Source of the DNA: Bacteroidales bacterium
GTDB taxonomy: Bacteria > Bacteroidota > Bacteroidia > Bacteroidales > CAIWKO01
Assembly: GCA_018004645.1 (NCBI GenBank)
Contig: JAGNBV010000001.1
Location: 4,665 to 68,664, forward strand
DNA length: 64,000 nucleotides
Direction: 5' to 3'
Position numbers and translations under genes: made by a program. This document shows, in pieces, positions 1 to 64,000 of the stretch. Below the pieces are notes generated by a model. The model was not told where the DNA came from, did no database searches, and worked only from the letters and a program-made list of their open reading frames with translations. How positions within the stretch are numbered: the first letter of the stretch is position 1; every line of letters starts with the position of its first letter.

Positions 1-1698
1 AGGGAAATTGATGCCCTCGGCGGAAAAACAGGTATAGTTACCGACCGTTCGATGATTCAATTCAGGATGCTGAATCGTTCAAAAGGCCCCGCTATGTGGA
101 GTCCCAGGGCGCAATGCGACCGGATGCTGTTTTCGGCTACCTGGCGCCAGGTGCTGGAAAATACGCCCGGACTGGATTTTTGGCAGGACGAAGTTCGAAA
201 AATATTAATAAAAAATCACAAGGTGCAGGGCGTTGAAACTCTGCTGGGAATTAAAATATTCGCCAAAGCCGTGATTCTGTCTTCCGGGACTTTTTTAAAC
301 GGATTGATGCATATCGGCGAGAAAAACTTTACCGGTGGACGTATGGGCGAAAAGGCTTCGGAAGGGTTGAGTGATCAACTGGTAAAAGCGGGCTTTAAAA
401 AGAAACGCCTGAAGACCGGAACCCCCGTGAGAATCGATGGCAGAACCGTTGATTTTAGTATGTTAACCGAACAAAAAGGTGACGAAATTCCGGGCAAATT
501 TTCTTTTACTGATACCGAAATGCTAAAGCAGCAAAAAAGCTGTTTTTTAGCTTATACCAATGAAAAAGTTCATGAAATCCTTAGCATGGGTTTTGATAAA
601 TCACCGCTTTTCAAAGGAAGAATTAAAGGAGTGGGCCCGCGCTATTGTCCATCGATAGAAGATAAAATCGTGCGATTTGCAGACAAAACACGTCACCAGC
701 TTTTTCTGGAACCTGAAGGGTGGAATACAGTGGAATATTACCTGAACGGATTCTCATCTTCACTGCCAGAAAAAACGCAACTTGACGCTCTTCACCATAT
801 AAAAGGTTTTGAAAAAGTCAAAATTTTCAAGCCGGGATATGCCATAGAATATGATTATTTTCCACCGGAACAGTTACACTATTCCCTGGAGACAAAGCTG
901 ATCGAAAACCTGTATTTTGCAGGCCAGATCAACGGAACAACCGGTTATGAAGAAGCCGCAGCACAAGGCCTTATGGCAGGGATAAATGCCTTTAATAAAT
1001 TAAACAAAAAACCTGAATTTATACTTAAAAGATCCGAGGCCTATATAGGCGTGCTGATCGACGACCTGATTACAAAAAGTATCGACGAGCCTTACCGCAT
1101 GTTTACTTCAAGGGCCGAGTACCGTATTTTACTGCGGCAGGATAATGCCGACCTGCGCCTGACAAAAACAGGTCATCAATTAGGGCTTATTTCTGACGAA
1201 CAAATGAGAAAGTTCAGAAGAAAAATTAAAAAATTGGACATCCTTCACGATTATATAAAAAAAGAAATCGTAAATCCGGAGGAGGTCAATAACTACCTGA
1301 CTCAGAAAAATACCCCGGAAATAAAACAAAAAACAAAATTGGTAAACATTCTTTTAAGACCGGAGGTGGATATTTTTTCGTTGATAACTTCAGTCGAAAA
1401 ATTGTTGCATTTTACCAGAGAAAAACGAATCAACGACAAAGAAATTTTTGAACAAATCGGCATACAAATTAAATACAGTTCGTATATCGAAAAGGAAAAA
1501 GAAATTGCCGATAAAATCGCAAAACTTGAAAATATTACCCTGAAAAAGGATTTTGATTATAAAAAAATTACTGCCTTATCAATGGAGGGCAGAGAAAAAT
1601 TATCTTTGCACAAACCCGGCACCATTGGTCAGGCCGCACGAATCAGTGGCGTTTCTCCTGCCGATATAACAGTGCTTTTGGTGTGCCTTGGACGATGA
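1..1698 (+). CDS. mnmG: tRNA uridine 5-carboxymethylaminomethyl modification enzyme MnmG (GidA), 5' end cut by window edge
   Basis: Frame 1 is open from base 1 (REIDALGGKTGIVTD...) into listed ORF 52..1698. GidA-family motifs GPRYCPSIEDK, FLEPEG, FAGQINGTTGYEEAAAQG, MFTSRAEYR and C-terminal GQAARISGVSPADI. Confidence 0.95.
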   Translation, partial: REIDALGGKTGIVTDRSMIQFRMLNRSKGPAMWSPRAQCDRMLFSATWRQVLENTPGLDFWQDEVRKILIKNHKVQGVETLLGIKIFAKAVILSSGTFLNGLMHIGEKNFTGGRMGEKASEGLSDQLVKAGFKKKRLKTGTPVRIDGRTVDFSMLTEQKGDEIPGKFSFTDTEMLKQQKSCFLAYTNEKVHEILSMGFDKSPLFKGRIKGVGPRYCPSIEDKIVRFADKTRHQLFLEPEGWNTVEYYLNGFSSSLPEKTQLDALHHIKGFEKVKIFKPGYAIEYDYFPPEQLHYSLETKLIENLYFAGQINGTTGYEEAAAQGLMAGINAFNKLNKKPEFILKRSEAYIGVLIDDLITKSIDEPYRMFTSRAEYRILLRQDNADLRLTKTGHQLGLISDEQMRKFRRKIKKLDILHDYIKKEIVNPEEVNNYLTQKNTPEIKQKTKLVNILLRPEVDIFSLITSVEKLLHFTREKRINDKEIFEQIGIQIKYSSYIEKEKEIADKIAKLENITLKKDFDYKKITALSMEGREKLSLHKPGTIGQAARISGVSPADITVLLVCLGR

Positions 1699-1721
1699 TG
1701 TTTCACGTGAAACTTTGAAAA

Positions 1722-2606
1722 ATGGAAAAATTAAATAATTGCCCCCTGTGTGGAAATAATGACCTTGAGAAACACTTGGAAACGGAAGATTATTTCCTTA
1801 CCCATGAGCGATTTACAATTGTAAAATGCCCCCATTGCGGGTTGCAATTTGTAAATCCAAGGCCATCCACAGATGAAATTGCTAAATATTATAAGTCCGA
1901 AAATTATATCTCGCATTCTACCCAACAAAAAGGGTGGCTGGATAAAATCTATGCCCGGGTAAGAAAGAAAAACCACCAGAAAAAATTCAAACTCATCAGT
2001 AAATACAAACAAGCGGGAGCTATTTTAGATATTGGATGCGCTACGGGGGAATTTCTTGATTTTTTTCAAAAAAAAGGGTGGAAGACGTGCGGCGTGGAAC
2101 CCAACGAAGATGCACGAAAGTTCGCGGCAGCAACCTATAATTTGGATGTTTCTGACGAAGCAGGGCTGGCACAATTAAAAGAAAAAACATTTGATGTGAT
2201 CTCCATGTGGCATGTTATGGAGCATGTGCATGATGTCAATGAAAGAGCTGCCCAGCTATACCGCCTGCTCAAATACGATGGCATAGCCGTAATTGCACTT
2301 CCCAATCCCAACAGCAAAGATGCCGCCCTGTACAAAAATTTTTGGGCGGGATATGACCTCCCCCGGCATCTTTTTCATTTTACTGCAAAAACAATAGAAA
2401 AACTATTCGATAAACATGGTTTTCGCCTAGTGGAAAAAATTCCAATGGTTTTTGATGCATTTTATATAAGTCTTGTGAGCGAAAAATACAAAACCGGAAA
2501 AACAAATCCGGTGAAAGCTTTTTTCCTGGGTGCACGATCTAATTTTTGGGCAAAACAAAATCACAACGAATTTTCAAGCATGATTTACGTTTTTGAAAAA
2601 AAATGA
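1722..2606 (+). CDS. class I SAM-dependent methyltransferase with N-terminal Cys4 zinc ribbon
   Basis: CPLCG...CPHCG pair followed by SAM motif I ILDIGCATGEF. 294 aa. Confidence 0.8.
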   Translation: MEKLNNCPLCGNNDLEKHLETEDYFLTHERFTIVKCPHCGLQFVNPRPSTDEIAKYYKSENYISHSTQQKGWLDKIYARVRKKNHQKKFKLISKYKQAGAILDIGCATGEFLDFFQKKGWKTCGVEPNEDARKFAAATYNLDVSDEAGLAQLKEKTFDVISMWHVMEHVHDVNERAAQLYRLLKYDGIAVIALPNPNSKDAALYKNFWAGYDLPRHLFHFTAKTIEKLFDKHGFRLVEKIPMVFDAFYISLVSEKYKTGKTNPVKAFFLGARSNFWAKQNHNEFSSMIYVFEKK

Positions 2607-2736
2607 CCTAAAATAAGCGCTTGTAATGTAAAAAAGCCCCATTATAATATCTTGGGCCGCCAAAACGAAAAAAATGCGTTATATTGACTAATTTTAAGCC
2701 GTTTTTTTTGAGTTTTTCTAAATTTTTTTACAAAAA

Positions 2737-5700
2737 ATGAAAAAAAATATTTCCAAACGTATTTTTTTTGTTGCTATAATTTTTTTGGTGTTGGTCACCC
2801 TCTGTGTTTTTAATAAGGAAAAAATTCTTAGCCTTCAATCGCGAAAAGATAAAATCATAAAAAAAGTTGAAAACCAGATTCAGCGAAAAGAAAAAATCGC
2901 AACAGAAATTATCGACGGCCTTTTTGACGATGCTAAAAAAAATGTTCCTGTCGATTTGTTTTCGGACGATCACCTCCTGAAAGTTTCAAAAGAAGAGGGA
3001 ATAACTTTTTTGAAATATGAAAATGACTCCCTGGTATTTTGGTCCGATAATTTTTTGCCGGCAACGCATTTTTTAGACAACGACATCCGGGATAAAAAAC
3101 TCCTGAAAAAAGATAATGGCTGGTATTATATACTGAAAAAGGAAAAAAATAAGGAATTCTGTGCTGCCGTCATTTTAATAAAAAACGCGTATAAGTACGA
3201 AAACGATTATTTACAAAATAAATTTAATCTCGGAAATGTAACCGATATCCCAGGAGTGGAGGTTTCCGAAAAGACAGACCAGAATTTCATACAAAATACT
3301 GCCGGAGAAAGAATTTTTTCGTTGACTTTCGACGATAATTTGTCCTATACCTTTTCTCAGCAAGTGTCGATCCTGCTGCTGTATTTTCTCGCCTTTATTT
3401 GTTTATTATATTTGCTGTTTCTGATTTTCCGGTATTTTTACGAAAAGGGGAAAATCAGCAAAACACTTATGGTGCTTGGGGTGGTGTTCTCAATGATTTT
3501 GTTGCGAGGCATTCTGTTTTATCTTAAACTCCCGGCGGCGGTGTATAAAACCGAAATTTTTGGGCCTATATTTTATGCCTCTTCCTCATTGTTGCCCTCT
3601 TTTGGCGATTTGTTGATCAATGCCGTATTATTCTTTATTATCGCAGTTTTTGTCTATAAAAGCACGCCCTTTAATAAAAATTTTGTAGTTAAAACATGGC
3701 AAAAAGCCCTGGCTGTGCCAGCCATTGTGATTTTCGTTACCTTGTTATTTCTGTATATAATAAAGCTGATACAGTCCATTGTGACAGATTCTACCATTTC
3801 TTACAATCTTGACCAGTTATTTTCCATTGACGGCTTGAGTATAGCCGGCCTGATTATTATTTCACTGTTGATTTTCTCTTATTTTCTTTTTTCGGCCGTA
3901 TTGTTTAATTATTGTTTACGGCTCAAAGTGCGTGCTGTGTATATTTTAGGCCCCGCCATAATATTTGCGGTAGTAACCTGTGCGGGAAATTTTCTCCAAT
4001 TAATTGAGTGTTGGCCGGCCACCCTTTGTTTTATTCTGTTTTGTACGGTATATTTATTATTCCGTAAAAAAAACCCTTACCAAATACCTTATCTCGAGAT
4101 AATCGCGTATTTATTGATCTTCACTTTTGCCACTTATTACACACTAAATGTTACTACCAAAAGTAAGGAACTTGAAAAACGCAAATCGCTCGCACACAAA
4201 ATATCTTCAGGAGAAGATCCGCTGGCCGAAAATATGTTTAAGGATGTCAGAAAACAAATCAGCAACGATGCTGCCTTAAAAATAAAATTGGCCGCCTATC
4301 CAAAAAGCGAAAACGATATCAGGGAGTACCTTACCAAAAAGTATTTTTCGGGTTATTGGGACAAATACAAAGTACAGATAACGGTATGTAATCCAAATGA
4401 CAGCTTGTTGCTGGAAGCCATGGCTGAAAAGCAAAACTGCAAATTGTTTTTTGATAATTTAGTAAAGAATTTTGGCGAAATGTCTTCCTGCCCGTCCCTG
4501 TATCTGCTAAACTACGGTACCGGAGGTAATAATTATCTGGCAACCATGGATTTTATGATCGACTCATCGCTGTTACATTTGTTTATTGAATTAAATTCCA
4601 AATTTATTCCCAAAGGCCTGGGATACCCTGAATTACTTATTGATAAAAAACTTTTTATCAACACCGACTTGTCTAATTATTCTTATGCGAAATATTACAA
4701 AAATGATTTGATCGATGCTTATGGAAAATATTATTATTCAATGGATTATGTCATAGATAGCGCGCTTTTTGTAAACGATGTGTATGTTTTTGACTACAAA
4801 GGATACAACCATTTATGTTATAAATCCGACGATTCGTCGGTGGTATGGGTTAGCAAAAAGAACAGAAACCTGCTCGATATTGTAGCCCCTTTTTCCATAT
4901 TATTTATTTTGTTTACCATCCTTGTGTTGCTATTCTATGTATTTGATAAAATAATACCCGGACGCAAAAATATCAGCCTGAATTTCAAGAACCGTTTGCA
5001 AGTGTCCATGGTGTCTATTCTATTGATTTCCTTTATGATAATAGGCGTGTCGACATTTTATTTTATTCGTAATCTGAACGATAATAAGAATATCGACCAG
5101 CTCAACGAGAAGTCTATGTCAATACTTATCGAGATCCAGAATAAAATTGGCAATATCGAAAACCTGGACGACGAACAACTTGCTTACCTCAACAGTTTAT
5201 TGGTGAACTTTTCCAACATATTTTTTACCGATATCAATGTATTTAATGCTCAGGGCTTTCTGGCGGCCACCTCGCGCCCACAAATCTTTTCCGAAGCCCT
5301 ATTGTCCGACAGGATGAATCCAACGGCCTTTAACCTGCTCAACGGTGAAAACAAGACCACATTCATTCATAAAGAGAATATTGGCGAACTGAAGTATTAT
5401 TCTGCCTATGTGCCATTTTTCGGAATGAACAATAATGTACTGTATTACATCAATTTACCATATTTTGCAAAAGAAAGCGAATTAAACAGGGAATTATCAT
5501 CTTTTCTTTCGGCATTTATCAATATATATGTGGTATTCATTGCATTAACAATAATAATTGCCTTGATTACCGGTAGCCGGATTACCCGCCCGCTCAATGT
5601 TATTAAGGAAAAAATCAGGAATGTGAAACTTGAGAAAAAGAACGAAAAAATTGTCTGGGAACGCAACGATGAGATAGGGGGCCTGATTTCAGAATACAAC

Positions 5701-6429
5701 CGCATGATTGACGAACTGGCCGAAAGTGCCGAAAAACTAAGCCGTTCCGAACGCGAAAGCGCCTGGAGGGTCATGGCCATGCAGGTGGCCCACGAGATAA
5801 AAAATCCGCTGACACCCATGAAACTCAGCATTCAGCACCTGGAAAGATCATGGAAAGATAAAACTCCTGACTGGGATGAAAAGCTGGAACGCTTTACCAA
5901 AAATATTATCGAACAAATTGATAATCTGTCCGCTATTGCTTCCGAATTTTCTTACTTTGCCAAAATGCCCAAACCGGTAAACGAAAAAATAAACCTTTCC
6001 GAACTGTTGACAAACTCGGTGTCGATTTTTATGGCCAATACGCACATTGACATCCTGTTCGAAAAAAACAAAATCCCCCGGGATTGTTTTGTTTTTGCCG
6101 ATAGAAATCAAATCATCCGTGTAATGAACAACATCCTGACCAATGCCATTCAGGCCATTGGAAAAGACCAAAACGGGTTTATCGAAATTGGTCTTAACAA
6201 ACTGGAAGAAAGGGCAGTAGTATTTGTGAGAGATAACGGCTCTGGGATTTCCGAAGAGATGAAGCCGCGGATTTTTACACCCAATTTTTCCACCAAGTCC
6301 GAAGGTATGGGACTGGGATTGGCCATAGTTAAGACTATCATTGAAAACTCAGGTGGCAAAATCTGGTTTGAATCCGAAGTGAAAAAAGGAACAACATTTT
6401 ACATAGAGCTTCCGCTTTATATTGAATAA
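2737..6429 (+). CDS. large multi-pass membrane sensor histidine kinase, no receiver domain
   Basis: C-terminal H-box VAHEIKNPLTPM. HATPase boxes NILTNAIQA, DNGSGI and GMGLGLAIVK. HAMP-like segment after a TM helix. The N-terminal ~900 aa has many hydrophobic helices. Confidence 0.85.
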   Translation: MKKNISKRIFFVAIIFLVLVTLCVFNKEKILSLQSRKDKIIKKVENQIQRKEKIATEIIDGLFDDAKKNVPVDLFSDDHLLKVSKEEGITFLKYENDSLVFWSDNFLPATHFLDNDIRDKKLLKKDNGWYYILKKEKNKEFCAAVILIKNAYKYENDYLQNKFNLGNVTDIPGVEVSEKTDQNFIQNTAGERIFSLTFDDNLSYTFSQQVSILLLYFLAFICLLYLLFLIFRYFYEKGKISKTLMVLGVVFSMILLRGILFYLKLPAAVYKTEIFGPIFYASSSLLPSFGDLLINAVLFFIIAVFVYKSTPFNKNFVVKTWQKALAVPAIVIFVTLLFLYIIKLIQSIVTDSTISYNLDQLFSIDGLSIAGLIIISLLIFSYFLFSAVLFNYCLRLKVRAVYILGPAIIFAVVTCAGNFLQLIECWPATLCFILFCTVYLLFRKKNPYQIPYLEIIAYLLIFTFATYYTLNVTTKSKELEKRKSLAHKISSGEDPLAENMFKDVRKQISNDAALKIKLAAYPKSENDIREYLTKKYFSGYWDKYKVQITVCNPNDSLLLEAMAEKQNCKLFFDNLVKNFGEMSSCPSLYLLNYGTGGNNYLATMDFMIDSSLLHLFIELNSKFIPKGLGYPELLIDKKLFINTDLSNYSYAKYYKNDLIDAYGKYYYSMDYVIDSALFVNDVYVFDYKGYNHLCYKSDDSSVVWVSKKNRNLLDIVAPFSILFILFTILVLLFYVFDKIIPGRKNISLNFKNRLQVSMVSILLISFMIIGVSTFYFIRNLNDNKNIDQLNEKSMSILIEIQNKIGNIENLDDEQLAYLNSLLVNFSNIFFTDINVFNAQGFLAATSRPQIFSEALLSDRMNPTAFNLLNGENKTTFIHKENIGELKYYSAYVPFFGMNNNVLYYINLPYFAKESELNRELSSFLSAFINIYVVFIALTIIIALITGSRITRPLNVIKEKIRNVKLEKKNEKIVWERNDEIGGLISEYNRMIDELAESAEKLSRSERESAWRVMAMQVAHEIKNPLTPMKLSIQHLERSWKDKTPDWDEKLERFTKNIIEQIDNLSAIASEFSYFAKMPKPVNEKINLSELLTNSVSIFMANTHIDILFEKNKIPRDCFVFADRNQIIRVMNNILTNAIQAIGKDQNGFIEIGLNKLEERAVVFVRDNGSGISEEMKPRIFTPNFSTKSEGMGLGLAIVKTIIENSGGKIWFESEVKKGTTFYIELPLYIE

Positions 6430-6636
6430 AGCGTTGAAAAACAATTAAATAGTATTAATAATAAACTCATGTTTGTACAAAGAAAACGTCAAGTTTGAGG
6501 CCTGCCCGACTGCGCCAGTCAGGCGAGCTTGCGAAGCGACAAAAAGCGGAGTTTACTGGTGTAAATGAGCATTTTTGTCGAAAGCGTAACCCTGCCTGAT
6601 GCAGGCGGGGAAAAAATTGGCGTTTTCTTACAAACA

Positions 6637-7659
6637 CTAAATATTGTTTTCAAACTGCTTCAGAAAACGGATGTCGTTTTCGGAAAAGAGCCGCAAGTCT
6701 TTAACGGTATATTTCAGATTGGTGATACGTTCGATACCCATTCCAAAAGCATAGCCCGTATAAACCTTGCTATCGATATTGCAGTTTTCGAGCACATTGG
6801 GGTCAACCATGCCACAGCCCAATATCTCAACCCAGCCGGTTTTTTTACACATAGGACATCCTTTTCCGCCGCATAATGTACAGGATATATCCATTTCGGC
6901 CGAAGGCTCGGTAAAAGGGAAATATGAAGGCCGTAAACGTATTTTAGTGTCGGCGCCAAACATTTCTTTTGAAAAGTAAAGCAGTGTTTGTTTTAAATCG
7001 GCAAAAGACACATTTTTATCGATATATAAGCCTTCCACCTGATTAAAAAAACAATGTGCACGCGCCGAAATGGCTTCGTTGCGGTAAACCCTGCCCGGCA
7101 TCAGGGCCCTCAGGGGTGGTTTTTGGTTCTGCATTAGCCGGACCTGTACAGAAGAAGTGTGTGTACGCAACACGATATCAGGATTTTGTTCAATAAAAAA
7201 GGTATCCTGCATTTCGCGCGCCGGATGGTCGGGCTGGAAATTAAGTGCCGTGAAATTGTGCCAGTCGTCCTCTATTTCGGGTCCGTCGGTTTCGGTAAAA
7301 CCTAATCTCGAAAAAATCTCAATAATTTCCTGGCGAATTATCGACATGGGATGGCGCGCACCATAGGCTCCGCTGGTAGAGTTGAGTGTCAGGTCCAAAG
7401 GCTTGATGTCCTGCTGGCCCTTCGCATCGAGTTCGTTTTTCAGGGTAGTGTATTTTTCGGAAGCCGCCTGTTTCAAAGAATTTAACAGTTTTCCCAACAC
7501 CTGTTTTTGTTGCGGGGGCTGGGCCTTGAATTCTTCGAAAAAAGCGTTGAGAATGCCGTTTTTTCCTAGGTATTTGATTCTGAATTGCTCAAGTTCGTCG
7601 GCTTTTGTTGTTGAAAATGAGGCTATTTCGTCAAGATGACTTTTTATTTTGTGTTCCAT
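6637..7659 (-). CDS. pheS: phenylalanine--tRNA ligase alpha subunit
   Basis: 340 aa. Class II aaRS motifs: HPMSIIRQEI, RPSYFPFTEPSAEMD, GFGMGIERI-like C-terminus. Confidence 0.95.
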   Translation of the reverse strand: MEHKIKSHLDEIASFSTTKADELEQFRIKYLGKNGILNAFFEEFKAQPPQQKQVLGKLLNSLKQAASEKYTTLKNELDAKGQQDIKPLDLTLNSTSGAYGARHPMSIIRQEIIEIFSRLGFTETDGPEIEDDWHNFTALNFQPDHPAREMQDTFFIEQNPDIVLRTHTSSVQVRLMQNQKPPLRALMPGRVYRNEAISARAHCFFNQVEGLYIDKNVSFADLKQTLLYFSKEMFGADTKIRLRPSYFPFTEPSAEMDISCTLCGGKGCPMCKKTGWVEILGCGMVDPNVLENCNIDSKVYTGYAFGMGIERITNLKYTVKDLRLFSENDIRFLKQFENNI

Positions 7660-7719
7660 TTTTGTAGTATTTTGCAGGTAATGCCGGCTTCAGAGAAAAG
7701 GATGTGTCTGGAGAAATGA

Positions 7720-8358
7720 TTATTTTATTTCAATAATTTCCATGGTAACATCCTCAACGGGTTTGTCGCCGGGTTGGGTTTTAACGGCAGCAATTTTGTT
7801 TATCACATCAAAACCTTCCACCACTTCGCCAAAAACGGTGTATGCGCCATCAAGATGCGGCGTGCCGCCAACGGTGGTGTAAGCGGTGCGTTCTTCCGCA
7901 GTAAACTTTTTGTTCATCTGCTGTTCAAAGAAGTCGAGGTCCTGGTTGGTGTAAACTTTTCCCTGGACGATATAGAACTGTGATCCCGAGGAGGCCCGGA
8001 GCGGATTAACCTGATCGGCGGTGCGTGCAGCCGCCAGGGCGCCGAATTTGTGGAAATGCTGCGGCAAAATTTCTGCAGGTACAGTATAGCCGGCATCTTC
8101 GGTGCCGCCTTTGGCTCCGCCGCCCTGAATCATAAACTTGTTGATGACGCGGTGAAAAATAGACCCGTTATAAAACCCGCTGTTTACCAGCTTGGTGAAA
8201 TTATCACGGTGCTGAGGAGTGTCGTTGTGCAGTTTCAGGGTAATATCTCCGTAAGTCGTTTTCAGTAAAAACTTTTTTTCGGATACCGCCTGGTCGCCCT
8301 GGCTAAAGGCAACAGACAACATAAACAAACACGAAAAGAAAATGATAATTTTTTTCAT
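7720..8358 (-). CDS. secreted cyclophilin-type peptidyl-prolyl cis-trans isomerase
   Basis: N-terminal signal peptide. Cyclophilin motifs FHRVINKFMIQGG, GSQFYIV and HLDGAYTVFGEV. Confidence 0.9.
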   Translation of the reverse strand: MKKIIIFFSCLFMLSVAFSQGDQAVSEKKFLLKTTYGDITLKLHNDTPQHRDNFTKLVNSGFYNGSIFHRVINKFMIQGGGAKGGTEDAGYTVPAEILPQHFHKFGALAAARTADQVNPLRASSGSQFYIVQGKVYTNQDLDFFEQQMNKKFTAEERTAYTTVGGTPHLDGAYTVFGEVVEGFDVINKIAAVKTQPGDKPVEDVTMEIIEIK

Positions 8359-8452
8359 AACGATAAATTTTGTAAATTTGTGTAGTTTTGTAACAAAATT
8401 GTTTTAATTTGCGTATTAATTTACGCAGAACAAAATTAAAAAAAATATAACA

Positions 8453-8818
8453 ATGAAAATATTTCTCCCTAAAAATGTCTTAGCCCTGTTATTAGTTGCA
8501 AGTTTGGGGGTTCTTGTTTTTTATGGCTGTAAAAAAGAAAGTACCGATTGTACGGCAATCATTCTTGCCAAACAACTCAACGATACGATGGTTGTGGTTT
8601 CTTATGCCGATATTATTATTGCCCCTCAGTATCAGGATGTACGTGTGGAAGGTAAGACAGACATTGCGGGCAGATTCGAACACGCATTTAAGTACGAAGG
8701 AATACTTGATGTCATTGTATTTAAACCCATCGAAGGCACTCCCGATTCTCTCATCGGAAGAGGCGTTATCCGCCTGAAACCGGGAGAAACAACCACCAAA
8801 ACAATCTTTTTAAAGTAA
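8453..8818 (+). CDS. hypothetical lipoprotein
   Basis: Signal peptide ending in the lipobox-like VFYGC. 121 aa. No family recognised. Confidence 0.55.
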   Translation: MKIFLPKNVLALLLVASLGVLVFYGCKKESTDCTAIILAKQLNDTMVVVSYADIIIAPQYQDVRVEGKTDIAGRFEHAFKYEGILDVIVFKPIEGTPDSLIGRGVIRLKPGETTTKTIFLK

Positions 8819-9406
8819 TTATCCTTTTTCCGCTTCCTTTATTGCTTTATTATAACAGCTTCTGCATAAAGGTTGATAGGTATCTGTTTCGCCCAGCAAA
8901 ACCAGTTTGTCGTTTTCTATCATCCGGTGCGAAACATGGGCCAGATCGCCACAGTGTAAACAAATAGCATGAACCTTGGTAACATATTCGGCGGTGGCCA
9001 GCAGGGCAGGCATAGGGCCAAAAGGGTTTCCAAGGTAGTCCATATCCAGGCCGGCCACAATAACACGGATACCTCTGTTGGCCAACATATTGCACACATT
9101 TACAATTTCGGCATCAAAAAACTGTGCCTCGTCGATGCCAACTACATCCACATCGGCGGTGAGTAAAAGTATTTGTGAGGCCGATTCCACCGGCGTGGAA
9201 TGTATCACATTTTCATCATGCGAAACCACGTTTTCAACATCATAACGCACATCTACCGCGGGCTTGAAAATCTCTACACGTTGCCGGGCATATTTGGCCC
9301 TTTTCAACCGGCGGATAAGTTCCTCGGTTTTTCCCGAAAACATCGACCCGCAAATGACTTCAATAAAGCCTTTTTTATGTGTTTCAACCGTTTTTTCAAT
9401 AAACAT
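8819..9406 (-). CDS. tdk: thymidine kinase
   Basis: Internal Met MFIEKT... of the 436-aa ORF. P-loop [18 protein letters not shown], and C-terminal zinc motif CLHCG...CRSC. The upstream 241 aa of the listed ORF are low-complexity and antisense to a better plus-strand ORF. Confidence 0.9.
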
Positions 9407-9485
9407 CAGCGCAGCGTATTTATTTTTTATAATTTTATGCCTGTAAAATACTGCAAATTTAATATTAACCTTTAATTTTTCAACT

Positions 9486-10307
9486 ATGGCAATCAATCTT
9501 GTTACAGGAGAAATAAAAATAATTCTGGAAGAACTCACGGAACAATCAAATACTATCAGCCAATACGAAGGAAAAATTCCGCAGATCGAACTCGATATTA
9601 TCATGGCGAATATCCGAAAACTATATGAAAGGTATGGAGACCTCAATGAACTGAACAAAAAACCGCTTACTTCCAAGCCCATCAATGAACTGCCTGTAGC
9701 AGAGAAGCCCGTGCCGCAGCCTGCAGAAGACGACATTCCTGAAATAAAAATTACGGTAAATCCGCCCCAGGATTTATCCGCCCCGGTATCCGAAGAAAAA
9801 ACAGATTTATTTGACATAAAAAATGAGGACAGCGTCGAAAAACAGCCTGAAAAACAGCCCGAAGAAAAAGTTGAAAAAAAGATAGAGGAAAAAGCTCCCG
9901 AACCCGAACCGAAAAAGAAGCTAAAAACCGAAAAAGCAAAAACAGGCGACCTCTTTTCATTGGCCGACAAGGAAACCGTTGCCGACAAGTTTAAGGAAAC
10001 GGCACCGTCGGTTCTCGAAAAAATTTCAGCAGAAAAAAATGATAAAACGGTGGCCGAAAAAATTGGCAAATCTACAGTTACAAACCTGAAAAGCGCTATT
10101 GGCATTAATGATAAGTTTTTGTTTATCAATCAGTTATTTAAGGGCGACTTACAGGGATACAATAGGGCTATCGAAAAACTGAATGCCTGCACCACCATTG
10201 AAATGGCCACTACCGCCCTGGAGGAACTGCGAAGCGCCAACAACTGGGATAATGCCGATGAAGCCTATCAGAAACTTGAAGATCTTGTGATAAAAAAACT
10301 CCTTTGA
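9486..10307 (+). CDS. hypothetical protein with E/K/P-rich central linker
   Basis: 273-aa ORF diverging from tdk. Structured N- and C-termini ([16 protein letters not shown]...). No family recognised. Confidence 0.6.
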
Positions 10308-10308
10308 T

Positions 10309-11562
10309 TTGAAAAAGTATCTTATCCTGCTTATCGGCCTGTTAAGTATTTATAATCAGTCTGTTTCTCAAAATATTGACTATGCACGCGGGGTGATAGA
10401 TACCCTGGCTTCGCCTGAATTTTTTGGGCGCGGGTATGTAAATTCTGGCGATAAAATAGCCGCAGATTATATCGTAAAACAATTCGAAAAGTCAGGTGTA
10501 AAACCTTTTGAAACCGGATATTTGCAACCCTTCGAAATGTGTATCAACACCTTTCCCGGCGAAATTAAACTTGTGGCCAATGGCAGGGAACTAATACCCG
10601 GGACCGATTTTGTGGTTTTTCCTGATGCTGCGCCAACCAATGCCGTTTTTAAAACCATGTGGCTTAACGGAGAAAGTTTAAACACACCGCAAAAAATAAA
10701 AAAATTCAACGCTGCCAGATTGGGAAATGTAGCGCTGATAATTGATACGGGATTTAAAGACCTGAAAAATGAAAAATTAAACCAGGCGGCTGCTTTGATA
10801 ACTATTACCGACAAAAATGTTTCGTGGCATGTTTCCCGTGCACAGCAACAGAGCCGGCAAATAAAAATCAGCCTGAAAAGGCCGTCACTACCCGAAAAAA
10901 CACGAAAAATATATTTGAAAATTGACGCCGCGCTGCAAAAAAACTATAAAACCAACAACGTAGTTGGCTACCTGCCCGGGCGTGTGAGTTCCGACACATT
11001 TCTTGTTGTTGGCGGACACTACGACCATCTTGGCATGATGGGAAATAAAACTTTTTTTCCCGGCGCCAATGATAATGCCAGCGGAACAGCGATAGTGCTC
11101 GATTTGGCCAGGCATTTTTCAGATACAGCCAACAGGCCGCGATATTCAGTGGCTTTTGTGCTGTTTGCTGCTGAAGAGGCAGGATTGCTGGGCTCAGAAT
11201 ACTTTACCACACACCCCCCGGTGCCTTTAAAGAACATTAAATTCATGGTGAATCTTGATATGGTTAGTACGGGCAGCGAGGGAATTAAAGTGGTAAACGG
11301 CAGCGTGCTGAAAGAAGAGTTTGAAAAACTAAAATCCATCAACAACCACCATAATTATCTGAAAACAATCAGCGAAAGGGGAGAAGCCGCTAACAGCGAT
11401 CACTACTTTTTTTATAAGAATGGTGTAAAAAGTTTTTTTATTTATTCTCTTGGCGACGAATATAAGGAATATCATACAGTTACTGATGCAGCTGCCGGCC
11501 TGCCCCTGACAAAATATAACGAGATTTTTAAGCTGGTGAAGGAGTTTATTTATAGTTTTTAA
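10309..11562 (+). CDS. M28-family zinc aminopeptidase, secreted
   Basis: TTG start and signal peptide. Metal-ligand motifs GGHYDHLG, NDNASGTA, FAAEEAGLLGS, NLDMV. Confidence 0.85.
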   Translation: MKKYLILLIGLLSIYNQSVSQNIDYARGVIDTLASPEFFGRGYVNSGDKIAADYIVKQFEKSGVKPFETGYLQPFEMCINTFPGEIKLVANGRELIPGTDFVVFPDAAPTNAVFKTMWLNGESLNTPQKIKKFNAARLGNVALIIDTGFKDLKNEKLNQAAALITITDKNVSWHVSRAQQQSRQIKISLKRPSLPEKTRKIYLKIDAALQKNYKTNNVVGYLPGRVSSDTFLVVGGHYDHLGMMGNKTFFPGANDNASGTAIVLDLARHFSDTANRPRYSVAFVLFAAEEAGLLGSEYFTTHPPVPLKNIKFMVNLDMVSTGSEGIKVVNGSVLKEEFEKLKSINNHHNYLKTISERGEAANSDHYFFYKNGVKSFFIYSLGDEYKEYHTVTDAAAGLPLTKYNEIFKLVKEFIYSF

Positions 11563-11737
11563 TCTGAACCTGGCAGACCCTATAAAGGCTTGCGTTAAAG
11601 TATTTGCTATGATAAGATAAAAAAAACAATCACAGGCAACCAAATGGACATTTGCGTTGTCTAATATGCATTAAACCCCTCAATAAGCGAAAGGATTTTA
11701 TCCCCCAAATCCTCAGCTGCAAAAAAAAGTTCCGAAA

Positions 11738-11768
11738 GAACCCCGGCCCCGGGGTTCTTTTTTTTATT
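11738..11768 (+). terminator. rho-independent terminator
   Basis: GAACCCCGG/CCGGGGTTC stem followed by T8, ~175 nt after the peptidase stop. Confidence 0.6.
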
Positions 11769-12035
11769 ACTCAGATATTTACCATAACTCCGGTGTGTCT
11801 GCTAATCCCAGATTGAGCAATAGGAAGTAGTGGACTATTGCGCAGTGGTGGCATCGTGGGCTGTATTTGCCTGCCCCGTGAACGAAGTTGCGGGGGGTAG
11901 CCCCGACTTAGAAAATGTTTCCGCTATGGCGGTATTACATTTTCTTTGTCGATTACGCTTTAACGAATCAAATCATATGTTATTGATTATTAGAAGATAA
12001 TGATTGATTAGTTCTATTGCGTAGAAATAAAAGTA

Positions 12036-12427
12036 TTTAATGCGTAATTCCATCTAACTTAATAAAACTAACTGTATTTCAATATATTCTAAGTTTCATA
12101 AAATATTCGTATTTATCAAAATATTTTATTTTTTCGTAGAAAAAAAGTGCGTTGGCTTGGCCCAGACGGCGGGCCAGCTCAGGCGTGAATCAGAAAATAT
12201 TTGAAAATCTTCAAAGGCCCCGCAGATTGCGGGGTTTCCCGACGCATGGCGTCGGGCCTACTTTGATTAGATTTTCAATATTTTCTGAGAGCGGGCAGAA
12301 GCATTGTCTGGGCTGTCTTTTTCTTTGGTTCATTTCTTTTGGACAAGCAAAAGAAATGAACACACAAATCAAAACACAATCATTCTAAAAGTTAGATGTT
12401 TTATTCTACTTTTTAAAGTCTTGAAAT
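12036..12427 (+). repeat. 392-bp structured repeat, copy A (inverted partner at 29435..29826)
   Basis: Aligns by eye at roughly 90% identity to the reverse complement of 29435..29826. Contains a ~21-bp long stem (12190-12210 / 12269-12288) enclosing two GC hairpins (12218-12234, 12238-12256), plus a perfect 13-bp hairpin (12328-12361). Confidence 0.9.
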
Positions 12428-12504
12428 ATGGGCTAAGACAATAAGTTGTTCAAAATCCTGCTTTTTGATGCGATATTCGTTCTATCTTTGCATATCATTC
12501 AACG

Positions 12505-13371
12505 ATGGAAAAAGAAACTCCCCAACAACAGGTATTGGTGCCTTATGACTTTTCCAAAGGGTCCGAAAACGCCCTGACAACTGCTATTGAACTGGCATCT
12601 CTTTTCAAGTGCGGGATTAGCCTGTTTCATGCCCTGAATAAAAAAAATATGCGGCTTTATCCGGGACGGGAAGAAGCTGAAAATATTACCAGAAACAAAC
12701 TTATCGCCATTGCCCGCGACGTGATAGAAGTGAGGCAGGTGCCGGTTAATGTTTATGTTTTTGTTGACGAGGTGCATCAGGTGGTTAATAAGATTTATGA
12801 ACGCATCAACGCCATCGCTGTGGTGGCAGGCCTTAACACGCCCAAAAATGCGGCTGATTATTTTACGCCCGGCAACCTGGTTACCGATTACCGGAACCTG
12901 CGCATACCATTGATTATTGTGCACGAGGTGTTACCGCGAAGAACGATGTTCGAGGGCATGGTGCTGCCTCTGGATTTCAACCGCGAATCTAAAGAAAAAG
13001 CTGCCTGGGCAGGACATATCAGCACCCTGAACAAAAGTTCTGTCAGCATTCTGACACGGCATTACAAGGATCCTTACTTTGCGGCATCTCTTCGCAGTAA
13101 TCTGGCCCTGGTTAAAAAGTTATATGCCAACCTTAATGTGGATTATCAGATAAAATTCGAGGCCGGGCTCAGGAGTGATATTGATAAATATGCCGTGGAT
13201 TATGCCTGGTATAATCAGGGCGCCATGGTAGTGATTATGGCAACCAAAGAAATAGCGGTGGATGATTTTATTTTTGGATTAAAAGAAAAAAGTATCATCG
13301 ACAATAAGTACAAACTGCCGGTAATGCTGATAAATCCCCGCGACGATCTTTATTTGCCTTGCGGTTGCTGA
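12505..13371 (+). CDS. universal stress protein family, tandem Usp domains
   Basis: 288 aa in two Usp-like halves (VLVPYDFSKGSENAL..., MVLPLDFNRESKEKA...). Confidence 0.75.
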   Translation: MEKETPQQQVLVPYDFSKGSENALTTAIELASLFKCGISLFHALNKKNMRLYPGREEAENITRNKLIAIARDVIEVRQVPVNVYVFVDEVHQVVNKIYERINAIAVVAGLNTPKNAADYFTPGNLVTDYRNLRIPLIIVHEVLPRRTMFEGMVLPLDFNRESKEKAAWAGHISTLNKSSVSILTRHYKDPYFAASLRSNLALVKKLYANLNVDYQIKFEAGLRSDIDKYAVDYAWYNQGAMVVIMATKEIAVDDFIFGLKEKSIIDNKYKLPVMLINPRDDLYLPCGC

Positions 13372-14024
13372 TTATCAGAAGTTTCCATTGGGGCCGCATC
13401 GAAGCGGAACAGGCGTTTTTGAAAAATCAATAAAATAAAAACCCCTACCGTAATGGTGGCATCGGCAATATTGAAAACCGGTTCGAAAAAAGTAAAGGGC
13501 TGACCGCCCCAGAAAGGAAACCACGAGGGCAATTCCACGGTAAACAACGGGAAGAAAAGCATATCGACCACTTTTCCATGCAAAAAAGTTGAATAACCGC
13601 CCCCGTCGGGGAAGAGCAGGGCTTTATCAAAAGGCGTACTTTCGCTGAAAATAAGGCCGTAAAAGGCGCTGTCGATGATATTGCCTATGGCGCCTGCAAA
13701 AATCAGCGATATGGTAACAATTAAAAAAGTGCCGGCTTTCTTTTTGGCCAGATAAACAATATACCAGCCGATAGCACAGATGGCAATAAGGCGGAAAATA
13801 CTCAGGGCAATTTTGCCATAGTTCCCGGCAAACTCCATCCCGAAAGCCATGCCATAGTTTTCGATAAATAATATTTGAAACCAATCGGCGCCAAACACAT
13901 GTACCGATTCACCTAGAAAAAAATGAGTTTTGATCCAAATTTTTATTATTTGGTCAATCAACAATATTACAAATACTACCGATGCGGAAATCAGCAGTTT
14001 TTTTTTGGTGTCGGTAAGCGTCAC
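13350..14024 (-). CDS. lspA: lipoprotein signal peptidase (signal peptidase II)
   Basis: Four TM helices. Motifs GAIGNIIDS, VVDMLFF, FNIADATI. Confidence 0.9.
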   Translation of the reverse strand: MTLTDTKKKLLISASVVFVILLIDQIIKIWIKTHFFLGESVHVFGADWFQILFIENYGMAFGMEFAGNYGKIALSIFRLIAICAIGWYIVYLAKKKAGTFLIVTISLIFAGAIGNIIDSAFYGLIFSESTPFDKALLFPDGGGYSTFLHGKVVDMLFFPLFTVELPSWFPFWGGQPFTFFEPVFNIADATITVGVFILLIFQKRLFRFDAAPMETSDNQQPQGK

Positions 14025-15115
14025 TTTTGTTTGCCTTGTTGAAGCTTGGCCTCCATGCTCAGGGTGGCATGAGGCACGATTTTAAGCCGTTCTTTGGATA
14101 TTAATTTACCGGTTACCCTGCAAATGCCATAAGACTTGTTTTCGATGCGTATAAGCGCGTTTTCGAGGTTTGAAATAAACTTAACCTGCCGCATGGCCAG
14201 CTGGCTGTTTTCTTCTTTAGAAAGCACCTGAGAGCCTTCTTCGAGAATTTTAAAAGTAGGCGAGGTGTCGTTGATATCCTGACCGGCGTTGTTGGAATAG
14301 GCTTCGGTAAGCAGTTCGAGATCGCGACGGGCTTCTTCCAGCTTTTTCAGGATGATTTCCTTGAATTCCTGAAGTTCTTCATCACTATATCTTGTTTTTT
14401 CAGCTTTTTCTTCTGCGATGACAGGAGTATTAATTACTTCTTCCTTAACGGGCTGGCTTACCTTTTTTGTTTCCGTTTTTTTAACGGCGGCTATTGGCTT
14501 GCTATCTGTGCTTTCCTTTACAACGGGCTTGATGGCCTTGGGAGGGGCAGCTACTTTTTTGGGCGCTGTTTTGGGAGCGGAAGTTTTTTTCACCGGAGCC
14601 GTTTTGAGTGTTTTCTTTACCTCAACTTTTTTGGGGGCTGGTGCAGGCTTTTTTGCTACGGTTTTTTTTGTTATAACCTTCTTTTTTGGCGCCACAGCAA
14701 CTTTTTTGGGCTCCACCTTCTTTTTTACTACGGCAGCAACTTTTTTGGCCGTTACTTTCTTTGGTGCAACTTTCTTTTTTGGTGCGATGACAACTTTTTT
14801 TACCTCAACTTTTTTTGCTACCACTTTCTTTTTTTGGATATTGACCACTTTTTTTGGTGCAGTTTTTTTTGCTGCCACAGTCTTTTTGGGAGCAGTTACC
14901 GCTTTTTTTACCGTGGTTTTTTTTGTTGTAATCGTTTTTTTAGGAGCGCTGACAACTTTTTTAGCAACAACTTTTTTGGCAACTACTTTCTTTTTTGGGG
15001 CCGTAGCAGCTTTTTTTACCGTGGTTTTTTTTGCTGCAGCGTTCTTTTTGGGAGCGCTTTTTATCTTTTTTTCAGCAACTTTTTTCACAACAGCTTTTTT
15101 AACCTTTTTTTGCAT
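14021..15115 (-). CDS. DksA/TraR-family protein with ~230-aa lysine/alanine/proline-rich histone-H1-like N-terminal repeat region
   Basis: C-terminal ~120 aa look DksA-like (coiled coil, then YGICRVTGKLISKERLKIVPHATLSMEAK). The N-terminus has many KKxxxAPKKKV(V)AKK repeats. Sits in conserved ileS-dksA-lspA order. Confidence 0.8.
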   Translation of the reverse strand: MQKKVKKAVVKKVAEKKIKSAPKKNAAAKKTTVKKAATAPKKKVVAKKVVAKKVVSAPKKTITTKKTTVKKAVTAPKKTVAAKKTAPKKVVNIQKKKVVAKKVEVKKVVIAPKKKVAPKKVTAKKVAAVVKKKVEPKKVAVAPKKKVITKKTVAKKPAPAPKKVEVKKTLKTAPVKKTSAPKTAPKKVAAPPKAIKPVVKESTDSKPIAAVKKTETKKVSQPVKEEVINTPVIAEEKAEKTRYSDEELQEFKEIILKKLEEARRDLELLTEAYSNNAGQDINDTSPTFKILEEGSQVLSKEENSQLAMRQVKFISNLENALIRIENKSYGICRVTGKLISKERLKIVPHATLSMEAKLQQGKQK

Positions 15116-15141
15116 AATATTTTTGTTTTATAATTTTAAAA

Positions 15142-18100
15142 TCAAGCTTTGCTTAACGAAACAAAAGTTATCGCGTTGTCTGTTAGTTCTATCTGATTTT
15201 TCACGCCCTCAATTGCATCAACAAAATCTATTGATACAGCTAAAATTTCGCTGCAAATATACAAATTATTATTTTCAACAGCAGCAACTAAATTGTGTTG
15301 TCTTTCCACCAACACCCGTATTTTGTCGGTAACTTCAAAATGAAGTTCTTTTCGCAGGGTTTGGATACGGTTTATAAATTCTCTGGCCAGGCCTTCTTCC
15401 ACAAGTTGCGGGGTAAGTGTGGTGTCGAGAGCTACCGTAATGTTTTCAGCCACAGACACTACCCAGCCGGGGATGTCTTCTGTTATGATTTCCACATCAT
15501 TAATGGAAATTTCAACTGGCGTATTATCAATGTCAAGCCCGAAGGTTTTGTTTTTTTCCAGTTCGTTGATTTGCTGCTGATTCATGGCACTGATGACGGC
15601 GGCAAGCGTCTTCATCTGTTTTCCGAATTTGGGTCCCAGCGCCTTAAAATCCGGCTTAATCTTTTTTACCAGAATATTGTTTTCGCCCTCGATGTATTCA
15701 ATTTCTTTTACATTAACCTCCGAGAGTATCAGGTTTTTAACGGCTTCTACCTGCACCTTTGTCTTGGTTTCCGTTATGGGTAGCATTATTTTTGCAAGCG
15801 GCTGACGCACACGCAAATTATGTTTTTTGCGTAGCGATAATACCATGGAAGATATTTTCTGAGCGAGCTCCATGCGTTCTTCAAGGTCTTTATCAACCAA
15901 TTTGTTGTCAGCTACCGGAAATTCAGCGAGATGTACGGACGGAAACTGAAGTTTTCCCGTTACGTTATTGAGGTCGAGGAAGAGTTTTTCGGCAAAAAAA
16001 GGAGCGATGGGCGATGTTAGTAATGCGATGGTTTTCAGGCATGTATAAAGGGTCTGGTAGGCCGAAATTTTGTCCTTGGAATAATCGCCTTTCCAGAAAC
16101 GACGCCGGCATAAGCGCACATACCAGTTGCTGAGGTACTCATCCACAAAATCCTGTATCAGCCTGCCGGCACGGGTTGGCTCGTAATCGGCATAGCACTC
16201 GTCAACCCGCATTATCAGTGTGTTGAGTTCCGAAATAATCCACCGGTCTATCTCCGGACGTTGTCCGACAGGGATTTCCTCTTCCTGATAAGCAAAGCCG
16301 TCAATGTTGGCATACAAAGCAAAAAACGCATAGGTGTTGTACAGTGTTCCGAAAAATTTCCGCTGCACCTCACCGATGCCTTCACTGTCGAATTTCAGGT
16401 TATCCCAGGGTTGCGAATTGGTTATCATGTACCAGCGCGTGGCATCGGGGCCATATTTGGAAATGGTCTCAAAAGGATCTACGCCATTGCCGAGCCGTTT
16501 CGACATTTTGTTGCCGTTTTTATCAAGCACCAAGCCGTTGGAAACCACGTTTTTAAAGGCAACGGAGTCGAATAACATCGCCGCAATGGCATGCAGGGTA
16601 AAAAACCATCCCCTGGTTTGGTCGACGCCTTCGGCAATAAAATCGGCCGGAAATTTAGATTTAAAAATATCCGCATTTTCAAAAGGATAATGCAGTTGTG
16701 CATAAGGCATGGAGCCCGAATCGAACCATACATCAATCAGGTCGGGTTCGCGGAACATCTTTTGGCCCGAGGGCGAAACCAGCACAATTTCATCAACATA
16801 AGGACGGTGAAGGTCAATGGTGTTATAGTTTTCTTTTGAATTATTTCCGTCGATAAAATCCTTGTATGGGTTGGTGCTCATAAAGCCTTTTTCAACGGCT
16901 TTTTCGATTTCCTTTTTCAGCTGATCCACCGATCCTATGCAGATTTTTTCCGAGCGGTCTTCCGTGGCCCAGATAGGCAAAGGAACACCCCAGTATCTTG
17001 TGCGTGAAAGGTTCCAGTCCACCAGGTTTTCGAGCCAGTTGCCAAACCTCCCGGTACCGGTGCTTTCGGGCTTCCAGTTGATGGTTTTATTTAACTCAAT
17101 CATACGTTCTTTGCATGCCGTGGTTTTGATAAACCAGGAATCGAGCGGATAGTACAAGATAGGCTTGTCGGTGCGCCAGCAGTGCGGATAGGAGTGTTCG
17201 TATTTTTCTGACTTGAAGGCCCTGTTTTCTTTTTTCAGTTTGATAATGATGTCGATATCAACATTGTTGCCGGGTTCGTTATTTTTAACAGGGTCGTATT
17301 CGTTTTTCACATAACGTCCTGCAAATTCGCCCATTTCCGCGACAAATTTTCCCTGCTTGTCAACCAGGGTGAGCGATCCCAGGCCTTTTTGCCGGGCAGT
17401 ACGGAAGTCGTCGGCGCCAAAACTGGGTGCAATGTGCACGATACCTGTTCCGTCTTCGGTTGTTACAAAATCACCGGCCACCACCTTGAAAGCATCGCCG
17501 TCGTCGGGCTGTACGTAAGGGAGAAGCTGTTCGTAACGGATTTCTTCCAGTTGTTTTCCTTTAAATTCTGCCACAACGCGATAGGGTATGTTTTTGTTTT
17601 CCGGCAGGTACTCTTCCATCGACAGTGCCGCATTTTTTTCCGGGAAATAGCTCTCTTTCAGGTTTTTGGCAAGGATAACGGTTATCGGCTGGTGCGTGTA
17701 TTGATTAAAAGATTGCACGGCGATATAATCGATGTTGGATCCAACGGCCAGAGCCGTATTGGATGGCAGGGTCCAAGGTGTGGTGGTCCAGGCAAGGATG
17801 AACAGCTCGCCGTGAAGTTTTTTACTGAGTTCTTTTATCAAAGGATGGTCGTTGTTAACCACTTTAAACTGGGCAACGACCGTGTTGTCTTTTACATCCT
17901 TATAACAGCCGGGCAGGTTGAGTTCGTGCGAGCTTAGCCCCGTGCCGGCTGCCGGCGAATAGGGTTGTATGGTGTAACCCTTGTATAGCAGACCTTTTTC
18001 GTATAATTTGCTGAGCAGATGCCAAACGGATTCAATGTATTTGTTGTCGAAAGTAATATAAGGATTTTCGAGGTCAACCCAATAGCCCATTTTAACTGTG

Positions 18101-18525
18101 AGGTCGTCCCACTGGTCCTTATATTTCATCACTTCTTTGCGGCATTGTTGGTTATATTCTTCTACCGTGATCGATTTGCCGATATCTTCTTTTGTAATTC
18201 CCAGGGTTTTTTCAACAGCTATTTCGATAGGCAAGCCGTGGGTGTCCCAGCCGGCTTTGCGTTCCACATAATAACCCTTAAGGGTTTTGTAACGGCAAAA
18301 AATATCTTTGATAGCACGAGCCATCACATGATGAATGCCGGGCTGGCCGTTGGCAGAGGGAGGCCCTTCGTAAAACACAAAGGGCGGGCACCCCTTGCGG
18401 GTATCAATACTTTTTTGAAAAATATCGTGCTGCTGCCAGTATTCATTTATTTCAGAAGCAATGTTTGTCAGGCTGAGTTGCTTGTATTCCGTGTATTTCT
18501 GTTTCATAAAGCTTAAATATTGCAT
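15142..18525 (-). CDS. ileS: isoleucine--tRNA ligase
   Basis: 1127 aa. Class I motifs PSANGQPGIHH (HIGH) and KMSKRLGN (KMSKS), plus a CP1 editing domain. Confidence 0.97.
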   Translation of the reverse strand: MQYLSFMKQKYTEYKQLSLTNIASEINEYWQQHDIFQKSIDTRKGCPPFVFYEGPPSANGQPGIHHVMARAIKDIFCRYKTLKGYYVERKAGWDTHGLPIEIAVEKTLGITKEDIGKSITVEEYNQQCRKEVMKYKDQWDDLTVKMGYWVDLENPYITFDNKYIESVWHLLSKLYEKGLLYKGYTIQPYSPAAGTGLSSHELNLPGCYKDVKDNTVVAQFKVVNNDHPLIKELSKKLHGELFILAWTTTPWTLPSNTALAVGSNIDYIAVQSFNQYTHQPITVILAKNLKESYFPEKNAALSMEEYLPENKNIPYRVVAEFKGKQLEEIRYEQLLPYVQPDDGDAFKVVAGDFVTTEDGTGIVHIAPSFGADDFRTARQKGLGSLTLVDKQGKFVAEMGEFAGRYVKNEYDPVKNNEPGNNVDIDIIIKLKKENRAFKSEKYEHSYPHCWRTDKPILYYPLDSWFIKTTACKERMIELNKTINWKPESTGTGRFGNWLENLVDWNLSRTRYWGVPLPIWATEDRSEKICIGSVDQLKKEIEKAVEKGFMSTNPYKDFIDGNNSKENYNTIDLHRPYVDEIVLVSPSGQKMFREPDLIDVWFDSGSMPYAQLHYPFENADIFKSKFPADFIAEGVDQTRGWFFTLHAIAAMLFDSVAFKNVVSNGLVLDKNGNKMSKRLGNGVDPFETISKYGPDATRWYMITNSQPWDNLKFDSEGIGEVQRKFFGTLYNTYAFFALYANIDGFAYQEEEIPVGQRPEIDRWIISELNTLIMRVDECYADYEPTRAGRLIQDFVDEYLSNWYVRLCRRRFWKGDYSKDKISAYQTLYTCLKTIALLTSPIAPFFAEKLFLDLNNVTGKLQFPSVHLAEFPVADNKLVDKDLEERMELAQKISSMVLSLRKKHNLRVRQPLAKIMLPITETKTKVQVEAVKNLILSEVNVKEIEYIEGENNILVKKIKPDFKALGPKFGKQMKTLAAVISAMNQQQINELEKNKTFGLDIDNTPVEISINDVEIITEDIPGWVVSVAENITVALDTTLTPQLVEEGLAREFINRIQTLRKELHFEVTDKIRVLVERQHNLVAAVENNNLYICSEILAVSIDFVDAIEGVKNQIELTDNAITFVSLSKA

Positions 18526-18754
18526 AAAAAAACGTGCAAAGGTAAAAAAAAATCATGACAAGCCGCCTGTGAAATGCAAACACAGTTTTATCAACAAAGG
18601 CGCGACTTTTTCACAAGCAGTTTTTTACAAAACAATAACCCAGGGTTAATTTAAGGTCAAGCCAATATTAAGATTGCGTTAATTTTTTGATATACAAATG
18701 AATATAAGGCAAAAAACCTCTTTTTTTGCATCCGCAAGTCTCAAAATTGTGAAA

Positions 18755-19747
18755 ATGAAAAAATTAATTTTGATTATTATTGGATTCTTTTTGTTGACAG
18801 CTCCAACTGGCGCGCTGGCGCAAGACGACACTACAGGGTTTGTGAAACGCTGGCTTCCGGGGACCATTACCGGCGTTATCCGGACCAAATACGAGCAAAA
18901 TACCAGCAACGGAAAGGGTCGTTTTGATGTGCGCAATGCCCGTTTTGGCATGAAAGGTAATGTGGGTAAGTATTTTGGTTATAAATTCGAGATTGATTTT
19001 TGCGATGAAGGCAAGATTAAAATGCTTGATGTCTATGCCGATTTTATTCCGGTGAAAAACCTCACTTTTTCGCTGGGGCAGATGAAAGCACCATTCAGCA
19101 CCGAATACCTGCTGAATCCTTCCAAATATGAGTTTGCCAACCGGCCGTTTATTGATAAGCGCATTTGTATGGATTTGCGGGACATCGGTTTTAAAATCAC
19201 TTACGATTATGAAGGGAAAATACCCTTTTCTGTCTCAGGTTTTATCATGAACGGAACTGGAGTAAACAATCCCGAATGGACCACCCGCTTTGCCGCCGGA
19301 GGCCGTACATTGATCACTCCCTTTAAAGGCTTTACGATACAGGCCCAATATCTGGCCGGCACTGTCGGCGACAAGAGAACGGAAATGCAGGGTTATGGCA
19401 TAAGGTATGAATACAAGGGATTAATAATCAATACGGAATATGCGCAAAAAACCATAGTGGATACGGCCAGCGCTTATACTCAAAACAGTATGTTCGCTTA
19501 TGTGCTTTATAATTTTCAATTCACCGGGGGAATGATAAAAACATTAACTCCCGCCCTGAGGTATGATTTTTTTTCGGGGAATATGAAATCAGGCATTTAT
19601 GAGCCACACCGGCTCACTGCCGGACTCACACTGGGCTTTCACAAGTTGTCTTTTGCCAATATCCGCTTCAACTATGAAAAATATTTTTATCGGGTATCCG
19701 AAGGACGAGAGGACAAATTTACCGTTGAATTTATGGTGAAATTTTAA
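18755..19747 (+). CDS. outer-membrane porin, phosphate-selective porin O/P-like
   Basis: Start moved to MKKLILII, which has a signal peptide. Beta-barrel-like alternating pattern, a RFDVRNARFGMKGN motif, and terminal F. Confidence 0.7.
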   Translation: MKKLILIIIGFFLLTAPTGALAQDDTTGFVKRWLPGTITGVIRTKYEQNTSNGKGRFDVRNARFGMKGNVGKYFGYKFEIDFCDEGKIKMLDVYADFIPVKNLTFSLGQMKAPFSTEYLLNPSKYEFANRPFIDKRICMDLRDIGFKITYDYEGKIPFSVSGFIMNGTGVNNPEWTTRFAAGGRTLITPFKGFTIQAQYLAGTVGDKRTEMQGYGIRYEYKGLIINTEYAQKTIVDTASAYTQNSMFAYVLYNFQFTGGMIKTLTPALRYDFFSGNMKSGIYEPHRLTAGLTLGFHKLSFANIRFNYEKYFYRVSEGREDKFTVEFMVKF

Positions 19748-19942
19748 ACCCCCAAATGGGAATTTCGCGTAAAACATTGTTTATAAAAGACATGATTTCT
19801 TTATTTGGCGCGAAACACGGGTTATTTTACTAACAGACAAAACGTTATCAACATTTGTTAATAAGTGCTGTTTATAAGGTGTTTATAATTTATTTTGTAA
19901 AAAACTTGATTTCTGGTTATAAATTTCGTATATTTGTTTATT

Positions 19943-20245
19943 CAGAGGAGCGATAAAACACCGGCTTGAAAAAGCAAGTTCTTTTAAAAGTTGTATCATT
20001 ATATGAGAGGGACCAACCATGCGTTTTCCCGGCAACAATCCAGATGGATTGATTGCACCATAAAGGAAACACCTTAGCTGGTGAGTATGAAGTTCTAATT
20101 GTAAAATCATATAATCGATAAAAGCAACCGGGTCCGCAAGGAGCAGGTGAAAATAACCGTAATCTGGCGTTTACCGGCGGTTACGACAGCCGATAAATGA
20201 ATGGGGAACAAAATTCAAAACTTTGTTCCCCATTGTGTTTTTATA
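19943..20245 (+). ncRNA. candidate orphan structured RNA, class unknown
   Basis: TATATTTG -7 box at 19929-19936, with TTG about 20 nt upstream. No ORF longer than 20 aa. Ends at terminator GGGGAACAAA/TTTGTTCCCC (20203-20231) plus a T-run. No downstream plus-strand gene. Confidence 0.3.
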
Positions 20246-20287
20246 CCGTCGGGTAAATTCATGAATTTACCCGGTAGTTTTTGCATA

Positions 20288-21016
20288 TTAGCAGGCATCA
20301 ATCAAATCCCTTATCACCACCGAAGCGCAATAGCAGCCAAACATCACCGGAAGATACGAAATAGTGCCGGCCATTGATTTTTTATTGTTTACCGAATCAA
20401 AAAATATAACAGAAGCCTTAATGGGCTGTTCTGTCGAAAAAACTGCTTTAAAACCTGTGTTAACACCCAACCGCCTCAATCTTTTTCGAATATCGAAAGC
20501 AAAGGTACAGGTATGGGTTTCCGAGATGTCGGCCACACAAATCTTTGAGGGGTCCAGTTTGGCTCCTGCTCCCATGGCACTCACCACTTTTTGATTGAAT
20601 TTTAGTGCATACATCAGCATATATGCTTTTGCCGACAGCGAGTCGATAGCATCAACAATATAATCGTAAGGATGGTCAAGAAGCTCGATCATGGGGTCTT
20701 CTTTCAGAAATTTATCCACCGTTATCACTTCTATTTCGGGATTGATATCGCGCAGACGATCGGCCAACACCTGTGTTTTTTTGAGTCCCTCAGTGCTAAG
20801 CAGCGCTATTAGTTGCCGGTTACGGTTCGAGGGCTGTACAATATCGGCATCGGCAATGGTGAGTTTTCCAACGCCCGCACGGCAGAGCATTTCGGCGGCA
20901 GCGCTGCCCACACCACCGCAGCCCAGCACCAGGACATGCGCCCTGCGAAGCCTTTCGAGCTTTTCGGGGCCTATCAGCAGCTCGGTGCGAGCCAGCCAGT
21001 CTGAAGGATTTGTCAT
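20288..21016 (-). CDS. tcdA: ThiF/MoeB-family tRNA threonylcarbamoyladenosine dehydratase
   Basis: 242 aa. Nucleotide-binding VLGCGGVGS, then DADIVQPSNRNRQ. Confidence 0.8.
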   Translation of the reverse strand: MTNPSDWLARTELLIGPEKLERLRRAHVLVLGCGGVGSAAAEMLCRAGVGKLTIADADIVQPSNRNRQLIALLSTEGLKKTQVLADRLRDINPEIEVITVDKFLKEDPMIELLDHPYDYIVDAIDSLSAKAYMLMYALKFNQKVVSAMGAGAKLDPSKICVADISETHTCTFAFDIRKRLRRLGVNTGFKAVFSTEQPIKASVIFFDSVNNKKSMAGTISYLPVMFGCYCASVVIRDLIDAC

Positions 21017-21034
21017 TTGTTGTAACGAAAGGAT

Positions 21035-22561
21035 TTACCCAAGTTTAGAAATACCCGCTTCAATACGCTTCAAGGTTTCATCCTTTCCAATAATTTCAAT
21101 AATGGTACACAGATCAGCCCCCATGGCTGCTCCTACAATAACCACCCGGAGCGCATTCATAATTTGTCCGGTATGATACTGTTTTTCATTGATGTAGTCC
21201 ATTATTTTCTGCTTAATTTCGTCGGCAGTCCATATAGCACATTGGTTGATTACCTGCGAAATTTCCTTGATTTTTTCAGCAGAATCTGCTTTCCACCGGT
21301 CTTTAACGGATTTGGCATCATAGCTTACCGGCGCTTCGAAAAAATAGGATGATTGGGCCCATAATTCGTGGGTAAAGGTAATACGTTCTTTTATCAGCGA
21401 AATAATTCTCGTCACCGAAGCCCAATCGGCGTTAATATTTCGGCCAGCCAGTTCCCGGCCAAACAGTTTCGCGAGTTCTTCATCATTTTTGTTTTGTATG
21501 TACTGGTGGTTGAACCATTTGGCTTTTTCAGGACTAAATTTTGAGCCGGATTTTCCAACACGTTCCAGCGAAAAAGCATCGATAAGCTGGTCCATCGAAA
21601 AAATTTCCTGTTCGGTTCCGGGGTTCCAGCCAAGCAGAGCCAGCATATTAATGAAAGCGTCAGGGATATATCCGGACTCGCGGTAGCCACTCGAGATTTC
21701 TCCGCTTTTGGGATCGGTCCATTGCAAAGGAAATACCGGGAATCCCAGCCGGTCGCCATCGCGCTTGCTGAGTTTGCCATTGCCGTCGGGTTTCAAAAGC
21801 AGCGGCAAATGGGCAAAATACGGCATGTCGTTTTCCCAGCCGAGATAACGGTATAGTAATACGTGCAGGGGAGCCGATGGCAGCCACTCTTCGCCGCGTA
21901 TCACATGAGATATTTCCATCAGGTGGTCGTCTACCACATTGGCCAGGTGATAGGTGGGCAAGCCGTCGGACTTGAAAATAACCTTGTCGTCAAGCAAAGA
22001 GGAATCAAAAGTCACAGAGCCGCGAATCAGGTCGTTGATTGTAACTTTTTCGTTTTCGGGAATTTTTATCCGTATCACATAAGGAGCACCGGACTCAAGC
22101 AATTCTATGGTCTTTGATTCGGGAATAGTTAGTGAGTTGTTTAATTGCAAACGGTTTTTTTGGTCGTACTGAAAGGTTTTTTTTTCGGCTTCGTGGCTTT
22201 TTCTTAAGGTGTCCAGGGCTTCAGCCGAATCAAAAGCATAATAAGCATAGCCGTTATCAACTAATTGCTGAGCATATTGCCGGTAAATGGCTTTGCGTTC
22301 GGATTGGCGGTAGGGCATGTGCGGGCCGCCAGCCTCAACGCCTTCATTATAATTTATTCCGCACCATTTCAGCGATTCGATGATATACTCTTCCGCCCCG
22401 GGAACAAAACGTGTTTGGTCAGTATCTTCGATACGGAGTATCATGTCGCCGTTGTGTTTTTTTGCAAAAAGGTAGTTGTATAAAGCTGTGCGAACGCCTC
22501 CTATGTGAAGAGGCCCGGTGGGGCTGGGCGCAAAGCGAACCCTGATTTTTTCTGTCATCAT
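21035..22561 (-). CDS. gltX: glutamate--tRNA ligase
   Basis: Start moved to [22 protein letters not shown] (HIGH). Has KLSKRDG (KMSKS). TATTTTTG box just upstream. Confidence 0.95.
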
Positions 22562-22768
22562 AAAAATTTTTGCAAAAATATCGTATTTTAGGTTAACAAG
22601 CCCCATGTGAACTGTCATTAAGTTCTCCACAGGTTGTAAAAACGATAAAACATCCGGTATGGCCGTAAACTTGAAAATTGATACCGTTTACTGATTTAGT
22701 GGGTATTAACCCAGTGCCGGGGCGTAGTTTTACGTTACATATAAAAACAAACAAGAAAGGAGCAAGCG

Positions 22769-22891
22769 ATGTCAAACACTAAAAATAATTTAACTATGAA
22801 AACAGCAAAACCATACGTACTGTGGATCATCTTTGCTGCATGGATGCTTGCGATTTTTGCAGTAATGATGCTGATTGAGTACAAAATGTAG
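22769..22891 (+). CDS. 40-aa hydrophobic peptide, hypothetical
   Basis: AAGGAG 7 nt before the ATG. Single TM (YVLWIIFAAWMLAIFAVMMLI). Followed by hairpin GCCACTC..GGGTGGC plus T8 at ~22929-22955. Not in the ORF track because it is under 60 aa. Confidence 0.35.
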   Translation: MSNTKNNLTMKTAKPYVLWIIFAAWMLAIFAVMMLIEYKM

Positions 22892-22980
22892 CCGCAAACC
22901 CAGAGCAAGCCAAATTTTTAAACCAAGCCACTCTTAACGGGGTGGCTTTTTTTTAATTTTGTCTTAAAAAAATAACGGAA

Positions 22981-23934
22981 ATGTCGGATCGGGATTTTCA
23001 AAAAGCACTAGAGCAAAACGATATTGACCTGCTGGCCCAAATTCCAAAGAGCGACCTCCATAACCACGCGGCACTTGGAAGCCGCATAGAATTTCTGGAG
23101 AAATGGGCAAAACAAAAAATTATCAGGCCACCGCAGGAAATGAAAAAATTTTCTGATTTTGAGGATTATTTGGAAAAAGCATTTAATAAATTTGTTAAGG
23201 CCCCGGAGTTTTTTGAGTACGCAAAAACGGCCACCCTTGAACAGGCCCGCCTCGATGGCGTAAAAGTGCTTCAAATAAGCCTCGACTCGCGTTTTTTTAG
23301 TGGTTCAGACAAAGATTGCCGGGAGAAAATTGATATTGTTCAAGGCGCTTTCAGACGGATATCTCCCGGGATATATTTTGTACCGCAGCTTGGTCTTCAA
23401 CGAAATCAGGACCAGAAAAAACTTTTTTATGATGCCGAGAGACTTCTTGACACAGGCTATTTCCGGTCAATAGATTTATATGGCGATGAATTGTATGGCG
23501 ATGTAGAAAGTTATATTCCACTCTACCGGAAAGCCAAAAAACAAGGAATGGTTCTCACAGCTCATGCTGGTGAGTATGGAACGGCTGTCTCGGTGAAAAA
23601 AGCCGTTGAGTTACTGGAACTCGATCAGGTGCAGCACGGTATTGCCGCATCGGAATCGAAAGAAGTGATGCGCTGGCTTGCCGACAATAAAATCATCCTC
23701 AATGTGTGCCCTACCAGCAATGTAATGTTGTGCCGGGTGCCCTCTATGGCAAAACATCCTGTTCGCATACTTTATGATCACGGGGTAAGGGTTACCATTA
23801 ATACTGATGATTTGATGGTGTTCAATCAATCCGTAAGTCAGGAATATCTCAACCTTTATAGGGCCGGAGTATTGGGTATCGGGGCGCTGGATGAAATCCG
23901 GCAGAACGGCCTACATGCTTTTAAAGGACAATAA
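22981..23934 (+). CDS. add: adenosine deaminase family protein
   Basis: Metal-ligand motifs DLHNHA, HAGE, and TINTDD. Confidence 0.8.
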   Translation: MSDRDFQKALEQNDIDLLAQIPKSDLHNHAALGSRIEFLEKWAKQKIIRPPQEMKKFSDFEDYLEKAFNKFVKAPEFFEYAKTATLEQARLDGVKVLQISLDSRFFSGSDKDCREKIDIVQGAFRRISPGIYFVPQLGLQRNQDQKKLFYDAERLLDTGYFRSIDLYGDELYGDVESYIPLYRKAKKQGMVLTAHAGEYGTAVSVKKAVELLELDQVQHGIAASESKEVMRWLADNKIILNVCPTSNVMLCRVPSMAKHPVRILYDHGVRVTINTDDLMVFNQSVSQEYLNLYRAGVLGIGALDEIRQNGLHAFKGQ

Positions 23935-24007
23935 TGCACAGTTTTTTTTGTCAACAAGGCCGAAATTTAATTAAAGGGTATATCTTTGCTTAACAAAAGT
24001 AAAAAAA

Positions 24008-24703
24008 ATGAAATTTGGTGTCGTAATATTCCCGGGATCTAATTGTGATCATGACTTGTTGTATGTATTAAAAAAAATCCTTAAGCAGGAGGTTGTTGCC
24101 CTGTGGCATAAAGATAAAGACCTGCAAAAATGTGATTTTATTTTTCTTCCGGGAGGATTTTCTTATGGTGATTACCTGCGTTCAGGAGCCATTGCGCGTT
24201 TTTCGCCCATTATGGAAAAAATAATTGATTATGCCAATAATGGAGGTTATCTGATGGGGATTTGTAATGGTTTCCAGATTTTGTGTGAAGCCCAATTATT
24301 GCCGGGAGCCTTGCTGAGCAATAACAACAAGCAGTTTATCTGTAAAAATGTTTTTATCAAACCGGTTTCGCAAAAAGCTGCACCGGTCAAATACCTTGAT
24401 CCGGAAAAAGCGCTGAAAATACCCGTGGCACATGCCGAGGGCCGGTACTATGCCGATAAAAAAACCATAAAGCAGCTTTACGAACACGACCAGATACTTT
24501 TTAAATATTGCGATGCTGCCGGACATATTACCGAGGATTCAAATCCTAATGGCACAATTGATAATATTGCGGGTATCTGCAACCGTACCAGGAATGTTTT
24601 TGGGATGATGCCTCACCCCGAAAGGGCTTGCGACAAAGAGCTTTCCAATACCGACGGCAAACTGATTATGGATTCGCTGTTGAAAACCCTGACAAAAAAA
24701 TAA
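24008..24703 (+). CDS. purQ: phosphoribosylformylglycinamidine synthase, glutaminase subunit
   Basis: 231 aa. GATase-1 nucleophile GICNGFQ and MMPHPER. Confidence 0.95.
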   Translation: MKFGVVIFPGSNCDHDLLYVLKKILKQEVVALWHKDKDLQKCDFIFLPGGFSYGDYLRSGAIARFSPIMEKIIDYANNGGYLMGICNGFQILCEAQLLPGALLSNNNKQFICKNVFIKPVSQKAAPVKYLDPEKALKIPVAHAEGRYYADKKTIKQLYEHDQILFKYCDAAGHITEDSNPNGTIDNIAGICNRTRNVFGMMPHPERACDKELSNTDGKLIMDSLLKTLTKK

Positions 24704-24709
24704 GTTGTT

Positions 24710-25798
24710 TTGAAAAAGATTTTGTTTATCGTTGCTCACCGGCCGGGCCGGTCGCCAGGGCAAAGGTTTCGTTTTGAACAATATCTTGATTACCTCGCGA
24801 ACAAGGATTATTCTTACGAATTTTCTTTTCTGCTTACCGAAAATGACGATAAGGTTTTTTACAGCAAGGGAAAATACTTTAGCAAATTTCTGATTTTTAT
24901 AAAAAGCATTTTATTGAGATTCAGGGATTTGAGGCGGGTGCGGAACTACGATATCGTATTTATTTACCGGGAAGCCGTGATGTTTGGCAGTACTTTTTTT
25001 GAAAAAAAATTTAAAAAAAAAGGCGCCCTTATTATCCTTGATTTTGATGATGCCATCTGGCTTATGGATGTGTCGGAAGGCAACAAAAAGCTGAGTTGGC
25101 TTAAAAGGCCTTCAAAAACAGCTGATATTTTGAAACTTTCCGATATGGCTTTTGTTGGAAATTCTTATTTAGCCACCTATGCCCAACAGTATAATCCCAA
25201 TGTGAAAATTGTCCCTACCACCCTTGATACCCGAAAAATGAAAACCAAACACCAGATGGTCTCCGAGAAGATTTGTATTGGCTGGACAGGGTCGCACACC
25301 ACATTAAAACATTTTGAATTAGCTATCCCGTTTTTGAAAAAAATAGCGGAAAAGTATCCTGTAAAAATAAAAATCATTTCTGACATACCACTGAACTCCA
25401 ATGAGTTACGTTTTGATTTTTGTCGCTGGAATAAGGATTCCGAAACGGAAGACCTTTCAGAAATTGATATTGGGATAATGCCCTTGCCAGATAACGACTG
25501 GGCCCGAGGAAAATGCGGGTTTAAGGGTTTGCAATATATGGCGGTCGGGATTCCGGCGGTTATGTCGCCGGTTGGTGTCAATACGGAGATAATTAAAGAC
25601 GGGGAAAATGGTTTTCTGGCGGCAAATGAAGATGAATGGATCGAAAAATTATCCCTGCTTATTGAATCGCCCGAACTGAGAAAAAAAATAGGTGCCACCG
25701 GTCGTAAAACAGTGGAAGAAAAATATTCTTTCAATGCCTGGAAAGACACCTACGTCGGGTATTTTGAAGAATTGCTTACGAAGAAAAATCATTCATAG
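24710..25798 (+). CDS. GT4-family glycosyltransferase
   Basis: TTG start. C-terminal GT-B motif CGFKGLQYMAVGIPAV...ENGFL. Confidence 0.8.
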   Translation: MKKILFIVAHRPGRSPGQRFRFEQYLDYLANKDYSYEFSFLLTENDDKVFYSKGKYFSKFLIFIKSILLRFRDLRRVRNYDIVFIYREAVMFGSTFFEKKFKKKGALIILDFDDAIWLMDVSEGNKKLSWLKRPSKTADILKLSDMAFVGNSYLATYAQQYNPNVKIVPTTLDTRKMKTKHQMVSEKICIGWTGSHTTLKHFELAIPFLKKIAEKYPVKIKIISDIPLNSNELRFDFCRWNKDSETEDLSEIDIGIMPLPDNDWARGKCGFKGLQYMAVGIPAVMSPVGVNTEIIKDGENGFLAANEDEWIEKLSLLIESPELRKKIGATGRKTVEEKYSFNAWKDTYVGYFEELLTKKNHS

Positions 25799-28275
25799 TA
25801 ATACACACGCTTTACCCGGCTGGAAACGGACGTGAGAATTTCGTATGGGATAGTGTCGAGGCGGTCGGCAATTTCTTTAATGGTGGCAGCATCATCGAAA
25901 ACATAAACAATATCGCCTTCTTCGGCTTCAAGGCCTGTTATGTCGAGCATACACATGTCCATGCACACACTGCCGATAATGGGCGCTTTTTTGCCATTCA
26001 CGATCATAAACCCGTTGCCGTTGCCCAGCTTGCGGTTGAGGCCATCGGCATAACCTATCGGAATAGTGGCAATGCGTGCGTCTCCGCCGGCAATGTATTT
26101 TCGTCCGTAACCTACCGTATCGCGGGCCGAAATGGTTTTAATCTGCGAAATGATAGAACTCAGGCTGCTGACATTCTGCAGATACTGTTGTTCTTCTTCC
26201 GAAAATGAAATGCCGTACAGCCCTATTCCCAACCTAACCATATCGAATTGTGCCTCAGGAAAGCGGGAAATTCCGGCAGAGTTCAACACGTGCATCATAA
26301 ACGGGGTTTTGATTTCTTCTTTCATACGTGCACAAACCGTTTCGAGTGTCTTTATTTGTTGCCGCGAAAACTCATCCTCGTTGTTGTTTTCGCTGGCCGC
26401 CAGGTGCGTAAACACCGACCGGACAATAATACTATCGTTTTGTTTAAGCACAGCCAACAACTTGTCAATTTCATCAGGTAAAAAACCCAGGCGGTGCATA
26501 CCGGTGTCTATTTTTATGTGCACCGGCATTTTGTAAGGCTCTTTTGATTCGTAGGCGGTGATGGATTCGATGAGCAGCGTGAGCGTGCGAAAATTGTATA
26601 TTTCCGGTTCAAGACTGAACTTTTTCATCAGGTCAAAACTTTCTTCTTCGGGGTTCATGACCATGATAGGGGTGGTAATTTTAGCCTTGCGGAGTTCTAT
26701 GCCTTCATCAGCGTAAGCCACAGCCAGGTAATCAATGTTGTGGTATTGCAATACGTTGGCAATTTCGTAGCCGCCGCTTCCGTATGAAAGGGCTTTTACC
26801 ATCGCCATGACTTTGGTGCCTTTTTTAAGTTTGTTCTGGTAAAAATTCAGGTTATGAATAAGAGCGTTTAGGTTAATTTCCAGAAGCGTTTCATGCGATT
26901 TTTGCTGCAACATACGGCTTATCTGCTCGAAAGCATAGATACGTGCGCCCTTGATAAGTATTGTTTCGTTATGGAATGCCGACCCGGGAACTTTTGCCAG
27001 AAAGGCATCAGTGTCAATAAAAAATGACTTTTCCATCGGGAAAAGCTTTTCGTTTTTCGAAATGGAAGGCCCGATACCGATAAAACGCGTTACCCCTTTT
27101 GATACCAACAGGTTAGCTATTTCGCCATAGAGTTCGTGATCCGTAAGGGAACTTTGCAGGATATCCGACAAAATCACGGTTTTTTTGCTGTGCTGTTTTT
27201 GCTGACACATAAAATCCAGGGCGATGTTCAGCGAATTGAGGTCCGAACTATAGCTGTCGTTAATAACAGAACAGTTGTTTATGCCGGCCTTCAGTTCGAG
27301 ACGCATTGCCACGGGCGTCAGCAGGGCTAACCTGGCGGCGATGGTTTCGTGAGGATAGTCCAGGTAAAGCATTAACGCCCAGCAATGTATGGCGTTTTCT
27401 ATGGAGGCGTCATCGGTAAAGGGAATTTGTACCGCGATATTTTCTGATTTATAAACCGCAGAGATTATGCAATGGTTTTGATTTTTTTCAATGCTTTTTA
27501 TGGTCAAATCGGCTTTGTGTTTGGAGCCCCAGGAAAAAAAACATTTTTGAGGTTGAATGCCGGATTTAATTATACGTTCTTGGATATCATAGTTATCCGA
27601 ACAATAAATGAGGGTTTCGATGCGTCGGAAGAGGTTCAGTTTTTCACCGATTTTTTGCCTGACATTCAGAAAGTTTTTATCGTGGGCAGTGCCAATATTG
27701 GTAAAGATACCGATAGTGGGACTAATGATCGGTTGCAGGATTTTCATTTCTTCAGGTTCCGAAATTCCCGCTTCAAAAATGGCCAGTTCGTGTTCGGGTT
27801 GCATTTGCCATACCGATAATGGCACCCCGACCTGTGAGTTATAGCTTTTGGGGCTGCGAACAATATTTTTATCGGGCGACAGCAATTGAAACAACCATTC
27901 TTTAACAATGGTTTTGCCGTTACTGCCTGTGATGCCGATAACAGGGATGTTGAACCGAAGGCGGTTATGAGTGGCAAGAGTTTGAAGCGCAACCAGCGTG
28001 TCGCTGACGAATACGAACCTGGCGTTTGCGTAGTTTTCCTGGTTTTCGGGTAATGATGACACCATGAAATACCGGATTCCTTTTTCATAGAGTTCCGGAA
28101 TGTAGTTGTGCCCGTTATTTTTTTTGGTGACCAGGCAAAAAAACAATGCATTATCGGCAGAAGTTACCTTTCGGCTGTCAATGAGCAGGTGCCTGATAGG
28201 ATAGTCGTCGGGGAGGTCGTTTGAAAGCGTACCATTTACAATAGACGCAATTTCTGATATAGTATAGGAGGGCAT
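25789..28275 (-). CDS. murF: bifunctional UDP-MurNAc-pentapeptide synthase (MurF) / alanine racemase (Alr)
   Basis: N-terminal half has Mur ligase GITGSNGKT. C-terminal half has the PLP site AMVKALSYGSG and the YGISF-type racemase core. Confidence 0.9.
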   Translation of the reverse strand: MPSYTISEIASIVNGTLSNDLPDDYPIRHLLIDSRKVTSADNALFFCLVTKKNNGHNYIPELYEKGIRYFMVSSLPENQENYANARFVFVSDTLVALQTLATHNRLRFNIPVIGITGSNGKTIVKEWLFQLLSPDKNIVRSPKSYNSQVGVPLSVWQMQPEHELAIFEAGISEPEEMKILQPIISPTIGIFTNIGTAHDKNFLNVRQKIGEKLNLFRRIETLIYCSDNYDIQERIIKSGIQPQKCFFSWGSKHKADLTIKSIEKNQNHCIISAVYKSENIAVQIPFTDDASIENAIHCWALMLYLDYPHETIAARLALLTPVAMRLELKAGINNCSVINDSYSSDLNSLNIALDFMCQQKQHSKKTVILSDILQSSLTDHELYGEIANLLVSKGVTRFIGIGPSISKNEKLFPMEKSFFIDTDAFLAKVPGSAFHNETILIKGARIYAFEQISRMLQQKSHETLLEINLNALIHNLNFYQNKLKKGTKVMAMVKALSYGSGGYEIANVLQYHNIDYLAVAYADEGIELRKAKITTPIMVMNPEEESFDLMKKFSLEPEIYNFRTLTLLIESITAYESKEPYKMPVHIKIDTGMHRLGFLPDEIDKLLAVLKQNDSIIVRSVFTHLAASENNNEDEFSRQQIKTLETVCARMKEEIKTPFMMHVLNSAGISRFPEAQFDMVRLGIGLYGISFSEEEQQYLQNVSSLSSIISQIKTISARDTVGYGRKYIAGGDARIATIPIGYADGLNRKLGNGNGFMIVNGKKAPIIGSVCMDMCMLDITGLEAEEGDIVYVFDDAATIKEIADRLDTIPYEILTSVSSRVKRVYYYE

Positions 28276-28288
28276 GAAAAGAACAGTG

Positions 28289-29386
28289 TTAGTTATCTTT
28301 TTCCGAATCTGTATCGGATTGTTTGTGTGAACTTATTTTAAGCGGATTGGCTTTCAGTGAGTCGTAATTATTGCGATTTGTAAAAATATCACAGGCAAGG
28401 TACATCGCATTGCGGAACGATTCGGGGCTAGCAATGTTTTTTCCGGCAATATCGTAAGCTACTCCATGAGCAGGAGAAGTTCTGACAACAGGCAGTCCGG
28501 CGGTATAGTTAACACCTTCGTTAAAGGCAATGATTTTAAATGCTATCATGCCCTGATCGTGATACATGGCCAGTACACCATCAAATTGCCGGTATTTGAG
28601 CGAGCCAAAAAATCCGTCGGGAGGATACGGGCCAAAACAAAGAATATTTTCGGATTGGGCTTTTTTCATGGCCGGGATAATCACGCTGGTTTCTTCGTTG
28701 CCGATAACGCCACTGTCTCCCGAGTGGGGGTTCAGGCCCAACAGGGCGATTTTTGGTTTGTCAATACCAAAGTCGCGTATCAGCGAGTTGTTCATCACTA
28801 TCAGTTTGCGCAGGATGAGTTCTTCGGTAAGCGTATCCGAAATGTTTTTTATAGGAACATGGCCTGTTACAAAACCTATCCGCAGGTCGGGCGCCACCAT
28901 CATCATCAGATAATTCGAAGCATTGAAGCGTTCGGCAAGATATTCCGTATGTCCTTTAAAATGGAAATCGCCGGACTGAATATTTTTCTTGTTGATGGGA
29001 GCTGTAAGCAACACGTCAATATTATTGTTTTTCAAATCGCTGGTAGCCATATCGAGGGCCATAAGAGAAAGTTTTCCGGCGATTTCGGTGGATTCGCCGA
29101 TATCGATTTTTACTTCCTGTTCGGTAACATTCACGATGTTCTGGCGTTTTGAACTCGCCAGTTCGGCTTTTTTTACCAGGTTGAAGTTAATGTCGTTGTA
29201 GTTTAGCGCTTTGCGGTAATAAGAAGCAATTTTTGACGAGCCATATACTACGGGGGTGCATATTTCGAGGATGCGTGGTTCCATCAATGTCTTGATAATG
29301 ATTTCGTAACTGATGCCATTAAAATCGCCATGCGTAATACCCACCACAACTTTGCGGTCTTTTTCGGCTTCTTTGGTGTTTCCCAT
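28289..29386 (-). CDS. pdxA: 4-hydroxythreonine-4-phosphate dehydrogenase
   Basis: Start moved to MGNTKEAEK.... Motifs ITHGDFNGIS, GHTEYLA, LNPHSG, VRTSPAHG. Confidence 0.9.
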   Translation of the reverse strand: MGNTKEAEKDRKVVVGITHGDFNGISYEIIIKTLMEPRILEICTPVVYGSSKIASYYRKALNYNDINFNLVKKAELASSKRQNIVNVTEQEVKIDIGESTEIAGKLSLMALDMATSDLKNNNIDVLLTAPINKKNIQSGDFHFKGHTEYLAERFNASNYLMMMVAPDLRIGFVTGHVPIKNISDTLTEELILRKLIVMNNSLIRDFGIDKPKIALLGLNPHSGDSGVIGNEETSVIIPAMKKAQSENILCFGPYPPDGFFGSLKYRQFDGVLAMYHDQGMIAFKIIAFNEGVNYTAGLPVVRTSPAHGVAYDIAGKNIASPESFRNAMYLACDIFTNRNNYDSLKANPLKISSHKQSDTDSEKDN

Positions 29387-29434
29387 ATCAAAATTATTTT
29401 TCACAAAGATACTTATAAAAAACATTTATCCCGC

Positions 29435-29826
29435 ATTTCAAGACTTTGAAAAAGTAGAATAAATCATCTAACTTTTAAAATGATTTAGCCATGATTTGTG
29501 CGTTCATTTCTTTTGCTTGTCCAAAAGAAATGAACCAAAGAAAATGACAGCCCAGACAATGCTTCTGCCCGCTCTCAGAAAATATTGAAAATCTAATCAA
29601 AGTAGGCCCGACGCCATGCGTCGGGAAACCCCGCAATCTGCGGGGCCTTTGAAGATTTTCAAATATTTTCTGATTCACGCCAACGCTGGCCCGCCGTCTG
29701 GGCAGGCCAACGCACTTTTTTTCTACGAAAAAATAAAATGTTTTGATAAATGCCGATATCTTATGAAACTTACAATTTATTGAAATACAGTTAGTTTAAT
29801 TAAGTTGGAATCAATTACGCATTAAA
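29435..29826 (-). repeat. 392-bp structured repeat, copy B (inverted partner of 12036..12427)
   Basis: Reverse complement aligns along its full length to copy A. The same hairpins are retained, including the 13-bp hairpin at 29502-29535. Confidence 0.9.
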
Positions 29827-29909
29827 CAATTCTATTGCTTAAATTGGGTTTATGGGAAAACAGAAGCGGTCGAAATTTGTTGCGAAACGGGAATAATTTT
29901 CAATAAGTC

Positions 29910-30749
29910 TTATTCTTCAAAGAATATATTGTCAGGAATTCTTTCGATGATTTTATTTTTGCTCGCGTATTCAAACAAAAAAGTTATGGCTTCACGGCCT
30001 TTTTCCCCGAGGTATAAGGTGTAGTCGTTCACATACAGTTCTATATGTTTTCTGATGACCTCCTCATCTATTTCAACAGAGTGTTCTCTGATAAAATCTT
30101 TTGATGATTCGGGATGCCCGAAGGCATATTCTACGCTGGATTTCATTATCCGGCTGAGCCTGGCCTTTAGTTCGGCGGGCATATCCCTGCGGACGACAAT
30201 ACCGCCGAGCGGTATGGGGAATCCGGTTTTTTGTTCCCAAAAAGCACCCAGATCGCAAAGTTTCACCAGTCCTTTATCCTGGTAAGTAAACCGTGTTTCA
30301 TGAATAATAACTCCGGCATCAACGATGTTTTTCAAGATTTTGTTTTCAATTTTATTGAAAATTATTTCATGAACATCCGACACTTCGGGGTAGGCAAAGT
30401 TTAACAGAAAAGCCCCTGTGGTGTATTTTCCGGGTACGGCGATGGTGAGTTTGTTGATTTCTTCGTCGGAGTAGTTTTTGCGGCCTATCAGCAGGGGCCC
30501 GCAGTTGTTGCCCATGGCGCTACCGTAACTGAGCAGTTGATATTTGTCGGCAAGGTGTAAAAAAGCATGAAAACTAACCTTGGTCATGTCCAGATCCTCT
30601 TCAAAAGCACGCTGGTTCAGCGCTTCTATATCTTCGGCATCGCAGATAAAATCAATGCCTTCGGTATCAATTTTATTATTGATAAGGGCGTCAAAAATAA
30701 AAGTATCGTTAGGACAGGGTGAAAAGCCGAGCTTTATGATGTAAGACAT
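29910..30749 (-). CDS. mqnD: 1,4-dihydroxy-6-naphthoate synthase (futalosine pathway)
   Basis: 279 aa. N-terminal LGFSPCPNDTFIFDAL signature. Next to an mqnB-like gene. Confidence 0.8.
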   Translation of the reverse strand: MSYIIKLGFSPCPNDTFIFDALINNKIDTEGIDFICDAEDIEALNQRAFEEDLDMTKVSFHAFLHLADKYQLLSYGSAMGNNCGPLLIGRKNYSDEEINKLTIAVPGKYTTGAFLLNFAYPEVSDVHEIIFNKIENKILKNIVDAGVIIHETRFTYQDKGLVKLCDLGAFWEQKTGFPIPLGGIVVRRDMPAELKARLSRIMKSSVEYAFGHPESSKDFIREHSVEIDEEVIRKHIELYVNDYTLYLGEKGREAITFLFEYASKNKIIERIPDNIFFEE

Positions 30750-30765
30750 GGGGAAGGAGGATTTT

Positions 30766-30884
30766 AGAAGTTAGAAGTAAAAAGTTAGAAGTCAAAAGTC
30801 AGAAATCAGAAGTCAGAAGGGAAGCCTGAAACCGATACCCCTAATTCTGAATTCTGAATTCTGAATTCTGAATTCTGAATTTCT
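30766..30884. repeat. two opposed heptad tandem arrays: (AGAAGTC)x8 and (AATTCTG)x5-6
   Basis: Eight 7-bp units at 30766-30821 and five to six at 30843-30884. The unit sequences are near reverse complements (TCAGAAG vs TCAGAAT), so the arrays can fold into one long imperfect hairpin. Confidence 0.85.
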
Positions 30885-30936
30885 CTGCAAAAGTATTGCT
30901 AAAAAGTTCATTAGTCGAATAAGATTAAAAAAATTT

Positions 30937-31620
30937 TTAGAATGCGCTGATAATTTCCGGTAATTGCCGGTTCAGGTTGGCTATGGCGAAAGGGATATTC
31001 CATCGGTTGAGGTTGCGCGGCTCGATGTAATTGGAAATGGTACGTAACTGAAAACAGGGTGTTTTCTTTTTGATACAAGCGTACAAAAAGGCCGCTCCTT
31101 CCATACTTTCGGTGTCGGGGGCAAAGATGCGTTTTATTTTTTCGATGCGATGGGCCTCGCCGTTAATGGTATTCACGGTGATTCCTTTTACAGATTTCAC
31201 TTCACGGAGTTTGGGATTCCCGCAGGTGGTAGGGTTTACGATTTCGCCTTGTTCGTTAAATATCGCGTCCGGCAAATCAGTAGCAAATTCCAGTTTGCAA
31301 AGCGGAATAAAGTTGTCCCCGTAATCGGCGCCAAGTTCTGCAAAACAATCGGTGGTAATATGAACCAGTTCTCCGATGGCCAGGTCATTGGTAAAGCTTC
31401 CGGCTATGCCGGCATTCAGGGCAAAATCGAAATTTTGCAGATTGATTTCGCCCAGATGAAAGGCCGTGGCAACCATGCCCGGGCCTGTTATCAGTACGCT
31501 GACCTCGTGAGAAGCAATGCGGGAATGATAATAGTTTTTGTTTTTTTCAACAGTGATTCCGAGGCTGTTGAGTAAGGGTTGTATTTCGGCAATTGTGGCG
31601 GAAACGATTAAAATTTTCAT
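30937..31620 (-). CDS. mqnB: futalosine hydrolase (nucleoside phosphorylase family)
   Basis: Start moved to MKILIVSATIAEIQPL. PNP/MTAN-like ESMEGAAF motif. Adjacent to mqnD. Confidence 0.75.
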   Translation of the reverse strand: MKILIVSATIAEIQPLLNSLGITVEKNKNYYHSRIASHEVSVLITGPGMVATAFHLGEINLQNFDFALNAGIAGSFTNDLAIGELVHITTDCFAELGADYGDNFIPLCKLEFATDLPDAIFNEQGEIVNPTTCGNPKLREVKSVKGITVNTINGEAHRIEKIKRIFAPDTESMEGAAFLYACIKKKTPCFQLRTISNYIEPRNLNRWNIPFAIANLNRQLPEIISAF

Positions 31621-31689
31621 GAAAACGATATAAAAAAAGAAAGTTGCCCTGTTTTTAGAGCAACTTTCTGAAAAAAACATTGTTATGGT

Positions 31690-33345
31690 TTATTTTTGAA
31701 TGTTTGGTAATTCAAGGCCGTATCCTTTTTTCTTATCAACCATTTTTAATATTAATCCCAGAATCAATGCTGCAACGCCAAGCAGGGCAAGCATTAAGAG
31801 CGGATTGGTGTAATTGTACGAAACGGCTGCAACTTCGGGAGTCATAGTCTTATCAATCAATGCTTGTGCAATATCGGGATTGGATGCATTTAAGATTTTG
31901 CCAATCAGCAGCGGGAAAAGCCATAAGCCGATGTTTTGGATCAGGAAAATCAATGCATAAGCAGAACCGATAACTTTTTTATCAACAAGTTTTGGAACGC
32001 TTGGCCACAACGATGCCGGGACCAAAGAGAAAGAGGATCCCAGAATCAAGATGGTGATAAAAGCAACGATAACGCCACCTATGTTACTACCCTTGAACAT
32101 TGGCAAAATAAATGCAAAAGTTAAATGACAAACAATAAGCAGGATAGATCCCAGCATAAGCATGGAGGCTGCTTTACCTTTATTATCCACATATTTTCCC
32201 AGAATTGGGGTAATTCCTACAGCTAACAATGGGAATACCGCAAAGATTGATTCGGCAGATTGACGTTTGTATGCCATATAGCAGAAGATAAGGAGAGTAA
32301 TAATTGAAATTGTCAGCAGCACAATTTGTTTGTTTCTCTTTGAGAAATTACTCATGAAAGCAGTTGCAGCCACAATAAGCATAATTAGGTACTGAACAAC
32401 CGTTACCGAATTTGATGCCCAAAATGAGTCTGCGGGTATTTCAGTAAAGGTCAGGTTGCATTGCAGCATATTAACGGCATATTTCTGGAAAGGGAAAATG
32501 GCAGAATAATACAAAACACAGAGCAAAGCTACAAGCCAGAAACCGGTGCTGGACAGGATTTTGCCGATATCGCGAATCCGGAACGGATCGTCTTTTTCTT
32601 CTGCTTCGCCGGTTTGCGCATCAAGTTTTTTGTCCATGAAGAAATACGCTATAAACATGATGAGGGCAATCATCAATAGAATCACTCCGAAAGCCACCGA
32701 ACGGGAAACATCAACTGAACCAAAGGAACGTGCGATAACCGGAGAGAAAATCATGCAGGTAGCCACACCAAGACGGGCTAAAGCCATTTCTGATCCCATT
32801 GCCAACGCCATTTCTTTGCCCCTGAACCATTTAACAATACCGCGTGAAACCGTGATGCCGGCCATTTCAACACCGCATCCAAAAACCATAAAGCCTACTG
32901 CGGCAAATTTGGCCGAAGCAGGCATCCCTCTGTAAAAAGGAGAAACACCTAATTCATCAAATCCCGGAATATAATTTAAGTTATTGGTAAACCAGGTTTC
33001 TAAATTAGAACCCATAAACATTTCAGTTACAGCGTACCAATTAATTGCAGCGCCAACAAGCATTACAAATCCTGATAAAATTGCCGTAAATCTAACGCCC
33101 ATTTTATCCAGAATAATACCTGCGAAAATCAGGAAAAAGATAAAAACATTTAAAAATGTTTCAGATCCGGCATATGTGCCAAAAGCCGTGGAATCCCAGC
33201 CACGGGTTGATTCCAGCAAATCTTTAACCGGCGAAAGTATATCCATAAAGATATACGAACAAAACATAGCAAATGCCAATAATACCAGTGCTGTCCACCT
33301 AATAGAAGGGACATCTCTCATCAATTTTTGAATTTTTTCAGTCAT
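31690..33345 (-). CDS. MFS-type transporter
   Basis: 551 aa with about 12-14 hydrophobic helices and a central charged loop. Confidence 0.75.
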   Translation of the reverse strand: MTEKIQKLMRDVPSIRWTALVLLAFAMFCSYIFMDILSPVKDLLESTRGWDSTAFGTYAGSETFLNVFIFFLIFAGIILDKMGVRFTAILSGFVMLVGAAINWYAVTEMFMGSNLETWFTNNLNYIPGFDELGVSPFYRGMPASAKFAAVGFMVFGCGVEMAGITVSRGIVKWFRGKEMALAMGSEMALARLGVATCMIFSPVIARSFGSVDVSRSVAFGVILLMIALIMFIAYFFMDKKLDAQTGEAEEKDDPFRIRDIGKILSSTGFWLVALLCVLYYSAIFPFQKYAVNMLQCNLTFTEIPADSFWASNSVTVVQYLIMLIVAATAFMSNFSKRNKQIVLLTISIITLLIFCYMAYKRQSAESIFAVFPLLAVGITPILGKYVDNKGKAASMLMLGSILLIVCHLTFAFILPMFKGSNIGGVIVAFITILILGSSFSLVPASLWPSVPKLVDKKVIGSAYALIFLIQNIGLWLFPLLIGKILNASNPDIAQALIDKTMTPEVAAVSYNYTNPLLMLALLGVAALILGLILKMVDKKKGYGLELPNIQK

Positions 33346-33567
33346 AGTTTTTTTAAATTAAGCCACAAATTTATTCTTTTTATATTTGCAATGACAATCG
33401 GCGGAAATTTTTTTTAATCAGGATTTTCAAAAGCTTCATTGTTTTTAAAATGGCTGATTATCCGGTAAAAAGCATTAAAAAAGAATGCCTGATTAAAAAT
33501 ATCATAATTATCGTGTACTGTAAAGCAGCTTTTTTTTGGTCAATTATTTTGGAAAAAGTATCATATT

Positions 33568-34521
33568 ATGACGGTTACAAACGATAAAGACATGATGACA
33601 AACCAAAACAGCCTGATCACTATTTTGGGACCGACAGCCTGCGGAAAAACGCGGCTGGCTGTGGCGGTGGCCGAAAAAAACGGCGGGGAAATCATCAGCG
33701 CTGATTCGCGTCAGGTTTACCGGGGAATGACCATTGGAACCGGAAAAGATCTGGATGATTATCTGGTTGACGGGAAAAAAATCCCCTTTCACCTGATTGA
33801 TGTTGCTGATGCAGGAGAGGAGTACAATCTGTTTCGTTTTGTTTCCGATTTTAAAAAAGTTTTTGACGAGATCATCCTGAGAAAAAAAACGCCGGTTCTT
33901 TGCGGTGGAACAGGCATGTATATTGAAGCGGTGCTGAAAAATTATGCAGTTCCCGATGTGCCGGTAAACGAAGCCTTCCGCAAAACGCTGGAGAACAAAA
34001 CCGATAAGGAACTACAGACGCTTTTGGAGTCTTACAAAACACTGCACAATGAAACGGATACCGAAAACCGCCCCCGCTTGATAAGGGCATTGGAAATAGC
34101 CCATTTTGCTGCCGAAAAAAAACTTCTTCCTGAAAAATTGTTTGCGGGGGATAGTTATGTGTTTGGTATCTCCATGCCGCGTGATATGGTGCGCATGCGA
34201 ATCACCGACCGGCTGCATAAACGCCTGGAAGAAGGCATGATAGACGAAGTTAAACGCTTACTGGATGCGGGTGTCGGGGCTGATCGGCTGATTCGTTATG
34301 GGCTTGAGTACAGGTACATTACACAATATTTGTTGCGCGAATTTTCGTATGACGAAATGGTTCGCCTGTTGAACATAGCGATACATCAGTTTGCCAAGCG
34401 GCAAATGACCTGGTTCAGAGGCATGGAACGGAGGGGAATTGCCATCCATTGGATAGATGGGTTGTTGCCGGTTGAAGAGCAGGTGGAAATCATCAGCATT
34501 AACATTCGTAAGTTCAATTAG
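33568..34521 (+). CDS. miaA: tRNA dimethylallyltransferase
   Basis: P-loop GPTACGKT, then ISADSRQVYRGMTIGT and QFAKRQMTWFR. The start could instead be one of the internal Met codons about 25 nt downstream. Confidence 0.92.
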   Translation: MTVTNDKDMMTNQNSLITILGPTACGKTRLAVAVAEKNGGEIISADSRQVYRGMTIGTGKDLDDYLVDGKKIPFHLIDVADAGEEYNLFRFVSDFKKVFDEIILRKKTPVLCGGTGMYIEAVLKNYAVPDVPVNEAFRKTLENKTDKELQTLLESYKTLHNETDTENRPRLIRALEIAHFAAEKKLLPEKLFAGDSYVFGISMPRDMVRMRITDRLHKRLEEGMIDEVKRLLDAGVGADRLIRYGLEYRYITQYLLREFSYDEMVRLLNIAIHQFAKRQMTWFRGMERRGIAIHWIDGLLPVEEQVEIISINIRKFN

Positions 34522-34565
34522 TAAACGCAACGTTTAACAGCGAAAAAAGCCTATCTTTGCCCGAT

Positions 34566-35405
34566 ATGATAACAACCAATTACCATACACATACTCATTT
34601 TTGCGATGGCAGTACGGAACCCGAAAAATATGTTCTGGAAGCCATCAGTAAGGGGTTTTCAGCTTTGGGTTTCAGCGCTCATGCCCCCCTGCCTTTTGAA
34701 ACGGCCTGGACCCTGTCGCAGAAGAATGTTGGTGCTTATTGTACCGAAATAAACAATTTGCGCGAAAAGTACAAGGACTCAATCGAAATGTATCTTTCCA
34801 TGGAAATTGATTATCTGCCAGGCTTTTCCGGAAAGTTTAAGCAATTTAAAGAAAAATATCAGCTTGATTATACCCTTGGTGCGGTACACCTTGTCAAAGG
34901 CGCTGATGATAATGGCATGTGGTTCATCGATGGGCCTGAAAGCAACTTTGATACCGGCCTGAAAAATTTTTTTGACAACGACATCCGGACGGCGGTAGCA
35001 ATGTACTATGATCATCTTAATGAAATGATAATCAATGAAAAACCTGACATTATTGCTCATTTTGATAAAATAAAAATGAATAACAGAAACCGTTATTTTC
35101 GTGAGGATGAAGCCTGGTACCAGCATTTACTAGATAAAACCATAGAAATTATTGCACAGCATCAGTGTATTGTAGAAGTGAATACACGCGGTATTTATAC
35201 CGGCAAATGCAATGCGTGGTATCCCGGAAAAGAGGTTTTGAAAAAATGTTGTGAAATGAAAATTCCGGTTACGGTTAGCGCAGATGCCCACAAACCCTCC
35301 GACCTGAATTCTTATTTTGAAGAAACAGAGAAAATGCTTAAAGATGTTGGCTATCGGAGTGTCAGGGTGCTGCTAAACCATCGCTGGACCGAGCAGGAGA
35401 TCTGA
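34566..35405 (+). CDS. PHP-family histidinol-phosphatase-like protein
   Basis: NYHTHTHFCDGS metal site, AHFD, and SADAH. ATG at 34566 is preferred over the listed TTG at 34557. Confidence 0.8.
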   Translation: MITTNYHTHTHFCDGSTEPEKYVLEAISKGFSALGFSAHAPLPFETAWTLSQKNVGAYCTEINNLREKYKDSIEMYLSMEIDYLPGFSGKFKQFKEKYQLDYTLGAVHLVKGADDNGMWFIDGPESNFDTGLKNFFDNDIRTAVAMYYDHLNEMIINEKPDIIAHFDKIKMNNRNRYFREDEAWYQHLLDKTIEIIAQHQCIVEVNTRGIYTGKCNAWYPGKEVLKKCCEMKIPVTVSADAHKPSDLNSYFEETEKMLKDVGYRSVRVLLNHRWTEQEI

Positions 35406-35582
35406 TTAACCTGTGAACTGAAAAATTTCCCCCTTTTGTCTTTTCGTCTAATTACGCATTAAAAAAATTTCTATGCCGGCCCGTCCTGGCTGCCGAAAGC
35501 CGGATAGGGCTATACTAAACCAAAGCCTGACTGAGTCATTCGGGTTGGTTTGAACGATCCTGTTGCTTAATTTGTATGGCCC

Positions 35583-35918
35583 TTAAAACCAAAAGTACAC
35601 ATTAATTAAATATATTTTTGCCGGGTTTTTGTTGATGTTTCTAAGGATACAAGCATTTTTTGCCGACTGGGATACTTAAAACCAAATGTACATTACCTTT
35701 AATTTTGGTTTAATTTTGGTTTAATTATCTGCACCTTTATAAGCCTTTTTTTACCCCTGGGTTTAATTTGACCAACATTACACCGAAAATATACGTTAAA
35801 TACCGTAAAAACAAGCCTGTGGGCTTTTTTTTATGCCTGTAAAGGAGCCATGCCCGGAGCTATGTTTACATGGCGCCACTTAACCACCAAAAAAAAGGGG
35901 GGAAAACCAAATGTACAC
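35583..35918 (+). repeat. three direct copies of putative transposase-binding site AAAACCAAA(A/T)GTACA (attL L1-L3 analogues)
   Basis: Copies at 35583-35600, 35676-35693 and 35902-35918, all in the same orientation. Two inverted half-site-like TAATTTTGGTT units at 35700-35727. Confidence 0.75.
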
Positions 35919-35954
35919 GTTGGGCGGTCAGTTGGGCGGTCAGTTGGGCGGGCA
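35919..35954 (+). repeat. 12-bp tandem repeat x3 (GTTGGGCGGTCA)
   Basis: Two perfect units and one with a single change, immediately after the third transposase site. Confidence 0.9.
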
Positions 35955-36133
35955 AAAAACATTAAATATAATATACTTGTTTCTTTAAACCTGTTAAAAA
36001 AATTAGGTTTTATCACTAATGCACCCCCATAAATCCACCACTAAAGCAAATTAAAAACAAAGCAATAGCCACATAATCAGCATATTAATTAAAAAAGCGG
36101 GTAAAAACAGCGTAAAACAGGTAAAAACACAGC

Positions 36134-36793
36134 CTATTCGAGCCTGATCACACCCAGCACAAGGGCTATATTATAAATTTGCTTACGGTATAGTTCAAAA
36201 GGCCTATACTTGTCGTTGTCCGACACTATTGCGATGCTATCCTTATATTTGCCTTCCTGTACGCGTTTTATCAGTGGCCCCTGGTCGGTATCGAGCACAT
36301 AAACCTTGTTCCACTGAAAAAAAGTGTCTAAAGGCAGTTTTTTGCAGGCTACTATGTCGCCCGAGCTGTATTTTGGGTACATACTATCGCCTTTAACAGC
36401 TATCAAAAAGTCAGCGCCTTTAAATACAGGCACCACATACCGGTCGCACTCGTATTCGAGCACATTCAGGTCGTCAGTAAATGCTCCTGCCATTGCAGAT
36501 ATAGGTATCAAAGGTATGCCCGAACCATCTTCGGTGTGCTTTGCAATTGGGATATTGCTTTTTAACATTTCTCCATCACCTGTTATTAACCAATCAGCAC
36601 TTACCTCATATTTATTTAGCAATTTTTCAATAAAATCATAACTTGGTTTGTTTTTACCTTTATATATATTTAGTAAAACGGCTTCAGAAATTCCAGTTTC
36701 TTGCGAAAATCTATATCTTGTAATATTGTAATAATCAAGTATTTGAAAAATTCTTTTGTTAATACTCAATATTTTTTCATTTTTTTCTTGCAT
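36134..36793 (-). CDS. phage repressor: XRE-type HTH plus S24 (LexA/CI-like) peptidase domain
   Basis: N-terminal HTH (TRYRFSQETGISEAVLLNIYKG). C-terminal GDSMYPKY...KR autocleavage-type motifs. Leftward orientation at the prophage end, as for Mu c. Confidence 0.85.
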   Translation of the reverse strand: MQEKNEKILSINKRIFQILDYYNITRYRFSQETGISEAVLLNIYKGKNKPSYDFIEKLLNKYEVSADWLITGDGEMLKSNIPIAKHTEDGSGIPLIPISAMAGAFTDDLNVLEYECDRYVVPVFKGADFLIAVKGDSMYPKYSSGDIVACKKLPLDTFFQWNKVYVLDTDQGPLIKRVQEGKYKDSIAIVSDNDKYRPFELYRKQIYNIALVLGVIRLE

Positions 36794-36842
36794 TACTCAA
36801 TATATGTTTAGTATCTTTGTTGAAAATTTAAACACAAATGTA
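36763..36842. promoter_or_regulatory. divergent early/repressor promoter region with repeated TACTCAATAT boxes
   Basis: TACTCAATAT at 36763-36772 and 36794-36803. Plus-strand TATCTTTG -7 box at 36812-36819. Minus-strand TACATTTG box (complement of 36833-36840). Confidence 0.55.
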
Positions 36843-37035
36843 CGATATGCAAAAGTCGATTGCAAGTAAAATCAAAAATATTAAAGGGGATCTATACAAA
36901 AAGGCATCTTTAAAGTTCCATGTATCATACGCTTATGTAAGCATGATAGCTAATGACACAAACCGTGGCCAGCGCGGCAAGGGAAAACTCATAAAGGAGT
37001 TTTTAGAAAAAGAAATAGCAAAACAACGCAAGTAA
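36838..37035 (+). CDS. small Ner/Cro-like DNA-binding protein
   Basis: 65 aa and basic. First gene of the rightward early operon. HTH-like KFHVSYAYVSMIAND. Confidence 0.55.
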   Translation: MYDMQKSIASKIKNIKGDLYKKASLKFHVSYAYVSMIANDTNRGQRGKGKLIKEFLEKEIAKQRK

Positions 37036-37107
37036 TACCAATAAATATATCCGGCACCGGAAAAAGTCGTCTCGAAAAAAATAAGTACTAACCAAAAACG
37101 TCGCAAA

Positions 37108-37605
37108 ATGATCACAAAAAAGGATTGTCAAAACCATCAAACGGAAACTGAAGCATTGGGAAAGCTGCTATCTGATTCCCAATACCGTGAGCAATTACTG
37201 AATGAAACTGGCGATAAGAACCAGAATCAACTATGTACGCCGCAGGCTCAATATCAGATAGGAATTTTACAGTTGAACCGGATATTTGAAGTGCTGCAAA
37301 ACGAATCAAAAGAATGTCGGGACAGCTTGCCCATTTCTTCTGAGCTCGTTGAGATGGAGATAGCGAAATGTATTTCAAAATGTCTTGGAGATGTTCCCGA
37401 ACAAAAGCGAAGTATCGCGCATGTCCAAGCCCTTTTAAGGAAGTATAAAGTTGTTGTACCTCTTCGGACAGGAAATCACAGCGTATCTCTTCATAAGGTT
37501 CATGTGATTTTACAAGATAATTATGCAGGCTCATATTTGTGCAGTTTGATGAATATTATGCTTGCAGGATTTATGGGTTCAGAAACAAAAGTAATTAATT
37601 TTTAA
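37108..37605 (+). CDS. alternative hypothetical 165-aa protein (mutually exclusive with 37112..37534 minus)
   Basis: Co-oriented with the early operon and followed by a terminator at 37613-37643. Its composition is unusual (many Q, N and C). Confidence 0.3.
   Translation: MITKKDCQNHQTETEALGKLLSDSQYREQLLNETGDKNQNQLCTPQAQYQIGILQLNRIFEVLQNESKECRDSLPISSELVEMEIAKCISKCLGDVPEQKRSIAHVQALLRKYKVVVPLRTGNHSVSLHKVHVILQDNYAGSYLCSLMNIMLAGFMGSETKVINF
37112..37534 (-). CDS. hypothetical 140-aa protein (mutually exclusive with plus-strand ORF 37108..37605)
   Basis: Its amino-acid composition is more ordinary than that of the Q/C-rich plus-strand product. TACTTTTG box on the minus strand (complement of 37586-37593), ~50 nt upstream. 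Confidence 0.4.
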   Translation of the reverse strand: MSLHNYLVKSHEPYEEIRCDFLSEEVQQLYTSLKGLGHARYFAFVREHLQDILKYISLSPSQRAQKKWASCPDILLIRFAALQISGSTVKFLSDIEPAAYIVDSGSYRQFHSVIAHGIGNQIAAFPMLQFPFDGFDNPFL

Positions 37606-37612
37606 TAGCGAC

Positions 37613-37643
37613 GGGCCGAGTCCTTCGGGACAAGGCCCTTTTT
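37613..37643 (+). terminator. intrinsic terminator inside the early region
   Basis: GGGCC...GTCC-TTCG-GGAC...GGCCC hairpin followed by T5. Confidence 0.6.
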
Positions 37644-37668
37644 AATTAAACAAAAAACGAAGTATAAA

Positions 37669-37836
37669 ATGGCAAAAAAAGTCAAAACCAGGTATTGTAA
37701 AATTCAATTAAACGGTTCGATGCTCACTAAGCGTGAAGCTATTGAAAAAGTTACTGAAATAATAAACAGTATGGCCGAAGGCACAATAATCGACGATCTG
37801 ACTATAAATGGCCGGATTTATCTGAAAAAACCTTAG
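37669..37836 (+). CDS. hypothetical 55-aa protein
   Basis: ATG ORF MAKKVKTRYCKIQLNG.... Overlaps the 3' end of minus-strand ORF 37802..37993 by 35 nt. Not in the ORF track. Confidence 0.3.
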   Translation: MAKKVKTRYCKIQLNGSMLTKREAIEKVTEIINSMAEGTIIDDLTINGRIYLKKP

Positions 37837-37993
37837 AATGACGATCGGAAATCAGTTTTTTCATTGCATCACAACCGCAGGTTCTTTTTTCAATCCATTT
37901 GTTTTTATTGATTATTTCAAATGACCACATGGCACCACAAACAGGACAATTTACCGAGTATACCTCAGATAATTTACTATGCAATTCAAACAT
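37802..37993 (-). CDS. 63-aa zinc-ribbon protein
   Basis: CPVCG...CGCD four-Cys pattern. Own TATATTTG box (complement of 38022-38029), 28 nt upstream of the ATG. Confidence 0.5.
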   Translation of the reverse strand: MFELHSKLSEVYSVNCPVCGAMWSFEIINKNKWIEKRTCGCDAMKKLISDRHSKVFSDKSGHL

Positions 37994-38139
37994 ATTACTT
38001 AATATTTTTTGGTTAGCACATCAAATATAAGTAATTCTTCCCGGATGGTCGCAGGGGCTGTTCGACTCAGCCTCCGGGAACAAAAAACCAATATCAACCA
38101 AAAACACCAAACATTAATATAAAAACACTAAAATTATGA

Positions 38140-38382
38140 TTATTCAACATACTTGTAACCAACATCGTTCTGAAGGCAATAAGCCTCAATCGCATTCATT
38201 AAAAGGCACGCCTCCCCAGTGCTATAATTGTTCAAAGGAATATAAAACACGTCTTTGTAATGACGATCCGTTACCGGGTGAAACTGCAGCCGTAACAAGG
38301 AAACGTACTTGGCCAATTGCTTGGATTTACAGCTCAATTCCTTGTCAGATTCGTACTCTAAAATCTGTAGTTTAATTTTCAT
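38140..38382 (-). CDS. 80-aa hypothetical protein, possibly HicB-like fold
   Basis: Start at MKIKLQILEYES.... TATCTTTG box (complement of 38396-38403), 14 nt upstream. The plus-strand alternative, 38136..38375, looks like junk. Confidence 0.5.
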   Translation of the reverse strand: MKIKLQILEYESDKELSCKSKQLAKYVSLLRLQFHPVTDRHYKDVFYIPLNNYSTGEACLLMNAIEAYCLQNDVGYKYVE

Positions 38383-38412
38383 GGTGTTTTTTTTACAAAG
38401 ATAAGATACCAC

Positions 38413-40425
38413 TTGGAATACTTCAACAACATATTTTGCCTCACTATTGATGAATGGAAGGAAGCCGGACTGTCGTACGATTTATACTTAAACGACAAAA
38501 GACGTGGTTACATCAAGGTCGTCCGTACCGGAGGCAATGGCCGCAAGGCGTTGATAGAGTTCGACAGTATTGCCAAAACAGAACGCAAAAACGCCATAAT
38601 CAATAAGTACGGTGATCCACGGCAAAAAACTGCACAGGGCACCCTGCGCGACAGGATCACACCTGATGCAAAAGCCCTGGAATATTATTCCAACTTCCAG
38701 CTGACTGACGGCAGATCGCTCCCTGAAAAAAACATTAAAGAATATTGCAACAACGCTGCCGTGCTTAATGCACTGCACAATATATATACGGAGTCGAAAA
38801 CAGCCCGACGGGCATTAGGTGCCGGAGACAGCAAGCGTTTTTTTGAACGTGCTGCCGAGATCATAAGCACCCTGAGCGATGAGTTTAACCACAACCTTCC
38901 GGCAAATCACCGCCACCTGCAGCGCGTGTACAATAAATATGTTGCTGAAGGTTATTACGGGTTGATCAGCGGTAAATTCTGCAACGATAACAGCCGTAAA
39001 GTAAGTCACGAAATTGAGCAACTAATACTCAGCATCTATGCAATGGATAACAAGCCTTTTGCTTCCAGCGTGCACGAAATATACAATTCATTTGTCGTTG
39101 GTAAGGTCGATGTGGTTGACCGCAGAACCGGCGAGCTGTTCGACAGGAAAAAGTTTTTATATCCAGATGGAACTCCCATTGAGTTATCGGATTCCACGAT
39201 ATGGAACTACATCAACAACCCTAAGAACCGCGCAATAGTAGATAGAGCGAGATCAGGACAGTTTCAGTATAACAATATTCACCGCCCGCACCATCACCGG
39301 CATTCACCTTTTTACTCCTTCAGTAAGATATCAATGGATGACAGGGATCTCCCGCGCAAATTAACCGATGGTAAACGCGTGAAAGCCTATTATTCATATG
39401 ATGTGTCCAGCGGATGTGTAATTGGATATTCTCATTCCTACGATAAGGATGAAAGGTTGTTCCTGGACTGTCTGCGCAATATGTTCCGGCTCATTGAGCG
39501 CAACGGTTTCGGTATGCCGATGGAATGTGAGGTGGAACATCACCTGGTTAACAAGTTCTTTGATGATTTGGCTCTTATGTTCCCGTTCATGAGAATATGT
39601 AACCCGGGCAACTCACAGGAAAAACGTGCTGAACACTTCAATAAGGCCAAAAAGTACGGAGTTGAAAAGGGTATTCATAAAGATATCGGGCGTTGGTGGG
39701 CCAAATGCGAAGCATACCGCATTGATGTTGACAAGGTAGATAACGAATATAAGGAACGTGGTTACTCCTTTGAAAAGCTGGTTGCTGACGATATTGAATC
39801 TATAAAGCAATATAATAACCAGCTGCACCCGCGTCAGAAGGTATATCCCGGAAAAACACGATGGGAAGTACTCAAAGAAAACATGAACCCGGAACTGGCC
39901 CAGGTGAACAAAGCCATACTGTATAAAACCATTGGCAAAAAGACAACAACCACCATTGTACGTAATCAGTACTGCCAGGTACAATACGAAAAATACCAGT
40001 TGCCAAACCCGCAGGTCATAAACAGGTTGCAACCTAACAGCTACGGTGTGGATGCTTATTACCTTCCGGATGATAACGGCGTGATCAATGAGGTATATCT
40101 GTACCAGGCAGGCAATTACATCTGCAGGTGTGAAAAGATTGTAGCTTACAACGAAGCAAAAGCAGAACAGACACAGGCTGACGTTGACAATTACAAATCA
40201 CAGTCGGAGTTTGTTGCCGAATTCGATGGTATGACCAAGCACGGCAAAAAAGAGCTTGCAAAGCCAGTGATCATAAATGTGGAGCAGATGAATGTTATTG
40301 AAAGTACGGCTGCAGAAACTGTTGAAGTAGTTGAACACTCTATTAATCAACAGGATGATATAGACAACTTGCTGGATGAGTATAATCCTGATGAATATAA
40401 AAACAGAGCTTTTAAATCAATGTAA
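38413..40425 (+). CDS. Mu-like DDE transposase (MuA analogue)
   Basis: 670 aa. Position and size fit, followed by an AAA+ partner. Central RNaseH-like region (SMDDRDL...YSYDVSSG...ECEVEH). The start codon is uncertain; TTG is listed. Confidence 0.8.
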   Translation: MEYFNNIFCLTIDEWKEAGLSYDLYLNDKRRGYIKVVRTGGNGRKALIEFDSIAKTERKNAIINKYGDPRQKTAQGTLRDRITPDAKALEYYSNFQLTDGRSLPEKNIKEYCNNAAVLNALHNIYTESKTARRALGAGDSKRFFERAAEIISTLSDEFNHNLPANHRHLQRVYNKYVAEGYYGLISGKFCNDNSRKVSHEIEQLILSIYAMDNKPFASSVHEIYNSFVVGKVDVVDRRTGELFDRKKFLYPDGTPIELSDSTIWNYINNPKNRAIVDRARSGQFQYNNIHRPHHHRHSPFYSFSKISMDDRDLPRKLTDGKRVKAYYSYDVSSGCVIGYSHSYDKDERLFLDCLRNMFRLIERNGFGMPMECEVEHHLVNKFFDDLALMFPFMRICNPGNSQEKRAEHFNKAKKYGVEKGIHKDIGRWWAKCEAYRIDVDKVDNEYKERGYSFEKLVADDIESIKQYNNQLHPRQKVYPGKTRWEVLKENMNPELAQVNKAILYKTIGKKTTTTIVRNQYCQVQYEKYQLPNPQVINRLQPNSYGVDAYYLPDDNGVINEVYLYQAGNYICRCEKIVAYNEAKAEQTQADVDNYKSQSEFVAEFDGMTKHGKKELAKPVIINVEQMNVIESTAAETVEVVEHSINQQDDIDNLLDEYNPDEYKNRAFKSM

Positions 40426-40448
40426 TATTAACCAAAACACCAAACACC

Positions 40449-41321
40449 ATGATTACAACAGAACTAAAAAACAAAGTATTGGCCGAGTTAAAACGAAGCC
40501 GCGAGAATTTTACCGGATCGGACGCCAAGTATGCCGTATCACTCGGTTTGAACAATGCCGTGTACAGCCGGATAAAGAACGGCGAAATTGACAAAGTGCT
40601 GAGCGAAGCCATGTGGATATCACTGGCCCGTAAGTTCAACGTGAGCCTTAAAAATGAGGCAGAATGGAAAACAGCTAACACGCCTGTATTTCAGTATATC
40701 ACCGAGCAACTTACCAGATGCCAGGACAACAGTATCAGTTGCATGTTATGCGATGCTGCCGATATAGGGAAAACCTACACAGCAAAGATTTACGTTAAAA
40801 CACACAAAAATGCGGTTTATGTTGACTGCAGCCAGACAAAATCAAAGCAAAAACTCATAAGGTTTATTGCAAAGGAATTCGGGGTGGGACATACCGGAAA
40901 GTATAACGATGTCTACGAGGATTTGGTGTTTTATCTTCGTAGCATCGCCACCCCGATAATTATACTTGATGAGGCGGGCGACCTTGATTATGCAGCTTTT
41001 TTGGAATTAAAAGCGCTATGGAATGCCAGCGAACGTGCCTGCGGATGGATGATGATGGGCGCCGAAGGACTAAAAGAGAAAGTTCGCAGGGCCATTGGCA
41101 ACAAAAAAGTAGGTTACACCGAGATTTTCAGCCGCTATGGCAACCGCTACCAGAGAATAACGCCTGAAGACCGTGAAGAGCATGATAAGTTTACCAGGCT
41201 GCAGGCCGCGCTTATTATCCAGGCTAATACCCCTGCCGGGACAAAGCTACAGGAACTTATTCATAAGACAGACGGGTCGTTACGCAGAATCTATATAGAA
41301 ATCTCAAAACGCACAGCATAA
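40449..41321 (+). CDS. MuB-like AAA+ transposition ATPase with N-terminal HTH
   Basis: Walker A DAADIGKTYTAK, Walker B IIILDEAGDL. Immediately downstream of the transposase. Confidence 0.8.
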   Translation: MITTELKNKVLAELKRSRENFTGSDAKYAVSLGLNNAVYSRIKNGEIDKVLSEAMWISLARKFNVSLKNEAEWKTANTPVFQYITEQLTRCQDNSISCMLCDAADIGKTYTAKIYVKTHKNAVYVDCSQTKSKQKLIRFIAKEFGVGHTGKYNDVYEDLVFYLRSIATPIIILDEAGDLDYAAFLELKALWNASERACGWMMMGAEGLKEKVRRAIGNKKVGYTEIFSRYGNRYQRITPEDREEHDKFTRLQAALIIQANTPAGTKLQELIHKTDGSLRRIYIEISKRTA

Positions 41322-41947
41322 TGGCAAGGGCAATATCAGTAAACCAGTTATTTAGCAAAAAACGGAAGTTGTTGCCGTTTACCGGTGAGTGGCTGGAGTG
41401 CTTCGGCACTCCGGAACTTTCCGGGGCATGGTTCATCTGGGGCAACTCAGGCAATGGTAAAACATCATTTGTGCTGCAACTGTGCAAATATCTTACAAAT
41501 TTCAGCCGGGTGGCATACAACAGCATGGAAGAGGGCGACAGCGAATCGATGAGGCTGGCCTTCATACGCACGGGCATGGATGAATGCAAGCGCAAGATCG
41601 TGCTGCTGGACAATGAACCTGTAGCAGACCTTAAAGAACGACTCCGTAAGCATAAGGCACAGAAAGTGGTTGTAATTGACAGCATTCAATACTCGGGCAT
41701 GACTTATACCGAATACAAGGAGCTGCGTAACGAGTTCCGCGACACGCTGTTTATCATCATCAGCCATGCCGAAGGCCGCAACCCCGCCGACAGACGTGCA
41801 GCATCAATACGCTACGATGCCTCTGTGAAAGTATATGTCGAAGGATATAAGGCATATATCACCAGTAGGTTCCGCACCGGCGATGTTAAAGAATATGCCA
41901 TATGGAGAGACCAGGCCGACAAATTTCATTCAGCAGACCATATATAA
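41321..41947 (+). CDS. RecA/KaiC-like P-loop protein
   Basis: GNSGNGKTSF Walker A and VVVIDSIQ Walker B-like. 208 aa. Confidence 0.6.
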   Translation: MARAISVNQLFSKKRKLLPFTGEWLECFGTPELSGAWFIWGNSGNGKTSFVLQLCKYLTNFSRVAYNSMEEGDSESMRLAFIRTGMDECKRKIVLLDNEPVADLKERLRKHKAQKVVVIDSIQYSGMTYTEYKELRNEFRDTLFIIISHAEGRNPADRRAASIRYDASVKVYVEGYKAYITSRFRTGDVKEYAIWRDQADKFHSADHI

Positions 41948-41969
41948 ACCATTTAAAACACATACAACT

Positions 41970-42578
41970 ATGGAAATACAAGTAAAAATTGAAAATGTCA
42001 ACATCCACGTCAGCGGCATGGATGAATCAGTAGAACAGGTGACGGCAAATCAGTTGAAAACTGAGCTCGAATCCCTGTACAAATCAATATCAGCATTGAT
42101 ACTCAATTCCGAGGCACGGTCAAGGAAGTTTATTGAAGACAGCGCCTCTGTCATTACCATCAGTGGCCCTGTTGAAAAACAGCCTGAAGAAAAGTTTGTT
42201 CAGGCACAGCCAAAGGCTATAACAACAGGTGTCAAAATTTGTACGGAATGTGGCAAAGAGTACAAGCCAACAGGTAATGCACAGCAGCGCTGCCCCGATT
42301 GTATCAAAAAGATTATACACCCGCGCACAGACAAGGAAGTGCGGATAGCAAAAAAGACATGCCTGGAATGTGGTAATCCTTATAAGCCAAGAGCCAACTC
42401 GCAGCGGTATTGCAGTGATGAGTGTAAGACTAAGGCACAAAAGAAACTTGCCCAACAGCACAACAAAACCTACAACGCAAAAAAGAAACTTACCCCGCAA
42501 CAGGAAAAAGAACTCGAAGACACATTGGCTGAAGTAAAAAGAAATGTATCAAAAACTTATGAATTTTCAAACAAATAG
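41970..42578 (+). CDS. double zinc-ribbon protein
   Basis: Start moved to MEIQVKIEN. Two CxxCG...CxDC ribbons (CTECGKEY..CPDC, CLECGNPY..CSDEC). Confidence 0.55.
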   Translation: MEIQVKIENVNIHVSGMDESVEQVTANQLKTELESLYKSISALILNSEARSRKFIEDSASVITISGPVEKQPEEKFVQAQPKAITTGVKICTECGKEYKPTGNAQQRCPDCIKKIIHPRTDKEVRIAKKTCLECGNPYKPRANSQRYCSDECKTKAQKKLAQQHNKTYNAKKKLTPQQEKELEDTLAEVKRNVSKTYEFSNK

Positions 42579-42600
42579 TAACATTAAAAAGACTACCAAT

Positions 42601-43185
42601 ATGGAAACAAACAATCGGATTAGCTACGTGTACAACCCGAAGTATAACAGGTTGACCGTATTATACGACGGCAATCCCGTTGGCGGATTTGCCGGAGTTT
42701 CGGCGGAACGCAAATTCATGGATTTGATAGCTTCAGATAAATTAATAAGCATAGGAGTAAACGATATGGCAAAAAAGAATAAAGTGCGTCAGTTACGCGC
42801 TCTCTGGATAAAACAGGGTATTGACAAATACCGCGAGTACATTATCGAGCCTTTTGGCGTCAGTTCTACCGCTGACCTTACCGAGGAGCAGTTAGATAAA
42901 CTTATAGCCCACTTTACACATAACAGCAAAAGCAGCAATGCCTCTCCGGAGGTTCGTGCCGCCAGGAGTGTTGTACTGAAACTGCTCATGGAACTCGGCA
43001 TATACGACAACACGGGCGACTGGACAAGGGTAAACGATTACCTCATGGACAAACGCATTGCCGGTAAGCTGCTGTACCAGATGAGCATGGAAGAAATGAA
43101 GGCCCTTACCCTGAAGCTGCGTAATATTTTACTGAAAGCAAACAAATTAAACAAAGAAATTAATAGATTATCCATAAACAATTAA
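42601..43185 (+). CDS. GemA (Mu gp16)-like protein
   Basis: Start at METNNRIS. Segment LRALWIKQGIDKYREYIIEPFGVSSTADLTEEQLDKLIAHF resembles the DUF1018/GemA core, judged from memory. Confidence 0.5.
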   Translation: METNNRISYVYNPKYNRLTVLYDGNPVGGFAGVSAERKFMDLIASDKLISIGVNDMAKKNKVRQLRALWIKQGIDKYREYIIEPFGVSSTADLTEEQLDKLIAHFTHNSKSSNASPEVRAARSVVLKLLMELGIYDNTGDWTRVNDYLMDKRIAGKLLYQMSMEEMKALTLKLRNILLKANKLNKEINRLSINN

Positions 43186-43189
43186 AATT

Positions 43190-43804
43190 ATGATACAGAC
43201 AAACAAACAACCCATGTGGGTGGACGAGTCGGGCAACAAAATACCATTCAACCGGCTTACCGCCATAGAAAAAAACCAGGAAAAACAGGCCGCCAAAATA
43301 GTAAAAGAAGCCGAACGTTTAAACGGCCTGATAATGGCGTTTAAATCAGATATAAAAACCATATGCGAAAAGGTTTATAACGACTTTATGGAGGCCAAAT
43401 CGGTAAACAAGCCGGCTAAAGGGAACTTTACCTGGTTCAACTTCGACAGATCCATCAAGATAGAGGTGTCTATCAACGACCGTATCGAGTTCGACGATCT
43501 TACGATGAAAGCCTGCAAGGAAAAGTTTGATGAATTTCTGGTACTTAACCTCGACGAAAAGCAGGCCTTTGTCAAGGAACTTATCAACGAGGCCTTTTCA
43601 ACCAGCCGCGGAAAGCTCGATGCCAAAAAAGTAATGAGCCTTATGAAGTACCGCACAAGGATAAAAGATACGCTGTTTCAGGAGGCTCTTGATTTGCTGG
43701 AACAAAGCATCAGGAGACCCGACTCCAGGACATACTTCAGAGTATGGAAAAAAGCCAATGACGGGCAGTACAAAAATATAGACCTTAATTTTTCGTCGAT
43801 ATGA
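43190..43804 (+). CDS. DUF3164-like Mu-phage early protein
   Basis: 204 aa. The N-terminal WVDESGNKIPFNRL pattern and its position in the early region fit, judged from memory. Confidence 0.5.
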   Translation: MIQTNKQPMWVDESGNKIPFNRLTAIEKNQEKQAAKIVKEAERLNGLIMAFKSDIKTICEKVYNDFMEAKSVNKPAKGNFTWFNFDRSIKIEVSINDRIEFDDLTMKACKEKFDEFLVLNLDEKQAFVKELINEAFSTSRGKLDAKKVMSLMKYRTRIKDTLFQEALDLLEQSIRRPDSRTYFRVWKKANDGQYKNIDLNFSSI

Positions 43805-44220
43805 AGCATTACCAGTTAACCAGTAATGCTTTCGATGGTGCCGTGGATCTGTTTTTTGATGATGCAGGTATGCTAATGAAATTCGATATGACAGGGGCCA
43901 GTCTCAGCAAAAAACAACAGGAGTGGATACTGCGGGACATGTACCCGGAACTCAACGAATTGAAACGGCAACTTTCCGAATCAGGAACGGCAAAAATTAC
44001 CGAAGTGACCACAGAGGTGACTTTTGAGATGTTCTGGGATAGGTACGACGACAAGATCAACTCTTCAAGGAAACGCACCTTGCAAAAATGGAACAGGATG
44101 ACCAAAACGGATCAGCTCCGTGCATACACATACATAAACAGGTATCTGAACAATCTGCCTTCAGGAACCCGGAAAAAATATGCCGAAACATACTTAAATT
44201 CAGAATTATGGAACAATTAG
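43801..44220 (+). CDS. hypothetical protein
   Basis: 139-aa ORF with an ATGA overlap onto the upstream gene. Confidence 0.5.
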   Translation: MKHYQLTSNAFDGAVDLFFDDAGMLMKFDMTGASLSKKQQEWILRDMYPELNELKRQLSESGTAKITEVTTEVTFEMFWDRYDDKINSSRKRTLQKWNRMTKTDQLRAYTYINRYLNNLPSGTRKKYAETYLNSELWNN

Positions 44221-44534
44221 CCAGCACAATAAGCCCGTATGTATTACCGGGATTGACACAAACAGAAAAATCAGTGGATTATATCATCGCCCGGGTTTGC
44301 GAAAAATTTGGAATGACACGCGAACAGCTAACAGCCAGGACACGCAAACGTGAAATAGCCGAACCCAGGCAGGTGGCCATGTATATACTCCGGGGACTTG
44401 GCCTCAGCTATGCCCAGGTAGGCAGCATTTTCAACAAAGATCACGCAACGGCGGTATATGCAAAAAAGCACATCGAGAATATGTTAACTTACGACAGGGA
44501 TTTTAAGGCAAAAGTAAGGGGGTTGCTGTGTTAA
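44208..44534 (+). CDS. DnaA C-terminal-domain-like HTH protein
   Basis: Start at MEQLAST. REIAEPRQVAMYILRGLGLSYAQVGSIFNKDHATAVYAKKHI matches the DnaA domain IV pattern. Confidence 0.6.
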   Translation: MEQLASTISPYVLPGLTQTEKSVDYIIARVCEKFGMTREQLTARTRKREIAEPRQVAMYILRGLGLSYAQVGSIFNKDHATAVYAKKHIENMLTYDRDFKAKVRGLLC

Positions 44535-44818
44535 GAGTTTATATTGCCGGCAAGGTTACCGGCGAACCCCCTTTAGAATGTAATCAAAAGTTTGGCAAAG
44601 CCGAACTGTTGTTAACCAGCATGGGCATGCAGGCTATCAATCCATTATCATTTATTCCATCCGACGCAGAATGGCACCAGGCCATGAAACTTTGCATAAG
44701 ATCACTAATAACCTGTGATTTTATATACCTGTTGCCCGACTGGAAAGAAAGTGAAGGAGCTAAACTGGAGGCTGCAATTGCTGAAAAACTCGGCATCGAA
44801 ACAATAAATACCATATAA
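44528..44818 (+). CDS. DUF4406 / nucleoside 2-deoxyribosyltransferase-like protein
   Basis: GTG start. The VYIAGKVTGEP N-terminus is typical of this family, judged from memory. Confidence 0.45.
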   Translation: MLRVYIAGKVTGEPPLECNQKFGKAELLLTSMGMQAINPLSFIPSDAEWHQAMKLCIRSLITCDFIYLLPDWKESEGAKLEAAIAEKLGIETINTI

Positions 44819-45174
44819 TGTATCCAGGACTAAAAATAAAATTCACAAACAGCGAGTTAGGCTCGTTTTACATGATAATATCATCGGCAACAAAAAGGTA
44901 TAATTACGATGCCCTGTCGAACTATGCCATGAGAGATATTATGCACGACATGATGCTTAACATAGCCCACCGTATGGTTAAAAAAGCCGATACGTACAGC
45001 ATAACATTCAGGCCGGCACAGGTTTATTTTATGAGGGATCTGCTCGATAGTTTTGAATTTGGATGCGGGTATTTTGAGAGATTAGTCCTGGAAAAGATTT
45101 ATGCAAAAATTGATAAGTTCATAATTGATTTACCACAAACTGCAGCACTACATCATGGGATACCGCAACCATAA
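44818..45174 (+). CDS. hypothetical protein
   Basis: 118-aa ORF, start overlapping the upstream stop. Confidence 0.45.
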   Translation: MYPGLKIKFTNSELGSFYMIISSATKRYNYDALSNYAMRDIMHDMMLNIAHRMVKKADTYSITFRPAQVYFMRDLLDSFEFGCGYFERLVLEKIYAKIDKFIIDLPQTAALHHGIPQP

Positions 45175-45355
45175 TACACTGATTAAGATCAGGCTTGTAA
45201 ACGAGATCGTGCAACGGCACTATGTTCCCGGTGTTACTACCTACAAGGGCATTTTTTTGAAATACGTAAGGCCGGTATATCCCATGTGTTATTCCACATT
45301 TTTATCATATATAAACACGCCAGTGCCCAAGCAACATGAAAAAACGCAAGAATAA
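45155..45355 (+). CDS. hypothetical small protein
   Basis: Internal Met MGYRNHNT of ORF 45125..45355. Confidence 0.35.
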   Translation: MGYRNHNTLIKIRLVNEIVQRHYVPGVTTYKGIFLKYVRPVYPMCYSTFLSYINTPVPKQHEKTQE

Positions 45356-45503
45356 TGAACCGGATTTATTCACAAATACTGACGATGTGCCGGCCACAAT
45401 AGAAAAAACAGAACCGTCCACGGCTGATCAGCTTATACAGCAGCGTAATGAAATGATTAAAAAAATGTCGAAAGAACTGAAAAAAAATGGCAAGCAACAG
45501 TAA
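45336..45503 (+). CDS. hypothetical 55-aa charged protein
   Basis: MKKRKNNEPDLF...KKNGKQQ. Overlaps both neighbouring genes. Not in the ORF track. Confidence 0.3.
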   Translation: MKKRKNNEPDLFTNTDDVPATIEKTEPSTADQLIQQRNEMIKKMSKELKKNGKQQ

Positions 45504-45840
45504 TAAAACCACTGGATTGCCGATAGATATGTTTTCGGCTGAATACCTCCGTGATGCAGGCATTCGTTATGCAATAGACCATGCCGATTATCATTTTGAA
45601 AACTGGAGCGGCCGGGCTTTTGAATTTCTGAAACAGTTTATCCGGTCTAACCGCGAATTTATGACTGAGGATGTAAGACTGGCCTCCAAAAATATTATTG
45701 AAGAGCCACCCAGCAACCGTGCCTGGGGAGGTGTTGTTGTACGTGCTGCCCGGCTTGGGCTGATCAGGCGCAAAGGTTTCCGCAACGTAACCAACGCCAA
45801 TGCACACTGCACTCCGGCAACGCTATGGGAGGTTGTATGA
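45487..45840 (+). CDS. hypothetical protein
   Basis: 117-aa ORF, last gene before a strong hairpin. No family recognised. Confidence 0.5.
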   Translation: MASNSNKTTGLPIDMFSAEYLRDAGIRYAIDHADYHFENWSGRAFEFLKQFIRSNREFMTEDVRLASKNIIEEPPSNRAWGGVVVRAARLGLIRRKGFRNVTNANAHCTPATLWEVV

Positions 45841-45895
45841 CTGCTAACGCAGAAACTTCCGCACGTTTTTAATGGCGGAAGTTGAACGTTAGCAG
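45841..45895 (+). terminator. long interrupted hairpin at the end of the early/middle operon
   Basis: CTGCTAACG..AACTTCCGC / GCGGAAGTT..CGTTAGCAG, about 18 bp in total. The T-tract is weak. Confidence 0.45.
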
Positions 45896-46148
45896 GCGTT
45901 CTTTGAAGATAATAAGATAACCCGATGAAGAGTGCCGGATAACATGTGCCGGCTATAGAAAGAGATAGTACAGCTTACGTGATACCATGCCGGTGAGGTC
46001 AATGTACACCGGTTGCATCCTGCCAAGAATAGAGATACCACAGGAGGGACGGGTATAAAATCACTAAACGGCCAGGGCTATCGAACCTACAGATTTAACA
46101 ATGTAGGTGATGAATGATCCCAGGGGGCAATTGTGCTCCCTGGACTAT

Positions 46149-46225
46149 TGCGGGGTGGTAGCAGTGGTCAGCTCGCCGGGCTCATATCCCGGAGGTCGCA
46201 GGTTCGAGTCCTGCCCCCGCAACCA
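46149..46225 (+). tRNA. phage-encoded tRNA-Met (CAU) with initiator-like body
   Basis: Hand-folded cloverleaf. Acceptor TGCGGGG/CCCCGCA. Anticodon arm CCGGG-CTCATAT-CCCGG with three G:C pairs. T arm GCAGG-TTCGAGT-CCTGC. Encoded ACCA. The D stem has only 3 bp plus a U-C mismatch. Strong resemblance to the E. coli tRNA-fMet sequence. Confidence 0.85.
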
Positions 46226-46250
46226 GTATAAACAAAAATATTTAAAACTC

Positions 46251-46428
46251 TTGACTTTCATTATTAATTTTTCGTATATTTGTCCCGTCAAAACTGGTTT
46301 GGGATTTCTCAAATCGAAAATTAAGATAAGAAGCCATCGAGGGTGGCCGGAAGGTAACAACCGGCAAGCCTGTCCCAGACAGTTTTGACACACCCCACCG
46401 GTGGCTTCGTCATTAAATCAAATGCGCT
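46251..46428 (+). promoter_or_regulatory. promoter (TTG-21 nt-TATATTTG) and structured ~140-nt leader of rha
   Basis: -7 box at 46275-46282. A 17-bp helix pairs 46287-46304 with 46373-46389. A second 10-bp helix pairs 46330-46339 with 46399-46408. Confidence 0.55.
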
Positions 46429-47229
46429 ATGTCAAAAGCAAATGAAAGTCCAGCTCCGACTAAAAACGAGCACCTGGTGTTTATCGAAAACGATAAGCCC
46501 ATGACCACATCACGGCTGATTGCCAAAACATTCAGCAAGCAACACGCCCATGTGTTGCGGGACATTCAAAATTTAAACTGTTCTGAAAAATTCACTCAAT
46601 CCAATTTTGGATTGAGTAATTACAGAGACAAATCAGGAAAGGAGAATAAAGAATACCACGTAACCAAAGATGGTTTTACCATGCTTGCCTTTGGCTACAC
46701 CGGCCCCAAAGCCATGATGTTTAAAGAGGCGTACATAGAACGCTTCAACCTGATGGAGCACGAGCTTCGCAGCAAGCAGCCCGAAACAAAGCAAATCGCT
46801 GCCCAGGCATCGCCTTACCAGGAAGAAACACTTATGACTGTTAAAATGGGGCAGTACACCAACCAGATTTATATTACCGGTGGTGTTATTTATGCCCGGC
46901 TGTCTCCTATTATGAAATATTTGGGTTACCAGAGTAACGGCGGTCAGTATATTGATAAGATAGGCAGCGACAATTGCAAACAGATATTGGTGGGCAAATG
47001 GTTTATCAATGTTGCTGCCTTCGACCGGCTTTTAAACCTGTCCAATATGAACGTGCCCAGCGCAGTTATGAGTAGCATATACCGCGATGTGTTCAATGTT
47101 GGCCGTCCGCTCGATGAGCATGTGTATCATTTTACAGCCATGCAGATGCTTGAGATATTCGAGTTAATCATGACAGCTCCTATTAATAAAGATAAGGTTA
47201 TAAACCGCCTGAGCAAGGGTAAAATATAG
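46429..47229 (+). CDS. Rha-family phage regulatory protein / antirepressor
   Basis: The N-terminal PMTTSRLIAKTFSKQHAHVLRDI...YHVTKDGFTMLAFGYTG pattern is typical of Rha. Confidence 0.75.
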   Translation: MSKANESPAPTKNEHLVFIENDKPMTTSRLIAKTFSKQHAHVLRDIQNLNCSEKFTQSNFGLSNYRDKSGKENKEYHVTKDGFTMLAFGYTGPKAMMFKEAYIERFNLMEHELRSKQPETKQIAAQASPYQEETLMTVKMGQYTNQIYITGGVIYARLSPIMKYLGYQSNGGQYIDKIGSDNCKQILVGKWFINVAAFDRLLNLSNMNVPSAVMSSIYRDVFNVGRPLDEHVYHFTAMQMLEIFELIMTAPINKDKVINRLSKGKI

Positions 47230-47240
47230 GAGGCACAGGT

Positions 47241-47450
47241 ATGACAACAGAAACCGCCATAGTTACCGAACTCGCCAAAGAATGCGAGATGGAAGTGCTT
47301 GAAAACAACCTCACCGAAATGTTTACCTCGTGGGTATGCTACCAGGAGTGTCCGGGCATACAGCAACGAGAGGATATAACATACACCTTCAATACGCTGC
47401 GTAATCATTTGCGTAGCATATCCAAGTTTTTGAATTCTAAAAAAAAGTAG
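47241..47450 (+). CDS. hypothetical 69-aa protein
   Basis: ORF closely following rha. Confidence 0.45.
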   Translation: MTTETAIVTELAKECEMEVLENNLTEMFTSWVCYQECPGIQQREDITYTFNTLRNHLRSISKFLNSKKK

Positions 47451-47480
47451 TTGTCTCTTACTTCAGCCAATGGAACCTGG

Positions 47481-47509
47481 AAGCCTCTGCGTAAAGCGGG
47501 GGCTTTTTT
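47481..47509 (+). terminator. rho-independent terminator
   Basis: AGCCTCTGC-GTAAA-GCGGGGGCT followed by T6. Confidence 0.6.
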
Positions 47510-47510
47510 A

Positions 47511-47559
47511 TTGACTTTTTTTATAAATTGTTGTATATTTGTAATAATTATTACTTTTG
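47511..47559 (+). promoter_or_regulatory. promoter of the two-gene moron
   Basis: TTGAC at 47511, a 20-nt spacer, then TATATTTG at 47534-47541. A second TACTTTTG at 47552-47559. Confidence 0.55.
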
Positions 47560-47568
47560 CAATGAATT

Positions 47569-47838
47569 ATGAAAAAAATTGAAGCAATAATTTCATATTT
47601 TTTCCGTTCATTATCAAAATCGTCGCAATTCATGGGAAAAAAAAGAACTGATTTCCTGTTTTCTGATACAGGATGTTTAGTCGGTGCCGGATCAATTATC
47701 AATATATTCGGAAATTATTACGAATTCAACTCAAGCGATTCTGAACAAGAGGCTGATGCCAAAGCTATCAGAAATGATTTTGAAATGGTAGGACAGGATA
47801 TAGAGCAGGCATTAAAACAACTGCAGCCACAAAAATAA
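47569..47838 (+). CDS. hypothetical 89-aa protein
   Basis: First gene after its own promoter. No family recognised. Confidence 0.5.
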   Translation: MKKIEAIISYFFRSLSKSSQFMGKKRTDFLFSDTGCLVGAGSIINIFGNYYEFNSSDSEQEADAKAIRNDFEMVGQDIEQALKQLQPQK

Positions 47839-47846
47839 TATGCCCA

Positions 47847-48326
47847 ATGGACGAATTGATTAAGCCCCCTACGGATATTAAATCCATAGAAGAGGAATTA
47901 TTGAAAACAGATCCTAAGCTGTTTGAGGGGGTGCCATCAAAGGCAAAAGTTCGTATTGTAAAAAGTATATCCCAGTTGAAGTATCAATTTCATTCAGGGC
48001 CACTACCGGATGTAGAAACTTTAGAAGGCTACAATAATTTAATACCTAATGGTGCTGATCGTGTAATGAAAATGGCAGAAAAGCAGCAGGATCACAGAAT
48101 AGATATTGAGAAAAAGGCGGTAAAATCTCAATTAAACCAAAGTTTAATAGGGCAAATATTTGCTTTTATTATTGTCTTGTGCTTTTTATGCGCTACGTTT
48201 TACGCTTTTTATAAAGGCTACCCAAAAGCCGGAGCAAGCATGTCGGGTATAAGTCTTGTTTCGCTGGCTGCTTTATTTATCAGGGGAAAGTGGTTTCAGA
48301 GAAAAAGCCTGAAAAGAAAACAATAA
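47847..48326 (+). CDS. DUF2335-like membrane protein
   Basis: HSGPLPDVETLEGYNNLIPNGADRVMKMAEKQQDHR core, then two C-terminal TM helices. Confidence 0.6.
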   Translation: MDELIKPPTDIKSIEEELLKTDPKLFEGVPSKAKVRIVKSISQLKYQFHSGPLPDVETLEGYNNLIPNGADRVMKMAEKQQDHRIDIEKKAVKSQLNQSLIGQIFAFIIVLCFLCATFYAFYKGYPKAGASMSGISLVSLAALFIRGKWFQRKSLKRKQ

Positions 48327-48331
48327 ACTTT

Positions 48332-49516
48332 TTATGGGCTGGAGGCAGCTAACTGGTCGCCTGTACTTTCCACGGTTGCCACATTTCTGAGGCGTACCGC
48401 CAGCGGGTCGGAGCTGTTAGATAGTTCTGCGAGGAAACCTGCAGCGGACATCACCTCGCATGTGCCCACAGTGTTATCAACGGGAACCCCTTTTATCGTT
48501 GCCGACGCCGGAGGAACATGGCAGGTACCTGTTAACTCAGTTGATGGCCCAAAGTTTACACCACTTCTGACATCTGATGTTGGCGGATTGCCAAGAGGTG
48601 ATACGTCAGCAGTATATATATTTTTTTCTACACCTAACTCATCTTTGAATTTCCATGTCGTTGAACCACTGCTTAATAAACACATACGATAAGCATAGAT
48701 AGCCATTGTGGTAGATTTGTTTTCTGCTATCCCTTTAAAATAAATACAACCTCCTCCCGAAGATGCTTGATATATTACAGGTACTTGACTTGCAGGTGGT
48801 GTCTGCATAACCAGTATTCCATTATAGTATATATTATTTGTACCCGTACTGTATATTGCTGGCATTACAGTTGATGACGTTGCAATACCGGTGCTTATAA
48901 ATGAACCTGTTCCGCGTACAGATACAGCTTCACAATTTGCAGATGATAGATTGCCTGTATGTATATAATTTCCAGTGCCCAAAATTACAAGCCCCAATGA
49001 ATTATATTGACTACCAATAGCGGGACCATATCCACCGGATTGAATTATATTACCTGAATGTATGATATTTCCGCCTGTTGTACTATTATAATATATGGCG
49101 TATGAACCATATGCTCCATTATTTATAGTGTTTCCAGTGATATAAACATCACAATTACCTGTGATTGCAAGACATGTTGTTCCGGTTACTTCCCAGTTCC
49201 GGATATCTCCTATGATAATTATAGTTTCAGGACTACTTGCAGTAATCTTAAATGCACCATAGGATGCATACGGTGTTCCTGAATAAAAACCAGTTAGCGT
49301 GGCGACATAAGTACTTGTTGGAAATGTAAATGTACCGCCTACGGTGCCACTACCTCTATTTGTTGTCCTTAATGATTTAATAGACCAGTTTTCCAAATCA
49401 ACAACCATATCTTTGCCGTCAGCATAAACATCATCGTCTATACCAGGGACAAGTCCTGTATTCCATTTTGCACCGTCCGATACATTGCCGGATGCTATTG
49501 CCCATACTGTCGCCAT
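48332..49516 (-). CDS. tail fibre / receptor-binding protein, beta-helix-like repeats
   Basis: 394 aa, G/T/S/N-rich, with repeated xGNxIxxG units. Downstream of a collagen-like fibre gene. Confidence 0.55.
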   Translation of the reverse strand: MATVWAIASGNVSDGAKWNTGLVPGIDDDVYADGKDMVVDLENWSIKSLRTTNRGSGTVGGTFTFPTSTYVATLTGFYSGTPYASYGAFKITASSPETIIIIGDIRNWEVTGTTCLAITGNCDVYITGNTINNGAYGSYAIYYNSTTGGNIIHSGNIIQSGGYGPAIGSQYNSLGLVILGTGNYIHTGNLSSANCEAVSVRGTGSFISTGIATSSTVMPAIYSTGTNNIYYNGILVMQTPPASQVPVIYQASSGGGCIYFKGIAENKSTTMAIYAYRMCLLSSGSTTWKFKDELGVEKNIYTADVSPLGNPPTSDVRSGVNFGPSTELTGTCHVPPASATIKGVPVDNTVGTCEVMSAAGFLAELSNSSDPLAVRLRNVATVESTGDQLAASSP

Positions 49517-49518
49517 GA

Positions 49519-49695
49519 TTATTTACTATTTTCGGTTATAAAATCCTGCTGATATTTGAGCGCATCGGCCAAACTTAGATTAATCTTTTTAAATTCTTTT
49601 GTTTCAGTTTTAGCGCCTTCTTTTTCAATCCAAGAGTCGATAATGAGCACATAGCTGTCTCCAATCGCATTGATAATTATTGAATACTTTCTCAT
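49519..49695 (-). CDS. hypothetical 58-aa protein, possible fibre assembly factor
   Basis: Fills the gap between the fibre genes, with its start 2 nt after the upstream stop. Not in the ORF track. Confidence 0.4.
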   Translation of the reverse strand: MRKYSIIINAIGDSYVLIIDSWIEKEGAKTETKEFKKINLSLADALKYQQDFITENSK

Positions 49696-49696
49696 C

Positions 49697-50047
49697 TTAT
49701 GTATAATTTATGGTTTGTCTTTCTGTCCATCTTACATTATTGGCATGTTTGGTTTCTGTGGTACCGTTGAGGAATACCTCTATACGGGTAATCTTCCAGG
49801 CGGCGGCGCTTTCCGGAGTCCCCAATATAGCCACCCCACAATAACTGTATGGAGCCACCCATAGATGCCGCTTTTCGTAGGTTATGGCATCCTGTCCCGG
49901 CTGTCCTGGCGCCCCCGGTTCTCCCTGGGGGCCTGCAGGGCCGGGTTTCCCATCGTATACATTTACCGTTACCGTTTCAGCGCTCTCGGTAATGTTCACC
50001 GCAACATTTTGCGGCTGTGCGGTTATTTCGATAATTACATTGTCCAT
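49697..50047 (-). CDS. collagen-repeat tail fibre protein
   Basis: GKPGPAGPQGEPGAPGQPGQ G-X-Y run. Confidence 0.6.
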   Translation of the reverse strand: MDNVIIEITAQPQNVAVNITESAETVTVNVYDGKPGPAGPQGEPGAPGQPGQDAITYEKRHLWVAPYSYCGVAILGTPESAAAWKITRIEVFLNGTTETKHANNVRWTERQTINYT

Positions 50048-50054
50048 AGCCTTA

Positions 50055-50399
50055 TTAATGTGTTACATCCTGGGTAATCTGCCACTTGCCCGCCACATAG
50101 GTTTTGATATCTCCGTTAGCCAGTGTGATCTCAATATCATACCAATATAAGGCTGCAGGAAAATCAATGATCTGCTTTTTGATCTGAAATTCTCCGTTGA
50201 CAGCATCGGTTATTGCGATATGGCCTTCGTCAGTAGAAAGTTCATGTGCTACCGGATGCAGGGGTGCCAGACGGAGATGCATCCGGATAGATGCCCCTGT
50301 CAGGGTTAACGGTTCTTCATTGACTGATACCGTGAAGGTGAGCGCTTCAAAGGTATCGCCTTTTACGTGAGGATTAAAGTTATAAATAGCTTGTTCCAT
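50055..50399 (-). CDS. hypothetical structural protein
   Basis: 114-aa ORF tightly packed in the structural operon. Confidence 0.45.
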   Translation of the reverse strand: MEQAIYNFNPHVKGDTFEALTFTVSVNEEPLTLTGASIRMHLRLAPLHPVAHELSTDEGHIAITDAVNGEFQIKKQIIDFPAALYWYDIEITLANGDIKTYVAGKWQITQDVTH

Positions 50400-50401
50400 T
50401 A

Positions 50402-50902
50402 TTATGGGATATTAATTACTGGTGTTGTATTTGTTAAAGGTGTTTGTGAGGTAACTGCCGACCGGTCAACAATCAGCGTCTTATATTCTTCAATGGTGTC
50501 CACTATGCCTTCGTGATTATGGTTAACTGTGCTCGATAGTCTCATGAAGCCATTTGAGGCGCTTGTGGCATTGCTTTGCATTGCGGCAAACAATTTATCT
50601 GGCAGATCAAGATAGTCCAGGGCTTCGCTTTGTAATGGGCTATATTCGGCTGTTTGTGCAAACCATTTAGTGACTATATGCAGGCGTATAACAATCTCTG
50701 CCTGCTGAACCTTGTTTCCGAGTGTTTGCCACTGGTGAGGCATAAATTCAACAAATACGGCAGGAAAGTTAAACGGCGATTCTGCCTCAATGAAATTAAC
50801 CTGCTGGTTCCACAGATCGAAGTGCTGCAGCAACTGCATACCGCTATCATCTTTGATGGCTTTGAGTTTATCTTGTATGTCTAAGTACAACTGCTTCCTC
50901 AT
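50402..50902 (-). CDS. hypothetical structural protein (neck/adaptor position)
   Basis: 166-aa ORF overlapping the gpG-like gene. Confidence 0.45.
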   Translation of the reverse strand: MRKQLYLDIQDKLKAIKDDSGMQLLQHFDLWNQQVNFIEAESPFNFPAVFVEFMPHQWQTLGNKVQQAEIVIRLHIVTKWFAQTAEYSPLQSEALDYLDLPDKLFAAMQSNATSASNGFMRLSSTVNHNHEGIVDTIEEYKTLIVDRSAVTSQTPLTNTTPVINIP

Positions 50903-51387
50903 TTGTTGAATATTAAATTGATTTTTGTATTGATGATGTCCATTATTTTATCGTTCAGCTCTTCGCTGTCGCCAATAAATTGCCGTTTGGGCATAGTAAA
51001 ACCTTTGCCTCGTCCTGCTTTTAACCCGAAGTTGTGAACGGCAGCATAGATCAGATCGCTGTGTATTGTTACTTTACCGTTTTCCGGAGTATATTGGATG
51101 GATCTTCCCAGGTCGCCGGTTTTTCCGGTTAATATTTTTCTGGTGAATGATGCCGGTTGTCTTGTAAGCAACTGCCCCTTTTTACCTTTTTTTCCTGATT
51201 CGGCCATGCGCCTTTTTACTTCGGGCCATGGGTCGCGTTCCCACCCTTCATTCTTAAAATTCAGTTTGAAATGTTTCACCGCCTCCCTACCGATGATCCG
51301 GGGCAGGTCATACGCTATCAGCCTGCTTATTTCAGCAGAATGCTGTTGTATTTTGGCTGCGAATTGTTCCGGTGTGAGGGTGAGCAT
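50899..51387 (-). CDS. phage virion morphogenesis protein (Mu gpG-like)
   Basis: ILTGKTGDLGRSI...YAAVHNFG...MPKRQFIG pattern, directly after the MuF gene. Confidence 0.65.
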   Translation of the reverse strand: MLTLTPEQFAAKIQQHSAEISRLIAYDLPRIIGREAVKHFKLNFKNEGWERDPWPEVKRRMAESGKKGKKGQLLTRQPASFTRKILTGKTGDLGRSIQYTPENGKVTIHSDLIYAAVHNFGLKAGRGKGFTMPKRQFIGDSEELNDKIMDIINTKINLIFNK

Positions 51388-51501
51388 AAATTTATTTTGT
51401 TAAATACTTGATTTTGCTATGTTTATTTTTGTATCTTTGTATTGAGATTTTGAATGTAAGCCGAGGCGGAGTATGGATTCGCTACTACGCATTTCAAAAT
51501 C

Positions 51502-52668
51502 TCATTTTTTTATCCATTTATCAATATCATCAGGTACTCCTTCTTTTACTTTTTTCATATCAATTGTATTAATTATCGCATAGGGAACTTCTGAAAGATA
51601 TTCCTTATGAATAGCAACATTTGCATATTTTTCTACTTTACCAATTGTAACTTTATAATAAAAGAAATATGCTGCTTCACGGTGTTTTTCTTCGGCATCA
51701 GCCCAACCAATGTATTCCCAATTTTTAATACTGCTTTCTAAAAATAATGCCTGAGATTGAATTTTGATAATATAATTATGTCTTGCGATTTGCCTAATGG
51801 AATTTTTAATAATAGTCATTTTTCCAGTTTTGATATTATCTGATTCTACTGGTAACCCTTTTAATGACAATGACTCACGATATGTGCTTAATAATGGTTC
51901 CAAATGGTTTTTAAAAACAAAATGTTCAATTTCTTTCAGATTATTAACTTTTCTTATATACGGATGAGCATCAGTAATCAACTCCCCGGTCATTGCCGGA
52001 TTTCCATCCAGCCCGGTGGCGGGTTTTACTTCCTTCTTAGGAATGCCAGTGGCTTCTTTATCGGTTGGCTGCCAATCGCATTTGCAGTTCCACAGGTTTC
52101 CCGGCTGATTCTCATTCCAGAATGGGTCATTTATAGGCCTGATGGTTCCCACCATGGCCAGATGTTCCTCCCTGGGATTGGCCGATCTGGTCATGATCCA
52201 CTCCATATTCGGATACAGGTCGGCATCCTGCTTAAAGTCTATAAACTGTTTAGCGCTCCTGGCACGCGCAACAATAGCATTGTATTCGGTTGCCTGGTAA
52301 CGGTTGAAGTTTTTTAATACCTGCATGGCGTTTTTATCAAAATCCTTTTCAGGTAGACCCTTCAGAATTCCTGTTACCTTGTAACTTTTATATGCTGCTA
52401 AACGAGCTGTATTCAGTTTAAACTTTTCATTAAGATCAAAATACCTGCTGCCCGTTTCAGGTTCGCCAAACATGGCCAGCCCCTTATGATAATTGTCTTT
52501 ATAGAGTTCAAACAGTTTGGGATGTATGCTGTCATCATAACCGGACTTGATATCTGCCATCACTTCCCTGAAAGTGTCCGAAGCTCTGTTGGTGAAACTG
52601 ACAAGCGGAAAATTGGCTATATGGCAGGCCAGCAGATCAGCATCCTGGGTCTGGTATAGTTTATCCAA
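51502..52668 (-). CDS. MuF-like head morphogenesis protein with C-terminal extension
   Basis: The MuF/SPP1 gp7 core ends at ...NPREEHLAMVGTIRPINDPFW...NLWNCKCDW (~aa 200). A further ~150-190 aa follow. Confidence 0.8.
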   Translation of the reverse strand: MDKLYQTQDADLLACHIANFPLVSFTNRASDTFREVMADIKSGYDDSIHPKLFELYKDNYHKGLAMFGEPETGSRYFDLNEKFKLNTARLAAYKSYKVTGILKGLPEKDFDKNAMQVLKNFNRYQATEYNAIVARARSAKQFIDFKQDADLYPNMEWIMTRSANPREEHLAMVGTIRPINDPFWNENQPGNLWNCKCDWQPTDKEATGIPKKEVKPATGLDGNPAMTGELITDAHPYIRKVNNLKEIEHFVFKNHLEPLLSTYRESLSLKGLPVESDNIKTGKMTIIKNSIRQIARHNYIIKIQSQALFLESSIKNWEYIGWADAEEKHREAAYFFYYKVTIGKVEKYANVAIHKEYLSEVPYAIINTIDMKKVKEGVPDDIDKWIKK

Positions 52669-52691
52669 TTGCCTGCCCCCGTTCCAGGGGC

Positions 52692-53981
52692 TTATACGAA
52701 AAAATCCTTTATCCTTCGTACAATAGTATTAGATGGTTTGTTTGGGTCATTTAAAGGATGTTGGATAGCAGTTTCAATAGCATTTAAAGCGTCGTCATCC
52801 ATTTTTGTGCGCAGCGCTTCGTAGTTTTCTGGTTTTGGAATATCAAACTCCTCGTATATATAATCATCGGCCACAGGAACCTTATTTGACACTTCGTTTA
52901 TCACACTCCATTTTTTCTGGAGTTTGTCCCAGTCTTTTTCAGGCGACTTGTACCATATTTCACCACCGGAAACATTGAACCCGAATACTTTCAGTATGGC
53001 TTTAAACTTTCCGTTGAGCAAGTCGATGATGAATTTCTCGTCCGATTTGTTTTTACTGTCTTCAGCCTCCTGGTGTACATCGCCCAGTGCCCTGGCGCCT
53101 TTATCTCCCTGCTCTGTTGTCAGTGTGTTTCCAAGCATTATCTTTGAGATCTCAGCGTTGCATGCTGCATACAGGTCTTTGTATAAAGAAGAGCTGCCGG
53201 AGCTGTCGGAATTAGGGTGTATCTTAAATTCAGCGCCCTTTGGCAATATGGCATATGATGCGCCCCCGTACACTTCCATGGCCCGTTCAAGTGCAACACG
53301 GGTTTTGTCATCATAATCGTCGTAACGCCCTTCGCGGAAGGGCATGCCAAACATTTCTGCAAACTGTGCCCAGTCGCCGAAATCACCGCGCTTATAAATA
53401 ACATATTGTGCAGATTTTACCAGCAGCCCCATGTCTTTGGGATCGCCGGACCACATCAGGTATCTGCTTAGCGGCGGTTCTTTAAATAAGATGTCTTTAG
53501 AGGCAAACGATTGTTCTTTGCTTATACATTCAAAGTTCCGTTCAGGGTGCACATGTTTGCGCGGTATAAGGTCAAAATCTATAGAATACTGTTCCTCATC
53601 CGCATTATAGGTAATGCCGTTGATCTGCACGAGGGTAAATCCCCAGGCGATAGCATTGTGAAGTTCTTTGAGTAACAACCGCATGGAAGGACAATTAAGC
53701 AATTTGTTCAGTTCGGTATCCTCTTTACCATCACGGACAAATAACAGATCCTTATTCAGTATCATGTCCTGGCGTTTTCCCCAGGTTGCTTCTATCTGAC
53801 CGTCGAGGATGATATCATCATAAAGGTCGTAGAGCAACACGCGTGACGGGTTGTATATGTTTTCAAATTGGCTGATAGCATTTTTCCAGTTAGCAATATC
53901 CTGGGTTTTCCTGTTGACAGGTCTGATCGTGATATTCTGAATCACGATATCTTTTTTTGCGTTTGCTTCAAATCTTTTCAT
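52692..53981 (-). CDS. portal protein (Mu gp29 / DUF935-like)
   Basis: 429 aa, between the terminase and MuF. Confidence 0.75.
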   Translation of the reverse strand: MKRFEANAKKDIVIQNITIRPVNRKTQDIANWKNAISQFENIYNPSRVLLYDLYDDIILDGQIEATWGKRQDMILNKDLLFVRDGKEDTELNKLLNCPSMRLLLKELHNAIAWGFTLVQINGITYNADEEQYSIDFDLIPRKHVHPERNFECISKEQSFASKDILFKEPPLSRYLMWSGDPKDMGLLVKSAQYVIYKRGDFGDWAQFAEMFGMPFREGRYDDYDDKTRVALERAMEVYGGASYAILPKGAEFKIHPNSDSSGSSSLYKDLYAACNAEISKIMLGNTLTTEQGDKGARALGDVHQEAEDSKNKSDEKFIIDLLNGKFKAILKVFGFNVSGGEIWYKSPEKDWDKLQKKWSVINEVSNKVPVADDYIYEEFDIPKPENYEALRTKMDDDALNAIETAIQHPLNDPNKPSNTIVRRIKDFFV

Positions 53982-54403
53982 TAGTAAGAGTTATTGCGTT
54001 TGGTATTTCCGCCGAATGTCAGGTAATTGCTTCCGGAGGTGTTGGAAGCATCCGACAGTCGGGTAAGGCCGTCTAATTGTGCCCTTTCTGCCTGTACATC
54101 CTTCAGAAAACTGATAGTATCTTTATATTTCTGCGCCCTGCTTTCAGGCATGTTTACCGGGTTGCTGATGTTATAGCAGTTATATAAGGCTATATCACGT
54201 ACCATTTTCACCACAAGCACATTACGGCTGCTTCCGCTTTTATTCCATTCGGCCTGCATATTGTAGCGGACGCCCAGGTATGAGTTTACTTCTGCTATGG
54301 CTTCGCTTATGGCATTGCTTATGTTATCCGGGTTACTGCGTGTCAGAACGTTAAGTATTTCGGGATATAAGCCTTTTTCCAGATCGGTTTGGTCTAAATA
54401 CAT
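53981..54403 (-). CDS. DUF1320 (Mu gp36)-like head-tail connector protein
   Basis: MYLDQTDLEKGLYPEIL...AIAEVNSYLGVRYN...DIALYNCY pattern. Confidence 0.55.
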   Translation of the reverse strand: MYLDQTDLEKGLYPEILNVLTRSNPDNISNAISEAIAEVNSYLGVRYNMQAEWNKSGSSRNVLVVKMVRDIALYNCYNISNPVNMPESRAQKYKDTISFLKDVQAERAQLDGLTRLSDASNTSGSNYLTFGGNTKRNNSY

Positions 54404-54410
54404 GTGATTA

Positions 54411-54647
54411 TTATTTGGTGAAATAAATACATATCTTTTGCAGTTCGTTGGCTTCCCTGAGCCGTTTATGAAGCACGCCGTCGTTGATCAGAAAATTTAT
54501 ATGGCTGCGGTCATATACACGGATTTTGTTGAAAATCTTTATTACGTAATGCCTTTTGCCTGTAAGGTCGTGCAGCTTGTTTGCAGTTTTTATGGCAGAT
54601 TTAATCCTGTAATAGTTCCATATTCTTTTAAATAATGTTGTTTCCAT
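54411..54647 (-). CDS. hypothetical 78-aa protein
   Basis: ORF packed between terL and the gp36-like gene. Confidence 0.4.
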   Translation of the reverse strand: METTLFKRIWNYYRIKSAIKTANKLHDLTGKRHYVIKIFNKIRVYDRSHINFLINDGVLHKRLREANELQKICIYFTK

Positions 54648-54649
54648 GT

Positions 54650-56176
54650 TTAAACTCTTTTTTTATTAATTGGCTTCCTGCCAAAATGAATATCCCCGAT
54701 GCTTATCTGAAGGTTTTTTGTATTGGCAATCCATACCCCTCCCTCCACGCAGTCGGGTCCATCTGCAGGGGCGTTCAGTTTCGGGTTGATCAGGAGGAAC
54801 TGCTCCGACAGCCGATCCATGTGCGGATTGCCTTTTTCCTTCTCATTTAATATAAGTCGTCCCTGCCGGTTAATCGGTTCCAGGTTGCCTTCTATACGGC
54901 TGAATTTATCCGGTTTAATGCGTCCATCGGGGGCAATTGAAAGATAATACCCGTTTTTCTTACCGGCCTCAACAAACAGCGGAATAAAAACCTGCTGATA
55001 AAACGGATCCTGCAGTTTGTTGTTTTCGGTAAAGTAATACACCTGTGTTTTACCCGCCACATATTTGTCTAGGTAATAGTACCAGTCAACATATTCAGCA
55101 TTGGTTACATGATCGAGATATCCGGTAATGACATAAAATATACCGTCGATCATCCCGATAAGGAAATTGGCTTTGTAAGAGTTGGCTTTGTTTTTACTAT
55201 TGCTTGGGGCAGGGTCACCATAGCTGATCAGAAACCTGAATTTATGTAATGGCGGTATCTGTCCCCAGTGCAGTTCTTTAAAGGTGTCACCTACCGACAG
55301 TGGATTGTTATAATACTCCTGCTGGGCAGACATAGTGCTTATCTTACTCAGCAGCCTGTCTATTTGCTCTTCGGAGTTTTTTTGCGGCCACGAACTTTTA
55401 CCGTTTTTATCACGTATGTTTACAATATCCCAATTGTCGGACAGTTTACCGGCTCTTACGGTTCCACAGTCTTTGGCGATAATATTGCCACACCATATGA
55501 TAAGTGCAGGTTCCGAAATGGAGCGGGTGGGATACAGCGCCTGTTCAAACCATTTCCATCGGTAATCAATCACATCAGGGTTGCGACAATCCTCGTCAGT
55601 ATCGTAATCATCCACCACTATCAGGTCGGGCCTTACATCCTCGTTTTTGGTACCTCTGGGGCTTTGTCCGGCTCCCAGCGCCCTGAAGGCTGCCCCTGAT
55701 TTCGTCTTAAATTCACCCATCTCCCAGTGGCCATATTCCACCTGGTTGCCATAATAAGCCCTTATTAACGAATTGCTGTCGAGATTAGCGCGGTAAGGTT
55801 CCAGCAGGCGTTCAGCATTATCGTAACTCGAGCTGCAGAAAATAACATTTTTCTTTTTACCGGTAAGTACCAGGTAAAGGACTACCATCATCACCACGGT
55901 GGTTTTGCCTAATTCACGCGACCAGCTCAGTACCTCATACCATTCTTTATTCTGGATCATCCGTCTGATTGCTTTTTTGTGAAATGGGGCAAATTCCGCT
56001 TTGGCATATTTGCGAAAAAAATGATACATCCACTTAACAGGATCCGCTTCAAGTTCCAGACGATGTTTAAGGATCTCTGCAGCCGACATACTGTCTTCAA
56101 TAATGGTGTCGCAAAGGAGCGATTTACGGTATTCGTCCCAATAATTGATGAATTCTCTTGTGGATTTGTTTACCAT
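54650..56176 (-). CDS. terminase large subunit
   Basis: 508 aa. Walker A-like SRELGKTTV, Walker B LIVVDDYD, and a C-terminal nuclease-like half. Confidence 0.85.
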   Translation of the reverse strand: MVNKSTREFINYWDEYRKSLLCDTIIEDSMSAAEILKHRLELEADPVKWMYHFFRKYAKAEFAPFHKKAIRRMIQNKEWYEVLSWSRELGKTTVVMMVVLYLVLTGKKKNVIFCSSSYDNAERLLEPYRANLDSNSLIRAYYGNQVEYGHWEMGEFKTKSGAAFRALGAGQSPRGTKNEDVRPDLIVVDDYDTDEDCRNPDVIDYRWKWFEQALYPTRSISEPALIIWCGNIIAKDCGTVRAGKLSDNWDIVNIRDKNGKSSWPQKNSEEQIDRLLSKISTMSAQQEYYNNPLSVGDTFKELHWGQIPPLHKFRFLISYGDPAPSNSKNKANSYKANFLIGMIDGIFYVITGYLDHVTNAEYVDWYYYLDKYVAGKTQVYYFTENNKLQDPFYQQVFIPLFVEAGKKNGYYLSIAPDGRIKPDKFSRIEGNLEPINRQGRLILNEKEKGNPHMDRLSEQFLLINPKLNAPADGPDCVEGGVWIANTKNLQISIGDIHFGRKPINKKRV

Positions 56177-56607
56177 TATTTGAGGTTGTCTTTTATGAAA
56201 GCGTCAAACAAGCCCGATAGTTCTTTTGCTTTTGCAAGATCAAGGAGGCGCAGCCAGTTTAAAAATCGCACCGATACACTTATAATATCAGCCAGCGAAC
56301 TTTCACGTTCCATCTTGTCGATGGCGCTGGCCAGTTTGTTTATAGAATCAGCCTCGGCTGGTGTGGCATATTTCTGATCTCGTTCCGAAATGGTTTTATT
56401 GATCTCGGCAATTTGCATGTACAGGCGTTGTAATTGCTGTTCGCGGGTTACTGTAAGACTTGCCTTTTGTTCCTCCCACTTGCCTTTCTTAACCCATTTG
56501 TTTACAGTGACTTTGCTAACGCCGACCTTTTCAGCTATCTCTATCTGTGAAAGGTTTTCGAGTGTAAACAATAACTTGGCCCATTCCTCTTTTTCCTTGA
56601 TCTTCAT
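56176..56607 (-). CDS. terminase small subunit (HTH)
   Basis: N-terminal HTH LSQIEIAEKVGVSKVTVNKWV. ATGA overlap with terL. TATTTTTG box (complement of 56629-56636). Confidence 0.6.
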   Translation of the reverse strand: MKIKEKEEWAKLLFTLENLSQIEIAEKVGVSKVTVNKWVKKGKWEEQKASLTVTREQQLQRLYMQIAEINKTISERDQKYATPAEADSINKLASAIDKMERESSLADIISVSVRFLNWLRLLDLAKAKELSGLFDAFIKDNLK

Positions 56608-56806
56608 TTACATTATTATTATAATGCCCAAAAATATAAGATCACTCCGCAAAATCGTAAAATCACTCAAAACCTTTGAACAACTACTCAAGAAACTTAA
56701 ACGATTGTATTAAAAACCTTAACGATTTCGGAAAAAGGTAAAAAGACATATTATTATTGCACCCACGGTGATGGTGATTGTGAAAAAGTTTTAATGAAAA
56801 GGTCAG

Positions 56807-57925
56807 ATGATTAAAAGCCTGGTAAATCAAATTAACGGAAATAGCGCCGAAATACTGCTCTATGGTATCATTGGTAAGTGGATGGACATAGATGTGGATT
56901 ATTTGGTAAAGGATCTTGAAGGTCTTAAAAAATCGGGGTGCCAAAATCTGACCTTTTATGTAAACTCCGATGGTGGCGAGGTGCCGCAGGGACAAGCGTT
57001 ATGGAACTATCTGAACAGATCAGAATTTAATGTTACCTGGGTGGTCGACGGCATTGCCGCTTCAATGATGGCCATGTTGATTACCAACCCCAGGCATACT
57101 GTAATAGCTAACAAATACAGCAAGTTTATGTACCACCGGTTGTCGGGCTATGTGCAGGGCAACCCTGATGATGTGCGTGCCTATGCTGATATGATGGACA
57201 AGTTTGAGGCCGACCTGGTGGATATGTTTGCCAACCGCACAGGTATAGACGCAAAAAAAGTAAAGAAGGATTACTTCTGCAATACCAATACATGGCTATC
57301 CGCTCAGGAGGCGCTCTCATTAAAACTTGTCAATGAGATCAGGGATGGTAAAGAAATAACCGCTCCTGATACCCTGGCTGATCCCCGCGACGTATATAAT
57401 CACTTTTCTCAGCAACTTATTAATTATTCGAATAATAACCAAACAAAATCAAAAATGAAAAAAATCGCTCAATTACTTAACCTGGACGAGAATGCCACTG
57501 AGGATGCCATTGCAACCGCCGTGAACAATATTCTTGAAAAAAATAGGACTCATGCGGCAGAGCTGTCGCAAAAAGACAATATGATTACCGGCCTGCAGAA
57601 CCAGATCAACGATTTTAATAAGGCTAAGGTAAAGAACCTCATCGACACAGGCATTGCTGAAAAGAAATTCGGCGAAGACATGCGCGAAACGTACACCAAA
57701 ATGGCTGAAACCGACTATGCTACGGCAGAAAAGGTGATTAACAGCCTGGCTGGTGTCGGCAGAGTTATCGATGAGATTGATAAGGACACCATCCCTGAAG
57801 CTGACCGGAAAAAAACGTGGGATCAGCTGCATAAAGAATGTCGGCTGGAAAACATCAAAAGCACAAACCTTGCATGGTTCCAGCAGCTTTACAAAGAAAA
57901 GTTCAACAAAGAGTACAAATCTTAA
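56807..57925 (+). CDS. ClpP-like (S14) head maturation protease fused to scaffold-like coiled coil
   Basis: N-terminal ClpP-like region (INSDGGEV, GIAASMMAML, MYHRLSG). The C-terminal ~170 aa are charged and helical. Confidence 0.75.
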   Translation: MIKSLVNQINGNSAEILLYGIIGKWMDIDVDYLVKDLEGLKKSGCQNLTFYVNSDGGEVPQGQALWNYLNRSEFNVTWVVDGIAASMMAMLITNPRHTVIANKYSKFMYHRLSGYVQGNPDDVRAYADMMDKFEADLVDMFANRTGIDAKKVKKDYFCNTNTWLSAQEALSLKLVNEIRDGKEITAPDTLADPRDVYNHFSQQLINYSNNNQTKSKMKKIAQLLNLDENATEDAIATAVNNILEKNRTHAAELSQKDNMITGLQNQINDFNKAKVKNLIDTGIAEKKFGEDMRETYTKMAETDYATAEKVINSLAGVGRVIDEIDKDTIPEADRKKTWDQLHKECRLENIKSTNLAWFQQLYKEKFNKEYKS

Positions 57926-57940
57926 AAGGAGGATAAAAAC

Positions 57941-58648
57941 ATGTTTGTCAGACAAGAAACAAATGCGAGCTACGGCTTCAAAGCTCCTAATTCAGTGGTT
58001 GACACCGATAAAAAAGTTGAAGTATTGTTCCCCAGTGTCGATACACAGTCGCCCGATTATGCTGCAACTATCAACCTTACGGTTGACCAGTTGAATACCA
58101 TCGTGGAAGTGGGAGCCCTTACAGGTAATCCTACCATCAATGTGGCTGTTGACGACGAGGTTACAAAAAATGCCGAGATGCTGCTGAAGCTCACTGCATC
58201 AGGCGGAGCCAGAACCGTTACCCTGGGCACAGGTTTTTCAGGGTCTGCCATTGTTGTCCCTTCAGGAGCAACCGTTTATGCGCTGCTCAAATATGACGGA
58301 ACAAACTTTGTGGTGGTAACCAGCACCAATGATGATGTACAGGACGGCGCTATCACGGCAGCCAAACTCGCTACTGATGCTGTGGAAACTGCAAAAATTA
58401 AAAACGATGCAGTAACCTCTGACAAGATCGCCGATGATGCAATTACAGCAGATCATCTTGCATCCAATGCGGTGGAAACAGCAGCCATCAAAGATAAGAA
58501 TGTAACCCTGGCTAAACTGGAAGACGGTACTGCAGGAGACATGCTTTATTTTAATGGTACTGCCTGGACAAAACTCCCCAAAGGGACATCAGGTCAAACG
58601 CTGAAAATGAACACAGGTGCAACTGCACCTGAATGGGTAACCGTATAA
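57941..58648 (+). CDS. head fibre/decoration-like protein with short DAxTxxKI repeats
   Basis: Repeats DGAITAAKLATDAVETAKIKNDAVTSDKIADDAITADHLASNAVETAAI. Lies between the scaffold and the capsid gene. Confidence 0.5.
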   Translation: MFVRQETNASYGFKAPNSVVDTDKKVEVLFPSVDTQSPDYAATINLTVDQLNTIVEVGALTGNPTINVAVDDEVTKNAEMLLKLTASGGARTVTLGTGFSGSAIVVPSGATVYALLKYDGTNFVVVTSTNDDVQDGAITAAKLATDAVETAKIKNDAVTSDKIADDAITADHLASNAVETAAIKDKNVTLAKLEDGTAGDMLYFNGTAWTKLPKGTSGQTLKMNTGATAPEWVTV

Positions 58649-58687
58649 TCAAACTCAATCAATTAATAATTAATATTTAAATTCAAC

Positions 58688-59794
58688 ATGAAAACAAGCA
58701 AACTTATTTTTAGCGTCCTGGTGGCTTTATTGTTCGCTACCGGTATCGGATCAGTATTTGGCATAGGAGCAGGAGCAGCAGCTCTGGGCGCCTCTGCATT
58801 CATCAAAGCTCCAAAAGGTGCTACTTTAATGGCAGTTACGCCTGAAATATGGACTAACTACATTGTAGAAAACCTATTTAAGGATAATGAATTTCTCCTG
58901 GAATCCATTGACGAGAGTCAGTATGTGATCGGGACTGGAGTTGTCCACATTCCGCAGGCAGGTAGTCCTTCAGGTGTACAGCGTAATCGTAAAACGTTAC
59001 CGGCCACTATAACGAGACGTAAAGATATCGATGTTACTTACGTACTGGATGAGTTTACTACAGATCCCCGTTTCATCCCCAATATTGATAAAGCTGAATT
59101 GTCATACGATAAGATGGACAGCTGTATGAATGAGGATATGATGTACCTGAAACAGTTTATAGCTGAAGCGATGTTATACAACTGGAGGCCTGCATATTTC
59201 ATTAAAACTTCCGGTTCTTCCGTATCACCGCACGTGGGAACTTCAAACCGTAAAGCTATCTGCATCGAAGACTTTATCGTAGCAAAAGAGACCTTTAATA
59301 AATGGGGTATTCCGAAGGCCGACCGCAGATGTATTATAGATACAACCATGAAAGGACAGTTGGTGCGGGAACTTAAAGCCAACAGTAACAGAGATTATTC
59401 TGTCATTTACAATCCCGTTACCGGGGAAATTGATATGCTCGAAGGGTTTAAAATCTATGAACGATCCACCGCGCTGGTAGCCTCAGCTCCCACGTTAACA
59501 GCCGTATCGGGTACTGATTATTTCAGATGGACTTCGACTGACCTTACCTATACCCCTGAACAGCTTGAGGATATAGAAGCCGGAACCAGCAATTATGCCA
59601 CTACCGCCTCGGCGATAGCCTTATTCTGGCACAAAGGCATGGTGGCCCGTGCGTTAGGTGCTACCCAGATGTTCGACGATCAGGGTAACCCGCAATACTA
59701 TGGTGATATATACAGCTTCCTACAACGTGCCGGAGGTAGGACGCGCAGGGGCGATTCAAAGGGTGTGCTCGGTATTATCCAGGTAACAGCATAA
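58688..59794 (+). CDS. major capsid protein candidate
   Basis: Position after the protease/scaffold, 368 aa. Alternative start at 58829 (MAVTPEIW...). Confidence 0.6.
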   Translation: MKTSKLIFSVLVALLFATGIGSVFGIGAGAAALGASAFIKAPKGATLMAVTPEIWTNYIVENLFKDNEFLLESIDESQYVIGTGVVHIPQAGSPSGVQRNRKTLPATITRRKDIDVTYVLDEFTTDPRFIPNIDKAELSYDKMDSCMNEDMMYLKQFIAEAMLYNWRPAYFIKTSGSSVSPHVGTSNRKAICIEDFIVAKETFNKWGIPKADRRCIIDTTMKGQLVRELKANSNRDYSVIYNPVTGEIDMLEGFKIYERSTALVASAPTLTAVSGTDYFRWTSTDLTYTPEQLEDIEAGTSNYATTASAIALFWHKGMVARALGATQMFDDQGNPQYYGDIYSFLQRAGGRTRRGDSKGVLGIIQVTA

Positions 59795-59862
59795 AAACAC
59801 AGGACGAGTCGCCGAAAAACAGGTAACAGCGTTGAGTAGGCGCTCATCCTTTTACAGAAAAA

Positions 59863-60054
59863 ATGCGGGAAAAGTTATTGAGCATATTGTCGGGTTCTAC
59901 CATAGGATTCTCTTTCGGAGTCACAAGCGGTAAGATCATTGAAACAGTGCTTTTGTCCATAGTGGGAGGATTAGCCGGGGCAGCCGGAGGACGATTGTTT
60001 AAATGGCTGGCACAGCAATATAAAAACAGAAAAAGGAAAAATGAGCAGCGTTAA
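59863..60054 (+). CDS. holin/pinholin-like small membrane protein
   Basis: 63 aa with two hydrophobic segments and a basic C-terminal tail. Overlaps the endolysin start. Confidence 0.5.
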   Translation: MREKLLSILSGSTIGFSFGVTSGKIIETVLLSIVGGLAGAAGGRLFKWLAQQYKNRKRKNEQR

Positions 60055-60598
60055 AAAAGGTTCCATAGGCGTTACACTGATTGCAGCCATTGTTTATACG
60101 GCTGTGTCGCTCATTGGCCAGAGGGAAACAACCAATAACTCCGGATTTGTTGATAAAGCCTTCCAGCACGAAATGGAACAGGTAGGTTGGCATAAGTACG
60201 ATTCCTGGTGTGTTTATTTCTGCAAACTTGTATGGCACAGATCTATTGATGACAGCGCTGTAAATGCCAGAGCGATGAAACTCATTACCGGCAATTCGCA
60301 AAGCACGCTTACAAATTTTACAAAAGACAGATCAGGGTATTTTTACCTGTCTGATACATCTGTACCAGGAAGCATTGTTATATGGCAGCATTATGAAAAT
60401 GGTAAGGGCTTGTGGCGCGGACATGCCGGCATTGTGATTGAACAGCATCCTGCGTATTTTATAACCGTCGAAGGCAATACCAACAGCAGCGGAGGACGCG
60501 AAGGATATATAGTAGCCCGTAAAACACGTAAGTATTCCCGGGATGTAATTAACGGGCTGCGCTTACGAAAATTCATAGCAATCAAAAAGACAGTATGA
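60041..60598 (+). CDS. CHAP-domain endolysin with N-terminal signal-anchor (SAR-like)
   Basis: TM-like IGVTLIAAIVYTAVSLIG. Catalytic Cys context DSWCVYFC and His context GHAGIV...EGNT. Confidence 0.7.
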   Translation: MSSVKKGSIGVTLIAAIVYTAVSLIGQRETTNNSGFVDKAFQHEMEQVGWHKYDSWCVYFCKLVWHRSIDDSAVNARAMKLITGNSQSTLTNFTKDRSGYFYLSDTSVPGSIVIWQHYENGKGLWRGHAGIVIEQHPAYFITVEGNTNSSGGREGYIVARKTRKYSRDVINGLRLRKFIAIKKTV

Positions 60599-61113
60599 GA
60601 CCAATTTTAAAAATAGCATTGCTCATCCTGGTTACGATTGCGTTAACGGCATGTGCAACCAAAGAGCGCTGCAATAACCTATACCCATGCCAGGGATCGG
60701 TTATTACAAGCGAGATTACTTCATCCACCACAGAAATAACTGATGAAAGGCACGACAGTATAGTATATATCTCCGACAGCGCAGCATATAAGCTCTTGTT
60801 AAAATGCGATTCCGCAGGTAATGTTATGCTGTGCGAAATTGAAACACTCAGGGCCTCTCAAAATATTAAGCCAAGTTTCAGTTTAAGTGATAATAAACTT
60901 ACCGTTGGATGTAAAATTGACAGCGCTGCCGTTGCCATTGCCTGGAACGAAAAACACATAAAGACAACCATTGCCCATACTTCTGCCACCAAAGAAACCA
61001 TACCTGTTGAAGTAAACAAAATCACCTTCTGGCACAGGGCAGGCCAGATACTGTCCGCATTATTTATTATTGAATTATTGATATTAATTTACCTGCTATG
61101 GAAAAGAAAATAA
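60595..61113 (+). CDS. unimolecular spanin-like protein (lipoprotein with C-terminal TM)
   Basis: Lipobox LTAC at the N-terminus and a C-terminal TM, ILSALFIIELLILIYLLW. Directly after the endolysin. Confidence 0.5.
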   Translation: MRPILKIALLILVTIALTACATKERCNNLYPCQGSVITSEITSSTTEITDERHDSIVYISDSAAYKLLLKCDSAGNVMLCEIETLRASQNIKPSFSLSDNKLTVGCKIDSAAVAIAWNEKHIKTTIAHTSATKETIPVEVNKITFWHRAGQILSALFIIELLILIYLLWKRK

Positions 61114-61265
61114 AGGCCGTATTCGATGGCTTTCCGGGCGTTGATTATGTCTGGTACGACGATAAAGAAGTTTATTTCAACGAGCGTGAAAACTGCACCC
61201 GGATAACCCGTAAAGAGTTTTTTGAATCAAAAAAATCAAAATCTAAAAACATAGAAAATGAATAA
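61098..61265 (+). CDS. hypothetical 55-aa protein
   Basis: ORF bridges the spanin end and the sheath start, with overlapping stop and start. Not in the ORF track. Confidence 0.3.
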   Translation: MEKKIKAVFDGFPGVDYVWYDDKEVYFNERENCTRITRKEFFESKKSKSKNIENE

Positions 61266-62439
61266 AATAACCATTGTAAAAGGCAACGGCGGAGTTGCCC
61301 CAAGCCTGCCGGGTGAAGATCACTATTCCGGATTAATGTTATATTTGGCCGATGCCAACCTGCCATCAGGTTTCACTACTTCAAACCGCATACAGCTTAT
61401 CGGAACTGTTGCAGCCGCTGAAGCGCTCGGCATAGTGTCTACATCGGCCAACTGGGAAATTAAGGCCCTGCACTATCATATATCAGAAGCGCTCAGGATC
61501 AACCCCGCCATCATGCTTTATGTAGGCCTTTTCAAAACACCTACAGGCGCATATGATTTTACCGAAATTAATACGATGCAATCCTATGCTGAAGGCAAAC
61601 TTCGCCAGATCGCCGTATATTGTTACGAGAAAGAGTTATCATCAATAGAACTTACTGCGCTGCAGGCTATAGCAAAAGCCCAGGATGCATTGTTTACCCC
61701 TATTCAGATACTTTATATTCCGAAAATCGCAGCCATATCGGGGCTTAATACCAGCCTTGTTGCAACCGGCCTGCGGAATATTTCGGTGTTGATAGGACAG
61801 GATGGTACCGGTACCGCTAACGACCTGTATACTGCTGCAGGTAACTCTGTAAATAAGTATTCTGTGGGACTTGCCGGACTTGCCATCGGTATGTTATCAC
61901 TGGCCAAAGTGCACGAAAGCATATCCTGGGTAAAGAAGTTCCCGTCAGGCATTTCAACTCCTGGATTCTCTGATGGCACCCTTGTAAAAAATACTACACA
62001 AGCAGCCCTTGCAGCTCTCGATGCCAAGCATTACCTGTTTCTGGTGTACCAGGGAGGAATGTCGGGATCGTGGTTTAACGACAGTTATACTATGGATCTG
62101 GACACTTCGGATTATAAGTTCATTGAAGCCAACCGCAGCATGGACAAGGCTATCCGTGGCATACGCACGTACCTGGTACCTGAACTGTCGGGACCGGTTT
62201 ATCTGGATCCCGCCACCGGGAAACTCAACCCCGACGACGTGGCTTACCTGAAGATTGTTGCCGGAAAACAGCTTGAAGACATGGAGAAAGCCAAAGAACT
62301 CAGCGGCTACGAGGTGAATATAGATCCCGATCAGAACGTGTTGTCAACCAGCAAAATTGAATTTGTGATCGAAAAGGTAGGTGTGGGAGTGATGCGTGAA
62401 TTCAACATAACCATTAAAAATACAACCTCAATAAGTTAA
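61258..62439 (+). CDS. tail sheath protein candidate
   Basis: 393 aa, first of a sheath-tube-chaperone-tape measure series. Confidence 0.55.
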   Translation: MNKITIVKGNGGVAPSLPGEDHYSGLMLYLADANLPSGFTTSNRIQLIGTVAAAEALGIVSTSANWEIKALHYHISEALRINPAIMLYVGLFKTPTGAYDFTEINTMQSYAEGKLRQIAVYCYEKELSSIELTALQAIAKAQDALFTPIQILYIPKIAAISGLNTSLVATGLRNISVLIGQDGTGTANDLYTAAGNSVNKYSVGLAGLAIGMLSLAKVHESISWVKKFPSGISTPGFSDGTLVKNTTQAALAALDAKHYLFLVYQGGMSGSWFNDSYTMDLDTSDYKFIEANRSMDKAIRGIRTYLVPELSGPVYLDPATGKLNPDDVAYLKIVAGKQLEDMEKAKELSGYEVNIDPDQNVLSTSKIEFVIEKVGVGVMREFNITIKNTTSIS

Positions 62440-62442
62440 AAT

Positions 62443-62877
62443 ATGAACGGATTAAGAAATGTGCCCCTTATCAATGGTGTAGAACCCTCCTGGGCAAACC
62501 TCAAGGTTAATATTGCAGGGTTCCCCGAAACTGCCATTACGGCTATAACTTATGAAGACGACCAGGTGGTGGAAAACATTATGGGTGCCGGACAGGTGGC
62601 TGTAGCACGCGGATATGGTAATATTACACCGAAAGCATCCTTCACGCTACTGCGCAGCGCTGTGGAAGCCATACGTGCCTCAAGCGATACCGGACGACTA
62701 CAGGATATAGCGCCTTTCGATATAGTGGTGTGTTTTGTACCCATGAACGGAACTACCATCATTACACATAAGATCAGAAACTGCCAGTTTACCAAAGATT
62801 CTCTCGACATAAAACAGGGCGACACCAAAAACGAAACCACGTTTGACCTGGTGCCGAGCCATATTGAGTGGAAATAA
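62443..62877 (+). CDS. tail tube protein candidate
   Basis: 144 aa, immediately after the sheath candidate. Confidence 0.5.
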   Translation: MNGLRNVPLINGVEPSWANLKVNIAGFPETAITAITYEDDQVVENIMGAGQVAVARGYGNITPKASFTLLRSAVEAIRASSDTGRLQDIAPFDIVVCFVPMNGTTIITHKIRNCQFTKDSLDIKQGDTKNETTFDLVPSHIEWK

Positions 62878-63355
62878 AAGGAGGAACTATGGAGGAAAAT
62901 GGCAAGGCAACACCCGAACAAATCGCCATCTGGAAGCATAACTATGGTGATGTTTATGAAGTCAATGTTGAGGATAAATATTGTTATCTTAAAAAACCTG
63001 ACCGGAAAACATTATCTTTTGCTGCTACTGTTGGGGAAACCGATCCGATGAAATTCAACGAAATTGTGCTAAACAATTGTTGGATCAGCGGTGATGAAAC
63101 TATTAAGACAAACGATGAATTGTTCTTTGCGGTAGTGGCAAAGCTGAACGCACTCATTGAGGTTAAATCAGCCGAGATAAAAAAACTCTGAGCGAAGCGT
63201 TTGACAGTGTTTCAAACGATTGGGTAGGGTTGATGGATGCTTCGCTCATGTATTATATGCACGTCAACCCTACAGAATTAACTGACGAGGAGTGGTGTCT
63301 GAATATTGCAAGATTGGCAGAGATAAGAAAGCGAGAAGGCATGGTTTCTGGTTAA
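62868..63355 (+). CDS. tail assembly chaperone pair (G / G-T analogue) joined by -1 frameshift at A7
   Basis: The zero frame ends at 63191. The A7 run at 63179-63185 allows a -1 slip into a 56-codon open frame ending at 63355. Located just before the tape measure gene. Confidence 0.6.
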
Positions 63356-63489
63356 TTCCTTTTGGACTTTTTGAATAATTCTTTAAATTCTAATTCCCAT
63401 ACTATTTTGAAAATAATCACAATTAATCCAACAGGAATTGAAAGCATAAATAATTTGATAAAAATTTGAAAAAGAATGTTGTCTTCCAT
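63352..63489 (-). CDS. hypothetical 45-aa membrane peptide
   Basis: MEDNILFQIFIKLFMLSIPVGLIVIIFKIVW.... On the opposite strand to the tail operon. Not in the ORF track. Confidence 0.25.
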   Translation of the reverse strand: MEDNILFQIFIKLFMLSIPVGLIVIIFKIVWELEFKELFKKSKRN

Positions 63490-63520
63490 TTCAGTAAATT
63501 TTATACAAAGATAATCAAAA

Positions 63521-64000
63521 ATGAGCGAACAGTCAATAAATTATATTATAAATCTTACTGGTAATGCTCTAAATTCTACATTTACACTTTCAAAAGCAAT
63601 AAATGGATTAAATGACAATGTTCAGAAATCAGCCAAAATTTTTAATAATTTATCAGGTAAAATTGTTGTTTTTAATCAGTTGGGCCAGTTTGCAGAAAGT
63701 TTATCTGTATCATTTTCTGACCTTACAAGAAGCGGATTGAATTTTCAACAATCCATAGCAGACCTTTCGTCCATAACAGGAATAGCCGGAAAGGATTTAC
63801 AGAGTCTGACAGAAAAAGCAAGGGAGTTTGGTAAAGCAAGTGGTTTGGGTGCATCAGGCATTGCAGAATCATACAAAATATTGGCGTCGCAAATTGAGGT
63901 ATCCTCCATCGGTATGGAAGGGTTAAACAAATTGCAGCAAGCTACAATCACATTATCACAGGCATCCGGTTTAGATATGCAAACATCCGCATTAGCTGTG
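63521..64000 (+). CDS. tail tape measure protein, 3' end beyond window
   Basis: Open from ATG 63521 to the window end. DLSSITGIAGKDLQSLTEKAREFGKASGLGASGIAESYKILASQ matches the TP901-type TMP core. Confidence 0.8.
   Translation, partial: MSEQSINYIINLTGNALNSTFTLSKAINGLNDNVQKSAKIFNNLSGKIVVFNQLGQFAESLSVSFSDLTRSGLNFQQSIADLSSITGIAGKDLQSLTEKAREFGKASGLGASGIAESYKILASQIEVSSIGMEGLNKLQQATITLSQASGLDMQTSALAV

Follow-up and report, generated by a model that had tools for sequence, protein, structure and literature searches.

Two separate MITE insertions probably account for an inverted repeat pair around a 17-kb housekeeping block in an uncultured Bacteroidales genome

We analyzed a 64-kb stretch of DNA from a Bacteroidales metagenome-assembled genome (MAG), hereafter the window, in which two copies of a repeat, at 12036–12427 on the plus strand and at 29435–29826 on the minus strand, lie in inverted orientation on either side of a block of housekeeping genes. 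The copies were alignable end to end (MAFFT) and showed 91.8% identity over 415 nt (blastn), with a longest perfectly identical run of 136 nt, confirming a pair that the original prediction had judged by eye to be about 90% identical. The complementarity of the two arms was 95% over 258 ungapped nucleotides (12160–12417/29446–29703) and 87% over 140 nt (12023–12162/29700–29839). No other long inverted repeats were found in the 64-kb window, and the pair is therefore not a product of chance. The enclosed block of ~17 kb, from usp to pdxA (12438–29424, without strand assignment), lies outside the mobile element described below, and its gene order and orientation are those of relatives lacking the repeats. 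Its gene content agreed with the list given earlier: Pfam matches, taken from the called genes of contigs identical to the window, comprised Usp (faint), Peptidase_A8 (lspA), tRNA-synt_1 (ileS), Porin_O_P, ThiF, tRNA-synt_1c (gltX), A_deaminase, GATase_5 (purQ), Glyco_trans_1_4, Mur_ligase with Ala_racemase, and PdxA, and no Pfam match was on record for the gene called dksA-like. ARAGORN and the Rfam gathering search of the window reported only a tRNA-Met, at 46149 and 46152, respectively.

The repeat itself had been described as noncoding, which held: an ORF of 67 to 78 aa in the main group of copies is not maintained in the diverged copies of another species (locus L032), where indels disrupt it, and we rejected a small protein encoded within the element on these grounds. 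The coordinates given above cover the part common to both copies, and the full inserts are longer, 11807–12432 for the copy upstream of usp (element A) and 29430–29848 for the copy upstream of pdxA (element B). The repeat had earlier been assigned to no insertion sequence (IS), MITE, or RNA family. For RNA, this was upheld by an Rfam search of the whole window at the gathering threshold and by an E-value search of 11900–12550, which returned subthreshold noise only; the MITE behavior, however, became evident from the empty sites found in relatives.

Element A is a complete inserted MITE of 626 nt (11807–12432, plus strand). It consists of a left terminus, a module that we call R2 (11807–12035, plus strand), which is absent from B, and the 392-bp module common with B, which continues for another 5 nt to the right terminus (12036–12432, plus strand). 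The termini of the element read CCCAGATTGAGCAATAGG ... AAGTCTTGAAATATGGG, and the right end, when reverse-complemented (CCCATATT), agrees with the left end CCCAGATT at seven of the first eight positions. The element is flanked by target-site duplications CTAAT (11802–11806, plus strand) and CTAAG (12433–12437, plus strand), matching at four of five positions, and the empty site in the sister MAG L021 has CTGAT at this place. With A and one copy of the duplication removed, the spacer is colinear with that empty site. The element sits between the terminator of an M28-peptidase gene and the promoter of usp, whose –7 box TATCTTTG (12483–12490, plus strand), with TTTG 19 nt upstream, is outside the element, intact, and conserved in L021. 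We take this box, and the one in front of pdxA, to be –7 elements according to the Bacteroidetes promoter consensus.

Element B is likewise a complete inserted MITE, 419 nt long (29430–29848, minus strand) and made of a 22-nt left terminus and the shared module, with the ends CCCAATTTAAG and CCCGCATTTCAAG. Its target-site duplications, ATAAA upstream (29849–29853, minus strand) and ATAAA downstream (29425–29429, minus strand), match at five of five positions and correspond to a single copy in relatives. The empty site is clean in L054, reading ...CCATAAA/TGTTTTTT..., and the filled site in the window, with the element in parentheses, reads ...CCATAAA(CCCAATTTAAGC...GAAATGCGGG)ATAAATGTTTTTT. 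The spacer between mqnD and pdxA is accordingly 523 nt in the window vs. ~100 nt at the empty sites of L054, L058, and L062. The pdxA –7 box TATCTTTG (29404–29411, minus strand) lies 13 nt downstream of the inserted element, so that the –33 region now consists of element DNA and this part of the promoter was rebuilt by the insertion. Inside the element, a search for a Bacteroidetes-type promoter (TAnnTTTG with an upstream TTTG) found none on either strand, and the perfect matches were the flanking promoters of the genes themselves. An outward-promoter role of the element is thus unsupported for A and conjectural for B.

By kind, these elements are MITEs. They are shorter than 1 kb and carry no conserved ORF; both A and B have terminal inverted repeats, short and imperfect, of the form 5'-CCCAGATT.../...AAATnnGGG-3'; the AT-rich 5-bp targets of both are duplicated, as checked against the empty sites of B in L054 and of A in L021; and the copies are dispersed, with both sites empty, and cleanly so, in related Bacteroidales MAGs and metagenome contigs. 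Across the family, the end motifs are CCCAGATT (also as CCCAGATTnnGCAATAG) on the left and ...AATTTGGG on the right, and a scan of the window for such termini plus a duplication matched A and B only. It is documented by the empty sites that the two insertions postdate the split from the sister lineages. We consider it probable (roughly 0.8) that the two arms arose independently, by insertion of members of a single mosaic, nonautonomous MITE family in uncultured anaerobic-digester Bacteroidales; the figure covers the explanation as a whole, comprising insertion, a transposase acting from elsewhere, an incidental inverted arrangement, and modular cargo. A and B would have landed separately in A/T-rich 5-bp targets, each duplicated in the process, and the termini would carry interchangeable modules between them, a module of ~390 nt being common to the two. 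Their inverted arrangement would be incidental, as each element is oriented like its downstream gene and usp and pdxA face each other.

The original prediction had proposed searching for more copies and for target-site duplications, and both were found. The shared module occurs between at least seven other flank pairs in digester metagenomes, all beside housekeeping genes and never with a transposase adjacent. At least three further lineages have diverged or relic copies, namely L025 and L062, with truncated relics, and L032, with two copies in tandem. The copy in L029 has the target-site duplication ATAAT/ATAAT, and the copies in L024 and L027 have no recognizable duplication or degenerate ends. 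The modules also appear in other combinations: R2 is free-standing in L032 as a 233-nt MITE (L032:901–1133) with termini as in A, it abuts the shared module in inverted orientation in L026, and a module of ~66 nt, R3, has the family termini in L029. Some copies elsewhere contain inserted small G/C palindromes (CCTGCCTGCC..GGCAGGCAGG). An exact pattern of the core had no matches in genome contigs, and two patterns had none in viral contigs; element A had no blastn match in the collections of plasmids and phages searched; and a search of 329 kb of window and locus sequence with a covariance model of the core added no copies to those found with blastn. Neither Rfam nor these collections yielded a description of the family.

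We infer that the termini are recognized in trans by the product of a DDE transposase gene at another location. The IS1380 family is the most likely candidate, favored by the likeness of the ends and of the 5-bp duplication to those of ISEcp1. Target duplications are generally 4 to 5 bp in the IS1380 family, and the 5 bp found here fall within this range. ISEcp1 has IRL CCTAGATTCTACGT, IRR ACGTGGAATTTAGG, and 5-bp direct repeats (PMC7864471, PMC6061673; pEK204 record). The left end CCCAGATTGAGCAA agrees with its IRL at 8 of 14 positions, including 7 of the first 8, and the right ends agree with its IRR at 9 to 11 of 14 positions for A, L029, and the R2 element of L032 (11 of 14 for the last, ATGCGGAATTTGGG) and at 8 of 14 for B. 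In both systems, the ends start with CC, the left CCCAGATT resembles IRL CCTAGATT, the right ...GGAATTTGGG resembles IRR ...GGAATTTAGG, and the 5-bp target duplications are A/T-rich. The resemblance, of the IS1380 type, is suggestive and short, at ~14 nt per end. Members of the IS1380 family are also known to misrecognize their ends and to capture adjacent DNA (PMC9330008), which would fit the mosaic modules, the variable interior, and the alternative ends of the present elements. Unlike ISEcp1, the elements have no internal transposase gene, and no partner IS was found in the sequence searched: tblastn at E ≤ 10 detected no IS1380-like transposase in 720 kb of window and locus sequence. The hosts differ as well, a Bacteroidales MAG lineage here vs. 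Enterobacteria, and a tblastn search of plasmids with the ISEcp1 transposase gave no Bacteroidales among the matches listed, most of which were from Enterobacteria. The elements add to the uncultured Bacteroidales a MITE family with putatively IS1380-like ends.

The part of the shared module that stands out is a structured core. In A, helices P1–P4 span 12154–12317 (plus strand) and comprise an outer stem, a 23-bp A/T-rich stem, and two G/C hairpins; the covariance-model match is 194 bits and the fold z-score –8.5. They are followed by hairpin P5 (12328–12361, plus strand), with a perfect stem of 14 bp and the conserved loop GGACAAGC. The corresponding helices P1–P4 of B (29546–29709, minus strand) match the model at 196.5 bits, and P5 of B (29502–29535, minus strand) was projected from A through the ungapped arm 12160–12417/29446–29703.

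The original prediction held that the arms may recombine, so that the 17-kb block would exist in both orientations. Inverted copies with ~92% identity over ~400 nt and a 136-nt identical core, far longer than RecA recombination minimally requires, make the pair a potential substrate for homologous inversion, after which the enclosed genes would all keep their own promoters; a rare inversion across the core is physically possible. The contigs nevertheless make it improbable that the inverted form occurs at appreciable frequency in the population. Six independent assemblies span junction A (M28–element–usp) and eight span junction B (mqnD–element–pdxA), all in the window orientation, as are a 33.5-kb contig across both junctions and two contigs, of 31.4 and 22 kb, that run from inside A over the whole block and through junction B. 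The joins expected from inversion, M28–element–pdxA or mqnD–element–usp, were absent from public contigs, which are consensus assemblies and could miss a rare inversion. Related genomes do lack the repeats, an outcome named in advance as speaking against inversion, and their colinear gene order and orientation indicate that the orientation in the window is ancestral. Nor do the Pfam matches of the block and its flanks include a recombinase or invertase gene in or beside it, and with a single orientation in all spanning contigs, we rejected a switch operated by a site-specific invertase. In three assemblies (L012/L028, L036, and L046/L047), the flank of one copy is connected through the repeat to that of another, which may reflect recombination between copies, but the switch points fall in the identical core, and chimeras of the de Bruijn graph through that core would explain them equally well. 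Many assemblies of this digester Bacteroidales, which is abundant, break off at the ~400-nt repeat or misjoin flanks there, and knowing the element boundaries helps in judging MAG contiguity and chimeras. A documented history of two MITE insertions takes the place of a speculative invertible block. The many hairpins of the element, its strand-asymmetric folding, and the small G/C palindromes of some copies would suit a derivative of a single-strand-DNA transposon recognized through its hairpins, either palindrome-associated IS200/IS605 or REP/RAYT. Such elements are not known to make target-site duplications or to have terminal inverted repeats, and their hairpins are subterminal, whereas the present elements have centrally placed hairpins, terminal inverted repeats, and a 5-bp duplication checked against the empty site; furthermore, no transposon-associated RNA family of Rfam matched copy A (11900–12550, by E-value) or the whole window (by gathering score), and we regard this origin as very unlikely. 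Still less credible is an ancient, nonmobile regulatory region duplicated in front of usp and pdxA. Both copies do lie just upstream of a gene start and are co-oriented with it, but the two genes keep promoters of their own outside the repeat, relatives have these promoters without the repeat, and further copies adjoin unrelated genes, some at their 3' ends; the empty sites refute the idea.

The account in terms of MITE insertion is compatible with the shared module being primarily a multicopy structured noncoding RNA gene or cis-regulatory RNA, with the transposon-like ends as its vehicle, a reading that we find possible but do not favor. Most MITEs are best conserved at their ends, whereas in this family identity among copies is 97% in the core and 78 to 82% in the arms, which calls for an additional explanation, either gene conversion or selection acting on the cargo. 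In the consensus structure, which comprises 76 pairs, 95.8% of cells are paired vs. 41 to 46% in slid controls, and 8 pairs have changed on both sides, a number reached by 1 of 500 shuffles. In L032, the stem sequence of P5 has been rewritten on both arms and the loop GGACAAGC retained. The core folds 6.5 to 16 kcal/mol better on the strand in the orientation of A in 10 of 10 copies, this strand has conserved G–U pairs, and the gene upstream of the module is co-oriented in six of seven cases. The two-sided changes come essentially from one lineage split, between the main group and L032, and thus represent few independent events, and palindromic DNA is able to keep its pairing without any function in RNA. 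Moreover, the element has neither the promoter type searched for above nor a clear terminator, only five of eight downstream genes are co-oriented, the L024 copy is antisense to both neighbors, no Rfam family matched, and truncated relics such as those of L025 and L062 are expected of decaying mobile DNA. Judging from sequence and predicted folding, we suggest only tentatively that the core of ~210 nt (P1–P5; 12154–12361 and 29502–29709) could be a functional, strand-specific structured RNA under purifying selection, mobile between MITE chassis with left arms of the R2 and R3 types. It might be kept for the benefit of the host or of the element, for example by insulating or processing intergenic transcripts or by serving a trans-acting transposition factor; the core would probably act as RNA within intergenic transcripts, where it could serve as an insulator, stabilizer, or processing site. 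With its core better conserved than its arms, the family offers a small example in which possible selection on the cargo of a MITE can be tested.

Among the small repeats of intergenic regions, Correia/NEMIS in Neisseria and ERIC in enterobacteria also have inverted ends; they are cotranscribed with their neighbors, and their long RNA hairpins affect processing, stability, or promoter activity. With about 100 to 160 nt and simple single hairpins, these are far shorter than the elements described here and have no known sequence similarity to them, and the target duplication of Correia is TA. Closer in host are the MITEs of Porphyromonas gingivalis (BrickBuilt, MITEPgRS/MITE464, and MITE239), which are also strictly intergenic elements of Bacteroidales with cargo trapped between IS-like terminal repeats. 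They are found in 10 to 20 copies per genome, and effects on promoters and, in concert with IS elements, rearrangements of the genome have been ascribed to them (PMC4596501). Their terminal repeats are, in contrast, of the IS5 type (GAGACC.../ACGTCAG...), and their cargo consists of tandem direct repeats rather than the conserved multihelix fold found here (PMC4596501).

End-to-end alignment of the two intervals bore out the original prediction that they form a genuine inverted repeat pair, the only long inverted repeats found by a repeat search of the whole window. One arm spans 258 nt (12160-12417/29446-29703; 95% complementary) and the other 140 nt (12023-12162/29700-29839; 87%). The two copies, A and B, are 91.8% identical across 415 nt (blastn), and their longest run free of mismatches is 136 nt. 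Both are intergenic, A lying between an M28 peptidase gene and usp and B between mqnD (1,4-dihydroxy-6-naphthoate synthase) and pdxA, and each has the orientation of its downstream gene. The genes previously listed for the enclosed 17-kb block match Pfam hits on identical contigs. By exact-protein look-ups, the locus is present in many anaerobic-digester and sludge metagenomes and in NCBI MAGs labelled just "Bacteroidales bacterium."

Empty sites in relatives show both copies to be insertions. The relatives were found via usp (contigs L021-L023) or via mqnD homologues (L054, L058, and L062, with 92, 84, and 80% identity), and at blastn sensitivity the repeat had no match in their collected loci, save a diverged, 3'-truncated relic elsewhere in L062-L064. 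The mqnD-pdxA spacer measures ~100 nt in all three relatives recovered with mqnD. In L054, ...CCATAAA is joined directly to TGTTTTTTATAAGTATC..., while the window reads ...CCATAAA, then CCCAATTTAAGCAATAG...CTTGAAATGCGGG, then ATAAATGTTTTTTATAAGTATC...; the clean alignment of the two defines B as a 419-nt insertion (29430-29848, minus strand) with ATAAA duplicated on its flanks. At the other site, the spacer is 88 nt in the sister MAG L021 (usp 95% identical) versus ~700 nt in the window. With 11807-12437 removed, what is left of the window spacer is colinear with that of L021 over the junction, which makes A a 626-nt insertion (11807-12432) with CTAAT/CTAAG at its edges. A scan of all 64 kb of the window for CCCnn[AT]TT...AA[AT]nnGGG termini 60-900 nt apart, with 5-bp flanks differing by at most one mismatch, returned A and B as its only two matches.

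The earlier proposal that the block may invert was not supported: every spanning contig has the window orientation. The M28-repeat-usp junction is spanned by 6 independent assemblies and mqnD-repeat-pdxA by 8, and no contig carries an inversion junction. Contig Ga0116248_10002043 (33.5 kb) contains both junctions, and JAKPUL010000026.1 (31.4 kb) and k141_416483 (22 kb) each start inside copy A and cover the whole block and junction B. Many further contigs terminate within the repeat, as is typical of an assembly-breaking repeat. The repeat-free relatives keep the same gene order and orientation around both junctions, from which the present block orientation is ancestral. Three assemblies connect the flank of one copy to that of another, third copy: the mqnD flank leads to a 213-aa gene with methyltransferases (L012/L028), flanks are connected otherwise than in loci L027/L030 and L029 (L036), or the M28 flank leads to the right flank of L027 (L046/L047). 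All three switch points fall within the identical core of the repeat, and the joins are either true recombinants or de Bruijn-graph chimeras. At L046/L047:5740-5790 (one assembly), an A-type element is followed by ATAA plus ATCAGCGTTATTTGGG and then the right flank of the L027 copy; the short piece looks like a near-empty mini-element.

The repeat pair is thus two MITE insertions, not an inversion system, and is explained by an undescribed family with IS1380-like ends, its novelty being judged against Rfam and plasmid and phage collections. The core pattern recovered 13 loci in one metagenome scan. Excluding A and B, the module that these two share (~390 nt, with a structured core of ~210 nt) occurs between at least seven distinct flank pairs, none with an adjacent transposase; its neighbors are ordinary genes, encoding a Mur ligase, a PhoH/PIN protein, an alpha/beta hydrolase, a CNNM/CorC transporter, another M28 peptidase, and an HD protein. 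Diverged copies in other lineages include a 5'-truncated one (L025; 82% identical) and two in tandem (L032; ~80%). The element's left part is built of modules. One additional segment in A, R2 (11807-12035), is inverted in L026 and in L032 stands alone as a 233-nt element whose ends, CCCAGATTACGCAATAGG...AATGCGGAATTTGGG, are the same. Another segment, R3 (~66 nt, with CCCGGAT...ATCCGGG ends), occurs in L024 and L029, with ATAAT/ATAAT on either side of the L029 copy. Comparison of the modules leaves two common denominators, the CCC.../...GGG termini and an A/T-rich duplication of 5 bp. R3 is itself a mini-element, CCCGGATTTGTCA...GTTGTATCCGGG, with the same CCC/GGG termini, free-standing at L029:~1400-1500 (minus strand) and joined to the shared module at L024:~5090-5165, an arrangement that suggests exchange of cargo between chassis. 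Other loci (L032:3989-4092, L026:~930-950, and L031:~11400-11440) have a short G/C-rich palindrome of about 20-33 nt, CCTGCCTGCC...GGCAGGCAGG, inserted within or beside copies of the shared module or R2. The window lacks this palindrome, which behaves as a REP-like mini-repeat in its own right.

Over ~14 nt per end, the termini resemble those of ISEcp1, a member of the IS1380 family, a likeness short of proof. ISEcp1 has the ends CCTAGATTCTACGT (IRL) and ACGTGGAATTTAGG (IRR) and direct repeats of 5 bp, for example TAATA and TAAGA (PMC6061673, PMC7864471), features also seen directly in the pEK204 sequence. Agreement with ISEcp1 is 7/8 first positions for the start of A (CCCAGATTGAGCAA), 11/14 for the end of the L032 R2 element (ATGCGGAATTTGGG), and 10/14 for the end of the L029 copy (TCTTGAAATTTGGG). 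The best-described Bacteroidales MITEs, those of P. gingivalis, differ in having IS5-type ends. IS1380 members mis-recognize ends and thereby mobilize neighboring DNA (PMC9330008), which would explain the swappable modules. An IS1380-like transposase was found neither in the window nor in the collected loci.

The interest of the pair lies chiefly in its unusually conserved structured cargo. Both element strands fold far more stably than shuffles (z = -8.5 and -9.4). In the RNAalifold consensus of ten copies, P1 is the outer stem and P2 a 23-bp A/T-rich stem around two G/C hairpins (P3 and P4), and a further hairpin, P5, of 13-14 bp and with loop GGACAAGC, stands apart. Pairing in this structure holds for 95.8% of cells, versus 41-46% with partners slid, and 8 pairs show two-sided changes, matched by 1/500 shuffles. 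The count leaves out P5 of L032, whose stem differs on both arms with the same loop, because MAFFT misaligned it. Among seven main-group copies, identity is 97% in the core versus 78-82% in the arms. The A-orientation strand of the core folds better by 6.5-16 kcal/mol in 10/10 copies and has several conserved G.U pairs.

That the core would be a functional RNA is nevertheless a doubtful reading, held secondary to MITE insertion for four reasons. The compensatory changes come nearly all from one lineage split; palindromic DNA and gene conversion between copies could imitate selection; no internal Bacteroidetes-type promoter was found in the element; and copy orientation relative to neighbors is biased but not strict (upstream gene co-oriented in 6/7, downstream in 5/8).

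The usp promoter, with TATCTTTG (12483-12490, TTTG 19 nt upstream) as its presumed -7 box, is untouched by A: it lies 45 nt past the element, and its sequence is conserved in L021. B inserted 13 nt upstream of the presumed pdxA -7 box (29404-29411), and its right end now forms the -33 region; a change in pdxA expression is plausible. The L026/L028 copy upstream of the 213-aa gene has a similar spacing, about 12 nt, to a -7-like box.

Elsewhere, a strain-variable island occupies ~35555-45000 (boundary near 35555-35581) and may be a prophage or transposon. In the window and L018/L019, it holds genes for an S24/HTH repressor-like protein (36134-36793, minus strand) and an AAA_22 ATPase (40449-41321), with an ORF of 670 aa (38413-40425) between them. 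A collagen/PTL_trimer protein of 1647-1668 aa takes this place in other strains (L011-L016). Within or beside the island lies a tRNA-Met (CAT; 46149-46225), the only feature that Rfam and ARAGORN found in the window. The adenosine deaminase gene (22981-23934) is whole in the window and L014/L015 and broken into 128-147-aa and 163-aa ORFs in same-species contigs L011, L013, and L017, a frameshift polymorphism or pseudogene. The 364-aa "dksA-like" ORF, with no Pfam hit on record, has at least five 54-nt tandem repeats (14686-15063) in its Lys/Ala/Val-rich N-terminal half, where relatives' contigs tend to stop.

Follow-up and report, generated by a model that had tools for sequence, protein, structure and literature searches.

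A horizontally exchanged C-terminal cassette in the MuF head-protein gene of a Mu-like Bacteroidales prophage encodes a candidate capsid-delivered effector with remote similarity to LPD3

The minor head protein of the MuF family encoded by a Mu-like prophage of Bacteroidales ends in an exchangeable module. The last ~150 codons of its gene, together with ~57 nt of 3' untranslated DNA, form an AT-rich cassette that is exchanged horizontally; in near-identical phages it is swapped for unrelated modules at a fixed junction after the tripeptide HPY. The domain that it encodes (the ‘tail’) appears to be a compact α+β domain, a remote relative of the polyvalent-protein domain LPD3 and a divergent subfamily that the Pfam model of LPD3 misses. 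By analogy with other phage head proteins, we take the tail to be a probable capsid-delivered effector, possibly enzymatic, rather than part of a classical toxin–immunity pair, and we put the probability of this explanation (cassette, LPD3 relationship and delivery together) at roughly 60%. Throughout, ‘the window’ is the whole stretch of DNA that was analysed, 64,000 nucleotides long, and positions are those of the window unless another locus is named.

By its gene content, the right-hand ~26 kb of the window (38413-64000) is a Mu-like transposable prophage. It carries a Mu-type transposase, a transposition protein and a Rha/anti-repressor-like regulator, as a temperate phage does, and its late genes lie in two divergent blocks. 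The minus-strand block (48332-56607) holds the terminase, portal, MuF, gpG-like and fibre-like genes; the plus-strand block, from 56807, holds the protease, major head protein, endolysin-like and tail sheath genes. Genes for terminase, gp36-like protein, Portal_Mu, MuF and gpG-like protein succeed one another in the order of a packaging module, which is identical in relatives, and the gpG-like gene comes after MuF in all of them. The features needed below are these:

38413-40425: Mu-type transposase (A-like)
40449-41321: transposition protein (B-like)
46429-47229: Rha/anti-repressor-like regulator
50899-51387, minus strand: gene for a Phage_tail_S/Mu gpG-like virion morphogenesis protein, 162 aa (PF05069, E 5.5e-12; phrog_26)
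51388-51444, minus strand: the half of the gap next to the gpG-like gene, upstream of it; conserved, aligning with all relatives
51443-51504, minus strand: predicted stem-loop (-20 kcal/mol; z -2.87 against shuffles) whose 12-bp lower stem starts from the stop-codon U
51445-51501, minus strand: untranslated 3' end of the cassette, which makes up the first half of the 114-nt gap; differs among tail types
51502-52668, minus strand: MuF-family minor head protein gene, 388 aa, TTG start (from the ORF list, Pfam and TIGR01641 matches, and homologues)
51505-51957, minus strand: coding part of the cassette, aa 238-388; no DNA similarity to the collinear loci L001 and L002
51958-52014, minus strand: conserved junction motif G219-Y237 (GLDGNPAMTGELITDAHPY), the last conserved stretch ahead of the variable tail
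52075-52374, minus strand: Phage_Mu_F core, aa 99-198 (PF04233, E 4.6e-9; 37.5 bits against a cut-off of 29.6 bits)
52692-53981, minus strand: Mu-type portal protein gene, 429 aa, upstream of MuF (PF06074 Portal_Mu, E 1.5e-66)
54650-56176, minus strand: terminase
from 56807, plus strand: head protease
at 58688, plus strand: major head protein
at 61258, plus strand: tail sheath

The prophage also contains a tRNA-Met gene (46149-46225). Past the gpG-like gene, in the block 48332-50047, are genes for a 116-aa protein that contains a brief collagen-like Gly-X-Y run (49697-50047, minus strand) and for a 394-aa Gly/Thr/Ser-rich protein without a family match (48332-49516, minus strand). The counterpart of the latter diverges in the relative L003, which suggests that it is a variable fibre or receptor-binding gene.

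The MuF gene is real, since 260 homologues of its product were found at E<=1e-3, one of them an identical protein from a Bacteroidales MAG, and since dN/dS against a relative is about 0.06-0.1. Its TGA stop codon occupies 51502-51504 on the minus strand. The TTG start lies 23 nt past the portal stop; the exact start is uncertain, and gene callers picked one ~11 codons downstream in relatives. The Pfam Phage_Mu_F match scores above its gathering cut-off and ends at NLWNCKCDW, near residue 200, just where an initial annotation of the window had placed the end of the core; the ORF coordinates, peptides and gap length given there are likewise all correct. The match to TIGR01641 (SPP1_gp7), at 25.6 bits, is under the cut-off of that model. 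An AlphaFold model of the full-length protein is confident (pLDDT 90.4, pTM 0.85), with an ordered linker and low confidence only in aa 1-24.

The MuF backbone does not stop at residue 200; it is conserved as far as Y237. The C-terminal extension proposed initially is therefore variable over ~150 aa, as was said, and does not start near residue 200, which would make it 188 aa long. The consensus of the junction, GL[DE]GNPxxTGE[LIV][IF][TS][DE]xHPY, matches, as a regular expression, 43 of the 120 closest homologues. These matches span six tail clusters (OURS, LPD3, B, D, E and F), and G219, L220, G222, P224 and Y237 are invariant in alignment A4. Beyond it, many close homologues align with the query only to about aa 240-257 (BLAST, the 120 best of 260 homologues). 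P0005 and P0006, for example, are 87% identical to it over aa 12-243 and 82% over aa 12-244, respectively, and show no similarity thereafter. When the tails of the 120 homologues were clustered, at least eight unrelated types were found past the junction, in clusters of 57 (the LPD3 type), 17, 13 (the window's own type), 12, 8 and 4, plus smaller groups. Tail type does not follow the rest of the protein: of 116 proteins, 69 have as their closest neighbour in N-terminal sequence a protein with a tail of a different type, and some such pairs are 96-98% identical in their N-terminal parts. Such polymorphism of the C-terminal region among close homologues is one of the properties by which MuF polymorphic toxins are defined.

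The junction is equally sharp in DNA, as seen in syntenic contigs retrieved for several relatives (L001-L007 among them). Against L001, the window is collinear (85%) from 56607 to 51958, without similarity from 51957 to 51445, and collinear again from 51444. Against L002, the unmatched segment is 51442-51947, with breakpoints at 51948 and 51441, and against L004, which has the same tail type, the window is collinear throughout. L004 and L001 provide the closest comparison: they are 99.6% identical over 4689 nt, ending 2-3 codons after HPY, are unrelated for the next 506 nt, and then resume at 92.9% identity, the 3' boundary of the cassette falling at position 5229 of L004. The interval flagged initially, 51502-51951, comprises codons K240-K388 plus the stop and matches the similarity-free segment to within 3-7 nt. 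Base composition, too, sets the cassette apart. Its GC content is 27.6-29%, against 43-46% in the flanking genes, and the coding part alone has 27.6%, against 45.7% in the N-terminal part of the gene; relatives with other tails have the same contrast between cassette and flanks. The earlier suggestion that the C-terminus is a swapped module is thus upheld at the level of both protein and DNA, and colinear conservation across this phage group clearly does not occur.

The 114-nt gap between MuF and the gpG-like gene (51388-51501) had been called unusual. It exists, and it is not unusual: whichever of the examined tail types a relative has, a gap of 102-168 nt lies ahead of its gpG-like gene, and the gap belongs to the conserved features of the locus rather than being an anomaly. 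It contains no conserved ORF; a 30-codon frame at 51492-51400 was considered as an immunity gene and rejected, being frameshifted in L004, the relative with the same tail type. An immunity gene had been envisaged in the gap or among the neighbouring genes, and the search for one came up empty. No immunity ORF follows MuF here or in any relative with this tail type, and the next gene, where MuF polymorphic toxin loci would have a small ORF (<150 aa), is the gpG-like gene, which is not an immunity gene. Within ~4 kb either side of the cassette, nothing else co-varies with tail type (window, L001, L002 and L004), and tblastn detected no orphan cassettes in the window. Among relatives, only L007 has an extra ORF in the gap: 90 aa long (4236-4508), it lies between a MuF gene with a canonical LPD3 tail and the gpG-like gene, downstream of the ACAAAGATACAA motif described below, and has no homologue in the window (tblastn).

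Two small elements occur in the gap. Stem-loops that overlap, or lie just after, the MuF stop codon are present in most other cassette types (L001, L002, L005, L006 and L007), with a perfect stem of 15 bp in L005 and a stem of 12 bp in L002. The corresponding structure is weak in L004, and so the stem-loop is a frequent, non-obligatory feature of these cassettes rather than a conserved element; it might act as a terminator, might stabilise the RNA or might be no more than a by-product of recombination. The second element, the 12-nt sequence ACAAAGATACAA (51429-51440, minus strand), marks where similarity resumes after every cassette type. The motif ACAAAGATACRA is found in six loci (L001-L004, L006 and L007), five times exactly as ACAAAGATACAA and in L006 as ACAAAGATACGA; its positions include 5267-5278 in L001, 5241-5252 in L002, 5236-5247 in L004, 1894-1905 in L006 and 4209-4220 in L007. 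Near copies occur elsewhere in the window, at 36809-36820 and 47531-47542 (both minus strand). The -7 box of Bacteroides promoters is TAnnTTTG, and the reverse complement of ACAAAGATACAA holds TATCTTTG, which fits this box on the opposite strand, pointing into the 3' end of MuF. A scan of the gap for sigma-70 promoters and terminators was uninformative for a Bacteroidales genome.

What, then, is the tail? It had been proposed to be a toxin or nuclease module, and this has not been sustained: the tail matches no toxin or nuclease family, and is instead a remote relative of LPD3. Residues 210-388 have no Pfam match at E<=10, residues 241-388 have no NCBIfam match at E<=0.1, and a single-protein search of PDB sequences gave nothing for the tail at E<=1. 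The only PDB match of the A2 profile, 9okb, was rejected as a chance similarity (E 0.097). Even the Pfam LPD3 model (PF18798) fails to match the tail at E<=10, and fails likewise with the close homologues P0002 and P0008. The relationship emerges from profiles: a profile of 13 tails of the window's type aligns with one of LPD3-type tails with a probability of 96.3% (hhalign, E 1.6e-9, 123 columns). By the same method, the tail is unrelated to cassette types B, D, E and F (probability <=1.4%) and to the C-terminal domain of Mu F itself (0.25%). BLAST with P0021 (LPD3 domain at aa 266-369) also aligns through query residue 369.

Proteins with this kind of tail are few. When 1.84 billion representatives were searched exhaustively with the tail profile, no more than 113 proteins came up at E<=1e-3, and a second, word-indexed homologue search returned three and added little. 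The domain is always C-terminal, in host proteins of 300-470 aa, of about 800 aa, or in short ones that are possibly fragments. Among 84 profile matches that were scanned, 48 also match Phage_Mu_F, 14 the Pfam LPD3 model and 3 Portal_Mu; since these three bear both tail and portal, portal–MuF–cargo fusions probably exist, presumably among the ~800-aa proteins. Four proteins of 780-843 aa (P0126, P0134, P0137 and P0139) have the same tail subfamily at their C-terminus. All ten tail loci found in species-representative genomes are from Bacteroidales MAGs.

The predicted structure points in the same direction as the profiles. An AlphaFold model of the tail, made from an alignment of the window's tail type plus LPD3 tails, is of high confidence (pLDDT 95.7, pTM 0.89) and has its elements in the order α-β-β-α-α-β-β-β-β. 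Its top fold matches in BFVD, a library of predicted viral structures, so that predictions stand on both sides of the comparison, are proteins named LPD3 and large polyvalent proteins (Foldseek probability 0.99-1.0, TMq 0.45-0.57). Neither the tail nor the full-length model has a match in the PDB at E<=0.001. The highest-ranking entries are NTF2-like and designed proteins, with TM 0.2-0.3. For the tail, the best E is 0.18, and neither RelE (2khe, E 1.1) nor a CDI entry (7m5f_C, TM 0.42/0.50) gives a significant match. On these model comparisons, a link to the BECR RNase fold (Barnase, EndoU, colicin E5/D and RelE; PBECR) is unproven.

The tail domain is, by its sequence divergence, old, diverse and constrained by purifying selection: between the window and L004 it is 57% identical (the N-terminal part, 88%), with saturated synonymous sites (dS) and dN/dS of about 0.06. 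Across 73 non-redundant members of the subfamily, with overall identities of 25-57%, eleven polar or aromatic positions are kept in at least 78%. These are R/K288, S290, H297, K328, H329, N350 and E360, and the tyrosines Y319, Y337, Y338 and Y363; at position 288 the window has lysine and most members arginine. The tail had been described as rich in His, Lys and Tyr, which is so only mildly (3.4, 12.8 and 6.1%, against 2.1, 8.8 and 4.6% in the N-terminal part). The conserved set of residues hints, speculatively, at an enzyme, perhaps one that acts on nucleic acids or nucleotides. Only one tyrosine is conserved at >=90% across the subfamily and canonical LPD3 together, so an active site shared by the two is not evident. 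LPD3 itself goes back to Iyer et al. (PMC5512222), who defined 40 polyvalent-protein domains whose function was elusive, LPD3 among them, and left it off their list of potentially enzymatic LPDs; no functional work on LPD3 since then was found in the literature.

The other tails that occupy the slot are a mixed company. One matches CdiA_C above the Pfam cut-off. Types B and F resemble the CdiA_C-type cluster E only marginally (probability 66-71%), and we therefore refrain from calling all of the alternative tails toxins. Between the CdiA_C-tailed MuF gene of L005 (3001-4404) and the gpG-like gene that comes next lies a gap of 153 nt, with no plausible immunity ORF; this is unusual, given that 89% of described MuF toxin genes have a small downstream ORF. 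Distantly related is the MuF of Bacteroides phage p00 (BK010646.1; L008 2417-3856), a 479-aa ‘Mu F-like’ protein that ends in a Gln_amidase domain (PF15644, papain-fold toxin 1; E 1.1e-9, above cut-off). Among the phage-database matches listed for the query, 20 of 20 end at aa 238-239, at the junction motif. In L010 (3122-4238), next to a MuF gene with the same tail type, the gpG-like gene is partly duplicated in tandem, a chimeric copy of 163 aa preceding a complete one of 154 aa; either an artefact of assembly or a scar left by recombination could account for this.

MuF proteins such as SPP1 gp7 and Mu F lie within the head, at the portal. Domains fused to their C-termini have been proposed to be effectors that enter the host with the DNA (PMC5512222, PMC5576092); for this reason we read the tail as a capsid-delivered effector. 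Packaging and delivery are inferred from MuF, SPP1 gp7 and the phage polyvalent proteins. Through its MuF part the protein would sit at the portal within the capsid; its cargo domain would then exit together with the DNA and act early in the newly infected Bacteroidales cell; and the rapid turnover of cassettes would reflect an arms race with functions of the host or of rival elements. Several points count against the effector reading: the elusive function of LPD3 and its absence from the list of potentially enzymatic LPDs, the single tyrosine shared with canonical LPD3, the lack of a significant match to any nuclease or toxin fold, and the high pTM (0.85) and ordered linker of the full-length model, according to which the tail could pack onto MuF as a single structural unit.

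That model also speaks for a purely structural role, in which the tail would be a head or assembly domain that contacts portal, DNA or scaffold and does nothing in the infected cell. MuF proteins are, after all, head components, the domain arrangement is predicted to be fixed, and there is neither an immunity gene nor a match to a catalytic family. Yet unrelated tails, of different fold families, occur in phages that are 96-99.6% identical in portal, terminase and the N-terminal part of MuF, and a conserved structural contact is therefore hard to credit. The foreign base composition of the cassette, the presence of the same domain family in giant polyvalent proteins, and the lack of any relation to the C-terminal domain of Mu F further diminish this explanation, which we think very unlikely. 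The tail might otherwise be a classical MuF polymorphic toxin, growth-inhibiting and aimed at competing bacteria, with its cognate immunity encoded elsewhere in the prophage. Architecture and cassette polymorphism are those of polymorphic toxins, CdiA_C is among the sister cassettes, and the phage, which has transposase A and B genes, is a temperate, Mu-like one, as has been reported for MuF toxins (PMC5576092). Nevertheless, the tail belongs to no toxin family, no ORF follows the gene save the 30-codon frame that is broken in L004, the gpG-like gene comes directly next in all relatives, even past the CdiA_C tail, and no gene within about 4 kb either side tracks the tail type. We regard such a toxin as improbable, although somewhat less so than a structural domain.

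The remaining alternatives also have the tail injected. It could be a non-enzymatic inhibitor that binds a defence or regulatory protein of the host, in the manner of anti-restriction or anti-CRISPR proteins. Delivery at the earliest stage of infection, when defences act, would suit this role, as would fast turnover without immunity genes, which is in keeping with an arms race against defences; many anti-defence modules are brought together in polyvalent proteins (PMC5512222), and some canonical LPD3 members do without the conserved histidine. The fixed set of His, Lys, Glu, Asn and Ser residues kept in 78-90% of the 73 members is, however, more typical of an active site, and we consider a pure inhibitor unlikely, if a little less so than a toxin. 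More ambitiously, the LPD3-like tail might found an uncharacterised enzyme family that lacks a solved structure, perhaps metal-independent and nuclease-like, that works through His297, His329 and Glu360 and is injected without an immunity protein, and the MuF 3' end from HPY to ACAAAGATACAA might be a dedicated, hyper-recombining effector slot that tracks host defences. This elaborate proposal is doubtful as a whole, albeit the least so of the alternatives. The broader reading, an effector delivered from the capsid whose chemistry is left as merely possible, is the one we favour.

Temperate phages have been proposed to use cargo domains borne by MuF to bring proteins into new hosts. Only a few such domains have been tested, and the toxin examples described come largely from Firmicutes. 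The present locus displays the logic of MuF and cargo in Mu-like prophages of Bacteroidales, a major group of the gut and of digesters. It departs from the toxin–immunity model in two ways: no immunity gene is present, even beside a CdiA_C tail, and the cargo is an uncharacterised member of the LPD3 superfamily, with a fold that is confidently predicted and has no solved counterpart. Overall, this is a known phage strategy, well supported, and the new points are modest. They are an unrecognised LPD3 subfamily that is, judging from its sequences, confined to Bacteroidales; cassette boundaries that are unusually clean, with 99.6% identical flanks, fixed junctions and foreign base composition; and the absence of immunity genes across the whole slot in the relatives examined. 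With a small, clearly delimited domain of 148 aa and near-isogenic cassette variants that occur naturally, the system is suitable for experiments on the action of effectors that phages inject.

Among known systems, the locus most resembles the MuF polymorphic toxins (Jamet et al. 2017, PMC5576092; Apk2 toxins, PMC12226406). It shares with them an N-terminal MuF domain and a C-terminal module that varies and is exchanged among close relatives, and in both the gene belongs to a temperate phage and comes right behind that for the portal; delivery coupled to DNA has been proposed for them. Unlike theirs, the tail here is not a recognised toxin domain and has no small immunity ORF: the locus has the architecture of a MuF polymorphic toxin and lacks both a known toxin domain and an adjacent immunity gene. 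To the polyvalent proteins and LPD3 (PF18798; Iyer et al. 2017, PMC5512222), the tail is related remotely, by profiles, bridging sequences and predicted fold, and the simplest of the architectures described for them consists of MuF and a single effector domain. The tail differs from LPD3 in its own polar set (K328-H329, N350 and E360) and an extra C-terminal segment of about 25 aa, and the MuF protein differs from polyvalent proteins in having two domains only, and no processing peptidase.

CdiA-CT and Rhs-type cassettes are organised similarly, with a conserved peptide motif (here ...GNPxxTGE..xHPY) preceding unrelated AT-rich modules that are swapped by recombination, and one alternative tail of the MuF slot matches CdiA_C. 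The cassette here differs from them in having neither an immunity gene nor orphan cassettes in the window, and the delivery proposed is by capsid rather than by secretion system. SPP1 gp7, from a Bacillus phage, and Mu gpF have homologous MuF cores and the same position after the portal gene. SPP1 gp7 is a portal-bound, low-copy internal head protein; unlike the MuF of the window, it lacks a cargo domain. The C-terminal domain of Mu F (MuF_C, a weak match) is unrelated to the tail, and the gene of Mu F overlaps gene G, without a gap. Last, T4 Alt and other capsid-packaged, injected enzymes have no relation to the tail in sequence or fold, and targeting differs, being by MuF fusion here; but for them, as for the tail, the proposal is that the protein is carried in the head and acts in the new host with no need of an immunity protein.
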